From Ginglymostoma cirratum (lineage: Eukaryota), in assembly GCA_024137785.1 (NCBI GenBank), contig JAHRHZ010000043.1, forward strand, positions 31,834,813 through 31,898,812: a stretch of DNA of 64,000 bases, read 5' to 3'. Every line of letters starts with the position of its first letter. The stretch's first letter is position 1. The notes under the pieces were generated by a model. The model did no database searches, was not told where the DNA came from, and saw only the letters and a list, made by a program, of their open reading frames with translations. This document shows positions 1 through 64,000 of the stretch, piece by piece. Made by a program: the position numbers and the translations under genes.

Positions 1-50
1 AGATTTTGAAGCTTGTGAAATCCACATTGATGCCATTGGGCTGCAGGGTT
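1..50 (-). mobile_element. Penelope-like element fragment (end of GIY-YIG region), cut by window edge
   Basis: Matches the Penelope copy at 33297-33345 (gagattttaaaactggtgaattccatgtttaggccattgggctg). Confidence 0.7.
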
Positions 51-2110
51 ATGTTTGGTTAAATGGTCACCCAGTTCCCATGGGGATTGATACCGGTGCA
101 GCTGTACCTGTGGTTGCGGAATCGGTCTTTAACAAAATTCACTCAGGACTCCAATCCTTAAGACTGCGCAAACCTGCAGCCAGACTGAGAGCTTACACCG
201 GGGAATGGTTACAGATTAAGGGTATGACTTCAGTTCTGGTGTCCTATGAGCAGCCGCTGATGCAATTACCACTGATGGTAGTAAGCAGCTCGGGCCTAAG
301 CCTATTGGGTTGGAATTGTTTGAGAAAGATTCACCTGGATTGGCTCAGTGAAGTCCTAGTGAAATACCCAGGAGTATTTCAGGAAGGGCTTGGGCCTATA
401 AAAGGGACCAATGCCAATTTCCATATTGACCAGGAATCAATTCTGAGGAAGGGTCACCGGACACGAAACGTTAACTCTGTTTTCTCCTTCACAGATGCTG
501 CCAGACCTGCTGAGCTTTTCCAGCAACTTCTGTTTTTGTTCCTGATTTACAGCATCCGCAGTTCTTTCAGTTTTTATCATCATCTAAGGTGTTGGCCCAC
601 TGCAATCCAAAGCGAGAGGTAGTGTTGACATGCAATGCCTCCCCGAATAGTATTGGGGTAGTATTGGCTCACTGGTGGCCCAATGGAGAGGAACGCCTGA
701 CAGTACATGCTTTCTAAACTTCGGCTGATGCGGCACGCAAATATGCCCAGATAGAGAAGGAAGGTTCGGCAGTCATCTTTGGTGTGAGGATGTTTCACCA
801 GTACCTTTACCCGACAGGAATTAATAATAGCAACAGGTCACAAAGCCCTGCTAGGGCTACTGAAGGAAGACAAGGCAGTGCTGTCCGTAGCTTCCGGTAG
901 AATTCAGCACTGGGCCCTTATCCTCGGTGCATACAAGTTAGAACACCGTACAGGAAGTCAAGTTGTTAATGTGGTTGCCTTGAGCCACCTCCCACTGGCA
1001 GATTCTCCACCAATGGTGCCTGCCCTGGAAGAGTATGTTCTGGTTTTAAACCTCGTGGACATCCTTCCAGTCACTGCTGACAACATCTGACTGTGAACAC
1101 AAGAAGATCCCATCCTTGCAAAACTTAAACAGCTGATGGTAATGGGGGAGACAGAAGGGCCATCGCAACCCAGATTGAAACCTTTCTGGATCCGACGATA
1201 CCAGACCACCGCAGAGGACAGCATATTGCTTTGGGGAGCAAGGGTAATTGTCCTGAGTAAAGGTCACTGCCAGATACCGGCTGAACTCCACCAGGGTCAT
1301 CCAAGATGAAGATGCATGCTAGCGAAAAGCTATGTCTGGTGGCCAGGGTTGGATGCTGACACGTTGGTGGGCTAGTGGCCCAGAGTGCCAACAAGGACAA
1401 AAATTGCCACCAGCAGCATCCCCACATTCGCGGGAATGGCCGAGTGAACCCCAGTCTCAGTTGCATGTCAACTGTACAGGCCCTTTCATGGGCTCAATGT
1501 TCCTGGTCATTGTGGATGCCATTCAAAGTGGTTGGCCGTGCATAACGTTTGTTCGGTAAACTCAGATGACAACTGAGAAGCTGCAAGCATCGTTCATAAT
1601 ACACGGACTCCTGGGAATATTGGTCATGGACAGTAGGATGTATTTCCTAAAGTCAGCACATAAGGACAGGTCCGTACCATCCATTATCCAATGGTCTGGC
1701 AGAAAGAGCAGTCCAAACATTGAAGGCGGACTTAAAGAAGCAGCCTACAGTATCCATTGATATCAAACTGTCCCAGTTCCTGTTTGATTATAGGACTGTC
1801 CCTCACACAACAACAGGAATAGCTCCAGCAGAGTAGCTGATGGGGAGGAGACTCTGTACCAGTTAGACTTGATATTCCCAGACCTGGCGGGAGGGTGAAC
1901 GCAGGAACAGCAGGAACGCCAATACCAGCCACATGCTGCCTCTAAGTGGGAAGGACAATTTAATTAGGGGGACGACGTTTGATGCCAGAACCGTGGAATT
2001 AGCCCTGTAAGAGTACAAGGCAAGATTGATGTGAGGTCAGGCCTCGTCACTTACAAAGTTCAGGTGGGTGATACAGTCTTGAACAAACGCGTGGATCATC
2101 TGAAAGCTGT
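51..2110 (+). pseudogene. pol: Gypsy pol polyprotein remnant with stops and frameshifts
   Basis: ORF fragments 80..622, 878..1090, 1332..1559 and 1566..1760 carry PR, RH and IN motifs in Gypsy order. Confidence 0.85.
441..577 (+). mobile_element. Penelope terminal-repeat fragment with hammerhead core, inserted in Gypsy pol
   Basis: CTGAGGA-AGGGTCACCGGACAC-GAAACGTT followed by cagatgctgccagacctgctgag, shared with 14300-14500 and 22810-22995. Confidence 0.75.
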
Positions 2111-2435
2111 TACCTCACAAACAGGGCAGGAGCAGATCGCACCTGGCCCCTCAAAACAGCCAAAAGGCCTGTTGTAAAATGTAGGTTCTCCCCCTCCGTC
2201 GAGCAAACCTCAGAGCCTAAGAGGGATGCAACTTCGATACTGTTACCGCTGAAAGAAGAGGAGGAAACTCTCCTGAGGCGGTCAAGATGCGAGAGGGTGG
2301 CTACGGTCCGGTACACGCTGCCCGTGTCAGAGTCCGAATCGGAAGAACTGGACTTGGGGCAAAAGCTTTACAGGAAAAGCTACAGGCCAAAGACCAGGCC
2401 AACATCCCAGCACTTGGGGTGGGGGAGGATGTGGA

Positions 2436-2658
2436 TGTAGCGATTGGAACCAGGTTGACCTCATTGATGGCAAGGTCATTGATTGGTCCAGGTTAGGACC
2501 AATCAGGAAAGCCCTGGCTGATCAATATAACCAGGAGATGAGAATCTCCTCAGTTCAGGAGACTGACTCTCAGCTGGCTGGCCATAGCCAGAGTACTGTA
2601 CACAAGCAAATAAAGGGTAGCTTGGTGATGGGATACCGGCCTTTGTGCAGTTATTTCA
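2436..2658 (+). repeat. Gypsy 3' LTR
   Basis: TGTAGCGATTG...TTATTTCA (TG..CA) after the PPT; CCAAT and AATAAA inside; homologous to 36332-36567 and 26845-26965. Confidence 0.85.
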
Positions 2659-2719
2659 GCTACCCTCCCATTAAGAGAGTGCTATCTATCTGGTTTATCC
2701 ATCTTATCTATCTATCTTT

Positions 2720-3063
2720 CACAGAATCCCTACTGTTGGAAGCAGGCCATTCAGCCCAAAGAGTCTACACCAACCCTCTAAAGAGCATCACACGCAGACC
2801 TGCCCCCTGAACGTATCCCCATAACCCTGCATTTCTCATGGCTAATCCATCTTGCCTGCACGTCTCTGGACATTATGGGCAATTTAGCATGGCCAATCTG
2901 CCTAACCTACACATCTTTGTCCTGAGGGAGGAAACCAGAGCACCTGAAGGAAGCACACACAGACACAGGCAGAATGTGCAAATTCCATACAGTCACCCAA
3001 GGCTGGAATCAAACCCAAGCCCCTGGATCTGTGAAGCAGCAGTGCTAGCCACTGAACTGCCCC
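2720..3063 (-). mobile_element. HE1-type V-SINE
   Basis: tRNA-like head, V-domain and CR1-like tail; 11 copies in this window. Confidence 0.9.
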
Positions 3064-4630
3064 AATCTATCTGTTTGTCTACTGATCTGTCTGTCTATAT
3101 ATTTATTCATCTCATTCTCGTAAACAGTTCGGGTTTGATTAAAAGTCTGGTATGCACTGTACCCTCGCAGCTAGGTAAGTGTGGAAATGTTGCAACACAG
3201 CTTCAGACCTCGAGGCAGTGAGATAGCAACCACAAATGCAAATTGGGCTTTTCTGGTGATCACATGAAGATGACTTTGACTGCAGCAATAATGTCATTCA
3301 CACTCAAAAGGCTTAGCCTCGAAAATTGGAGGAAACTTTTGCTTTAACTTGATTTTCAGCATGTTGGTGTCATTGACATAGCCTGCCCGGTTTAATTGAA
3401 AAGAAGCCAATGGAATTCCACAAATCTTTTCAGTGAGTTTGATAAATGTGCATTGTTTACAAGGCCACTTAAGAGTCAACCATGTTAATTTGTGATCAGG
3501 GTCACTTATGGGGTAATGAAAGTAAGAACAGCTGGTTATGCTTCCCTAAAAGGAATTGGTGAACACAATTGGAGGATTGCAAAAATTTCAACAGCGTGAG
3601 GCAGCATCATGAAACAAAATAGGGCTTGAACTGATGTTTTAAAATTATTATTCTGGTACACAGCTTTTTGTGACCTAAATGCAGCGGCAGTGAATGTTGT
3701 ATAGGTGTCAAGGAATGTTAGATATAATAGGCAACCAGATAGAAAGCCCCTCAGAAAACAGAGATAGCATAGGGTTAAAGGATTAAGTCATCCCTTTCAT
3801 ATTCAGCTTCTCTCTACAAATAAAAGAGGATTAATCTTCATCACAGGCATCATTTTATTCAGGCGAAATGAGGCTTGAATTCTGTTTATGTGTTCATTCT
3901 ACATTCTAAAACTACCAACATGATGTATCTGTAGGCCTGCAGACAATAATGATTTTTCTTCCCTGATGCACATGTTAAGCATGTCATGTTCCCCCTTACA
4001 TAACACTGTTACACTAGTGTGACCTCTAGTTCCATCACGTGGCTATGATATGAATGAGGTAATGTTTCTGATATAGGGATTGGAGAAAAACCTCTGGCAC
4101 AGAACCAGCTCAATCTTCTACTGACAATGTCACAGACAAATGCAAATGACTAATTTTTCTGGCCTGCGTCCATAACTACCTAACCCTAACCTTATTGTCA
4201 AAGGTTGTTTGACCACGATGGTCATCCTTTGTTTTATACTTTCTACTGACATTTTGAGCTGGATTCTCTGGGCAGCAATCAGAGCAGGTAATACATTCAG
4301 GATCTCATACCATATCTGTTGTGACCCGATTTCTGAATTAAAACGCTTTCAGGAACTGACTTGAAAGAGTTTCCCCAAATCTATGGACAACATTGATTCT
4401 TTCTAAACTAATAAGATGTCCTCCAAGACACGTAGCAATGGGAAACTGAACTCCAAAGGAGGGTAGCCTTGTGGAGGGAGAATGATAAATCTATTTTAAT
4501 GGCTCAGCCTCAGAACACAAAACAGGAGGACAGTCAGCAAGAGAGTTGAGTGTTCCCAAGACTGCCTGCTGGGTCAATGGCAAGTCCACATTCCTGAAAC
4601 AGTCCTGCTCATGGGTCCACATGTTTTAAA

Positions 4631-5378
4631 CCATCATCATTATTTGCAGTCCCTCACAGATGAGCATGGCTGTCTACCACTGTCAGGGTGAGTCTGCAGG
4701 TGTCTGTACAGACCTATAAGGCTACCGCAGGCTCTGTTACACATGGGGCAGAAGATGGTTGTGAGAAGGGGCGGGTTTGGTGTTGGTGGGGCAACACGCT
4801 CCTTTCGCTGTTTACACCTGGCTTCCGCATTTTCCCAATAGCAAGTCTCAAGTTGCTCAATGCCTTCCTGGATGTTCCTCCTTCTCTTTTGGAAGTCTTG
4901 GGCCAGTGATTCCCAGGTGCCTGTGGGAATGTCGTACTTCATGAGTGAGGCCTTGAGGGTATCACTGAAGCATTTCCTCTGCCCACCTGGGGCTCACCTG
5001 CCATTACGAAGCTGGGAGTAGAGCACCTGCTTGGGGAGTCTCACATCGGTCATGTGGACAACATATCCAGCCCATTGTAGCTGGTCAAGGGTGGTCAGTG
5101 CCTCAATGCTGGGGACGTTGGCCTGTTCGAGGATGCTTGTATCAGTGGATCTTTCTTCCCAGTGGATCACATATGGACCAAATGCCCAAGACCCCACCTC
5201 ACTGCTGGCCAAGGGCGGAGTGATGTTTTTTAATGACAAAGAAACCATCAAACAGCACCGGGGACAGTACTTCAGAGACCTCCTCAACCAAGGATCTGTC
5301 ATTGATCTAAGCAACTTTGAACACATCCTACAGCATGCTGCACGTCACAAGCTCAGCAATACCCCAGCCCTGTATGAA
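4631..5378 (-). mobile_element. RTE-clade LINE 3' fragment (4631-~5170, minus) with inverted internal segment (~5170-5378, plus)
   Basis: QLQWAGYVVHMTDVRLPKQVLYSQL, C-terminal CPMCNRACGSLIGLYRHLQTH, (ATG)n tail, flanking gttttaaa duplication. Confidence 0.88.
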
Positions 5379-5524
5379 GTTTTAAATGTATTTGTTCAAA
5401 ATGTCTTTACGTTTAGCCCCGTGTCCTTTTTTTTTTGGAATGGCCACTGCAGGCACTTCTGTGAATTCAAGGCTAAGGTGGCCTGGGGATCTGATTTATG
5501 TAAAGAACCATGATTTACAGAAAT

Positions 5525-5980
5525 GTTTTAGCTCTCCCTAGAAGGTGGTGTGCAGAGTCCAGACCACCATGAAAGCCAGCCTCCCATCCGTGGACTCCAT
5601 TTACACCTCTCGTTGCTGCAGAAAGTTTACCAACATCATCAAAGACCCCTCCCACCTCTGTAATGCTCTCCTACAACCTCTTTCATCAGGCAGAAGGTAC
5701 AGAAGCTTGAACACACACACCAGCAGGTTCTCTGCTGTTTCTAGACTGCTGAATGGACCTCTCTAACTTCAAATAATGTTGATCTTGTTAATGTTATTAA
5801 TGCTGACGTTGCTTCATGCATGGCCTGTGTGGTGTAAATTGTAGGCCTCACTGTGTCCAAGCTTTTTCACTCTATGATCTGTATGTCCTTATTTACTATG
5901 TAAATAAGCCTGTACTGCCTGCAAACAAAGCTTTTCACTGTATTTAGGGACATGTCACAATAAATCAAACCAAATCAATA
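5525..5980 (+). mobile_element. Rex1/Babar-clade LINE 3' end
   Basis: LPSVDSIYTSRCCRKFTNIIKDPSH..QPLSSGRRYRSL; 3' end ttttcactgta..tgtcacaataaa plus (aatca)n. Confidence 0.85.
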
Positions 5981-6639
5981 TGCCTGAGCACTCGAGTATT
6001 TCAGAACAGCATGAGGCGAGAGTGAATATTTAACAACACTTCCCCTGCCATTACCCAACCTCCATCCAGTTTCCAGCTGATTGTGGTAGGATTGTTACAA
6101 TTCCATCACCATCTCATGAACCCACCCCAACCTGTAAGCAGCAAGTTGAGATGTCTGTGATGGTTGGGAGCTCTCTTGGCTCGTCAGAGTCTGGCTGCTC
6201 CAGCGTAGATTTTGACCTCATTTCATTATCAAGTCCAGACTGAGTGCCAATCACAGCTGCCAAAAAAACTGAACTAGAGAAGGGCTGGTTATGAATTAGT
6301 ACAGACAAGTTAATCAACAGGCATTCAAAAACATACATAAATATCAGGACAACTCGCAATCTCATAGTGTAATATTATTGATGAACGTAACATTCATCTA
6401 TGTGATATTAACACTAAATTATTTAAAAGAATGAGTTTGTATCAATGGGTAGAAAGAGGATCTGTACAGAAACATTTTAATCTTGCATAGTTATAAGCCA
6501 ATAATTAGGTCACTTTCAACAAACCTCACTATGTGATCATCCGAGCACAACAGCATGAATTAAATGCGTACTTCTGTTTCACCATTTCATGTTCATCAGA
6601 AAGCTGTAAGTTTAGGTTCCATGACAGAGATATAATGCA

Positions 6640-6790
6640 GGCTAACACTTCAGCATTGAGGGAGCCTGTTCTGTTGGAACTGTTATCTTTTGACGGAGAA
6701 ATTAAACTCAGATCCCATCAGCCCACTCAGCTGAACGTAAAAAGTCCCGAGACATTATTTTAACAAGGACAGAGGAATTATTAGTTCGTG
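6640..6790 (+). mobile_element. Old Deu-domain SINE fragment
   Basis: ctcagctgaacgtaaaaagtcccgagacattatttt resembles the Deu core; related to 55945-56300. Confidence 0.55.
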
Positions 6791-7149
6791 ACTTGGTTCC
6801 ACTTTTCCACTGAAGCACAGTCCAATGCCTGGATGCGTCTTCAAATAACTTATGTCCTGTTTTGTATTTGAATGGGCCCCCTCTACTCAAGAGTGACAAA
6901 GGTGTGGCTGCAGTAGGTTTCTACAAAACTCCTGTATGAAAACCATAGTGTCTTCTACACTTCAATGAAGTAAATCTCTCTTTGGTACACATTGTTCACT
7001 CTCTACTCTCAGCCACTAACAGATGACTGCAGATATCACTGTTGTATCGTCTTGTACATCACTATTTCATCACAGTTAACCCTGCGTCCTGACCAGTATT
7101 CATCCTTAAATGAACATATCCCAGAAAGCAAACTATCTGGCCAATTTTC

Positions 7150-7315
7150 AGTTTTTTAACATTGTTTTCTTTATTGTTTCTGCTTTATATCAAGATTCTG
7201 TACCTCAGTACCTTTGACCCTAAGATGGCTCTGTAAGTGGCGACTTGGAAGCTTTTCACTGTACTTATGAGAGTACCAGTGACAATAAAGCTAATTCAAT
7301 TCACTTCAATTCAAT
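7150..7315 (+). mobile_element. 3' end of Rex1-tailed composite retroposon
   Basis: aagattctgtacc..taagatggc..ttttcactgtac..gtgacaataaa plus (aattc)n; shared with the copies ending at 11260, 21912 and 41070. Confidence 0.7.
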
Positions 7316-7614
7316 TGTACTTGGCAGACTCTGGGACCTTACCAGGGAAAAGTTAACTGTCATATTTCTGACATTACAACAGAACTTCCACAGTGTTTCA
7401 CAGGATATAAGACAAAAAAACCCCCCTTAAGTTAATAGTGTATATAGATTGGAATCTAGGTTATAAACTTACCTAAATCTGTATTTATTTCTAAATGTTG
7501 TCTGCACAAGTTTGAAAAAAAAACTCATATCATTGTGCAAAATGTCCAGGTGACTTTATACTTGACAGGGCTACTCACTGTCAAAACGAGAACTCACTAA
7601 CTTGGTCGAGACTG

Positions 7615-8118
7615 TGGAGATTGGGCTTATATTCACTACAACTTTGAAGAATGTGAGGTGTGCTTATTGAAGTATCTAGAGCTAGGATGCACAGTCTCAG
7701 TCACAGTAAGATGTAGGGTCATTTAGGGCAACAATGAGGGGGAGAGTCTTCACTCAGACAGTGGTGGATCTTGGAATTCTGTATCCCAACAGAGCTGCGG
7801 GAGCTCAATCATTGAGAATATTGAAGACAGAGGTCAGTATGGGGTTACATTCCTTCAAAGTATGGCATCTGTTTGGACGTCCTGCCCATGCTGATTGGCA
7901 CACCAATGCCATTCCACGATTTGACTTCTGGTTTCGTAGTTTGCTGCCACACTCTGACTTCAAAGGTCTGTGCAACAGAAAAAGAGATTAGAGGGATAAT
8001 TAATTTGGGGATATTTCGAGAAAGTGGCATTGAGATAGAATCTCAGCCTGGATCAAGATCATTGGCAGAACAGGCTTGAACAGCCAAATAACTTACTCCT
8101 ACTTCCTGTGTTCCTATA
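7615..8118 (+). mobile_element. CR1 LINE 3' fragment interrupted by a ~145 bp insert
   Basis: RGRVFTQTVVDLG motif and CR1 3'UTR (gaacaggcttgaacagccaaat..actcct). Confidence 0.75.
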
Positions 8119-9251
8119 TATCTATCCACATTTTCCATACTGGAACTAAATAACCCTCTTTCACTCAGTCAGTCTTAACTGACTTTTGATATCAGATATA
8201 GCTATAGTGCTGTTGGAGATTGCAAATTTGGGGTAAGGCACACTGTTAGTGCAGAAATGAAGCTTTGCTCTGCCCCTCTTCACTGCTAAATGTGTGAACA
8301 TTTAATGTTGACACTGGAAGTAGTGAAAAGTTCCATTGCCTGGCGTTGACGTCCTTCATCTTAATAAACAAACAGCAACAAAGCAGAGAATAATAAATTA
8401 CTGATGGTCAGGCTCCCTGTCTAAACAATGAGAGATTACTTGCTCTGTTGCCTTCACAAGTTCCAGCAGGATTCTGACAGTTTTCAAAACAGAATAATGA
8501 ATGACATTTGACACCTGTCACAGTGCCGAATGTTAGATAAAGCAATCAAATGTTAATTATATTTGGCCGATCTATCAATGCTGGGACTAGCTCAATCAGA
8601 CTGACAGTGTCTAAGGGGAAGGGAAGGAACGAACGCTGAGAGGGAGCAGAGTGTGGGCCGATCTCCTCATCTTTTACCACTGATGTTGAGTGGGATACCA
8701 TAAAGTACCGCCATTGATTCGGTCAGCCTATAAATTAGCTTCAGATCTCCCCTCCTCCTATGGTCTGATAATTATTTTTTAAAAAGTTAAGATTGATGAA
8801 ATCTTCATTGTCTTCTTCCCCACTATTTTCTTCAACTTGCGCTACGGCCCCAGGCTGAGGAAGAAAAGCTCCGCATCACTATTCCTGCCAAGGTGGAACA
8901 AAAGAATTCGCCTGAGAGTAAATGCTAATATGTAGAAGAGACCAATCATGAAGTGGGGTTAATGCCATCAATACCTCCCGTCACATTGCACTGGGTCAAT
9001 ACAGATGGCCTGAGCTGGAAGCCTTTCAGACCAAATCAGTTTGAACACACCACAGTGGTATTTGGATTGTTTTATTTTCAAACAGAGCTGCAACAGAAGG
9101 AATATTATCCCTTTCATATACTGTGAAAGGCATATCAGGTGACACAACAATACCTCTCCATTTATCCTGTCCCTACATTGTCCCATAGCCTTAACAAGAG
9201 CATTTTGATATTCATAGACAGTCTACCAGGGCATGATGAAGTTGCTTCTCA

Positions 9252-9603
9252 AGAATCATCATAGAATCCCTACAATGTGGCAGCAGGCCATTCAGCCCAT
9301 TGAGTCCACACCAACACTTCAAAGAGCAGCCGACCCAGACCACCCCTTCTCTGTAACCCTGCATTTCCCATGGCTCATGTGCCTAACCACACCCCTGGAC
9401 ACTACGGGCAATTTCCCATGGCCAATCCACTTAACCTGTAGATCTTTGGACTGTGGGAGGAAACCAGAGCACCCAGAGGAAACCCACACAGACATGGGGA
9501 GAATGTGCAAACTCCACACAGACAATCACTCAAGGCTGGAATCAAAGCTGGGTCCGTGGCGCCGTGAGGCAGCAGTGCTAACCACTGAGCCACCATGCTG
9601 CCC
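9252..9603 (-). mobile_element. HE1-type V-SINE
   Basis: Full tRNA head, V-domain and CR1 tail. Confidence 0.92.
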
Positions 9604-9779
9604 CAAAATGTTATCAAACAAAATTTGACACTAATTGTACAAGGGGATTAAATGCTTGGTTAAGGGACTTTTTTTTTAGAAGGAATATCTTTAAGAAAGT
9701 TTGGTAAACATGTAGAAAGAAGGGAATTGCAGACTTTAGAGCACCGAAGAATGGCTTTCCTCACTTCTCGACTAACCTG

Positions 9780-10115
9780 TAAATTAAAGGGTATTGGGGG
9801 TCTGTGGGAGTGCAAGGCTGAGGCCACAACTGGATCAGCCATGATCTCACTGAAAGGCAGAGCAGGCTTGAAGAACTGAACGGTCTACTTCTGTGATAAC
9901 AAGGTGTAGAGCGGGATGAACACAGCAGGCCAAGCAGCAACAGAGGAGCAGGAAAACTGACGTTTCTGGTCGAGACCTTGACCATCAGCTTTTCTGCTCC
10001 TCTGATGCTGCTTGGCCTGCTATGTTCTTCCAGCTCTACACCTTGTTATCTCAGATTCTCCAGCTTCTGCAGTTCCTACTAGCTCGGTCTACTTCTGTTC
10101 CTGATTTATATGTTC
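9780..10115 (+). mobile_element. CR1 3'UTR remnant split by a hairpin element
   Basis: ggatcagccatgatctcactgaaaggcagagcaggcttgaag. Confidence 0.65.
9895..10084. mobile_element. Penelope-terminus hairpin element with 14 bp TSD
   Basis: Inverted arms; cggtctacttctgt at 9881-9894 and 10085-10098. Confidence 0.85.
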
Positions 10116-10264
10116 ACTGTACAGTTGGACGGTATTTTCTCCTTCTCCATGCCAATCATCCCATGAGCTTTCTGATAGAGACTGTCAACTAGTGGGCCAT
10201 TCTGTACTTCAGTCACAATCCCCACAAAACTGATTTGTGTGAGGGCACATTGTAGCCACATGTT

Positions 10265-10438
10265 TTGAATATCAATCTACTTCATTATGAAAAGAATTTC
10301 TTTGCATTACAAAATAATATCTTAAAAAAAGTACTCGCTCATGATATTTTTACTTTCTACTTTCATCCTGCAGGTTCCCATCATTTATTTCACAATCAGT
10401 GTTGTAAAATTTAAACTCGAGAGCCCAAAGGAATCAGA
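10265..10438 (+). repeat. Local direct duplication, copy 1 (copy 2 at 12496-12670)
   Basis: ttgaatatcaatctacttcatt...cctgcaggttcc...gtgttgtaaaatttaaa...cccaaagg alignable over ~175 bp. Confidence 0.9.
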
Positions 10439-10680
10439 CTAAAAAGAAGTTGAATATAGATCTGAGAAATACTTGAATACTTTTAAAAAAGGAAAGAATT
10501 GTCAAGCCAAGGGGAAATCGCACCAATTGATTGGTTCTTTCAAAAATCTGATGCAAGACCAGGAGTTTCTCTGAGCTGTAAGGTTTTATGGTTCTATGAC
10601 ACAGCAGTTGCCATTAAGTGACCATTACAATCTCGACAGAACATAAAGGACGAAGTTTGGTTTTTCCATTTCAGAATGGC

Positions 10681-10890
10681 TGAGGGCTAGAGCAGAGCGG
10701 GTTGGAGGCTTGGGGTGGAGTTCACTGAGGGCCGGAGTGGAATGAGTTAGAGGCTGGGGGTGGAGTGCACTGAGGGCTGGAGCTGAGCGGATTGGAGGCT
10801 GAGGGTGGAGTGCACTAAGGGCCAGAGTGGAGTGGGTTGGAGGCTTGAGGTGGAGTGCACTGAGGGCTGGAGCAGAGCGGGTTGAAGGTA
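10681..10890 (+). repeat. G-rich 45 bp minisatellite, ~4.5 units, alternating A/B variants
   Basis: Unit ggttggaggcttggggtggagtgcactgagggc(cggagtggaatg or tggagcagagcg). Confidence 0.9.
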
Positions 10891-11260
10891 TGGAGCTAAG
10901 TGAGGATGGTTGTTGGACTTGGGTCTGGTGCAGGCGATCAGCAGCTTACGAGCCTGGACAGACCACATGAGGAAGCCCCTGCACTGATCAACTGCAAAGT
11001 AATGCTTACCTGAAATTTGTTTATCTGACTGTAATGTATATCCTTCTAACTATGTCTTGAAACTTATCCTATGAATCATTGTTAAGTTAATGGAACTATT
11101 TTTCTTCTTTATTCCTCTTTTTGTATGTAAGATTTGTACCAAGGTACTTAGTACCTAAGATGACACCATGAGAAGCAACATTGTAAACTTTTCATTGTCC
11201 TCCTGTACTTCTGTACTTGAGCACACGTGACAATAGAGCCTAATTCTAATTCCAAATTCT
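10681..11260 (+). mobile_element. Composite retroposon: VNTR head plus Rex1-like tail
   Basis: Shared 3' block ending cacgtgacaatagagcc(taattc)n. Confidence 0.65.
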
Positions 11261-12495
11261 TGTATTAATTGTCGCTACCTTAAAGCCCAACAACACAATC
11301 ATGTGAGTTGTCCTTAGAGGCATTGAATAAATAACACAAAAGAACTTTTTTATTTGAGAATGGTGCTTAATGTTGACTGAACTAAATGCCAAACCTGACT
11401 GTGATGGGTGTTTGGCTTGGTATCGTATTTAACCAGTCTCTAATTCCATTCCTTGCTTTGGCATAATTTTGAATCATTCACTTGTGAGAGAGGTGCTTAT
11501 ATCAGGCTTTCTTCATGCTGACAGATACGATTGAAGGTGACACATTCAGACAACTCATCAAATCCTGTTCCTATTGTGATTATTAAAAAATTCCAGACAC
11601 TTAAAAAGTTGAGGCAAAAATAAAACAAAAAGCCCAGACTCCTTACAGCAAATGTTAAGCACTATTCCGAAGCACGAGAAGGGCAGATACTCTTCAGACT
11701 TTGGAGAGTGAATATTATTCGCGAATCAAGGGTTTTCTTGGATCCTTGCCTGGAAATATCTTTCATCTTACGTTTTCTGACATCCTCTTTGCTTTCCAGG
11801 TGCAGCTGTATAATATAGTGTGTTACCGTGGCAACCCCAGAATGAATCGTGATTAGATTTGGCCGCCAACGTGGGGAGGCAGCTAGGACCCTGAGGGGGC
11901 AAGGAGTCACTTGATTCACTCAGCAGAGCCCCTAGTGCCCACATTGTCTATTTGCAGCAATGACGCCACTTGCCAGCATCCTGGGTCTAAGGACTTACAG
12001 TGGCAGTGTTGACAGATGGCATCTTTAATGGTGAATCAATTGAAAATGTCAAGACAAAGTCAAGGGTCCTTTTGCTGATCACTTACTGTAAAGAGCAGCC
12101 TGCTGTCATCAACAGTGTGTCGCTCAGCTTTGAGATTCCTCTTAAGGCTTTTACAATCAGAAAAAAAAAGGTCCAGGTCTTGCTGACATAGTAATGATGA
12201 AAAGGACAGCACGGACAATATTACTCTTCAGAAATCGACAAGCACACACCATTAAGCATGGGAACCAAGCGTGGCTGTCAGGGATTCTCCTTGTCTCCAG
12301 AGAGTACGCTGATGAAGGGCCCCAGACTGCAATCAAACAAATGAAAATTTCCATTCATAGTGTCTTAGACTTTCTGTAAAAACCTTTTAACAATGTATAT
12401 TAGGTGGCATGAGGTGCAGCTGGGTTTTTAATGGCATAATAAATTGATAATTATTGCTAAACAGCCATGCTGAACCTGAATACATTTTACGTTTC

Positions 12496-12670
12496 TTGAA
12501 TATCAATCTACTTCATTCTGAAAAGAAAATCTTTGCATTATAAAATAGTGCTCTTAAAAGAAAACATGTTCAGGATATTTTTACTTCCTACCTCATTCCT
12601 GCAGGTTCCTATTATTTATTTCACAGGCAGTGTTGTAAAATTTAAAGCTGAGAACCCAAAGGGATTCAGA
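12496..12670 (+). repeat. Local direct duplication, copy 2
   Basis: Aligns with 10265-10438. Confidence 0.9.
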
Positions 12671-13555
12671 TGTCATAATGCCCTGGTTTGTAGGATGACA
12701 AGACTATTTCAATGCCATTGACTGCCTGCACTGTTGAAAGGAGAAGTTCAGTAGATCTGCCAGCATCTGCGGAGGTTTCTTTTTGTTGTATCGGGCAAGG
12801 GACACCTGGAGACTGAGGAATGAAATGTGACTGTGAAGTTTTGGAAAATTCTAAGAGGAGAATAGAAAGCAATGAAGATGAAACAGGCCAAAAGATTAAA
12901 ATGGAAATCCCATCAGAGAGAAGAGCAGAACTTCTTCAGGGTGGGGAGATCTGGAACAGAAGTAGCAGTGAATTAAACACTCAAATAAAAGCAAAACACA
13001 GTGGATACTGCAAACCTGCGTTGCTACAGGTGTTGCCAGACCTGCAAGTTATTAACTAATCTGGGATGCACATAGGAATGGAGATAATTCAAATTTATTT
13101 ACATTGTTGATAACCATGGTTTCTTGGAGCTAATGTACCTGTACCTTAAAGGTTTAACAATGGATTTGCCAGATTTTCCTGTAGTTGCTGAGGGGTCTTT
13201 ATCCCCTGTTCTTTTTCACAGGCCTAGAGTTATCGTGCACACAATGGCAAGAAAGATTTGTGAGAATCAACCATTTCACAGAATGAAGAACCACGGGATT
13301 CAGATTTTCCCTTCTGTGCGTTTCGTCAGTTGAAAGAACCCGAAATACTAATGATCACGCCCAAGAAGTGAGAATGTGGCTACACAATAATTCCCCCAAT
13401 TAGAGTAAGCAACTCCTTCAAGCCTTGGCATCATGGCACACAACCAACCTAAATAAGGGTCATAAGAATCTTAAAATGGTTTAAATATTAAGACAGATTC
13501 CTATCAAGCATATTAGAATTGAAACAGAAGGATCTGGAAATAAAAAATGGGCCTT

Positions 13556-13912
13556 TTATTTATTCATTCATGGGATGAGGGCATCACTGGCTAGGCAGCA
13601 TTTATTACCCATCCCTAATTGCCCAGAAGGTAGTCAAGAGTCAATCACATTGCTGTGGGGGTAGAGTCATATGTAGGCCAAACCAGGTAAGGATAGCAGT
13701 TTCCTTCCCTAAAGGACATTGGTTAAACCAGGTGGGTTTTTCCTGACAATTGGCAATGGTTTCATAGTCATAGTTAGACTCTTAATTCCATATTTTTACT
13801 TAAATCAAATTTCACCACTTACCATGGCAGAATTTGAACCCGAGCCCCCAAAAGATTACCTGGGCCTCTGGATTAACAGTCTAATGATAATACCACGAGT
13901 GCATTACCTCCC
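13556..13912 (-). mobile_element. tRNA-derived SINE with L2/CR1-group LINE tail
   Basis: Tail ggcaattagggatgg..taaatgctgcctagccag shared with the LINE copies at 18350 and 27620; about 8 copies. Confidence 0.85.
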
Positions 13913-14298
13913 CTCTTTCAGCGTTGAAAACAAATGAGTAAATGTTTCACATTGCAATCTTTTTTTGTCAACTTTGTCTTTTCCCTCTTTCCAGTTTAAT
14001 TTGCAAGCCTTCCATTTTCAGTGTGCAATGGGCTGGTAAGAAAATCTGCTCCTATTAAAACATGTTAACATCTCAACTACTTTATTCTTTAAAACGCCCC
14101 ACCACTGAGACTCATGAAGAATAACTCTAAATTGGACAATCCCACACAAGAGAGATTTCTGGGTATGAGTTTGCTGAATTGAGTTGGGGTGTTATCCCAT
14201 GGACTACGTTTACTCCTTCTGGTTGCAACAGTAAAAACAGCTGGAGGTGCCAGTATTGATAAGATGCCCCAGATGGAAAATACATAGCTAAACTTTGA

Positions 14299-14502
14299 AA
14301 ACTGAAAGAACTGCGGTTGCTGTAAATCAGAGACAAAAATAGAAACTTCTGGAAAAGGTCAGCAGGCCTCGCAGCATCTGGAGAGAGAAATCAGAGTTAA
14401 CGTTTTGGGTTAAGTTGAAGGGTCACTCATCCAGAAACATTAACTCTGATTTCTCTCCACAGATGCTACCAACCCCAGCTTTTCCATCGATTTCTTTCTT
14501 CG
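14299..14502. mobile_element. Penelope-terminus hairpin element (second subfamily) with TSD
   Basis: gagagaaatcagagttaac..ttaactctgatttctctc inverted; tag(c/t)taaactttga at 14285-14298 and 14503-14516. Confidence 0.8.
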
Positions 14503-14690
14503 TAGTTAAACTTTGAGTTTGCTATCATGGCTCTCATTGGTGAATTGATCAGCGACAAACTGGTCACCCCTGAAATAAATGCTCGCTAAAATGACATACC
14601 AGAGGAAATGCACAACAAGTATCTCCAGTTTATATTGTGGAGTTTGGAAACGGAGCAGGAACTTGACAGGAAGGTTGGGAACCAATGTAT

Positions 14691-14790
14691 TTCTGAAGAA
14701 TGGTCCAGACCCGAAACATTAGCTTTCCTGCTCCTCTGATGCTGCTTGGCCTGCTGTGTTCATCCAGCTCTACACCTTGTTACCTCAGAT
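14691..14790 (+). mobile_element. Solo Penelope terminus with degenerate hammerhead
   Basis: CTGAAGAATGGTCCAGACCCGAAACATT followed by cctgctcctctgatgctgc. Confidence 0.8.
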
Positions 14791-14839
14791 GTGTATGTAT
14801 GGTTGAAGAAGGAGTGGAAGGATTAAAGAGTTTGTACGA

Positions 14840-15080
14840 TCTGCAAGATGCACTGCAGCAACTTGCCTAGGTTCTTCAACATCTCCCTGTAAAACTCTCA
14901 AACTGTATCCTTTGGATGGCCAATACCACCACCTCAATTTTATACCTATCTGATGTTGGACATATTGTGTAATTCATTCATCAATACAATGTCCAAAGCA
15001 GTTCGGCAAAAATACTATCTTCTCAAGAGCAGCAAATGATGGACAATAAATAGTGTCTGGTGAATGGTTTTATTAAGTCC
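14840..15080 (+). mobile_element. L2/CR1-group LINE 3' remnant
   Basis: atctgcaagatgcactgcagcaacttgcctagg (KMHCSN motif). Confidence 0.65.
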
Positions 15081-15146
15081 TAAAATATGCATTTTTTTTA
15101 AAATGGAGAGACATTCGATGGTGATTATGAAGATGAAGCCCATAAA

Positions 15147-15485
15147 GGGACAGTATGGTAACTCAGTGGTTAGCACTGCTGCCTCACAGTGCTAGGGACA
15201 CAGGCTCAATTCCATCCCAGGGCACCTATCTCCGTGGAGTTTGTATGTTCTCACCATATTTGCGTGAGTTTCCTCCAGGTGATCTGTTTTTCTCCCGCAG
15301 TCCAAAGATGTGCAGGTCAGGTGGATTGGCGATGCTAAATTGTCTATCTTTTCCAGGTATGTGCAAGCTGTGAGGATTAGCCATGGGAAATGCAAGGACA
15401 GGGTAGTGGGCGAGATCCTCTTCAGAGGGTTGGTGTGGACTTGATGAGTCAAATGGCTTGTTTTCAAACTGTAAGGGTTTTATGA
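15147..15485 (+). mobile_element. HE1-type V-SINE
   Basis: cagtggttagcactgctgcctcacag head, V-domain and tail. Confidence 0.92.
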
Positions 15486-16402
15486 AAAGCTCCTGGGGTT
15501 GGTTGATAAATGAGCTCAATAGTAAGATAGGGTGGAAGGACACACGTTAACAGTTGATACAATATAGTGTCACACCCTCTAGTGACTTCTATCCTCACAC
15601 TATTGATAAGAAGCCAGTGTAAATATACATTAAGTGGTATTTCCCTCGCATATACAATCTTGAACAGTTGTTTGGAGGAAATGTGAACAAAAATGGTGAG
15701 TGCTAATTGTGGTTCTGTTCAGTGTTCTTTGTGATTAATAAACCAACAGATCTTTTATGTGCTTGATATTTTTCCAAAAGCTTCAAACTTGCTATTTGGC
15801 ATGCCTTTGCTGTCGGCATCAATTTCACCTTGAGGAAGATTTAAACATATGAGCCATGTGATCAGCAAAATTCCTGCTCACAAATATTACTTCATTCTGG
15901 TCTGATGCCTCTTAAATTCAATACATTCTGATTGCTAAAAACCAAAGTAATTAGAATGTAGGTGTTCTGAACACGTTTTTACTTGGAATATTAAAGCTCA
16001 CTGTCTGCGACTCGCATATTTTATTTCTTTGAGAAGAGAAGATTGCTGTCAGCACAGTTCGAAGATCATTAGGTTTAAAGAGCAGATCACACGGCCACTC
16101 CCCTCAGTTGGCAGCGGCGTTAGGGGAATTCTGGAATAGGAAATGTTGGAAATTTCTTGGTTTTGATGGTATCTTGCTTTTACATCAGGGAAACCCCTGC
16201 CTCACTGAGCCTTTTTGTCTAAAAATCAAAGCAGAAAACATTCAGCTGATCAGTTGGCATTTGTGGAGAAACAGAGGTGATGCTTCAGGTCAATAATTTT
16301 CCATCAGAATTGGAAAAGGTTAGAACAGTGACAGTTTTTAAGCAGGTACAGAGCAGGAAGAAGGGGAAGGGAAACCTGTCTCAGGGTGGATGATAGGAGA
16401 GC

Positions 16403-17010
16403 TTCAAAGAACGAAGAAAGACCGAAGAACAATATCACACAGGAACAGGCCTTTTGACCCTCCAAACCTGCACCGACACAGGTAGATATAGTTTCGGGGT
16501 ACTGATGGGATCTATCCCAGAATATTGAGGGAGGCAAGAGAACAGATTGCTGGAGCATTGACAGATGTCTTTGTATTCTTTTTGGCCACAGGTGAGGTCC
16601 CAGAAGGCTGGAGAATAGGCAATGGCGTCCCATTGTTTAAGAAATGTAACAGGGATAATGCTGCAAATTACAGGTCTGTGAATCTCACGTCAGTGGTAAG
16701 GAAATTATTGGAAAACATTCTCAAGGACAAGATCTGTAAGCATTTAGAAGCAAATACACTTTTCACCAATGGACAGCATGGTTTTGTATGGCAGAGGTCG
16801 TGCCTCACTATCTTGATCGATTTCTTTGAGGAGGTAACAAAGTTGATTGATGAGAGAAAAGCAGTCGACATTGCCTCCATGGACTTCAGTAAAGCCTTTG
16901 ACAAAGGGCCCTCACAGCAGACTTCACAAAAGGTGAAGTCACATGGTGTAGTGGTGGGTTGGCAAGATGGATACATAACTGGCTTTGTCATAGGAGACAG
17001 ACAGTAACGG
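16403..17010 (+). mobile_element. CR1 LINE RT fragment (16480-17010) preceded by an inverted CR1 tail (16403-16478)
   Basis: ORF 16525..17007: VPLFKK..NYRSVNLTSVV..QHGF..SCLT..MDFSKAFD. Confidence 0.92.
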
Positions 17011-17540
17011 TGGAAAGATAAAAAATGATGAAAGCGCAAGGGGAAAGGAGAAGATAATTTTTTTGTTTGCACTGCACAGGCAACTGCTATCAGCTGATTG
17101 TTGGAGGAGAGGGAAGTGAAAGCTGTTTCTGCCTTGCTGTTCCTCACACGTACTCGACTATTGATTTGTTGCCCAACAATGATCACCACGTTGTAGAACC
17201 AACCACTACCAGTTAATTGTTGCGGTAGAGTGCCCATCTTCCTTTCTGAATTATTTGTAAGGGCTGATTTATATATGGACAGTAGAGAATGAACACTAGT
17301 AAGTATTAAAGAGAAGAGGCACATGTCTTAATGTGACATAAGTTATTGTATGATTGAAATAAGTACAAGTTACATTTGTTGTTGGACATACTAACGAAGA
17401 CTAGGAGGAGACAACAATAGCACATCTGTTTCTATCAGGTCCTAGAACTAGCTAGATTTGTTTTCTCCCCCATCCGAGGCTACATGACATTGTCAGATTG
17501 GCTGGAACTTAACATTGTCAGACTCTCCAATGTTCCATCT

Positions 17541-17816
17541 GGGTGGCACAGTGGTTCAGTGGTTAGCACTGCAGCGTTATAGCACCAGGGACCCAGGTTC
17601 AATTCCACCCTTGGGTGGGTGACTACCTGTGTGAAATTTGCATGTTCTCCCTGTGTCTGTGTGGGCTTGCTCTGGTTTCCTCCTACATTCCAAAGATGTG
17701 CAGGCCAGGTGGATTGGCTGTGCTAAATTGCATGTAGTGTCCATGGGTGGGATGGTCTTTCTGTCAGTGTGGACTTGTTGGGCTGAAGGGCCTCTTTCCA
17801 TGCTGTAGGGATCCTA
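17541..17816 (+). mobile_element. HE1-type V-SINE (internally shortened)
   Basis: tRNA head and V-domain. Confidence 0.9.
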
Positions 17817-18349
17817 TTTAAAAAAAATGAATCCTTTCAGAACCATTACTTTATGCAATAGTACAGGAATGAGTATAGAAACAAAAGATGAGTCAAGAGT
17901 AGGTTTAAATGACAATGACAGAATGTTACCAACAGCTGTTGTTCCAAAACAAAACAAAAAGGTTGGGAACAACGATTCATGACTGAAATTATTAATGAGC
18001 CTGGAAGGATATAAAGTACCTAATCAAAGGTTGGTCAGGCCTTTGGAATGACAGGTGATGAAAGGTCAATGTTGTTCTTTGGACTGAATGGAGATGTTCT
18101 ACAAAGAAGCTATCTGGTCTGCAATTCCTAATACGGAGAATGGAGTGCAGTATACTAGAAATGGATGACTTTGGAAGCAATGGTAGTGTCCCTACCTTTG
18201 GGCAAGAAGATCCAGACAAGAATCCAGGCTAGGACTTGTTTGACATGGAAGGAATATCCATGTTACTGTCGGACAGATTGAAAATCAGTCTGGGAATGCT
18301 TGCACCACTCCTTTACCATTCCCCAAAAGGAGAACAAAATATGTGAACA

Positions 18350-18612
18350 TTTTCTTATTCATTTGTGGGATGTGGGCCAGCATTTATTGCGCATCCCTAC
18401 TTGCCCTTGAGAAGGTGGTGATGAGCTGCCTTCTTGAGCCGCTGCAGTCCTCCTGCTGTGGGTTTATCCACAATGCCCTTAGGGAGGGAATTCCAGGATT
18501 TTGACCCAGCCACAGTGCAGGAATGGCAATCTATTTTAAAGTCAGGATGGTGAGTGGCTGAAGGAGAACTTGAAGGTGGTGGTGTTCCTACATATCTGCT
18601 GCCCCTGTCCTG
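18350..18612 (-). mobile_element. L2/CR1-group LINE 3' end
   Basis: gcatttattgcgcatcccta..ttgagaaggtggtgatgagctgcc; homologous to 27620-27900. Confidence 0.8.
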
Positions 18613-19312
18613 TCGTTAGTTTTGAAATAGGATGAAGAAGCTTTTCAAATTGAAATTGATTGTTCTCAGCTCACTTGCAAAAAAATTAATATTACAGTGG
18701 TAAGTCTGTTCGGATGCAACACATCTGGCAGATTTAAACATGCATTTATGTAGCTCCTTTCATAACTTCATTGTGTTTCAAAGCACTTTATAGCCGATCA
18801 TGTTTGTAAATGGAAAATACGGAAGGTAAGAAATTCAGTTGTATAGGTCACCTCCAGTAGCATCATAGACTCTGTGTGTGCCAGAGGATATTTGATTAGT
18901 GTTAACCTATGCTACATCTCTAAACCAGCTGATGTGATTCCATGTTGCAAAACTTATCAATGGATGTTCAGGTCATATCTTCATTGTCCAATCATTTTAA
19001 AAGAAGCATAAAGCTGCTTGATGACCCTGCAGCAGCATTAACAGGCCAACTTCCTTGAATTCAGTTAAGTTACAAATGTGAAACTTTGTCGACACAATAC
19101 AATCTGCCTGACAGGATACAGACATGTTTTTGGCTGCTGTTTGGCAAGTTCCTACACTTTCCAGAGAATGCAGTCACGTTCACACAGACACGATCAAAGA
19201 GTAGGAGTCCTGTAGACTCTATGGGTGCAAACAGCAGCATTGAAAGTGCCTCTGGCTTCATAGCCCCACAGCATGGTAGCGGAGAAGATGCAAAGACAGC
19301 AGGATCAGTCTT

Positions 19313-20262
19313 AGATAACAAGCATGGGGCTGGATGAACACAGCAGGTCAAGCAGCATCATAGGAGCAGGAAAACTTGACGTTTCGGGCCTAAACCCTTC
19401 ATCAGAAATGGGGGAGGGGAAGAGGGTTCTGAAATAAATAGGGAGAGAGGGGGAGGCAGATAGAGGATGGATAGAGGAGAGGATAGGTAGAGAGGAGGCA
19501 GACAAGTAGAAGAGGCGGGGATGGAGCCAGTAAAGGTGAGTGTAGGTAGGGGGGNNNNNNNNNNNNNNNNNNNNNNNNNNNNNNNNNNNNNNNNNNNNNN
19601 NNNNNNNNNNNNNNNNNNNNNNNNNNNNNNNNNNNNNNNNNNNNNNNNNNNNNNGTGCTGTTCCTGCAGCCTTCGGGTGGCATCACTGTGGCATTGCAGG
19701 AGGCCCAGGATGGACATGTCATCTGAGGAATGGGAGGGGGAGTTGAAATGGTTCACGACTGGGAGGTGCAGTTGTTTGTTGCGAACTGAGCGCAGGTGTT
19801 CTGCAAAGCGGTCCCCAAGCCTCCGCTTGGTTTCCCCGATGTAGAGGAAGCCACAACGGGTACAGCGGATGCAGTACACCACATTGGCAGATGTGCAGGT
19901 GAACATCTGCCTGATGTGGAAAGTCTTCTTGGGGCCTGGGATTGGGGTGAGGGAGGAGGTGTGGGGGCAGGTGTAGCACTTCCTGCGGTTACAAGGAAAA
20001 GTGCCGGGTGTGGTGGGGCTGGAGGGGAGTGTGGAGCGGACAAGGGAGTCGCGGAGGGAGTGGTTCCTCCGGAAGGCAGATAAGGGTGGGGAGGGAAAAA
20101 TGTCTTTGGTGGTGGGGTCTGATTGCAGATGGCGGAAGTGTCGGAGGATGATGCGTTGGATCCGGAGGTTGGTGGGGTGGTATGTGAGGACGAGGGGGAT
20201 TCTTTTTTGGTTATTGTTGCGGGGACGGGACGTGAGGGATGTGTTCCGGCAAATGCAGGAGA
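19313..20262 (-). mobile_element. Penelope-like retroelement, 5'-truncated (GIY-YIG endonuclease plus terminal repeat); 100-N gap inside
   Basis: ORF 19358..20479: RIPLVLTYHP, CNRRKCYTC, FTCTSANVVYCIRCTRCGFLYIGETKRRLGDRFAEH; no stop in the sequenced part. Confidence 0.95.
19378..19405 (-). ncRNA. Minimal hammerhead ribozyme motif (Penelope-associated)
   Basis: CUGAUGA-A-GGG UUUAGG CCC-GAAA-CG-UC. Confidence 0.7.
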
Positions 20263-20839
20263 CAATATGTCTTCTGTCAAGTTGTAGCTGGACTTTTCTG
20301 TGCTCTTTGGCAGTGACTGGAAGTTGACTGGTAGGCCATCGATGCATCCAGCACTGTGGTGTGTGCGGCCTTTCAATGGTGACCTGTATTCGACAGTGCC
20401 CTGCCAACTCCTCATCTGAGTTATTTTCAGAAGTATTTGTCTGTCCCCAACCCTCCAGGGAGCTGAAAAAAACAACCAAAGTTTACGACAAGTCTGGCTG
20501 CAGCCTACACCTACCACCTGACTCAGAATGTGCTGGTCCCAACTCCACATTAGCCTCCAAGTGAAGTGCCTGAGCTAGTGGCTGTGAGCATCATGTCAAG
20601 TGATTGGGCCTGTTCATTAGTAGGTTCTTACACCTGGGGCTGCTTTGGCTAAAGACAGGAACTCTTCAGTGACATGGTGTGAGCAAAGTGGGTTACAGTG
20701 TAAAGCAAAAGTCTCCTGGTGACACAATCTGCAACTTGCTCGTCATGCCAGATCACAGGATACACATTCACTGAGAATCGAGAAGAGGCATTAGTCAGGA
20801 ACTTCTTGTCCTCCTCAATGTTCCCAGATGCCCCTCACC

Positions 20840-22100
20840 TCTGGCCCATGAATAAGTGGACTGCATCCTTTGTAGGACTGAGGAGATGCAGGTATCCTTG
20901 TCCCATGCCACTCTTGTTATTTCCAGATTTTGAATCAATGACACCTTCATTCTGTAAGAAACTTGCGCAGTGCTATTCTATTGCTCATGGTCCGACCTCA
21001 GCAGAACAGCAGGAGGTCCAGAGGCAGTGAGGGGAGGTGCCAGGCTGGCAGTGTGAGCAGGTGTGTAAGGGTGAGATGGCATACCTAGATAGTGTGTGTT
21101 AATCCTCATTGCTAAGGGAGTAATGAGCACATGATGTGTGGAACAGTATGGGAAACCATGTGCTCGGTGAAATCACGCATTCAGTAATGTTGAACCTGGC
21201 ATAAGGTCGTGAAACATCTTATGGGCCACCATGGGTCCAAACTACTGAAGTTGACCTACTCTCTCTCCCTCAAGGGTCCCCTGTTCCACTCCCACATAAT
21301 CACGGGATGTCCCATCATGTGCAGCTACAACTTTACCACCTTGATACCACATCAATCAGTGTGGATCTCTTTGTCCGACCTGGTACTCTACCTGGGAGAC
21401 TTTTTGTTGCAGCAATCTTTCATTTTGAGCCCCCCTTTAAGATAAGGCCGGCTTTTAAGGAGAGCGAGCTGCATGTGTCACATGGGATTAGATTTATTTA
21501 GCAACAATATGGCTCTATCCAGCATTTGGGTCCGGCTGTGGCAAATCTTCTTCCAGCGATCACAGCTATTGGCGGTATCGTCAGCGGCAACAAGTATGCA
21601 GCTCCTCCCAGCAATCGAGGTGAGACTCGGAGGCTGACCTAAACACCAGGATGTGATTAGGCCCAGGCACCTGCATCAGTGGCTGAGCGTTCCAGACACC
21701 TTATTGGAGATAAGACTTTACGCTTTAAGATCTGGGCATTTTCTTACCTTTTGTCTCCTTTTTAAAAAACCTTTTCCTGTTGTTTCTTTGTAAAATTCTG
21801 GTTTTATAACCAAGATGGCACTGGAGAATGGTAACTCTGTTACTTTTCTCTCTACCATGTATTCCTATATTTAAGTGCAAGTGATAATTAAATCTGATTC
21901 TAATTCTAATTTATTGAGACACCATGGTTACTGCCCACTGGCCTCATGGGGGAAGACATCGACAATCTTTGTGATTGCCTCGCAGTTTTCTTAACATCAG
22001 GAGCTGTGTCAATTACTTCAAGACAAGATCTCTGCCTTTACTTCTGGAGGAAGTCTCACAATAAAGTGCTGCTGGTCAGTTGGTAGTGGTCTTGCTAAGC
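20840..22100. mobile_element. Degenerate PIF/Harbinger DNA transposon: Myb/SANT gene (minus) divergent from transposase N-terminus (plus)
   Basis: Minus, across frameshifts: SDKEIHT-IDVV, VNFSSLDPW, KMFHDL, then KSGMGQGYLHLLSP after a tttcttacag acceptor; plus: QELCQLLQDKI near 22000. Confidence 0.5.
21560..21912 (+). mobile_element. Composite GC-head, Rex1-tail retroposon (diverged copy)
   Basis: GC-rich head, caagatggcac, gtgataattaaa plus (ttctaa)n tail. Confidence 0.55.
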
Positions 22101-22811
22101 TGCATTATTGAAGTATCATCTTTGCATCCTGGCGAAGGGGAGGAGGGGTGTGTGGGGCTGGGTTCCAGATCTGTGAGCAGGTGTGAGTAGACATGGGGTT
22201 TAAACGAGGGGTGGTTTTGGGGGAAGTACCTGTCACAGACCCCATGGAGACCACAAGGGAAGTTGTTCCCCAGTTACCGGACAGTTAAACTGCTGGGTTT
22301 CCCATTTGGTTCTGTCCCCCGACTAACCCCTGCCCCCACCATTAGTAAAATTCGGGATAAGGACCTCTTGTGACCATTAAAGAGCCACTTGAGAGCCTCC
22401 AGAGGCCTAGGCTAGAAGAGCAGCCTAACACCTCCCCCTGACTTGCATTCCAAAACATCTCCACCAGTTCTGGATTGACAGCAGGAAGTTCACTGGCTGG
22501 GTTTACCCATCACTCCACACTGTCTTACCGCCGTCTGGCAGGGGAGCATTAAATGTAACCTGTGATCTGGAAACAGCAGACCTGAAGTCTCCTGCTGTGT
22601 ACTGAGCTTGTCTTTGAGAGTCAGCAGAAGACACAGCATTGGGGAGAACCAGTGGGTGCCATAATGCACCAGATAAGGTGGGCACATGAATTTCAAGTGT
22701 CATCTCTTTGGTCTGAATGGGCAGGAAAATGCCATGAAAAGTCCCACAATTGGGGTGATTCAATTTTCAACCCAGGAATTTTCCGGCAATTATCAGTGGG
22801 GGAATGTGATA

Positions 22812-22995
22812 GCAAACAAAAAACAGAAATTGTTGGAGAAACTCAGCAGATCTGGTAGCATGTGTGAAGAGAGAAACTGAGTTAATGTTTCATGTGCAGC
22901 GACTCTTCTTCAGAACAGATGCTGCCAGACCCGCTGAGTTTCTCCAGCAATTCCTTTTTGGTTTCAGATTTCCAGCATCCAAAATTCTTTGTTCA
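22812..22995. mobile_element. Penelope-terminus hairpin element
   Basis: ttgttggagaaactcagc..gctgagtttctccagcaa inverted arms. Confidence 0.75.
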
Positions 22996-23139
22996 ATTTT
23001 CATATGAAAACATTCTGTTTGTAAGCGTTTAGCTGAAAGAGGAATATTGGCCATGACAAAAGGCAGAACTCCCCTGCTCTTCATTAAAATAGTGTCAATT
23101 TTTAAACAGCCTTTTCACAGACAACATTGGCAAAGCCAG

Positions 23140-23440
23140 TGTTTGGTTGTCAATCCCAATAGCCCTCTGAAGTGATTGACATTTTAAACACTTCAAAGGG
23201 TAGTTAAGGGCCTACAACAGTGTCTAGAAACATGTTTCACCCAAACTGGATAAGGGTGGCAGATTTCCTTCTCTTAAGAACATTAATGAACCAACTTTTG
23301 TTCTATAAGCCATGATAGTTTCGTGGGTATCATTCCTGAGACCAGCTGATTTATTAATCGAATCTAAAGTGCTACCAGCTGTCAAGGAGGATTTTTGAAC
23401 TAATGTCTCCTGGATTACTAGCCCAGTGACATTATCATTA
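23140..23440 (-). mobile_element. tRNA-derived SINE with LINE tail (old)
   Basis: Homologous to 13556-13912. Confidence 0.6.
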
Positions 23441-23736
23441 TGTCACTCTGCACGTAATCTTATCATCTTTTACAAATAGAGAGGGCCCACTGGGTCTCAT
23501 TGTAATTTGGATTGCAGTGATTGGACCTCTGACAATGCAGCACTCAGTCGATGTTGGACTGGAGTCTCTGAGGTTTCTGGTTGTGGAGATAGTAAAAGAA
23601 AGGCAGGTTAAAGGAGGTAAGGAGTTGCATGATATGAGAGATAGTAGGACCTGCAGATGCTGGAGAATCTGAGACAACAAGGTGCAGAGCTGGACGAGCA
23701 CAGCAGGCCAAGCAGCATCAGAGGAGCAGGAAGGCT

Positions 23737-23764
23737 GACGTTTCGGGCCTAGACCCTTCTTCAG
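23737..23764 (-). ncRNA. Minimal hammerhead ribozyme motif
   Basis: CUGAAGA-A-GGGUCUAGGCCC-GAAACGUC. Confidence 0.7.
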
Positions 23765-24204
23765 AAAATNNNNNNNNNNNNNNNNNNNNNNNNNNNNNNN
23801 NNNNNNNNNNNNNNNNNNNNNNNNNNNNNNNNNNNNNNNNNNNNNNNNNNNNNNNNNNNNNNNNNNNNNNNNNNNNNNNNNNNNNNNNNNNNNNNNNNNN
23901 NNNNNNNNNNNNNNNNNNNNNNNNNNNNNNNNNNNNNNNNNNNNNNNNNNNNNNNNNNNNNNNNNNNNNNNNNNNNNNNNNNNNNNNNNNNNNNNNNNNN
24001 NNNNNNNNNNNNNNNNNNNNNNNNNNNNNNNNNNNNNNNNNNNNNNNNNNNNNNNNNNNNNNNNNNNNNNNNNNNNNNNNNNNNNNNNNNNNNNNNNNNN
24101 NNNNNNNNNNNNNNNNNNNNNNNNNNNNNNNNNNNNNNNNNNNNNNNNNNNNNNNNNNNNNNNNNNNNNTTTCGGGCCTAGACCCTTCTTCAGAAAATCA
24201 TTTT

Positions 24205-24232
24205 CTGAAGAAGGGTCTAGGCCCGAAACGTC
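24205..24232 (+). ncRNA. Minimal hammerhead ribozyme motif
   Basis: CTGAAGA-A-GGGTCTAGGCCC-GAAACGTC. Confidence 0.7.
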
Positions 24233-25319
24233 AGCCTTCCTGCTCCTCTGATGCTGCTTCGCCTGCTGTGCTCGTCCAGCTCTGCACCTTGTTGCATGAT
24301 ATGAGATACTGATTAGCTCGATCGAAGAGTATGATCAATCTTCAAGATGATGAGGCTGCACAAAGTAGAAGGAGTTTGTGTTTAGGCTTACAAGTGGAGC
24401 AAAGTTCAGAAGATCAATGACTATTCTAGTGCTGATAGAATAGAGGTAAAAAAGCATTGTGATGGAGAGGGAGAGGCTAGAAGCTAGAGGTAACGAAAAT
24501 CATCTATCAAGCTAACTAATCTCATTAGTCCTATATTAATGATGAGGAATAACAACAAGCTTCACTTCATTATAAAACTGCATGTAAATGTTCATGTACT
24601 TTAAAAAAAATATTGATTAGATTGTTGCCTACTGTCAGAACTAAGTTGCCTGCTGATATGTCAAGTCAAATTACTTGGATAATCCCATTGCATGATTTAT
24701 GAGGATGCATCTTATTGCCATTACATTAAGAAAATGCACAAAATTACTCAATAAAATGTGACAAAATTACAATAACCGAGCCTCTAGAAAAAAAAACAAT
24801 GATCTGGCGCCTCTATGTAAATAGGGCCAATGCATCACCATGCCAACAGACATGGTTCGGTGCTCGATAATGACTCATTTGAAATTGCATGTAATTTAGT
24901 TACATTTTAACATCTCATAATTAACATTCATGGAGGTCTCCCAGGTTAAATAAATTATGTAGAGGGCAAAATAGGAAGGAAAAGAATCCAAAAGCAGAAA
25001 GAACTATATTGGCAAAGAGGAGAACCTTTATTAAAACAAAGTCTACATTTTTTAAATATAGATTTTACACATGGAATTTTTATGTGCCTGTTAATCTTAA
25101 TGTTTAGATTTTGAAGAGTACAAAACTGCTGGTGGAAATTATTTGCTTGGATTTCTTCAGAATTTCATTCGATTGCTTGTTGTAACTTCCCTGGAGAAAA
25201 AGCATGCTAAGTGTTTATTACAGTTGAGTGCATAGAGTTTCTGACCAAGTTATGGTGGAGGACTGTGAGCAGCTCCTGGAACATCTCCACCATCCCCTGA
25301 CATCCAAGAAATTCAGCTA

Positions 25320-25450
25320 AAATCAAAAAACTGCAGATGCTAGAATCTGAAATAAAAACAGAAAGCACTGGAGAAACTCAGCAGGTTTGGCAGCACCTGT
25401 AGAGAGAGACAAACTCTTGTGTTAACTTCTTGAGTTCTGAAGAAGTGTTG
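25320..25450 (-). mobile_element. Penelope terminus remnant
   Basis: aactgcagatgctagaatctgaaataaaaacagaaagcactggagaaactcagcagg. Confidence 0.7.
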
Positions 25451-25454
25451 GACT

Positions 25455-25809
25455 TCATAGAATCTCTATAATGTGGGAAAGAGGCTATTCAGCCCATTGA
25501 GGTGCACTGATCCTCTGAAGAATATCCCACCCAGACCCAGCCCTCTCACCCTATCCCCATAACCTTGCATTTCCCATGGCTCATCCACCTAGCCTGTACA
25601 TTGCTTGATACTACAGAACAATTTAGCATGGCCAATCCACTTAAACTGCGCGTCTTTGGGCTGTGGGAGGAAACAGGAGCACCTGGAAGAAACCCATACA
25701 GTCACAGGGGGAACATGTCCACATAGACAGTCACCCAAAGATAAAATTAAACCCAGGTCCCTGGCACTGTGAAGCAGCAGTGCTAACCACTGACCTACCA
25801 ATGCCACCC
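25455..25809 (-). mobile_element. HE1-type V-SINE
   Basis: Full-length match to the other copies. Confidence 0.9.
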
Positions 25810-25829
25810 ATGAAATTGAAACTTGAAGC

Positions 25830-26130
25830 ATGACAGCACCTTCCAAATAAGTGACCACTACCACCAGGGAGGACAAGGACAACAGATGGATGAGAATGCC
25901 AGCATCTGCAAGTTCCCACTAAGCCACGTGCCATTCTGACTTGGAAATATATTGCCATTCCTTCCGCATTACTGGGTCTATGTCTTTAAACTCTCTCATT
26001 AAAAGCACAGAATGTGTAGATACACCAGATGCAGCACAGTTAGAATGTCACTCACCAACAAAGACCAACTAAGAATAAACAATATACATTGGCCTTGCCA
26101 GCAATGCTCACATCCTATGAGCGAACAAAA
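25830..26130 (+). mobile_element. L2/CR1-group LINE 3' end
   Basis: ggacaaggacaacagat..ctgcaagttccc..ctgacttggaaatatattgccattcc. Confidence 0.75.
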
Positions 26131-26609
26131 ACAAAACGCTTGATGAGCAATGTTTCCTACAAGTCGTTAAACTTCAGTAGAAGAACAGCCCCTAACATCT
26201 AACCTAAGTCTACTATTATATACCTGGTAAACATAGCCTATTTGGTTGATCTGGTTGTCACACGTCCACACAAATCTAGCCTCTTCATTATTTACTTCAC
26301 AATATAGAGTGGTAATTACAACTTTCTGGAAAATAGTGTTTACCCATGTTTGAGGTAGTTATCACCAAAGCTAGGCCTCAACCCCAGTTGTCATGGGACG
26401 TTAGTCAATGGATGGACATATCCAGGAATCACGTACCATCAGCAACGATTAAATTCTGGGAATTAAATTACACAGAGTAGAACTCACACCATCTGGTCTC
26501 AATCAGATAGATCGCATTTAAAGTGGCAGCTTAGAAATATCTAAAGTTGAAACAGGCACAAAAATTGTTTTCTTTAAATGTCAATCGCTTGTCATGTCTT
26601 CAAAGTCTC

Positions 26610-26842
26610 AGCACATTTAAGGCAGAAATGAGGGGGAATGAGATCTTTCAGAGGGTAATGAATCTGTGGAACAGGGCCAATTAGGCTGAGTCTTTCCATA
26701 CATTCAAAGCTGAGTCAGACAGATTTTTAATCAGGAAGGAATCAAGGTTTTGGGAGAAAAGGCAGGAAAGTAGAGTTGAGGTTTAACAGATCAGCCACGG
26801 AATGTCAGAACATCTTGATGCCCTGAATGGCCTTCTTATGAC
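26610..26842 (+). mobile_element. CR1 3' remnant
   Basis: cagagggtaatgaatctgtggaa..ggcaggaaagtagagttgagg..gatcagcca. Confidence 0.7.
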
Positions 26843-26844
26843 TT

Positions 26845-26965
26845 TGAAATAACTCCACAGAGGCCAGTGTCCCATCACCAAGTCACCCTTTATTTACACA
26901 TGACTTGACTTTAGTTATACCTCATACAGAATCAGGCACCAAAGTGTTAGTCTCTCAAGCCTCTC
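26845..26965 (-). repeat. Partial Gypsy LTR
   Basis: tgaaataactccacagaggccagtgtcccatcaccaagtcaccctttatttacaca matches the LTR end at 36332. Confidence 0.75.
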
Positions 26966-27619
26966 TACGTGAGTTTCAATCTGGAATGTTCTAAAAGTCA
27001 ACTTGGCTGTGAAAGTATACATCAGACTTTAAGGTATTGTCTTACAGCCTGTCTCTGCTCCAACCAACTCCTTGTCCAGATTTGGTTTTGACAGAATGTG
27101 ACAACTCGAAAACATTAGTAAGAAAATTTTTCTGTTGCAGTCCAATCCTGTCCATCCCTAGTGCTCTGTCCGACGCTGTTCCTCTGCTTCCCACCATTCT
27201 CACTTTTTTGGTGGCTCCTGTACCTCGAAATCCCTTGGGTCATCATTTCTATTAGTCCTTCCTTTCCATATTGTTTCCCGCTAACTCCATTTGTTTCCAT
27301 GTGAAAATTATATGATTTCTCTTAATTTCACAGCAGGTCTTCTATTTTCTTCTTTGAAAGGCATTGATATCTGCATGGGGATCCAGACAAAGCAATTGAC
27401 CTTCACTGCCTCATTTAAGTGATGACAAATATTAGCAGGTGCTTTCCAGCCGAGGGTGGCATCATAGTGAATTCTATTCCTGTTCCTGTCAGATACCCGC
27501 TTCTGCTTATTCACAGTTGCCTGTTTTTCTCTAACTACCCAGGGGCCTGAACTAACTGGAGTGCATCTAATGATTGACTGAACACATACTTAAATTTAAC
27601 CTTACCATGACATTTTTTA

Positions 27620-28830
27620 ATACAGTCATGTGATATGGCTGTTGCTAACTGGACCACCATTTATTGCCCCTCTCTTGTTACCCTTAAAATGTGGGTGGTG
27701 AGCTGCTTTCTTGAACTGCTGCATGCTATTAGGTGTGGGTTGACACATAATTTCCTGGTTTGGGCGTTCTATGATTTGTCCCAGTGACAGTGAAGGAATG
27801 GTGGTATACTTCAAAGTCAGGATGATGTGTGGCTTGGAGGGGAAAATGTAGATGTTGGTCATCCCATTTATCTGCTGCTCTAGTCCTTCTAGATGGTAGT
27901 GATTGTTGGTTTGGAAGATGCTGTCTAAGGAGCCTTGGTGAGTTGCTACAGTGCATCTTATAGATAGAATACACTGCTGTTACTGAGCATTGGTATTGGA
28001 AAAAGTGGACGTTTGTGGATCTGGTGCCAATCAAGCGGGCTGCTTTGTCCTGGATGGTGTCAAGCTTTTTGTTTTCTTCATTCATGGGATGAGGGCATCA
28101 CTGGCTAGGCCTGACATTTATTGTCCATCCCTAATTGCCCAAAGGGGCAGTTAAGAGGCTACCAAGTTGTGAGGGTCCGAAATCACATGTACACCAGATA
28201 AAGTAAAAATAGCAGTGTACTATCCTAAAGGACTTGAGTGAACCAGATGGTTTTTTTCCTGACAATCAATAATGAATTTGTGGTCCAGACGGTTTTTATT
28301 GAATCCAAATTCTACCATTCGCTGTAGTGGGATTTGAACCCTGGTCCTGGGTCTCTGGATTAACAGTGGCTGATAATACCATTAGGCCAGTGCCTTCCTG
28401 TTCTTGAGTATTATTGGAGCTGCACTCATCCAGCCAAATGAGTATTCCATCACACTCGTTGCTTGTGCCTTGTAGATGGTAAACAGGCTTTGGGGAGTCA
28501 GGAGGTGAGTTATTCCCTGCAAGATTCATAGCTTCTGACCTCCCCTCATAGCCAGTATTTAAACGGCTGGTCCAGTTCAGTCTCTGGTCAATGATAACAC
28601 CGAGGATGACAATAGTTGAGGGTTGGGTTTGGAGCTTGGGAGGTGGGGGGTGCGTAGGGTTGAACAATGGTAATGTACCTGAATGTCAAAGGCTGATGGT
28701 TAATTCTCTCTTGTTGATGAAAACTGTTGTCTGGCAATAATGTAGAGTGAACAATAATAGCCACTTGGGTCAGCCAAAACCTAAGTACTGTCCACATCTT
28801 GGTACTTTTGGACAAAGCCTACTTCAGTAT
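27620..28830 (-). mobile_element. L2/CR1-group LINE 3' portion with nested SINE
   Basis: ILGVIIDQRLNWTS and KKLDTIQDKAARLIG..SIYKMHCSNSPRLL. Confidence 0.88.
28072..28400 (-). mobile_element. tRNA-derived SINE with LINE tail, nested in its partner LINE
   Basis: Homologous to 13556-13912; LINE sequence resumes after it. Confidence 0.8.
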
Positions 28831-29749
28831 CTTACTTAACTGCTCATTGCTAAATATGTAGGAAAAGAACTGTGAGATGATATGACAGACGGAGGTAGGT
28901 TTAGTGCGCACTCCTCTGTACCTTGAATAAGTTCAGACCAGTTTCACAATTCAGAGGAGATGAATTCTGTCCTGTTTTCCCCTAACGCTCTCTGCTGTTC
29001 TGTCTGTCACTGTAAGAGTAGGTGATACTTTAAAACATGACCACACTGGTGGAGAGTACAATATCAAACCATAGATTTACCACCTCCAGTCTCAATTCTA
29101 TCTTTCTCTTATTTGCACAGGTGCTCATAAGAACCAAACAGCCCATGGCTTTCATTAGTATTTTACTTGCTCTTGCGATGGGTAGAGTGGAGCATTACTG
29201 AAAACCCACATTATTAACTTTCCCACATACTGAGGTGACGATGAACTGATCACATTGACATTGCAACTACTGTCTTTCTAAAGAAGGCCTCAGAGGTCTC
29301 TCGATATGAAATAAGAATCACATACGGAGAGATCATTTGGAAATGGTTGTTCACCTGTCTGAAGAATGCTGTCCTTCCTTTTCCCAGTGGCAGTCTAGGA
29401 ATGACCTGATTCATTAAATGAATGGGTTTAAGAAAGAAATCTATGTGTGGAGTAAGGGGTTAATGTAAATGGTGTAACTAATGATGGAAAGATGTTAAAA
29501 GTAACAAACTGCACAGAAGGATCCATTTGTACCTGGGTAGACATAGCACTAATCAAGAATTCAGAAATATATTCAGTGTGAATAAAGAGTTAGAATTACT
29601 TTACCCTTGGCTATGTTCCAATTACTAGTGGAGCGAAGGAGTAAAAGCCCATCATGCAATGAATACTAAGAGAACAGGAACACACTAAGCCAGATACTTG
29701 TAACAAGACAGACCATTATAGATTGCACAGCTAGCTCTGCAACCACTCA

Positions 29750-30198
29750 GAGATACAGCACAGAAACAGACCTTTCTGTCCAACCAGTCCATGCCAACCA
29801 TAATCCCTTACCTAGTCCCATCTGCCTGCACATGGCCCATATCCCTCCAAACATTTTTTATTAATGTACTTGTCTAAATGTCTTTTAAATGTTGTAATTG
29901 TACCCTCATCCACCACTTCCTCTGGAAGTTCATTCCACACACAAACCATTCGTGCATAAAAAAAACCTCTCAAGTCTTTCTTAAACCTTTCTGTTCTCAC
30001 CTTAAAAATATAGTCTCTGGGCTTGAAATCCCCCACCCTCGTGGAAAGACACCTGCCATTCACCTTATCTATATTCCTCATGATTTTAAAAGCCTCTAAG
30101 TGGTTACCTCTCAACCTCCTACACTCCAGAGAAAAAAAGTCCCAGCCTACCCAGCCTCTCCTTCTTCAAATCCTCCATTCCCAGCAACATCCTGGTAA
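29750..30198 (-). mobile_element. CR1 LINE 3' end
   Basis: LEAFKIMR..FFYARMVCVWNELPEEVV..FKRHLD. Confidence 0.9.
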
Positions 30199-30339
30199 AA
30201 GTCAGGAAGAAAAGGGAGGACAAATGGCTCCAATTTTTTTAGGCCAAATTAGATCCCAACAAAAATTTGCAGGATCCAGCCTGGGACTTGTTTATTTCTT
30301 TAAAAAACCTTCAGCTGTGAAGTGAGAAAGCAAGGGAGA

Positions 30340-30800
30340 AAGACTTGCATTTCTTTTAGCCTTTCACAACCTTGAGACCCCAAGTTGCATTCCAGCCAAT
30401 GAAGTCCTTCTGAAGAGAACCTACTGTTGCAGTTTAAAAGATACATGTACACAAGGTCCTATGAATAGCAACAAGATATTAACCAGTTTATCTGTTTGCC
30501 ACGAGACAGCAAGAACTGCAGATGCTGGAGCCAGAGATAACAGTGTTGAGCGAGAGGAACACACCAGGCCAGGCAGCAGAGGAGCAGGAAAGTTGACGTC
30601 AACTTCCTTGTTCCTCTGATGTTGCCTGGCCTGCTGTGTTCCTCCAGCTCCACACTACGTTATATCTGTTTGCTGTGTTGTTTGAGGCACCAAAGAGAAT
30701 TCCCTCACCATTCTTCAGCCTGGATCCTATGAGTTGACACCTGAAATGAGGTGTCAACCAGTTTACTCCAGAGTAAGTTATGCTACTGCAGAGCCATGCC
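30340..30800 (-). mobile_element. Old Deu-domain SINE split by a hairpin element
   Basis: gacttgcattt..agcctttcacaacctt tail; SINE resumes after 30673. Confidence 0.55.
30500..30662. mobile_element. Penelope-terminus hairpin element with 11 bp TSD
   Basis: Centre ggaaagttgacgtcaacttcc; tatctgtttgc at 30489-30499 and 30663-30673. Confidence 0.85.
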
Positions 30801-32074
30801 TGACAGAACTGTGTTTGCTCACTGCTAGTGGAACTCTTTTAAAACCTGCTTGAGAAGTCCCTTAAAAGAGGCAGGGACATTGGAGAAATGAACCTTTTGC
30901 AAAAAGACCAGGCAGGAAGAACAAAATCAATGACCTTCCCCCTTCAGCTGACTGCCTGAAACTTCACACTCAATGTTTACAACAGCCATTGATTGACCAG
31001 GACAGACAGGCGCCAGCTAATTTCAAAGTCTGCATTTATAGTGCCACTGTGACAACAAATTAACTTGGTTGGCAAATCGCTGGTAAGAAACTGGCCAGTC
31101 AAATTGGAGATATAACAGCAGGGGATGACTGGCAATTAATAAGTTGGAACTGAACAGCTGCAAATGTTCTGCTAAATTGGTGCATTGAGAATTTCATTAT
31201 TGATGTAGATGCTGTTCATTTCCAAGGAAGTGAGAGTCACAGTCAGAGTTTGAATGAGTTGAGTTCACTTGCAGTGAATATTGGAACTTGGGTTGTAACT
31301 TTTCTCCTTTGTTTACGATGGAATTCTCTCTCAGGTGTTTGAAAAATGGATGAACTTACGCACAATGATGTTTTTGAATTGTTCAACAGAACAGAATCAG
31401 GTACTATGGACTTGCAATTTCTCAGTTCCAGCATGTAGATTTCATGATGATACATGGGGCTTGTGCATTTTATAATGCACCTGCAGTGTTGCCACACGAA
31501 GATTTCTGTCTTTCAGCTCATGTAATCACAGTGCACATTGTCACTCGAGCCCGAATCTAACTCCGGGTAAAAGTGCTATGAGTATCGCTGGAATTTCTTC
31601 CAACACTTTTCCCTGTTCCCACAATCATAGTGAAACAACTTTAAACTGGAACCTTTATCATACGGTCTATGTCATGTTGGAGGCAAATCTATGCGTGGGG
31701 AGGCTGTGTTGGGTAGGGAAGGGCAGCTTAAAATGAGTGCTAGTGATTGTCCACTTTGCTCTTTACCTGATGGGGCAAAATACAGATTGGTTGCATATTT
31801 GTCACTGTACATTTATGGCTACCACCTAAAATTAGCAAATTTAATTTATCCAGGGAATGTCCCTGGCTAGGCCAGCAGGTGGTATTTATTGTCCATCTCT
31901 AACTGCCCTTGAGAAAGTGTTTAGCTCCTTTCTCATGCTGTGGAATCCATTAGGTTAGCTACAAATTCAATGCTGTGAGGATGGATTTTCCAAGATCTTG
32001 AACAAATAAAACATTTTAGAATGCCAAAGAGTCTCAGGGTGTCAGCTCTTTGATGGGGTGATGGGGTGGCATGA

Positions 32075-32512
32075 TGCCAGTCAGAAACTCAAGGAGCAGC
32101 ACCTCATTCTGCCTTCGCAGCCTACGACCCAACGCTCTAAATATGGACTTCATTTCAAAATCTCCCCACCCCTGGCCTCATCCCATGACCAACTCTCCCT
32201 CTCATCCCTGCCTCCTTGACCTGACACAACCTGTTCATCTTCTCTCCCACCTAACCGCCCCTCCCACCTCACTGACCAATCCCCACCACTCCCTACCTGC
32301 ATTCACCTACCACCATCCTGCCTATCTTTCCCAACCCCACCCCTCCTCTCTGATTATTTCCCTTTTCCCTTCCCCCTCCCATTTCTGAAGAAGGGTCCAG
32401 ACCCGAAACGTCAACTTTCCTGTTCCTCTGATGCTGCCTGGCCTGCTGTGTTCCTCCAGCTCCACACTGTGTTATCTCTGACTCCAGCATCGGCAGTTCT
32501 TACTATCTCTGA
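32075..32512 (+). mobile_element. Penelope 3' fragment with terminal repeat and TSD
   Basis: ggagcagcacctcattc..acccaacg; gtgatggggt(g/a)gca at 32058-32071 and 32513-32526. Confidence 0.88.
32385..32412 (+). ncRNA. Minimal hammerhead ribozyme motif
   Basis: CTGAAGA-A-GGGT CCAG ACCC-GAAA-CG-TC with a perfect stem II. Confidence 0.72.
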
Positions 32513-32959
32513 GTGATGGGGTAGCAGTAGTTTTCCAGTCAGAATTGTGTGCTTGGAGGAGAACCTGTAGATGGCACTGCTCCAGTTATCATCTGCCCTG
32601 TTCTAAGTTGGAGAGATCACAGGTTTGGAAGGCGCTGTTAAAGGAGCATTTGTGAGTTGTTACAATGCATCTTGCATATAGTACACACTGAGACCAAACT
32701 GTGTCTGTCAATGATGGAGGAAATGAATGTTTAAGATGGCGACTTGTCCTAGATGGTATTAAGCTTTTTGAATGTTGTTGGAACTGCCTTCATTTCAGGC
32801 AAGTGGAGAGTACTCCTTATAATCCTGAACTATTCCTTGTGAGGTGAGTTATTTACTGCAGAATTCCCAGACTCTCTTTCGCCCCCAATATTCTTCAGAT
32901 TACTAATTGCTCCCTTTTTCTTTCAACCAGTGGAAAACTTGAACTGCTTGTCGTAGTCT

Positions 32960-34455
32960 CAGAGATCGCAAGAACTGCAGATGCTGGAGTCAGACACAAC
33001 ACAGTAGGCAGTTAGAGGATCACAGCAGGCCAGGCAGCATCAGAGGAGCAGACAAGTTGATGTTTACGGTCAAGATCCTTCTTCAGAAATGGGGAGGGGG
33101 AAGGGAGCTGGGAAATAGAGAGGGGAGGGGTGGGGCTGGGGAAGGTAGGTGGGATGGTGATAGGTGAATGCAGGTGGGGATTGGTCAGTGAGGTGGGTGG
33201 GGTGGATAGCTGGGAGAGAAGATGGACAGGTTGTGTCAGGTCAAGGAGGCAGGGATGAGAGGGAGAGTTGGTCATGGGATGAGGTTGGGGATGGGGAGAT
33301 TTTAAAACTGGTGAATTCCATGTTTAGGCCATTGGGCTGTAGGCTGCCAAGGTGGAATATGAGATGCTGCTCCTCCAGTTTGTGGGTGGTGTCGTTGTGA
33401 CACTGGAGGAGGCCCAGGATGGACATGTCACACAGGGAGTGGGAAGGGGAGTTAAACTGGTTGGTGACTGGAAGGTGTTATTGTTTGTTGTATACAGAGT
33501 ACAGACGCTCTACAAAATGGCCTCCAAGTCTATGCTTGGTCTCACCGATGTAGAAGAGGCCACATCAGGAGCAGCGATGCAATAGACCACATTGACGGAT
33601 GCGCACGTGAACCTTTGTCTAATGTGGAAGGTTTGTTTTGTGCCTTGAATGGAGGTGAGGCGGGAGGTGTAGGGGCAGGTGTAGCACTTCCTGCGGTTGC
33701 TGGGAAATGTGGCGGGGTTCATGGGGAGTGTTGAGCAGGTGAGGGAGTCACGGAGAGAGTGGTCTCTACAAAAGGCAGATCAAGGTGAGGAGGGAAATAT
33801 CTCTTTGGTTGTGTGGTTGGGTGGTTGGTGGTGGAAGTGGCGGAGAATGATACATTGGATGAGGAGGTTGGTGGAGTGATATGTGAAGACAAGGGGTATT
33901 CTGTCTTTATTTTTGTTGGGAGGAGGGGTTGTGAGGGCAGGAATGCAGGAAATGCAAGAGATGCGGTTGAGGGCATTTTCAATCACCACAGGGGGAAGTT
34001 GCGGTCCTTGAAATAGGAAAACATCTGGGATGTGTGGGAGTGGAAAACCCCATCGTGGGAGCAGATGCGGGAGGAATTGTGAGTATGGGATCATATTCTT
34101 GAGGAAGGTGGGTGAGAGGAGGTGTAGTTCAGGTAGCTGTGGGAGTCGGTGGGCTTGAAATAGATGTCAGTTTTGAGGCGGTCAACAGAATTGGAGACGG
34201 AGAGCTCCAAGAAGGGGAGCGATGTACTGGAGATGGTCCAGGTGAATTTGAGGTTGGAGTGAAACGTTTTAGTAAAGTTGATGAACTGTTCAACCTCCTC
34301 ATGGGAGCACAAGGCAGTGCCGATACAGTCATCGACGTTGAGGAGGAAGAGATGGGGTGTAGTGCCAGTGTAACAGTGGAAAAGGATTGTTCCACGTATC
34401 CTAGGAAGAGACAGGCATAGCTTGGTCTTATGTGGGTGCCCATGGCCACCCCTGA
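32960..34455 (-). mobile_element. Penelope-like retroelement, 5'-truncated (RT C-half plus GIY-YIG), frameshifted
   Basis: GVAMGTHIRPSYACLFLGYVEQS; LKFTWTISSTSLPFL; TDIYFKPTDSHSYL; RIPLVFTYH; FTCASVNVVYCI. Confidence 0.95.
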
Positions 34456-35099
34456 AAGAAAGTGTTGTACCAGTGATCCCATGTACATTTCTTACTCTTT
34501 GGTAAGGACTTAGATAAAACAGTCTTTGTGAACTTTCAAAATGATTGAAGCAAATGTTTGCTTCCCCATTTTAGATCGCCAAAGAGTCTCAGGGGGTCAT
34601 CTCTTTGAATACTTGCAAGGTTATTTTGTTTCAAAAGGTGATTGTAGCTTTTGTGCACATATCTTGTGTGCACCATACAGGACACCATCTTGGGTGGGAG
34701 ATTCATACATGTGCGGGGAATTTCCACGGAAAGTGTGGGAATTGGCAGATCAAAAAGTCAAACATTGTGTGTTTGATGCCAGTTGAAGCTTCATCCTGAA
34801 GCCAGCAGCCCCTCTTAAAGACAGACATGTTCAGGAGCAGGGTGGACCCATAAAAACCTGGTAAGGGAATAATGAACCTCCTTCAGGTTAGTCACTGATT
34901 CGTTGCTACTGGCTTTTTCAAAGTCTTTAGTGGAATGTCTAGTTACTGAAATTTGTTGAAGTCTGAATAAGAATTCTGCGCAAACCACTTGCTCACAGGC
35001 ATATGTGCAGAAGAAAACATTCCCCTTCAGATACAGCATGACTGGAAGAACAAATAGAGACAGCAAAGAGCAGGACAAGTTCCTGGAAGAAGGAAGAGA

Positions 35100-35280
35100 A
35101 GTAGAGGAAGAATGTTCATCGATAGGATGGACATCAATGTCCATCCAGTATTCAGAGGGATATTTTCCAATCTGAATCTCTGTCAGTAACAGTGTGTTGA
35201 TTTTCTCTTGCCTCAGCAAGGAGACCTTCGCTGAAATCTGCCAACTGATGTCACCACAATGGCAACATGAAGCCTGGCGA
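35100..35280 (+). mobile_element. Harbinger (HARBI1-like) transposase N-terminal remnant
   Basis: PVFRGIFSNLNLCQ*QC..(frameshift)LSKETFAEICQLMSPQ. Confidence 0.55.
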
Positions 35281-35289
35281 GGATAAAAT

Positions 35290-36567
35290 TGCTAGTAGTC
35301 AGTTCTGAAATGGCTACACCGCCATATCGACCTCTATTAGAACTGGGTGACCATTTAATTTGATGTTTATTTTGATTGGCTCTGATTTGGATGTTGCTAA
35401 GCAATTTCCCTGTTCCAAGCCAGATGTAGATGGGCTTTCCAGGGTGTGTACTCTCCTGCATACTGGCCTCTGAGTTCTCTTACTTAATGTAGGCCTAGTG
35501 GGACTCTGTTGCCATCTCGACTCCGCATACCTGCAGCAACTGCAATGGCTTGCCGGCCTGGATCCTGAAGAAAACGTTCACCGTTTGGCCAAGGCTTGGC
35601 ATTTTTTTGGGGGTTTGCTGTGGGCTGACCTAGGGTCCCTCTGTTCAGGACATATCCTGAGTGAGGCTATGCAATTGCCTTCACTGAAGTGGTGTCCCCC
35701 AAGCTCAGTCAGATTGGCGAGGGTATCCACCTCCATCAGAATATCTGCAACTCACATTCTCCACTTGCCTCATTTTCAAATGATAAAGTAAGTTGTAGTG
35801 TCTGTTTGAAATCCATTTGGTCTTTAGCTGGAGATGCTTTTGCACAGTTGTAACATCAATCCCACATGCCAAATGGTCTCTCAGCAGCTCATTCAGAGTT
35901 AAACCAAAGTTACTGGCCTCTTCCAGTCATCTTAACCTCATCAAAAATCCCAGTGTGGATTCCCCTGGTTCTCAAATTGCCGAGTAAAACTGATAGCGTC
36001 TCAGAATTAGATGAGGCTTGGGGGTCATAATATTCCTTAACTAAATCCATCAACTCTTGAAAGGTTTTGATATCTGGTGCCTCAGGAAACATCCTAATAA
36101 CCAAAAAAGCTGCAGGTCCACAAGCTATCAGGAGAATTACCTGTTCCTTTTCATCTGCCCCAACGTCATTTGCCTGGAAACAATAACGTTTTCTTTCCAC
36201 ACACTGTGCCCCGTCTTCGAACAAGTCAAGCTTCCCAAACTATGGCATGATGCCAGAAATGTTAACTCTAACTCAAAAATGAGTGTTGCGAGGTAAATTT
36301 CTTCAAGAGCGTGCTTTTCTTTTGTTGTTATTGAAATAATTCCACAGAGGCCAGTATCCCATCACTAAGTCAGCCTTTATTTACACATGGAGAGTCCTTG
36401 ACACTGATCCAGCTCCCTCAGAGCCAGCTCGCGGAGTGAACAGAATGTCTGACATTTCTGTTCATATCTGTCAGCCAGGGCTCCCTGATTGGACCAGATT
36501 AACAACTCCAAACAGGGAACACATATTCTGTGAGGTCTACCTGGCTGACCTTGTTACAATCGCAACA
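35290..36567 (-). mobile_element. Ty3/Gypsy 5' fragment (5' LTR, gag, start of protease)
   Basis: gag FGKLDLF..QCVER..FQANDV..VILLIACGPAAF..KTFQELMDLVKEYYDP; LNGHPVLIEVD near 35330-35360. Confidence 0.9.
36332..36567 (-). repeat. Gypsy 5' LTR
   Basis: TGTTGCGATTG...TTATTTCA; homologous to 2436-2658. Confidence 0.87.
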
Positions 36568-36569
36568 GT

Positions 36570-36775
36570 TTCGGGAAGGCAGCCAGGATAAATACTGCCC
36601 ACATATTGCTTCCTCTATAATATTGTCTCATATACATTTTCACAGCACATTGCCACAAGCTATGGCAAATGCCCATCTGGCCAAGTATTAATGAACTTTT
36701 CAGTCGCATAGCTGTGCCCAGGTTTTTAACGGGCACTGTGCAATGCTGCCACAACAATATTTTTGCCATCATCGC
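36570..36775 (+). mobile_element. Harbinger transposase remnant (continuation)
   Basis: FSRIAVPRFLTGTVQCCH from 36699 resembles the F..IAGFPRVQGAIDCTH motif. Confidence 0.45.
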
Positions 36776-37444
36776 CTTAAAGACAAGCAAGCTGTGAACT
36801 CAGTGTCGGTACAGAGCTACCTTTTGCATCATTAATCTGAACGAAAACTGCAAATGGTAGAAATTCAGAATGAAATCAGCTAGTATTCAAGACGTATAGA
36901 AGGTTAGTTGCCATCTATGAACCAGTCTTCAGAACAGAAAAATGAACACATTTCACTGGGATGAGATTCTTTAAAAAAAGTACAGAGGAAGGGGAAGGAC
37001 AAATCTCCAAGCAGAGACTTAATGGCCCAGCGACCTGCAATCTGCTGAGGATCATATCAGTCAGACAGCAGGCATTAAAGACATGAAAGATGTTAGAGGA
37101 GCACAAGGACATGTTTAATAGCTGACACATGCAAAAATATAAGTAAATCAGGAAAATTTTAAATGAAAGCATGGAAGAGAAACTGCTAATCAGATGGAAG
37201 TGAAAGTAGAAAATATAGGTTATCAGAGGGGACAGAGAATTCACACCACCCCCAGGCTCAAACTCACTGCCTATACTATCGCCTGACAAAGCAAGGGCCT
37301 GTCTGTCACTAATCTTCCTACCCTTCACCCGCGTTCTGATTCATCCCATGTCATTAACTCTTTCCACAAAAGAACAATGGATACATATTGCTCTAAAAAT
37401 GGATTCTTTTTTTCTTTTCTGTGGGATTATCATTGTTTAACAAT

Positions 37445-37592
37445 GACATATGTGGGTCCACCTATAATACATGGACTGCAATAATTCAAGAAAGCAGATC
37501 ACCTCACCAGCATCTTCCTAAGGGCAGCTAGGAACAGGCAATAAATGCTGGCCCAGCTATTAACTCCCGCATCCCTTGAATTAATAAAACAA
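37445..37592 (+). mobile_element. L2/CR1-group LINE 3' tail
   Basis: catggactgca..ttcaagaaagcag..ggcaataaatgctggccc. Confidence 0.7.
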
Positions 37593-37659
37593 AATGGGCC
37601 ACAATGAAACCAGGTCCCCAATATGGCACAGGACAGTGATTTTGGGCAGTCTCACCTAA

Positions 37660-37768
37660 AACATTGGAGGGACATGGACCAGGAGCAGGCAGGTGGATCT
37701 AGTTCAGTTTGGGATTATGTTCAGCATGGACTGGTTGGACCGAAGGGCCTGTTTCCATGCTCTATGAA
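37660..37768 (+). mobile_element. CR1 3' tail
   Basis: gcatggactggttggaccgaagggcctgtttccatgctctatga. Confidence 0.75.
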
Positions 37769-38809
37769 ATATTCTCAGCCTAGCCCAAATCCTAGATTAA
37801 CATTTACCTTGTGTGAATTTGATGAAAATTCTTCCTCTAACATTAGAAATTTATAATTTGAACCCATTGGAACAGTCCAAATAAGTTTCTGTCATTTCCT
37901 TCAGGCCAACCTCAAAATGGGATAAAATTGGGGAATCCCCACAGAATTCTAACCACTGCCAATTTAACTTCTGGAAAAGGGACGTGACTGGTGCTCGCGT
38001 GTGGAGGTGACTCTTTATTTAACGAACAAATTTTTAAAATGGCTGATTGGCTGGAATTGAATGTACGTTGGGGTCCGAAGCAGTTGATCTCTGATCTTTA
38101 TTAAGGTGAAAAATTGAGCTGCCAGACAAATACTGTCCTCAGTTTGACCTGCCTCATAGGCTTGAGTCTTGCAGGCTTGATTTCACAGGCCTCAGGAAAC
38201 TTGGCAAGCAGGAATGGGCTGAGGAGGCCTGACGGAGAAGGCAAGAGCATTCAGAGAGCTCTCTGTGGGCCCAGCAGCAACAGAGGACTTTACCCTTCCC
38301 CTCTATTCACCAAAGCTTTCCAACACTAGATCATCCCAGTCTACACTTGCCAGATCTCCTTGAGGATCAGGTAGGAAATCAAGGAGCAGGTACCTCCTCT
38401 GTGGACCACATCCAATCTTCCTTTTGACTCCCACTGGATTGAATCCTATTCCCACTAAAAATTGGAGATCAAGCTCTGAAATTTGATCCTGGAGTATAAA
38501 ATTGGATACACTTTTAAAGACATAGCACTCCACCCAGGGCCATGAACTGATGTTGGTGAATTAACCCAGCGGGTCATGTCTCCTCCACTGGAACACCTCC
38601 CACCCCCAATCCCCCTCCAACCCATGATCATCATTAAGGCTGACTTGGAAACCTGGCAGGGTCACATGCTGCACACCATGGAGAAAAAATGCTCTAGAGT
38701 TTAGGGAAACTCAAACCTGAACACATCCCACTCTACTTACCAGTGTGTAGGCAGGTGAACAGCATGCTCCCATGTGTAAACACACCAGTGCAATATTTTA
38801 TTTGTAGCT

Positions 38810-39379
38810 AAACAGACACACCCATGCACATGCACATACACACCATGCACAAGCATGCACACACTCAAGCATACATCACCACACACACATACACCAAACA
38901 CATCCACACACACTGCACCCAAACCAGCACACACACACACACCACATACACACACACCATTCACACACCACACGTACACCTCCCCCCACACACACACACC
39001 CCACATGCACACACGCCAAACACATCCACACACCACACCCAAACCAGCGCACACAGACCACACACTATCTCACACAGACTTACACTAACACACACCAATG
39101 CACATCACTCATCCATCACACACACTCACACACACACGTGTGCACAAACACACCACTGCACACACTGACATACACACACACCATGCACAACACTCACACA
39201 CACAAACACACACACACAGTGCACACCATGCTCACACACACACACACACCACACACTGACATACACACATAGACCATACCTATCACACACACACCACACC
39301 CACTGCGCACCCCCCCCATACACACACACGCACACGGCTCTCTCACACACACACTGTGCATACCACTCTCTCTCTCTCA

Positions 39380-39432
<53 letters not shown>
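38810..39432. repeat. Degenerate CA-rich low-complexity tract ending in (CT)n-(CA)n microsatellite
   Basis: Visible directly; pure (CA)n at ~39382-39432. Confidence 0.95.
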
Positions 39433-39435
<3 letters not shown>

Positions 39436-40244
39436 CTTCTAACTCTGGTAATGGAGGTCTTACCTGCCAATGGGGGAGCCAGTGAGAGTCCCATTTCGCC
39501 CCTTTGAGAAAAGCCTGCTGAACAAAATACTGCACAGGTGGTCCCTCCCAAGGCCTGACAACCAGCTGGAGGTTGATAGCTGCCCATTGCAAGCCCATCA
39601 GTGGGAGCAGTGACAACTGGTGACAATGCTGCCAGGGAGAGGCTCAGGATCAGCAATGGGGCCATATTATAGTTCAGTGACAGGGTATAAACATCATGGG
39701 ATGGGGATTATGGGATAGGGGAGCTGGCCAACAGCAAAAAGGAGGCCCTAGCTTTCAGTAAATCAGCCACCCTGCAAGTCATTCTACCTCTTGTTTTAGA
39801 TTCAAAGATTATGTATCACAATTGACAGAGTTGCACATGAAATCGGACACACCTACTAAAATGTTAAACAAAGCAGTTTGAATTGAAATCATACAGTTAC
39901 CCCTCAGGTAGTCAATCTGAGATGACAGTAAGTTGCTTAAGAGTAACATTTGAGTGTGATCCTTTCACTTGGCTCATCCAGTTTCTTTCCATCAAAACGT
40001 ATCTTCTGTCTCTTTTGAGTGTTCCCCGTGGGGGATCTTTCAGGGGTTCATACACAGGAAACAGTTTTTGAAAGAGCTCATGTATAATCCTCTCAGCATG
40101 TGGATTGGTTATTTTGGGATATGATTGTCAATGATTGATCAGCATATTCCCAAATTGTCTTCCCCTGGTTTAGACATATAGACCCCTCTTCTCTCACCGT
40201 TGTGCCTGGTTTCTGTTGGCTTTGAAGTGATTACTAATTCTAGA

Positions 40245-40495
40245 TTTCTTTTTAAGCAGTCTATTCCGAGATGTTTCGATACACCTCTGGAGCAATTAGA
40301 GCTTGAATCTGGGCCTCCTGGATCAGAAGTAGGGACACTACCACTGCAGCAAACGAGCCCTACCATTTACTAATTCTAGAAACTTTTTTAATCAACCCGT
40401 TCAGATATGACACAGCACTTGGAGTAGGTGGGACTTGAACCTTGTTCTATTTGCTCAGAGGGAGGAATGCTTCCACTGCATCACAAGAGCCCTAC
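40245..40495 (-). mobile_element. Two tandem short tRNA-derived SINEs
   Basis: Each has a gggctc..gcagtggtagtgtcccta..ttcaag-type head; related copies at 41585-41755, 56805-56900 and 58560-58735. Confidence 0.7.
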
Positions 40496-40559
40496 GATTA
40501 CCGATTCTGCTCAATTCCCCAATACATCTGCAGTTAGCAATTGTCAATGTAATTAACGA

Positions 40560-41070
40560 GTAGCACGAGGCAGCTGACATGGCAACGGGGCATGGCAGCG
40601 GCTGGGGCCCAGGGCGGCGGTGAGGGGTCAGCTGGCAGTGAAAAATGGCGGCAGCAGCGATCGGTTGTAAAGCCTGGCGGCAGCAGCGATTGGGGTCAAA
40701 GTCTTAGGAGCGGCGGCAAAGCCTGGCGTCCCCAGTGGAGGTCAATGGCAGTGAAGGCGGCTGGTGGGCATGGGTAGGTCTTAGTCCGGCACAGGGGAGA
40801 GTGTGGCCTCTTGGGAAAAGCCCAACTTGGAGCGTCTGCAGGCCCATGGATTAAGAAAGGACTGTAATGTTTGATACTTTTATACGAAGAAGACCGTAAT
40901 TATGAACTTTTGAACTTATTTCTTTATCCTTCTACTTCTATAACTAAGATTTTGTACCTAGGTACCTTGTATCTAAGATGGTGCCATGAGTGGTTAGATT
41001 GTACACCTTTCACTGTACTCTTGTACTCCTGTACTTGAATACACATTACAATAAAACCCAAATATAAATA
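40560..41070 (+). mobile_element. Composite GC-rich-head, Rex1-tail retroposon
   Basis: ggcggcagc-rich head with repeated aaagcctggcg; 3' block aagattttgtacctaggtacc..aagatggtgcc..ttcactgtactc..caataaaa. Confidence 0.7.
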
Positions 41071-43089
41071 ATCCCTGCTCTGAAATTGCAACCAGTCCAC
41101 AAATCCTCTTCTTGTATACTTTTTTCCTGATTCAGGTGCTGAGTGCCTTCGAACGAGTAACGACCGCTACTACCAGGAGGCAACTTGGCGATTATCCACA
41201 CTACTGCTAATTGAATACCAGTGATGTCGGGATAAGGCCCTTAAGTGGGCATGCATTGCATTAAAGGCCACAATTGGAAGAAGTGCAGGAATGTCAGTCA
41301 CAAACATTTGTGAATTAATCACAGCAGAAATGCTAAGGTGGCAGGACCCGAGTGAACACCTCTGTTCAAATTAAATGCCTCACACCACCAAGCACATCTC
41401 ATGATGGACAAGTAATAAATCCCAACGAGAGCGATCAAGTCATGTCTTTGTGTAAACACATACATATGGAATTTACAAAACCCTTACATGAACAAATAAC
41501 ACACACATATTTCACTGTGTCTGGATGAGAGCGTATTCCCAATATCAATGCACCCCATTAAGTTTGGTTCTCTTAACCAGGAGCCTAAGAGGTTCTTTTA
41601 GCACAGTGTTAATGTTTGTATCTCTGAGTAAGGTGAATATTGTTTCCACTCCAGCATCTGCAGTACCTTTTATCTCTGATACAATTGTTTAGGTACTGCC
41701 AGCTCCAGTGGTGTGTAATAACATCTCTCAACAGGCCGGTTGGATAATATATGAACCAGGACCCTTAAAAATAATTGCATAGTGAAAATTACATTGAAGG
41801 GATTAACTTGGTCCTAAAATGTTAGTACTAACAGCAATCCTGACTTCCTAACAAAAGTTAGGGTAAAATCGACCACAATTCACAAACTTGACATGTGTGA
41901 TTCATGGTGCAGATTTGTGAGCAGTTATATTTTAACCACACAAAATAATAGTTTTAGAGTTTCATCTGTTCTTTTAACAGTCTCCTTTCATTTGATATTG
42001 TGAAGAATGAACCTTTCTTATCAATAATCTATTTTTCTATTACCCTCTTGTCCCTTCCTAATGTACATTGCAATTGTCTACAGCTGACTTGCTTGTAACT
42101 CATGGTCCATACTGCTTTTGATTTGTTTGTGTCCTCAGGAGTTGTATCGAAATGAAGAAAAGGGGATTCATGTACCTATCAGTCTTATCCCTTACAATGC
42201 ACCTAATGTAAGTAGGTGACAGCTGTGCCCAATGACCCTTACAATAAGGGATTATGGATGATGGCATTAAAATATGCCCGTCGGCCATACATTCTGCTTC
42301 CTGCATTCCATCTCCTTTCCCCTTTGGCAGGTCAATGATAATTACTTGCAATGCTACTCAGCGTGCAGCAGGTAACATAATACGCACTGACATCTTGAGG
42401 GTTGCATTATATTCAACTTCTTGCGATAGCTAACAAATGTAATCTTCTTTTTAAATCTCCCCATTTCGTAATTTTTGACAGAGAGCACCCTGATCATACG
42501 AGAATCCAACTTTCTGACCCAGAATCCGATTGAACAGCTTGGTAAAATATTGGATTAAAGTTGTCATGTTAAAGTGCTGATTGAATTGCCACTTGGCATT
42601 GACAAGTGAAGGGGATGGACACGGGGCTAAGCCTTGACCTTTGAGTTCCTACTCTCCTGATGCAGAAAGGTTTCAGTTAAAGTCCTGAGGCTGCTGTGCA
42701 AGTCATAGGGTCTGTGCTGGTTGCTTGGATGCCCTCAGAGTGGTCAAGGAACAGTAAATGTCTGAACTCTTGAAGTTGAGAAATTGAAAGCAGTTTTCTT
42801 CAGGATAGGCCTACTTACAGGAGACCAAAAGGATTACCTGCATGAAGTCTCAGAGGAGGGGTATATCTTAGCATACATTCTTCAATAGTGATCAAGAGCT
42901 AGAGTTTCTTGGTAGCAGTAGAACTAGCAAGTATCTGAGATTCATCAGGCAGCCAAATTTTCTCATGCAACTGAGATGCTTTCCCACAGAAGCTCTCCGT
43001 GGTTATTGTACCTGAAGGTGTTGGTTATGCATTTGACGTGAAGTACAGCCATAGAACCATAGACACCCAGAAGCCCTTTCTAATCCCAT

Positions 43090-43562
43090 CTTGGAGTCAG
43101 GTACAATTATGTCAATTAAAGGCATCTGGATGGTTACATGAATAGGAAGGGTTTAGAGGAATGTGGGCCAAATGCTGGCAAATAGGATTAGATCAATTTG
43201 GGATATCTGATCAACATGGATGAGTTGGGCCAAGGGGTCTGTTTCTGTGCTGTATAACTCGATGGCTCTATGACTTCCTTGTGCACGGCCCATAGTCCTG
43301 CAGCTTACACACTTAATATGCAGATCCAGGAACATTTTAAGAGAGTTTAGGGTCTCTGCCTCCATCACAAACTCAGGCAAAGCATTCCAGACACCCACCA
43401 CCCTCTGCGAAATAAAAGTTTTTCCTCACATTCCTTTTAATCCTTTTGCCATTTTAGCTTGAACCTATGACCCCTGGTTTCTAAACTGTATCCCTCAGTC
43501 ATGTCACGTTTCAGCCTTCTCTGTTCCTAGGAAAACAACTCCAATCTCCCCAATCTCTCCAA
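43090..43562. mobile_element. Two CR1 3' fragments in opposite orientation (plus 43090-43275, minus 43276-43562)
   Basis: CR1 tail gggtctgtttctgtgctgtataactc; ORF VGVWNALPEFVMEA. Confidence 0.8.
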
Positions 43563-43579
43563 ATAAGCTCGGTGGGTGG

Positions 43580-44252
43580 GGGAGGTGATGATCTAGTGAT
43601 TATTATCATTGGACTGTTAATCCTGAGACTCAGATAATGCTCTTGGGAACTGGGTTTGAAATCTACCACAGCAGATGGTGGAGTTTGAACTCAATAAAAA
43701 TAATCTGAAATTAAGAATCTGATGATGAAACCATTGTCATAGACTGCCTACAGTGTGGAAACAGGCCCTTTGTCCCAACAAGTCCACACCTAACCTCAGA
43801 GAATTCCACCCAGACCCATTCCCCGATCTATATGTCCCTGAACACGATAGGCAATTTAGCATGGCCAATCTACCTAACCTGCACATCTTTGGACTCTGGG
43901 ATGAAATCAGATCACCCAGAGGAAACCCACACAGACGTGGGGAGAATATGCAAACTCCACAGACAGTTGTTTGAGGGTAGGCTTGAACCTGGGTCCCTGG
44001 TGCTGTGAGGCTGCATTGCTAACCACTGAGCCACCGTTCTGCCCAGGCCAATTAAAGATCGTTGAAAAAAACCATCTGCTTCACTAATGACCTTTAGGGA
44101 ATAAAACTGCCATCTTTACCTGGTCTGGACTATGTGTGACTCCAGATCCACAACAATGTGGTTGATTCTTAACTGCCTTCTGGGCAATTAGGCATAGGTA
44201 ATAAATACTGGCCTAGCCACTAATACCCTCATCTTGTGAATCAATTAAAAAA
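43580..44252 (+). mobile_element. tRNA-derived SINE with LINE tail, interrupted by HE1
   Basis: Head 43580-43736, tail 44050-44252. Confidence 0.85.
43737..44044 (-). mobile_element. HE1-type V-SINE (nested)
   Basis: V-domain and tRNA head. Confidence 0.9.
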
Positions 44253-44899
44253 ATGCTACTATCTGTAGCCCTGGCAACAATGTCTGTCCCCTCTTATTAA
44301 ATATTTTTCCAGTTGTCCAGTAGCCATTTAATAGCATCTTTCCCTTTCTGTTTCTTATCCTACAGCACGCTATAGTCGTAATAAAACAGCATGCCTGCCA
44401 GTAACTTGCAGGGTGCTGTGGAAGGAACAGAAGTGTTTACTTGAGTCAATCGGTGTGGAGAGTGGAGCCTGCTGTAACAGGCCTGATTGTGTTGAGACAG
44501 TAACCAGCATGGTGGATTAATGACATGCTCTGTAGCCCAGGCTGTAACTTGTAACGTGCTCAATCACTGAACCAGCTGTTCTGTTTTCTCCCAACAACCC
44601 CCCATCCGAATATTGGAATAAAAAGAAGAAAAGATCAGACTTATTCCCCTAACCCATCCCCTCCCCCAAACTCAACAGCAAAGCAAATAGATTTTGAAAC
44701 ATATAGTTTCTTGGCCATTTTCCTCAAGCCATGATGATTAAAAAAATGGAAACTTACTTCTACTGTTCCACATTAATAATAGCAGCCTATGTAGAAATAG
44801 CGCTTTTCATGTAAGAACATCCAAAGGTAAATTCTTAGAAATGTAACTCTTGTTCTTCCTAGGCAGCTCCTGAGGATTGAAAATTACTCACTTCTACTT

Positions 44900-45220
44900 A
44901 AACTCCCTACAGTGTGGAAGCATGCGATTTGGCCCATCAAGACAGCACTGACCCTCCAAATCCACCCCGTCACTACAACCCAGCATTTCCCATGGCTAAC
45001 CCACACATCCCTGAACACACTGGGCAATTTAGCATGGCCAATCCACTTAACCTGCACATCTTCAGACTGTGGGAGGAAACTGGAGCACACAGAGGAAACC
45101 CACACAGACACAGGGGAGAACATACAGACTTCACACAGGCAGTTGCCCAAAGCTGGAATCAAACCTAGGTCCCTGGCACTGTGAGGCAGCAGTGTTAACC
45201 ACTGAGCCATCCTGCTGCTC
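44900..45220 (-). mobile_element. HE1-type V-SINE
   Basis: V-domain and tRNA head. Confidence 0.92.
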
Positions 45221-45984
45221 CAGTTCAGTTTGTTGGATTCAGAGGTGATTGATGGGTCTAATGCATGATTTTGTCACTCTGCCATGTGCAGACCAGAGAG
45301 TTGGAGGTTCAAGTAGATGAGATAGTTAGACATTGTATGCTCTTCCTGATGCCTGAACTTTGCCTCTCAAAGTGTTCAGTTCCTTCCTGTGAGGTTTCTC
45401 CATTTGGTTGGTCACATGCCAGGGTCTTCTTGGAGTCAACAGGTTTGATTGACCTTCTTATCTTATGTCTCACAGCCAGTACGCAATATACCTTTAGGTG
45501 ATGTGCTCATGATAACATCACTTGAGATCATAGCCATGTCATGTCACATGACCTGATGGTATAAAGGTCTCAGACTCCATCTTCCTGGGAACACAGACAG
45601 CATGACACACAATAGTTTGTATCTGCGCACTAGACCAGTCAAAACAGTAACTGTAGCATATGTAGACACCAGGAGACGGTTTAAAAGTCAACTGAAAATC
45701 CAAATTATATAATCCACACCTAGTTCTTATGTTATGGGAGCTAATGTAAGCATTGCCTCATTAAAGGACAAACACCCTGTTGAAGATGAAAGGACACTCA
45801 TTATACCTACAGGGGATTTTGAGGACAGATCAGATCAGCCCTCTTCAGGAAAGCTTGATGGACATTATTAATATTTGATGCTGAACCACACAGAACATAT
45901 TAGAGAGGACGACCCAGGGCTTGGTCAAAGACACAGGTTTTAACAAGGAAAGCTGGACAGGTCTGGCTATTCATTCTTCCCAAC

Positions 45985-46580
45985 TATAAGACATCCCAAA
46001 GGACATTACATTTAAAATATGGCCACTGTTTCAATGTAGGAAATGCAGCAGCCAATTTCTGCACAGTAAGATTCCATAAACAGTAACATGATAGTCACCA
46101 GATAATCATTGTTTTTTAATTCATTCATGGGATGAAGCCAGCATTTATTGCCCATCCCTAATTGCCCAGAGAGCGGGTAATAGTCAATCACGTAGCTGTA
46201 GGCCTGGGGTCACATGAAGGCCAAACAAGGTAAGAATGGAAGTTTCCTTCCCTGAAGGACATTAATGGCCCAAGATGGGGATTTTTTGAACAGTCGACAA
46301 TGAATTCATGGCCATCAGGAATCATGAATTTATGATGTTGATTGAGGGATAAATGTTGGCCAGGGATAACTTTATTATTCTCTTTCAAATCATGTCATAG
46401 GATCCTTAATTCCACCTGAGACAGAAGATGGGGCCTCAATTTAACATGGGGCCTGAAAGATAGCACAGCACTCCCCCAGTGCTAGACTGTGCAGTCAACC
46501 ACAAGTGTTGTGCTCAAAGTCTGGTGTGCTACATGGAATCACAAACCTCTTACTCAGAGATTGGAGAGCTACAGCTGCAA
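45985..46580 (-). mobile_element. Deu-domain SINE split by a nested SINE (46112-46325)
   Basis: gttgattgagggataaatgttggccaggga..ccacctgagacagaagatggggcctc. Confidence 0.7.
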
Positions 46581-46689
46581 AATGTAGGGAAGGAATTGTG
46601 GAGCTTAGGGCTTTGATAACCAATAAAAAAGTAACAAATGGTGGACCAATTTAAATCAAAGATAGAATCATCAGAACCCGAAAACTTAG

Positions 46690-47200
46690 AACAAATAAAG
46701 AACAGAATGAGGCCATTTAGCGCATAAAGCCTCTGCTGGCCTTCTGGATGTGTCTCACTCCGTCACTCTTTTCCTGCATAGTTTTCCTTCATGTGCTTAT
46801 CTAATTCCCTTTTAAAAGCCATAAATAAATATTGTCTCCATTACATTCTGAGGCAGTGCATTCCAGATTCTAACCAGTCGCTGCACAAAACAACATTACT
46901 CCATGTCACCCTTGGTTGTTTTGCCAACAATTTTACATATACATCGTCTGGTTCTCAGTTCTCCTGCCAATGGAAATGACATTTCTCTACCTACTCAGTC
47001 TCAGCTATCGGGATTTTGAAAACTTCTTTTGAATCTTCACTCAATTTTAGATTTATAAGAGCAGTAGCCAAACCTTTCCACTCTACCCATGTAATTGAAG
47101 TCTGTCATCCTTGAAAGCATTCACTCCAATCATTTCTGCACTTTCTAAGACCTTCAACTCCTTTCCAAAATGCAGTACACAGAACAGAATATAATGAGCG
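46690..47200 (-). mobile_element. Old CR1 3' fragment
   Basis: ggcagtgcattccagattctaaccagtcgctgc. Confidence 0.65.
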
Positions 47201-47805
47201 GAAACTTGTCCAGCCCAAAATGACTGGGTACATGTGAAATGTGCAGCAAGGCCTTTCTGACTTCATCTGGGACTTGGACACAAGGTTCCTACCAGTGAGC
47301 AATGAGGAGGTGAAAGATTAGTGAAGGTATGCAGGTAGTCAGATCAGCCATGATCTTATGGAATGACGGAGCAGGTTTGAAGGGCCTACTCTCGTTCCTT
47401 GTTCATGTGTTCATACTTTGCATCTCTATCTCATCATTTAGTGCTCCATCTTAGACAGCTGGCACCAATATCTCAGGGCACATACCATGGGCGGCAGCCT
47501 CGCACAGCAGACATCCATGGATGTTGGCATCTGACACGTGCCTAGCCTAAGCTCACTCGTGTGGCACATTTCTGATCCACCTACAGTGCAAGTCTGCCCT
47601 TCAGTGCTGCACTTTGGAACACACTGGCAAACCTTCCTTGGAATGCTGCTGAAAGGACACTTCCTGGGGAATTCAGGGATAGGCACCCAGCTCAAGGACT
47701 AGACCAGTGCACATCTCAGGGGTCCTCATTTGCTCTTTTAGTGCACACTCACCTGGCGCCCGTGGTGATCCTCACAGCATCGCTGCCTTGCTTGGTGTTT
47801 CGGTG

Positions 47806-48552
47806 AGTCATGGAGTCATAGAGTCGTACAGCACAGAAACAGAACCTTTAGTCCAACTTGTCCTTGCCAACCAGATTTCCCAAACTAAACTAATCCCATT
47901 TACCTGTGTTTGGCCCATATCCCTCTAAACCTTTCCTATCCATCCACCTGTCCAAATGTCTTTTATATATTATAACTGTGCCTGCATCTACCACTTCCTC
48001 TGGAAGTTCATTCCACATAGATACTACCCTCTGTGTGAAAAAGTTGCCCCTCAGGTCCCTTTTAAAACTTTCTCCTCTCGCATTAAACCTCACTTCACCT
48101 GACAAAGGGGCAGCATTCAGAAAACTTGTGATTTCAAATAAACCTGCTGGACTATAACCTAGTGTCATGTGACTTCTGACCTTATCCACCTAATCAAAGA
48201 CTGGTAGCTCCACATCTTAAACCTTTAGTATTGAACTCCCCTACCCTAGGGAAAAGACCTTTGTTATTCACCTTATCTCCGCCCTTCATGATTTTATAAA
48301 CCTCTATAAGTTCACCCCTCACCCTCCTACACTCCAGGGGAAAGAAATCCCAGCGTATCCAGCCTCTCTTTATAACTCAACCCTCCACTCTCGGTAACAT
48401 CTGCACACTTTCCACTTTAATAACTTCTTTCCTATAGCAGGATGACCAGAACTGTATGCAGTAATCCAGAAATGATCTCACTACTGTCCTGTGTAGCTGC
48501 AACATGACATGCCAACTCCTATGCTCAATGTTCTGACCAATGAAGGCAAAGG
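47806..48552 (-). mobile_element. CR1 LINE 3' portion with nested Penelope terminus
   Basis: FKRDLRGNFFTQRVVSMWNELPEEVV. Confidence 0.92.
48091..48216 (+). mobile_element. Terminus of a different Penelope family with degenerate hammerhead
   Basis: cctgacaaaggggcagcattcagaaaacttgtg..aataaacctgctggactataacc; flanked by a ttaaacct duplication. Confidence 0.65.
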
Positions 48553-48609
48553 CCCCCAGTACTTCTGTCTTATCTTGCTTTTTAGTGCAGTCATAAAGCC
48601 AGGAAGCTT

Positions 48610-48789
48610 AGAGATTGAACAAAGAGTGGAGCCAGAGGAACAAAGCAGGCCAAGCAGCATGAGAGGAACATGAAAGCTGACGTTTCAGGTCAGGACCTTT
48701 CTTCAGAATTTTTTCCTGAAGAAGGGTTCTGACCCAAAGCATCAGCTTTCATGCTGTTATCTCTGACTCCAGCATCTGCAGTTCTTGCT
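48610..48789. mobile_element. Penelope-terminus hairpin element with two inverted hammerhead cores and 14 bp TSD
   Basis: cttcagaattttttcctgaag centre; aagccaggaagctt at 48596-48609 and 48790-48803. Confidence 0.87.
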
Positions 48790-49029
48790 AAGCCAGGAAG
48801 CTTGTCATGTTTGTCAGTAGCTGTCAGTTAAGGGGATGGACATATTGCTGTACAGTAATGTATAATATCAGTCTCACACTTACACCATGTGTGTGTTTCA
48901 AACAAATAGTCATGTCTCAAATTCTAAGGTCCTGAATAAACTTCAGGGAAATAGCCTGCAGTTAAGGAAACCTGGCCCAGTAAAGCAACGGCAGCATCCA
49001 CGATCTGTCCAGACGCTTGAACATCGTCA

Positions 49030-49180
49030 GTGAGCCACTTGGTCAGTCAGTGTCAGAATCCTGCCTTCTTAGAGTATGAGGAGTATTGAATGTTGAGCAA
49101 CCCACTCTCTGGCTTGGTTATTCTGCACTGTTATAGCCTGCTTTCTCCCATAAAGGGAGTAAAAGAGAGAATGGCTGGTG
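49030..49180 (-). mobile_element. Harbinger Myb/SANT gene second-exon remnant
   Basis: EKAGYNSAE..SGLLNIQ..EGRILTLT after a pyrimidine tract; resembles the EK.AHN..ER..TGGG pattern. Confidence 0.35.
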
Positions 49181-49379
49181 AAAATGGGTGGCACAGCAGT
49201 TAGTGTTGGTGCAAGTGGGTGGAAAGGTGGTGAGCAGCCCCAAGTGAGTGAATAGAAGGCCCAGAGGCTATGCATGGGTAATGGGTTGAGGGGTTTTGGG
49301 GGGTGGAGAGTGAGTGAGGGAGGCTGTTACATGCAATGAGAGTGGCAGGGCATGAGGAGGTAGGTGTAGTACCTGAGTG

Positions 49380-50715
49380 AACATAGAACATAGAACAATA
49401 CAGCACAGTACAGCCCTTCGGCCCATGATGTTGTGCCAAACAATTATCCCACTCTAAGGTCAAACTAACCTGCATATCCTTCATTTTACTATCATCCAGG
49501 TGCCTGTCCAAGAGTTACCTAAATGTCTCTAAAGTATCTGACTCCACTAGCACCGCCGGCAGCTCATTCCATGTACCCACCGCTCTCTGTGTAAAGAACC
49601 TACCTCTGACATCTCCCTTATACCTTCCTCCAATCACCTTAAAATTATGCCCCCTCGTAATAGTCATTTCCACCCTGGGAAAAAGTCTCTGACAATCCAC
49701 TCTATCTGTGCCTCTCATCATCTTTTACATCCCTATCAAGTCACCTCTCATCTTTCTTCGCTCCAATGAAAAAAGTCCTAGCTCCCTCAACCTTTCCTCA
49801 TAAGACCTGCCCTCCAGTCCAGGCAGCATCCTGGTAAATCTCCTCTGCACCCTCTCTAAAGCTTCCACATCTTTCCCATAATGAGGTGACCAGAACTGAA
49901 TGCAATATTCCAAGTGTGGGCTAACCAGAGTTTTATAGAGCCGCAGCATAACCTCACAACTCTTAAACTCAATTCCCCTGCCAATGAAAGCCAACACACC
50001 ATACACCTTCTTTACAACCCTATCAACTTGGGTAGCAACTTTGAAGGATCTATGGACGTGGACCCCAAGATCCCTCTGTTCCTCCACACTGCCAAGAATC
50101 CTACCATTAACCCTGTATTCTGTATTCAAATTCAACCTTCCAAAATTAATCATTTCACACTTTTCTGGTTTGGATTCCATCTGCCACTTCTTTGCCCAGC
50201 TCTGCATCCTGTCAATGTCCCGTTGCAACCTACAACAGCCCTCCACACTATCCAAATCTCTACCAACTTTTGAGTCATCAGCAAACTTACTAAACCACCC
50301 GTCCAATTCCTCATCCAAGTCATTTGTAAAGATCACAAAGAGCAGAGGTCCTTTGGGTATATCCCATCTGGCCCAGGGGGTTTATCCTCATGTTTTTCAA
50401 AATTTCAACACGCCCTCCTTTCTGAAATCTACCGGTTCGAGCATATCAGCCTGTTTCACGCTGTCCTCACAAACATCAAGGTCCCTCTCACTGGTGAATA
50501 CTGAAGCAAAATATTCATTAAGGACCTCCCCTACCTCCTCGGACTCCGTGCACAAGTTTCCTCCACTATCTCTGATCGGCCCTACCCTCACTCTGGCCAT
50601 CCCCTTGTTCCTCACATAAGTATAGAAAGCCTTGTGGTTTTCCTTAATCCTATCCTCCAAAGCTTTTTCACACCCGCTTCTAGCTCTCCTAAGTCTATTC
50701 TTCAGTTCCTTCCTG
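49380..50715 (-). mobile_element. CR1 LINE, 5'-truncated with an internal deletion near 50350
   Basis: ORFs 49515..49721, 49725..50336 and 50397..50660; (ttctatg)n tail. Confidence 0.96.
49725..50336 (-). pseudogene. CR1 ORF2 reverse-transcriptase C-terminal fragment
   Basis: KFADDSK, EQRDLGV, LYKTLVSPHLEYCIQFWSPHY, LERVQRRFTRM. Confidence 0.9.
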
Positions 50716-50834
50716 GTTATGCAGGAATGTGGTTGAATCTGAACTGTCCTCTCAGCAGTTAGGGAAGGACAATAAATGTTGGCTCAGCCAGCGACATCCT
50801 CATGCCATTAACGAATAAATATAGGATCAGACAA

Positions 50835-51620
50835 AATAAAAAATCACGTGGACAAGCAAAGGCTATTAATGAAAGGCTGGCACCAATTTGTTGAAGAAAG
50901 ATTTTATTTAGCTGACTTGATGGAATGCTTTAACAAGGTAACCTGGAGATTTGGTGATGGTGATGTGGTTCATGTATCTTCCAAAAGACTGTTGGATAAA
51001 GAGCCACGTAACTGATTTGTCAGCAAATTTGAAGCCAGTGGAATAAAAGGGATAGTGGCAACATTGATAAAAAGTTTTCTGAGTGGCCCGAAGTTGTGGT
51101 GAATGGTTGACTTTTGACCTGGAGAAAGGTTACAGGTCCTGAAGGATGGCTAAGACCTCTGCTTTTCTGGATATATTTCAATGACTCACACCTGGGTATA
51201 CAAAGCAAAATTTCATACTTTGCACATGAATCGGAACTTTGTAATTATTAACGGCATTTTTAACAACATGAGTCTGACAAAAGTATCATGGGACCAACAA
51301 TTGCACAGGTAATTGGCCTCACTTGTTCAAAAGCCATTTGTTGACTGCAAAAACTGTAAGTGACCCATCCCCAAATTCCACCCCTTTGTGACCCATGACA
51401 AATATCAAGAGGAAATAAGCAGTCTGATGAAAATGGACAAAAATGTGGCTGCTTAAAATTTAACACAGAGAAGTGGGAATATTATGTTTAGGTAGAAAGA
51501 AGCAAAAACAAGATACAATAAACTAAATGGTACAGTTCTAAAGGGAGAGAGCTGCAGAATAATGTGAACAAATCATTGAAGGTGGCAAGACAGGCTAAGA
51601 AATCAGTTAAAGATGGATAC
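50835..51620 (+). mobile_element. Old CR1 RT remnant
   Basis: ttccaaaagactgttggataaagagccac and atttcatactttgcacatga (KAFDKVPH and FADD decay). Confidence 0.65.
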
Positions 51621-52324
51621 TGCACTGCTGCCCAAATATTTCCCCACTGTGACCCCATATTGAGGCTTAAAAATTGTTATGACCTGTCAGTGAGGACAGT
51701 AAGAATGAGGTACAGGGGTGGTGTGTGAAAGCAGGAGCCTTTTGGAGTAGGATCAGTTGTTATATAACTCCGTCAGACATTCTTGGTGGCCACAGTTGCA
51801 AACAAAGCAATCCAGCCCTGGATTGGCCTCGATATTCCAATTGTTGGAAAACTATTGTGCGTGCAGTTTAGATGGAAGTTGTGTGTTGGGACCCCGCAAA
51901 ACCCCAAATTAACAGACTCTTGGGTAATTGACTGGGACATTGAAGATTCCATTGGGCAATTCCCACTGTGCCTGGAACCCTCTGGAAAGCGTCCATTTAG
52001 ATCCAAGAATTCAGAGGGTTTGGCCGCAGTTTTTACTCAAAAGAAGTTTGACAATTAAACTGACCCCAAAACTTAGCACACGCCCCTCCAAATATACTTC
52101 CCAAGACCCCTTCCAAACAACCCCAGGCCAACAAACCTCTCTTCTCCCACCAGCCCCAACAACCCCCACTCATTGGGGGGGCTCAATACACACCCCTCTC
52201 CCCCATTATGGACCCACTACTCTCCATTTAATCTGAATTTACCCTAAACACTCCATCACTTACCTGGCATCTTAGCATTCTATCTTCCTGACACCCTAAT
52301 TTCAAACTTACCCCTACATTTAAA

Positions 52325-52590
52325 AGAAACAAAATACTCATGGGATGTGGATGACACTGAATTGGCCAGTATTATTGCACATCCATAGTTGCCCTTGGTT
52401 ACAACTGGTGGGCTTACTCGGCTATTTCAGACGGCACTTAAAAATTCAATTGGAGTCATGTGTCGGCCAGCAGTTTCCTTCCCTAGAGGGCGTAAGTGAG
52501 CCAGGTGGATTTTTACTGCCATTATTTCATGGCCATCATTAGACTCTAAGTCCCAGATTTTTATTCAATTTTCACCACTGGCCTTGGTGA
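52325..52590 (-). mobile_element. tRNA-derived SINE with LINE tail (left arm copy, headless)
   Basis: Homologous to 13556-13912. Confidence 0.75.
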
Positions 52591-52879
52591 GCAAACCATT
52601 AAAGTGGGGCTTTAAAAAGGCAAGCCAGGCACAAAGTTAATGGGCCAATTTTCTGAGGATTGGCAATCACAGTCAGAATGCCGCTCTGACATTTTTACAT
52701 TTCTGGAAGGAGGTTTGAATGACAGCTCCTTCAGAAACGCAGAACCATACTTTAAAGCTGACAGGCCCCTTGTACTGTAGGATAGTCAAACCATAGCCAC
52801 CTTTTCACAGTAGCGGCTGTCACAGTCAGTGATTTAAATATCCAACAGTTCAGACCTAATAGCTCATGTGAAATGGTAA

Positions 52880-53215
52880 AAGCGATAACCTAGTGCTATC
52901 GCTGCTAGACTAGAATCCAAAAACCTAAGTAATGCTTTGGTGAAGCGAATCGGTGTTTGAATGTCTCACCGAGACCAGTGGTGAAAATTGAATAAAAATC
53001 TGGAATTTAGAGTTTAATGATGGCCGTGAAATAATTGTTGTAAAAATCCACCTGGCTCACTTACAGCCCTGCATGAGAGGAAGCTGCTGGCCGACAAATG
53101 TCTCCAATTGACTTTACGTACCGTCTGAAATGGCCTAGTACGCCAACCAGTTGTGTCCCAGGGTAACTAGGGATGCGCAATAATACTGTCGCCAATATCC
53201 CATGAATGATTTTTT
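52880..53215 (+). mobile_element. tRNA-derived SINE with LINE tail (right arm copy)
   Basis: Head cctagtgctatcgctgctagactagaatcca; tail gggatgcgcaataat. Confidence 0.8.
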
Positions 53216-54684
53216 AAAAATATAAGGGTAAGTTTGAAATCAGAGTGTCAGGAAGATAGAATGCCAAGGAGCAAGGTAAGTGAGAGCGTGTTTAGGGTAA
53301 ATTCAGAATAAGTGGAGAGTACTGGGTCCAGTGATGGAGGAGAGGGGTATGTGTTGAGTCCCAAAGATTGAGACTGTCAAGTTTGGTGGAAAAAGAGAGG
53401 TTTGTTGGGTCCCAGGGAGTGGGAGGTTAGAAGGGGTCTCAGGGAAGTATATTTGGAGGCATGCGTGGTAAGCTGTGGGTTCATTTTAATAATCATTTCC
53501 ATTCCTAATGAACCAGAATATTAGATGAGCACGGATATTTCCAAGAGATGTAAGACAAGACGGAAGTTACAGAATTGAAGGGATTTGAAAACAAGGATGA
53601 TGTTTTCTTAAGAGAGTTAAGGCATTGCTCAGTTGGTGGTGGACATTTGTTGGATTTGGAGATTGAACTTCCTGTTCCATAGGTTCAGATGCCCTTGGCA
53701 TCAAATCCCCTCCACTCACACCCCACCCCACTCATGACTCAACATCCTCAGGGGAGGGAGTGAAAACTTCAGGATCAAAACCTGCCGACCCGTGGTGATC
53801 GGACTGATCCAGAAATGCCCCCTCTTCTATTCCACCCACATGTATTGTGTCCTGCAGCATCAAAATCTCCCCACCCAACTGGTAGATCAGGGCTAATTGT
53901 CAGGTCAACTAACTGGCATCTACCATATGAAATTCTGCCCCTTTATTGCTGATATCCAGATGGCTAAGTCTGATATTCTCTCCAGAGATGCTCTTGACTT
54001 GTTGACTATCTCCGATCTCACCCAGTCTTTTTCTCTCACCTGACACATGTTCTACTTGTCCTATTATAAATAGATAGCCCACTGCTTCTTTTCTCGATGA
54101 AATCAAAATGTACTGCAGATTATACTCCTGCACTTCAGAAATGTTCAGCCTCTCTTATCCTGTATTCTAATCGTCCCTCTAGCTTGTATTTGAGTAACTG
54201 AAATCCTCTATTGTTCCTTCTCTATGATTTTTACATCTCTTCAAAATTCACCTGCAGGTTTGTTCCTCTCAGGCTTCCAAACTATTTCAGGATCTATTGT
54301 CATTTTTTTTTTGATAAACTTCCACAAATGTAGCAGATCCTTCTCTCCTCCTTAACCGTAAACAAGAAGATTCCTTCTTTGAACATTTTATCACTGCCCC
54401 TCCAATCCCATGAGGAATTATCCTTGGTCAACACCAACAACCTAGCTCCACCCTGCAGAGCCCCATTCCCACTGTGTTCCAGGCTCCAACTCCTCTCTAC
54501 ATTTAAGGCAGGCACACATCGTGACCATGATTTCAGAATGCCATGATGATAACCTACTCTTGTAACCAAATGTATTAGTCTCCGTGTATAAATATAATAT
54601 ATTCCCAATGTCTTGGTTTCTTTCTGCCATTTAATTCTTGCTTTACCTAAACTATTTATTGTAGTGTTGCTGTTTGACCCAATT

Positions 54685-55040
54685 CTGTGCTCCTCTGATG
54701 CTGCTTGGCCTGCTGTGTTCATCCAGCTCTACACCTTGCTATCTCCTGTATCTTAGGACTGGATTGTCACCTCACTGCATGGGTGTGAGCAAGTGGGAAG
54801 TGTGTATAGCTTTGCACTGGCTTAGCATCTTGTCAACACCATCCTGCTCGTGAGCCATTTGGTTGGTGGCCAGATCGAGGTTGGACTGGCTACATGCCCA
54901 CAAGCAGTGGGCATTAAAGAAAAGGCTAATTAAGGTCAGGCCAATGGGCTCTCAATGCCTTACTGAAACATCACTTTCCTGCTCCTCTGATGCTGCCTGA
55001 CCTGCTGTGTTCCTCCAGCTCCACACTGTGTTACCTCTGG
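54685..55040 (+). mobile_element. Two short Penelope-terminus fragments (54685-54747, 54968-55040)
   Basis: gctcctctgatgctgc(t)tg(g/a)cctgctgtgttc. Confidence 0.75.
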
Positions 55041-55944
55041 AAGGCTTTAAGGCTCCCCTCACCCCTGTGACCACAGCCACAGGCACAAGCTACTGTTGAC
55101 AGGGTATGGGTGTCAGGAGGACAATTAGGTGCAGCCTCTTTTTTTACCGTAAAAGAGCACCTCAAGTTGGAGCAGACCACGGCTCCTTCTGAACTGGATG
55201 GCCTCCAATTGGCATTTGGGGTTTGAACACCAAACTGTCTTTCTTAGTGAGAAAGCAGGCACTATCCTTGAGTCATTTGGAAAACCCCAAACGGCATTTC
55301 GAAAGCAATAGGCTGCAATGGGCGGATGAACTGGGCAGGTGTTTTCCTGCAAGGTTGGTCTAAGATGGGCCAAATAGCCTTCCTGAACAACATCTATTTT
55401 GTAATCCTGGCAGGTGCCCGCTCTGCAGCAGCAGTAACACATATTTGAAGCACAGAAGACAATAGGAAGCAATTTAACACAGGCAGACAGATGCAAATAG
55501 CTCTCTATTATCCTAGTCATTTATTGCCTGTTGTTGGGACTTTATGGTGAATATTTTATGCTTCATAATCTAACAAGATCTTCATTATGTATTTTGAGTG
55601 TTTGTTGAGTGCATTTCACAAAGATTTGTTGTCGGTTGGACTTTTTAAAGGCCTAATATTTCTACTTGAAAGGAAATGCTACTGTTTGAAGTATTAACAT
55701 AAATATTTGAACAGAGGAAACCTAAGTTACTACCATTAGTTTATGGTGTCATTAACATTCAGAGAGAGCATTTCTCAGCAACTAGCCTTAACACATCAAA
55801 GAGCTTACTCAGAATTGTAAGAACTTTTAAAACAAAACTCTTTATTATCCCACACCAAATTTCTGTGCCAAGGATTTCCAAAACAATGGCTTCTGTTCAA
55901 CTTGGCATAAGTCAAGGACAAATTCCAGTTGGGAAATTTCAGCT

Positions 55945-56300
55945 TGGCTGACTTGACAATATTGTCACCTTTCAGTCAGAGTATGGTTAGGCCATGCCCT
56001 ACTTCACAACTTGAACACAATGAGAATCCAGCGCAGTAATGGACGGCTACATCATTATTGGAAGTACCATCCTCCAGATGGGCTGCTAAACACTCAGGCA
56101 TCTGCCTATTCAAATGGCAGCTAAAAATTCCATGATATTATCAATTTTGAAGAAAAGCAAGGTTTGAACTCTTGGCCAACATTCTACCTCAGCCCTATTT
56201 TTATTTTTTATTATTTAAATGCGGCATCTTTCTGTGTTCAGAATGACTACATTTGTCCAGAAAAACAACACACAACGTATTTCATAAGACGCAAAGTTAG
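55945..56300 (+). mobile_element. Old Deu-domain SINE
   Basis: ttggaagtaccatcctccagatg..aaaattccatgatatt..gaagaaaagca..tggccaacatt. Confidence 0.6.
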
Positions 56301-56337
56301 ATAATGTTTTCACAAAATACTTCAAGATCAAAGATTT

Positions 56338-56633
56338 AGGCAGCACGGTGACTTAGTGATTAGCACTGCTGCCTCAAAGCACCAGGGACTTAGTTTCAAC
56401 TCCACCCTCAGGCGGCTGTCTGTGTGGAATTTGTACATTCTCCCCGTGTATGTGTGGGTTTCCTCTGGGTGCTCCAGTTTCCTTCCACAGTCCAAAGACG
56501 TGCAGGTTAGGTGAGTTGGCCATGGGGAATACAGGGTTACAGAGATAGGATAGGGTGTGGGTCTGGGTGGGATTCTCTTTGGGAGGTCAGTGTGGACTTG
56601 ATGGGCCAAGCAACCTTCTTCCACACTCTATGA
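56338..56633 (+). mobile_element. HE1-type V-SINE
   Basis: gggcagcacggtg..ttagcactgctgcctca head and V-domain. Confidence 0.92.
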
Positions 56634-57314
56634 AGTTCACAAATAATAATCTCTGGGCTACCCCAGTGCCACTCACTAGTGAATATAGAAATAAAAGGAT
56701 GGAGTATGACAAATGTTTGGCTGAGATAATGGTGCAATAGGAGCCTTGGACATTGAGACTGATTATGGAGGCAGTTGTACTTATTTTTCCCTTATCAACC
56801 TGTTCTTGTAATATTATTACACACTTCTGCAGCAGGACTTGAACCTGGGCCTTATGATCCAGGGTAGGAACACTACCATTGTACTACAAGGGGGCCCCAT
56901 GCAGAATGTTGTTCTTGGACAAACTAGATAGCTTGCCCCTAAATAGTGCCAAGGCCAAGATCCGATTAGTTTGCTAGCTGTGTTGGGGTGGGTTAAAACT
57001 ATTTAGCACATGTGCAGGATTCAAAAAGCATCACTAAAGAGATAAACCAAACTGCTCAGAGAATTGGGAGAGACAAATAGCGCGAGAGTATAAAATACTA
57101 ATCAGACCAGGTCAAAATAACAAGGAATGTTATTAGATGTTAATTAAATTTATTGGACATGTGTGTGAATGTGCAGCAAGATGCTAATGAAGTGGCTGAC
57201 CTGCAGGTGCTAATTGTCCTGTGGAAATATAATGTTGTAACGATAACTAATATCGAGATTGAGAAAGGACATATCATATTATGACACTGAAATAGACCTT
57301 TCTTGTTAATATTT

Positions 57315-57482
57315 CAAGGCATGTGAATGTAAAGGCCAGCATTTGTTGTCCATCCCAAATTAAACCAAAACTGACTAGGTTGCTGGATCGTTTCAGAGGG
57401 CATTTAAGAGTCAACCACAATGTTATGGGTATGGAGTCACATATAGGCCAGGCCAGGTCACCTTCCCTAAAGGCCATTAGGA
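57315..57482 (-). mobile_element. 3' half of tRNA-derived SINE with LINE tail
   Basis: ttaagagtcaaccacaatgttatgggtatggagtcacat. Confidence 0.7.
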
Positions 57483-57730
57483 TCCACCAAAAGCTGTTTC
57501 CGCCTTCTTCATGAAATCATGTCTCCTACATTATGGATTAGTTTCTTTGGGTCAGAGAAAATGGGGTAGCTGAGCTGAGCACTAATTTCAAATGGTCCTG
57601 TGTGATTCACACCCCAACAACTTACCCTTCCCGACCAAATGCTATTACTAAGAAATGAGACTTCTGCACCAAATCCTCCCTGCACCCACCATCACCCCCC
57701 AACATTTTTTTAATGATCTCCAATGTTACT

Positions 57731-57922
57731 CATAGAATCATAGAAACCCTACAGTATGGAAGCAGGCCATTCGGCCCATCGGGTGTACACTGACCCTCCA
57801 AAGAGCATCTCCCCCACCCCAGCCCCCCCACCCTATTCCTGTAACCCTGCATTTCCCATGGCTAATCCACGTAACCTCACCAAATCTGCACTTAATTGGC
57901 AATTTAGCCTGGCCAACCCACC
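57731..57922 (-). mobile_element. HE1 SINE 3' half
   Basis: catagaatcatagaaaccctacagtatggaagcaggccattcggccc. Confidence 0.85.
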
Positions 57923-58739
57923 TGTTGTCCAGACTCAGAGAAACTCTGGGCCAAGTGTCAGTCAGTGGACATCAGTTGTCATTGGATCTGAATGTTTAAA
58001 TTAATTTAATCCAAAGTAAAAATAATTAAATGGGGGAATCTGAACTTCAATAAGATGACAATAGAGCATGACTTGATTTGGAATCAAAGATTGAAAGGCA
58101 AAAGTGTAACAGAACAATGAGCTGTCTTTAAAGAGGAGTATGTACAGGTACAGTCAAGATACACTCCACAAAGTGGAGTGGAAATATAGTACTGACAAAA
58201 CTGGAGTTGCCAGATAGATGACACTTCCGATTTATGCAATCTTTCTTGATAGATATCAGTCCTGTTATAATTCTAGTGAATCTTCCTTGCACTTTCTCCA
58301 CTGTATCTGCCATCTACAGTTCTCAGTGTGATCTCCAGCATGGGCAGAGACAAAAAGGCAGCTTGTGATTCCAACTCATCCAGAAGAAGGATTGAACAGC
58401 ATGCCATTCCAACTAATCTGATCCAGACCAGCCGCCAAGCCAGCTGGCACCTCCAATTGGGCTCAAGCTGCTGTGGTAACATGCATTTTACATGCACGAG
58501 GTAGTCTAGAGCCTTGACTGGAGGCTGCAGTTTCCTTTCCATCACAGTCAACAAGGAATTTCTGTACTCTTCCTGTCTGTCATTTGTATGTGTTGGAAAG
58601 ATTTGCAGCTTTATAATCAATCTGTGTGCCTACATTATGAATGCATCTTCCTCGTCCATCAAGCCCACTAGTGGGACTTGAACCCAGAAATTCTGTCTCA
58701 AAAAGCAGGGACGCTATCCACCGTGCCATAAGAGGATCC

Positions 58740-59800
58740 AGAATGCATTGATATCCTCTCTATATTATGAGGAGCAGAACTGTTTAACATTCTCAGGTGT
58801 GGTCTAGCTAAGGTTGTATATAAGTTTAAAATAACTTCTGTGTATTTCAGTTCTAGCCTTTTAGAAATGACACCTTCTGTTTTGTTTCCTTGTTTATTAT
58901 ATTATTGACTTATGCCTCTACTATTTATGACTTTTGTATCTGTAATCCAAAACTCCTTTACCCTATTTGGAAAATTATGTTTCAAAAGAGTGAGTCACCC
59001 TCCAATGCTTTGTACCAAAATATATTACTGGCAAATTCCTTGCACTGAAGGTGAGTGCTAGTTAGCTCTGCATTGCTGGTTTGCAATGCAGAGTGATGCT
59101 AACAGCATGGGTTCAATTCCTCTACTGCCTGAGGTTACCATGAAGAACTCTCCATCTTAGCCTGTGCCTTCACCTGAGGTGTTGTGACTCTCAGGTTAAA
59201 CCACCACCAGTTGTCTCTCTCTAATGAGAACATAGCACAGTGGTGGCTTTATTTTTATATTGAAGTTGCTATTTAGACAACAATTCAGCAAATGTATCAA
59301 TGTCCTTTCTTTATTTTGTTGAAGTCATTCTATATATTAACTGCACCTCTTAGTTTGGTGTTGGTCACAAATTTCTAAATTATAGTTCCAATTCCTGACT
59401 TCAGATTTTTTGTGTTAACACTGAACAACAGTGGGTCCAACAACAATCTTTATGCAACAGCACTTTGTTTCAATTTTCTCCTAATCTCCTGATTCATCCA
59501 AAGTACATCATTACTTGCTTGTTTGTTCCTGAAGTTTAGTAGAACGTATTTCTCCGGGACTGACCATTTTAGACATTTCCTACTGTTGTTCTAAAGTTTG
59601 TTTTCCCGTTAGTTTCTTTTTTTTCGGATCCATTCTGATACCCATTCAATCAGCTTTTTAACCTTTAATGTATTACTTTGGCATTTGTCTGAGTTATGCC
59701 CTTTGCTTTAATTTAAATCTTAATATGCTATGATCACTATTGCCTAGATGGTCACTTAAAGCTATTCCCATATCTGTTCAAATTCATTTTATATCACTAC
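58740..59800 (-). mobile_element. Very old CR1 remnant with a nested SINE
   Basis: cagaactgtttaacattctcaggtgtggtcta; gaacaacagtgggtccaa. Confidence 0.5.
59054..59255 (+). mobile_element. tRNA-derived SINE (distinct family)
   Basis: ttagctc A-box-like and gggttcaattcc B-box; ctcaggttaaaccaccaccagttgtctctctctaatgag. Confidence 0.65.
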
Positions 59801-61109
59801 ATTTGATAATTATTTCTACCAGCTTGATCTCTTAAATACTACATTCAAAATATAAAAGAATCTGATACATATTTTAACAATTCTATTCCCTATACCCCTT
59901 TTACTGTCTTTTTCAGCAGTTTGTTTTTGGTGGTTAATATTCCTTTGGTTAATAATCTTTGTACTTCACTAATTCCACATATTTTCTCACCTATTATTAA
60001 ATATCCTTTTCACAGTGTACATTTCTAAAAATGTACTACATTGTATGCGAAGCATTCTAACCTGCGATAAGGTGTATCTTTGAAAAGAAAATTGGATACA
60101 TATTTGAAGCAAGGGAAGATACAGAACAATAGAGAAATGCAGGGCATTGGGAATGTTAATGGATTGCAAAATTACTTGCTTTGGTGGTGGAAACTTTACA
60201 TTATGTCAAACAGATACTGCTAGTGCTCTCTTGACAAGTGCAATCCATCAGGCCACGCCAGTTGTTTTCATTGCTGTCTGAGATACAGGATATATTGATA
60301 TCTCTAGATGGCACAGAGTACGTGCCACCTGACCTGCCTGGCATCCCTTGGCACATTCTGTTAAATATGTCATACGGGGCATTCCCATTATGAAACACGT
60401 ACCATAGAATTTATGGCATGGTAGGGAAACGGTTATATCTCTTAATGATAGCAGCTAATCAAAATCAAAGTCATCTATTTAAGAATACTTAATAATTATA
60501 ATTTTCTTTGGAAGGATGGGCTAGGCAGGGGAAGTGGTTTCGTCCGCAATTATATCATGATAGGTGAGTTATTCTTATTCCCCTTATCATCTGACCTTTT
60601 GACATAATAATAATAATCATATTGAATTACGACCATTTTATGTTGTAGCTCTCATCAGCAAGAAGTTAAATTTGAAATGAGCCAGCTTAATTTCCCTAGC
60701 TAAGTCTAAATAGCAAAAAGCTAAAAGCAAGAAGATATGATGATCTTGATTTACAGTTTCTGGGCTGATGGGGTTATGTTAAAGCACACTGCCACTAGGT
60801 CCCTTATTGGAATGAGGTCTTCATTATCTCTGAGATTATCTCTGTCTGAGCAGACTTTGATCTAAGGATCCAAATAAGAAAATGGCTATGCACTAACCAG
60901 GTATGTCATGTGGCTCCTTGTTTTTTCTCTGTCGAAGTTACATTTCCTGAGCATCCAAGGTATTAGTAACAGATTCAACTTGTTCTTAATTTTGCACATC
61001 TGTCATATTTACTCGGCTCTGTTCTTTCCCAGCTCAGGCATTTGCCCACATGGATTTGCATCAAAACAGCCCTTGTCATGTGATTAGCCATGAAGTTAGG
61101 CAGATGGAG

Positions 61110-61446
61110 GAGACTAGATGTTGCTTCCTGAACATCCATAGGTCTTTGTTCAAGGGTAGATGATTCCAGAAAAAGAGGGCATGGGTTTAAGTTAGGAGGG
61201 GAAAGATTTAAAAGTGTCCTAAGAGGCAACCATTTCACAGAGAGGATGGTGCGTTTATGGATGAGCTGCCAGGTACAGGCAGTACAATTACTATATTTAA
61301 AAGACATTTGGACAGGTACATAAATAGGAAATGTTTAAGGGCCATGGGCCAAATGCAGGCAAATGGGAATAATTTAGTTTGGGAAAACTAGTTGGCATGG
61401 ATGACTTGGACAAAAAGGTCTTTTTCCGCGCTGTATGACTCTATGT
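61110..61446 (+). mobile_element. CR1 3' end
   Basis: ttcacagagaggatggtg..tggatgagctgcc..tttaaaagacatttggac..ctgtatgactctatg. Confidence 0.85.
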
Positions 61447-61789
61447 TACAGTGCAACAGTAGATCTACATAAGTCACATTTAAACTTTCAAATAACTATG
61501 TCCTGAGAAATATTTCTACCATATTTCCTGAATTTAGTGGATCACCAGTTGGGGTAAATGTCAAATTATGATTCTCTTGTTGAATCATTTTTGTTTGTCA
61601 TTTTTGGTACATTTTTCAAATAAATGCAATTTCAACAATTAAGGAAAAATCACACAAGCAACTCAATAGACTCTCCAGTCACTTTCTATACTTGGTTTGG
61701 AATATTATTTATGCATCAGACGACATCCGGTTGCTGACAGCACAGTTGGCCAACATTTGTGTGTCAATAAGTGAATTGCCATGTTATGC

Positions 61790-62078
61790 CTTGGTTTGGA
61801 ATGGAGCCATTTGGATGTAGCCATCCCATATTCAATCACCAGTCTGCACTGAGTTAGGTTATCTCCCTCGGGATGGCAATAAGGACATTACTACAGACGT
61901 CCTCCTGTCACATTCAAGAAGGGGCACGAAACATGACTTGAAAACAGGACCAAGCTGGTCTGCCCCACTCTGACAGCATTGAGTGGCATTTCAACACTCA
62001 CAGTCTCAGCTGCCTCGCTAAAAGAATGCCAGCTTGGATGATGTAGTGGAAGCTTGATGGCATAAGTGGCACTGTGCC
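61790..62078 (+). mobile_element. Ancient SINE-like repeat, family not named
   Basis: ttcaatcaccagtctgcactgagttag..cactcacagtctcagc..gaatgccagcttgg resembles a recurrent shark repeat (from memory). Confidence 0.4.
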
Positions 62079-62817
62079 GGAGAATGATTCAGATTTGTTT
62101 AGACAGAACAGAAATTTTGAAACGGAAGGATAATTTTTTTTTTAAACGTGTGACATTCTATCATTATTAACATCTCTTAACCCAAACGATTGCTGAACAA
62201 CCACGCTTAAGAGTTTGTGCAATTTCTATAATATCCCTTGTCAATAATGGCTTGTTGCTCAGGTAACACTGCTAAAATTTTCTTTAAAAATGGGCAGCTT
62301 TCACAACACTTATTGACTGTTTTCATATTAAGATCAGTAATGCAAAACGGTAGCACATCTAAAAGCATCAGTTAGTGGTTTTGGAGCAGATTTCAGAACA
62401 TAGTCATGGGAACAATGGAAGATATAGGGATTTAACCAGAGGAAAGAAAAGTGCAAGGTAAGTAGGTATTATAGAGGACCTGAACGATCTGAAGAGTCTG
62501 CTATTTCAGGCTGGAGCAGGGGAAGCAGGAGGACACCAAGAATAGAGTCCCAAGTTACATATCAATGGAATTCTCCTTCATTTAAACAGAGAGAGGAATT
62601 TTATATGACTTTATATTAACTCTCCAGTAATTACTTTAAAACCTGTGATTGATTTGGAGTAGGAGGAATGGAGAGAGAGATTGACACAAACCATTTCTTT
62701 CGATCTCTCCATGTATCAACATGAATGGTACATGTTAAAGCAATTGAACAAAATTAACCATTTGTTAGGTGAAACATTGCAATTAGAAAGCCTAACTAAT
62801 CAGTGATTCTACATCAT

Positions 62818-63125
62818 TGTGGCAGGCATGGTGTCTCAGTGGTTAGCGATGCTGCCCCACAGCCTCAGGCAATGGTCTGCGCAGAGTTTGCACGGTCTCC
62901 TTGTGTCTCTGTGGGTTTCCTTCGGGTGCTCTGGTTTCCTCTCACTGTCCAAAGATATGCAGATCACGTGGATTGACCATGCTAAATTGTCCATAGTGTT
63001 CAGGGATATGAAGGTTAGATGGATTAGCCATGGAAGATGCAGGGATAGAGTAGGGGGAGTGAGTCTGGGTGGGATGCTCTTCGGCGAGTTGGTGTTGGGC
63101 TGAATGGCCTGTTTGCACACTGTAG
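62818..63125 (+). mobile_element. HE1-type V-SINE
   Basis: Head, V-domain and tail. Confidence 0.9.
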
Positions 63126-63665
63126 CGGTCCAATGAAATCATACCTCCAGCTCTTAAATGGCTTGGCTGCAACCCAAAACATTTGATGCAACAACTTAAA
63201 TAGCCATAATGTAGTCTTGGTCTCCGTGACCTTCTGGATATTCATTTCTATCATTCGTTTCAAATAGACTAGTCCCTAAAGTCTCAAATATATTGAAATA
63301 AAATCCTTAAGCACCATGTTTTGTAGGTGTTTTGTTAAACTGTTTTAATTGGTCTAATTAATGCACGTCTAAGCAATTTTCCATTGCAGTCAACTCAGAC
63401 TTTATTTATTTTCTTGAATCCTCTTACGAATTGCCATCTCAACTACAATGGAAACAAAATTGAAAAATTATTAGCTTTTCTCACACCACCTTCCTCTCAC
63501 ACCGAGTGGTCATTTTCAGTTACAAGCAGCCTGTCCAAGTCATCATTCTTCAAACATAAACACGAGTGTGGATGGTAGTATGGCATTATTTTTATTTACA
63601 GTGCAGCAATGTAACTCAAACTTGCCTGTATCCAAAACGCGTACATATCCTCTTTCCTTTCGCAG

Positions 63666-63726
63666 TCTCTGGTTCAGCATTAGAGATGGTCAGAATCATT
63701 TCCAACAGAGAAGAGCCTCATTTGAG
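63666..63726 (+). other. Candidate spliced exon of an unidentified transcript
   Basis: tcctctttcctttcgcag acceptor and GAG|gtaagt donor in unique sequence. Confidence 0.35.
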
Positions 63727-63933
63727 GTAAGTATGGGTCAGGGACCGGACTGTCACACCATTCACACACCTGCATAACTACCCTTGAGAATTAGCACTTT
63801 TAGGACCCTCCTCAAAACTAGAGGTCAGTAAACATGACTCATCCTGCACATCCCCCACCCCAACACACTTTGAGGATTGAACCTGTGACCTCTGGTCTCC
63901 ATTGTTCTGTATCACACTATATCACACACTAGA

Positions 63934-64000
63934 GGGTGGCAAGGTGGCTCAGTGGTTAGTACTGCTGCCTCACAGCTGCCAGGGTCCAGGGATTAATTCC
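63934..64000 (+). mobile_element. HE1 SINE head, cut by window end
   Basis: gggtggcaaggtggctcagtggttagtactgctgcctcacag. Confidence 0.88.

Follow-up and report, generated by a model that had tools for sequence, protein, structure and literature searches.

The hairpin-shaped insertions at this locus raise the question of whether they are mobile units that propagate as such, with a hammerhead ribozyme of their own, or products that Penelope-like elements (PLEs) form anew at each insertion. The window scanned is a stretch of 64,000 nt of Ginglymostoma cirratum contig JAHRHZ010000043.1. The hairpins are ~160-230 bases long and consist of two back-to-back Penelope-type end pieces with no ORF (Table 1). 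Five insertions of inverted termini bounded by target-site duplications (TSDs), reported in the initial annotation, are real, and each of the six window copies proved to have inverted arms. Each hairpin is a pair of head-to-head 3' termini of an endonuclease-bearing PLE within a 12-16-bp TSD, and the evidence below makes it likely that it was formed de novo, with reverse transcriptase (RT) primed from the two strands at a single staggered cut.

Table 1. Features of the window, with arm positions numbered from the C of CTGA (+1)
Feature	Positions	Strand	Remarks
Solo family B stub with tail	441..577	+	TSD not found
Element 1, left TSD	9881..9894	.	14 bp, exact match to 10085-10098
Element 1, untailed arm, family A PLE terminus	9895..9977	-	+92 to about +10; core truncated
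Element 1, tailed arm, family A PLE terminus	9985..10084	+	about +27 to +126; core truncated
Element 1, right TSD	10085..10098	.	exact copy of 9881..9894
Element 2, left TSD	14285..14298	.	14 bp, 1 mismatch
Element 2, tailed arm, family B PLE terminus	14299..14410	-	+131 to about +19
Element 2, untailed arm, family B PLE terminus	14417..14502	+	+6 to about +95
Element 2, right TSD	14503..14516	.	pairs with 14285..14298
Solo family A stub	14689..14790	+	-3 to about +98; TSD not found
Parent-type fragment: GIY-YIG endonuclease remnant, 3' region, untailed family A terminus	19309..20482	-	core 19381-19405
22812 element, untailed arm, family B	22815..22915	-	degenerate core; older, without TSD; arms also in two relatives
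22812 element, tailed arm, family B	22915..22990	+	about +45 to +125
Element 4, left TSD	23624..23639	.	16 bp exact; two relatives' orthologous contigs diverge at 23639
Element 4, tailed arm, family A	23640..23769	-	intact minimal-hammerhead motif 23740-23764
Element 4, gap region	23770..24198	.	400 N + 29-bp repeat of left-arm end; probable assembly artefact
Element 4, untailed arm, family A	24200..24290	+	intact minimal-hammerhead motif 24205-24229
Element 4, right TSD	24291..24306	.	exact copy of 23624..23639
Element 5, left TSD	30489..30499	.	11 bp exact
Element 5, tailed arm, family A	30500..30599	-	+127 to +24; short palindromic overlap with other arm
Element 5, untailed arm, family A	30596..30662	+	+24 to about +90
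Element 5, right TSD	30663..30673	.	exact copy of 30489..30499
Element 6, left TSD	48596..48609	.	14 bp exact
Element 6, untailed arm, family A	48610..48708	-	core motif 48682-48706
Element 6, tailed arm, family A	48712..48789	+	degenerate core, internal deletion
Element 6, right TSD	48790..48803	.	exact copy of 48596..48609

The two terminus families proposed earlier were recovered, family A at 9881, 23624, 30489 and 48596 and family B at 14285 and 22812. The arms are unequal in all six copies, with a tail of ~35 bp on exactly one arm. The five TSDs claimed for the window proved as described, four of them exact and the one at 14285/14503 with 1 mismatch, and the copy at 22812 is indeed without a credible one, its best repeat being 10 bp with 2 mismatches. 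The description of intact CTGANGA..GAAAC cores lying back to back applies to the copy at 23624 and not to the other five; a pattern search gave one core match each in the copies at 48596 and 22812 and none in those at 9881, 14285 and 30489. As assembled, the 23624 copy measures 651 bp, a length inflated by a 400-N gap and by a 29-bp overlap that occurs twice, and its true size would be about 220 bp. Assembly gaps of this kind are also present at other young hairpins. Contigs of two relatives align up to 23639, the last TSD base, and continue for >1 kb without the 23624 arm (one stretch compared); the relatives' empty site would hold a single copy of the TSD. The arms at 22812 are present in both relatives compared.

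The arms are the ends of two GIY-YIG PLE families, A and B. A match to Pfam PF01541 (E 4.4e-5) at 19655-20482 lies upstream of a family A end in the window, and tblastn placed related endonuclease coding sequence upstream of family B stubs at three loci (L160, L131 and L076). Long copies selected by their RT have a family A terminus at the end in 20/20 cases (8 tailed, 11 untailed and 1 shorter); the RVT_1 match is weak (E 0.015, Pfam search of four long open frames, three of which are probably not the coding frame). A CxxxxCxxC motif, a Neptune/Nematis criterion in PMC8557442, was found before the endonuclease (EN) and makes the elements candidate members of that clade. As in EN+ PLE insertions, the terminus follows an ORF with RT and GIY-YIG, an inverted 5'-truncated copy adjoins the 5' end, a 30-40-bp tail is often present at one end only, and the terminal repeat has a minimal hammerhead motif. 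Three long inverted insertions (L224, L229 and L230) each combine a tailed main copy with an untailed inverted copy, within TSDs of 17, 13 and 14 bp. No full-length element was present among the 20 RT-selected loci or 30 loci with read-through copies, in which the sequence extends beyond the tail to the 5' ORF.

Exact back-to-back cores number 1,164 genome-wide, and 65 hairpins lie within about 0.95 Mb of sampled sequence; by extrapolation, the copy number is of the order of 1e5. Flanking repeats were compared at 50 loci, of which 10 were unparsed: 24 of the 40 parsed hairpins have a 12-16-bp repeat, against 0 of 150 chimeric flank pairs with a repeat of at least 10 bp, and therefore the hairpin TSDs are not due to chance. 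Among 111 family A hairpins, 67 have a direct repeat of at least 10 bp, with a mode of 14-15 bp, and a TSD was undetectable in 44. The span across copies is 11-17 bp.

The tails follow a strict pattern. In the same 111 hairpins we counted 94 with one tail, 4 with two and 13 with none, where 55, 23 and 32 were expected (p 1e-13), and an unbiased subset of 65 gave 53, 2 and 10, respectively (p 1e-7). Tailed family A arms end outward at about +128 and untailed arms at about +94 or shorter. The stem predicted across the tail folds weakly (-5.6 kcal/mol). At the outer ends, target and RNA overlap by a mean of 1.87 nt with a tail (n=61) and 1.44 nt without (n=59), compared to about 0.7 by chance (p<0.001).

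The inner ends are also positioned. Of the unbiased family A arms, 75/173 end at -6..+4, with a pile-up at about -3 in both families, and 9/30 read-through copies start at -6..+5, while 4/30 reach further upstream. A TATA-like box sits 31 nt (family A) or 29 nt (family B) above an Inr-like A at the pile-up site, both motifs being called by consensus; the upstream sequences differ between the families. Motifs and end positions together suggest that the pile-up site is the transcript start of the element. The 5'-end base, counted by eye in 100 of the 2,226 matches listed, was G in 29, A in 48 and T in 23. Many of these bases, which bear on the question of a cap-derived G, are accounted for by overlap with the partner arm or the TSD.

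A non-autonomous unit of the retrozyme or MITE kind, propagating as a hairpin with its RNA processed by the ribozyme, would suit the high copy number, the modal hairpin size of about 220-235 bp, the intact cores of young copies and the few short centres that recur two or three times among 50. We nevertheless regard it as very improbable. Those centres that recur are minimal joins and occur across subfamilies (L045 and L169 have the same centre and differ in subfamily), and the centres are distinct in 39/50 hairpins of one set and 92/97 of another, which speaks against propagation as a unit and, as the initial annotation had suspected, for independent formation. Its idea of a retrozyme RNA that cleaves itself in either orientation fails on further grounds. 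The terminal repeat carries a CTGANGA..GAAAC-GTC minimal hammerhead motif, predicted by pattern match, and an Rfam scan of the window gave no hammerhead family match. Direct or tandem ribozyme repeats delimiting a monomer are absent; the motifs are inverted, and neither strand holds more than one core in sense orientation. In the five predicted folds that contain the core motif, the core has an unpaired probability of 0.00, being fully paired with the antisense arm on either strand, unlike the free-folding ribozyme of an animal-type retrozyme transcript. Core sequence is missing from most copies, and cores are lost more frequently among the diverged. Nor do arm ends cluster at the hammerhead cut, presumably at +28/+29 from the consensus: 7/173 family A arms end at +27..+31, compared to about 1 per nt nearby. 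MITEs have equal terminal inverted repeats, a fixed short TSD and a uniform family sequence, and the unequal arms (by about 35 bp), 11-17-bp TSDs and variable centres do not match that identity. Rfam matches to miRNA precursors on the hairpins are far below the gathering score and read as generic hairpins. From the portions of the literature available, a lone minimal hammerhead failed to cleave in vitro (PMC4209133) and retrozymes of animals consist of canonical ribozymes in direct tandem repeats (PMC7229834); plant retrozyme RNAs, like the hairpins, are predicted to have a blocked ribozyme. Lying where the element RNA begins, the hammerhead is likely a passenger and the hairpin a dead end. 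The hairpins likely record a mode of PLE insertion and are not a self-copying ribozyme element.

The second arm might instead be a copy of the first: a target-primed cDNA would reach the RNA 5' end, fold back, copy itself and jump to the other target end. An antisense-template version has been proposed, in the part of PMC3846280 available, for palindromic inverted junctions of rotifer Penelope. The arms do mostly agree, with subfamily alleles discordant in 7.5% of comparisons within hairpins and 33% between them, and private variants are common to both arms in L189 and L194. Many centres hold short overlaps or templated AGGG/ACCC pieces, and the untailed arm is shortened in 24 of the 94 one-tail hairpins, as such folding would allow. 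It does not account, however, for a second arm ending at about +94, a position that is also a primary end of TSD-bearing solo stubs and of 11/20 long copies, and it could not yield arms of different subfamilies, seen in 4/42 classifiable hairpins, 3 of the 4 TSD-bounded (L153, L184 and L188). Gene conversion could account for part of the mixed arms. The junction sequence is compatible with both intramolecular snap-back and the joining of two identical cDNAs and cannot separate them; on balance, we consider folding back unlikely. Trimming after insertion is less credible by far: long inverted PLE insertions do exist, diverged copies do lose cores more often, and cruciform-driven recombination might have deleted their middles. 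But later deletion would not set both inner ends at one -3 site in two families, and solo family A stubs, which form no cruciform, show the same pile-up (42/99). Very young copies are moreover already short, and the 23624 copy is absent from a relative's site.

Two-ended priming, independent each time, was the other reading offered at the outset, and it is supported by the unique centres, the one-tail asymmetry, the 14-15-bp TSDs, the continuum with long inverted insertions and the mixed-subfamily arms. A GIY-YIG/RT protein, probably a dimer, would nick both strands 14-15 nt apart to leave 3' overhangs, and each 3' end would pair with 1-3 nt of RNA and prime cDNA, one at a distal site (+128) and one at a proximal site (+94). 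If priming falls on the terminal-repeat copy at the mRNA 5' end, both cDNAs would reach the transcript start within about 100-130 nt and run off there. Host repair may then trim the cDNA ends and join them via microhomology or short templated inserts, followed by fill-in. The same reaction would yield solo stubs when one arm is lost and long inverted insertions when one arm is long. The chances seem to us evenly balanced for a broader proposal, that PLE integration is obligately two-ended and asymmetric, with a dimer, a 14-15-nt stagger, one RT start site per strand and sometimes two RNAs, the ~1e5 hairpins being "strong-stop" run-off products that end at the element's transcription start. If true, one two-ended asymmetric rule would cover tails, inverted pLTRs, solo hammerhead stubs and partial tandems. 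For the existing in vitro system, the very large set of minimal products predicts exactly how long the stagger should be, that each strand uses one start site, that target and RNA pair over a short length and that cDNA runs off where the transcript begins; lone genomic minimal hammerheads would be explained as stubs, and labels such as MITE, miRNA precursor or retrozyme are to be avoided in annotating these hairpins.

In LINE-1 twin priming, the second target strand primes on the RNA and gives an inversion inside the TSD, as in the shark hairpins, but LINE-1 inverts a non-overlapping upstream segment, whereas both hairpin arms copy the same RNA segment. For PLEs, an inverted copy, a one-sided tail and a TSD are already published, and what is added here is mechanistic detail, testable in vitro, not a new element class. 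The literature covered, which stops short of subscription journals, supplements and Repbase/Dfam entries, yielded no account of ORF-less two-terminus PLE hairpins or of a strict one-tail rule, and the origin of tandem and inverted PLE structures is named as unresolved in the available parts of PMC8557442 and PMC11167929. As far as the available text of PMC3846280 and PMC8557442 describes it, the EN+ PLE Pen2a_Av is alike in its head-to-head inverted 5'-truncated copy, 30-40-bp one-end tail, TSD and TATA/Inr-like pLTR motifs. The shark copies differ in being cut to the terminal 100-130 bp without an ORF, in TSDs of 14-15 bp compared to 8-10 in Pen2a_Av-type insertions, in their extrapolated copy number and in a one-tail rule that is quantified. 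In the portion of PMC11167929 available, purified PLE protein, a predicted dimer, nicks and extends both strands, and with Poseidon PAc in vitro two internal RT start sites bound the tail and ribozyme cleavage is dispensable. The start site in that assay is equal on both strands, with no target homology, whereas the shark genomic products are strictly asymmetric, with 1-3-nt microhomology and a defined stagger. The metazoan PLE hammerheads of PMC4209133 share with the shark arms a minimal core located in the terminal repeat, and Schistosoma has dual minimal hammerheads 100-700 bp apart on opposite strands; for the dual motifs, the available part of that paper describes neither hairpin units bounded by TSDs nor tails or junctions. 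Retrozymes, as described in the available parts of PMC4918200 (plant, LTR) and PMC7229834 (animal, non-LTR), are likewise small, non-coding, hammerhead-bearing and TSD-flanked, but their direct-repeat ribozymes release a monomer or circRNA, whereas the shark motifs are minimal, stand in inverted orientation, have in many cases been deleted and would, by prediction, be sequestered.

Six ORF-less insertions in the window (listed in the table below) are hairpins, and all six consist of inverted Penelope-like element (PLE) termini, or arms. The five target-site duplications (TSDs) of the initial annotation were recovered at its positions and lengths, and a direct-repeat check agreed that the element at 22812 has none. 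Of the back-to-back double hammerhead cores (CTGANGA..GAAAC) also described there, an intact pair was found at 23624, which is the sole copy keeping both. That copy is enlarged by a 400-N gap and a duplicated 29-bp overlap, an arrangement that recurs at other young hairpins. Assembly gaps of 100 or 400 N often coincide with young near-perfect hairpins (here, and at loci L007, L009, L070, L091, L174, and L194 of the same genome), which probably makes any tally of the youngest copies an underestimate.

Genome-wide, 1,164 places match a strict pattern for back-to-back cores, compared to 0 in the control. The unselected sample, drawn from systematic stretches, the window and its neighbours, and those parts of fetched loci that lay off centre, comes to about 0.95 Mb without N and holds 65 hairpins, about 68 per Mb, and 184 solo arms, which lack a partner. 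Extrapolation would give genome-wide hairpins of the order of 1e5, with half of the systematic sample reading as N.

The arms belong to two terminus families, A and B; in the numbering used here, +1 is the C of CTGANGA. A GIY-YIG remnant lies directly 5' of the family A terminus in the window, this terminus closes 20/20 long copies selected by an RT search, and related endonuclease coding sequence precedes those family B stubs that carry upstream sequence. A cysteine cluster ahead of the endonuclease, a criterion given in PMC8557442, suggests the Neptune or Nematis clade. In 204 exact matches the sequence runs on beyond the tail, the extra ~35 bp of the longer arm, and reads as the 5' region of the ORF, with an ATG near +170; the terminus thus doubles as the 5' leader of the element RNA, as likewise described for other PLEs in PMC3846280 and PMC11167929.

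Outer ends fall into two positions separated by 35 nt, one near +94 and the other near +128. Exactly one arm is tailed in 94 of 111 family A hairpins from selected and unselected loci, two in 4, and none in 13, where independent choice would give 55, 23, and 32; the 65 unselected hairpins divide into 53, 2, and 10. Three long inverted insertions with TSDs of 13-17 bp also keep this rule. TSDs of at least 10 bp bound 67 of the 111 (mode 14-15), and repeats of 12-16 bp occur in 24 of 40 parsed hairpins, compared to repeats of at least 10 bp in 0/150 trials with chimeric flank pairs. The first TSD bases overlap the RNA continuation by 1.87 and 1.44 nt at the two outer ends (chance, about 0.7). 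A short motif, TATCTC then AGA or TGA, recurs at both family A end sites (about +88..+97 and +123..+132) with a spacing of 35 nt and is a candidate signal for RT to start.

Of the 173 family A arms from unselected sequence, 75 have inner ends at -6..+4, with a similar pattern in family B, and 9/30 copies with the ORF 5' part likewise begin there; no clear peak was seen at the predicted ribozyme cut (+28/+29). In both families, a TATA-like hexamer is followed 29-31 nt downstream by an initiator-like A at position -3, and the sequence upstream differs between families. Judged from motifs and end positions, this A is probably the transcription start; a cap-G signature sought at 5' ends was not demonstrable. 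RT stalling at an upstream pyrimidine tract may instead produce the pile-up of inner ends.

The most likely route to a hairpin is one in which the target would be cut with a stagger, one start site would be used per strand, in a presumed priming order, each cDNA would run off the 5' end of the RNA, and the two cDNAs would be end-joined. This reading combines the genomic pattern with in vitro data on a purified anole PLE protein, for which PMC11167929 reports nicking and extension of both strands, two internal start sites bounding the tail, a predicted dimer, and dispensable ribozyme cleavage. End positions, TSDs, and junctions were observed directly and fit the two-ended priming at a staggered cut proposed initially. 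Arms within a hairpin are discordant at 62/827 subfamily-allele sites, versus 33% between hairpins, and of the 42 hairpins that could be classified, 4 have arms from two subfamilies (3 TSD-bounded; two differing at three linked sites and two at two), where random pairing predicts about 10. The arms thus come mostly from one source, but in some hairpins two RNAs (or conversion) supplied them. Pure snap-back synthesis of the second arm, suggested for palindromic junctions in PMC3846280, may account for some copies, but it leaves both the mixed-subfamily arms and the fixed +94 end uncovered.

At the 23624 site, one orthologous contig from each of three runs (X1, X4, and X13; two related organisms) aligns to 23639, the final base of the left TSD, and extends >1 kb further without an arm; this young copy is therefore lineage-specific, and the relatives probably carry a single TSD copy. 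A fourth contig (X10) ends at 23610, short of the copy, and is uninformative. At the older element, 22812, relatives' contigs do reach into the arms.

Several other elements were noticed. Among L236-L265, a second mini class (L238, L240, L243, L245, L251, L253, and others) has a terminus, tail, and 25-700 bp of ORF 5' region, then another short terminus in direct orientation; these resemble partial tandems without an RT body, as if synthesis had run off and then switched template to the 5' part of an RNA. RT matches lie in unusually long open frames at G000:C111:17385915 (L199; 5316 aa) and G000:C277:2320333 (2101 aa), perhaps caused by N runs. The inverted repeat pair in the window matched neither the PLE protein queries nor the termini, and a TSD was not found; it is possibly another foldback or DNA-transposon relic. 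The putative LINE-type remnants are, judging by their motifs, probably CR1-like and RTE-like.

Features in the window
Feature	Position	Description
Hairpin	9881	family A
Hairpin	14285	family B
Hairpin	22812	family B
Hairpin	23624	family A
Hairpin	30489	family A
Hairpin	48596	family A
Assembly gap	23770-24169	in hairpin 23624
PLE 3' ends	32077-33389	two, older, family A-like, tail to tail, 444 bp unrelated DNA between; right-hand end extends into EN + RT remnants to about 34570
Inverted repeat pair	52049-53495	~540 bp, 72-91% complementary, ~370 bp between
LINE-type RT remnant	4640-5344	
LINE-type RT remnant	16492-17007	
LINE-type RT remnant	49725-50783	

The initial annotation also offered a retrozyme-like element self-cleaving in either orientation, and its own variable centres, which we confirm, speak against this. 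The first 50 listed intact-core hairpins have 39 different centres and 97 ungapped family A junctions have 92; those that recur are minimal joins, one of them found in two subfamilies. On each strand the antisense arm precedes the single sense core and is predicted to pair with it, with a core unpaired probability of 0.00 in the five predicted folds where the motif was found. PMC4209133 reports no in vitro cleavage by a lone minimal hammerhead and already records dual motifs on opposite strands. Heterogeneous centres and the predicted pairing of the core led us to reject the hairpin as a propagating unit. Inverted-arm architecture is already published for PLEs; the literature searched yielded no account of ORF-less hairpins made of two termini, nor of a strict one-tail rule. 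Retrozyme ribozymes, according to PMC7229834 and PMC4918200, sit in direct repeats, whereas the hairpins of the window and genome have inverted arms.
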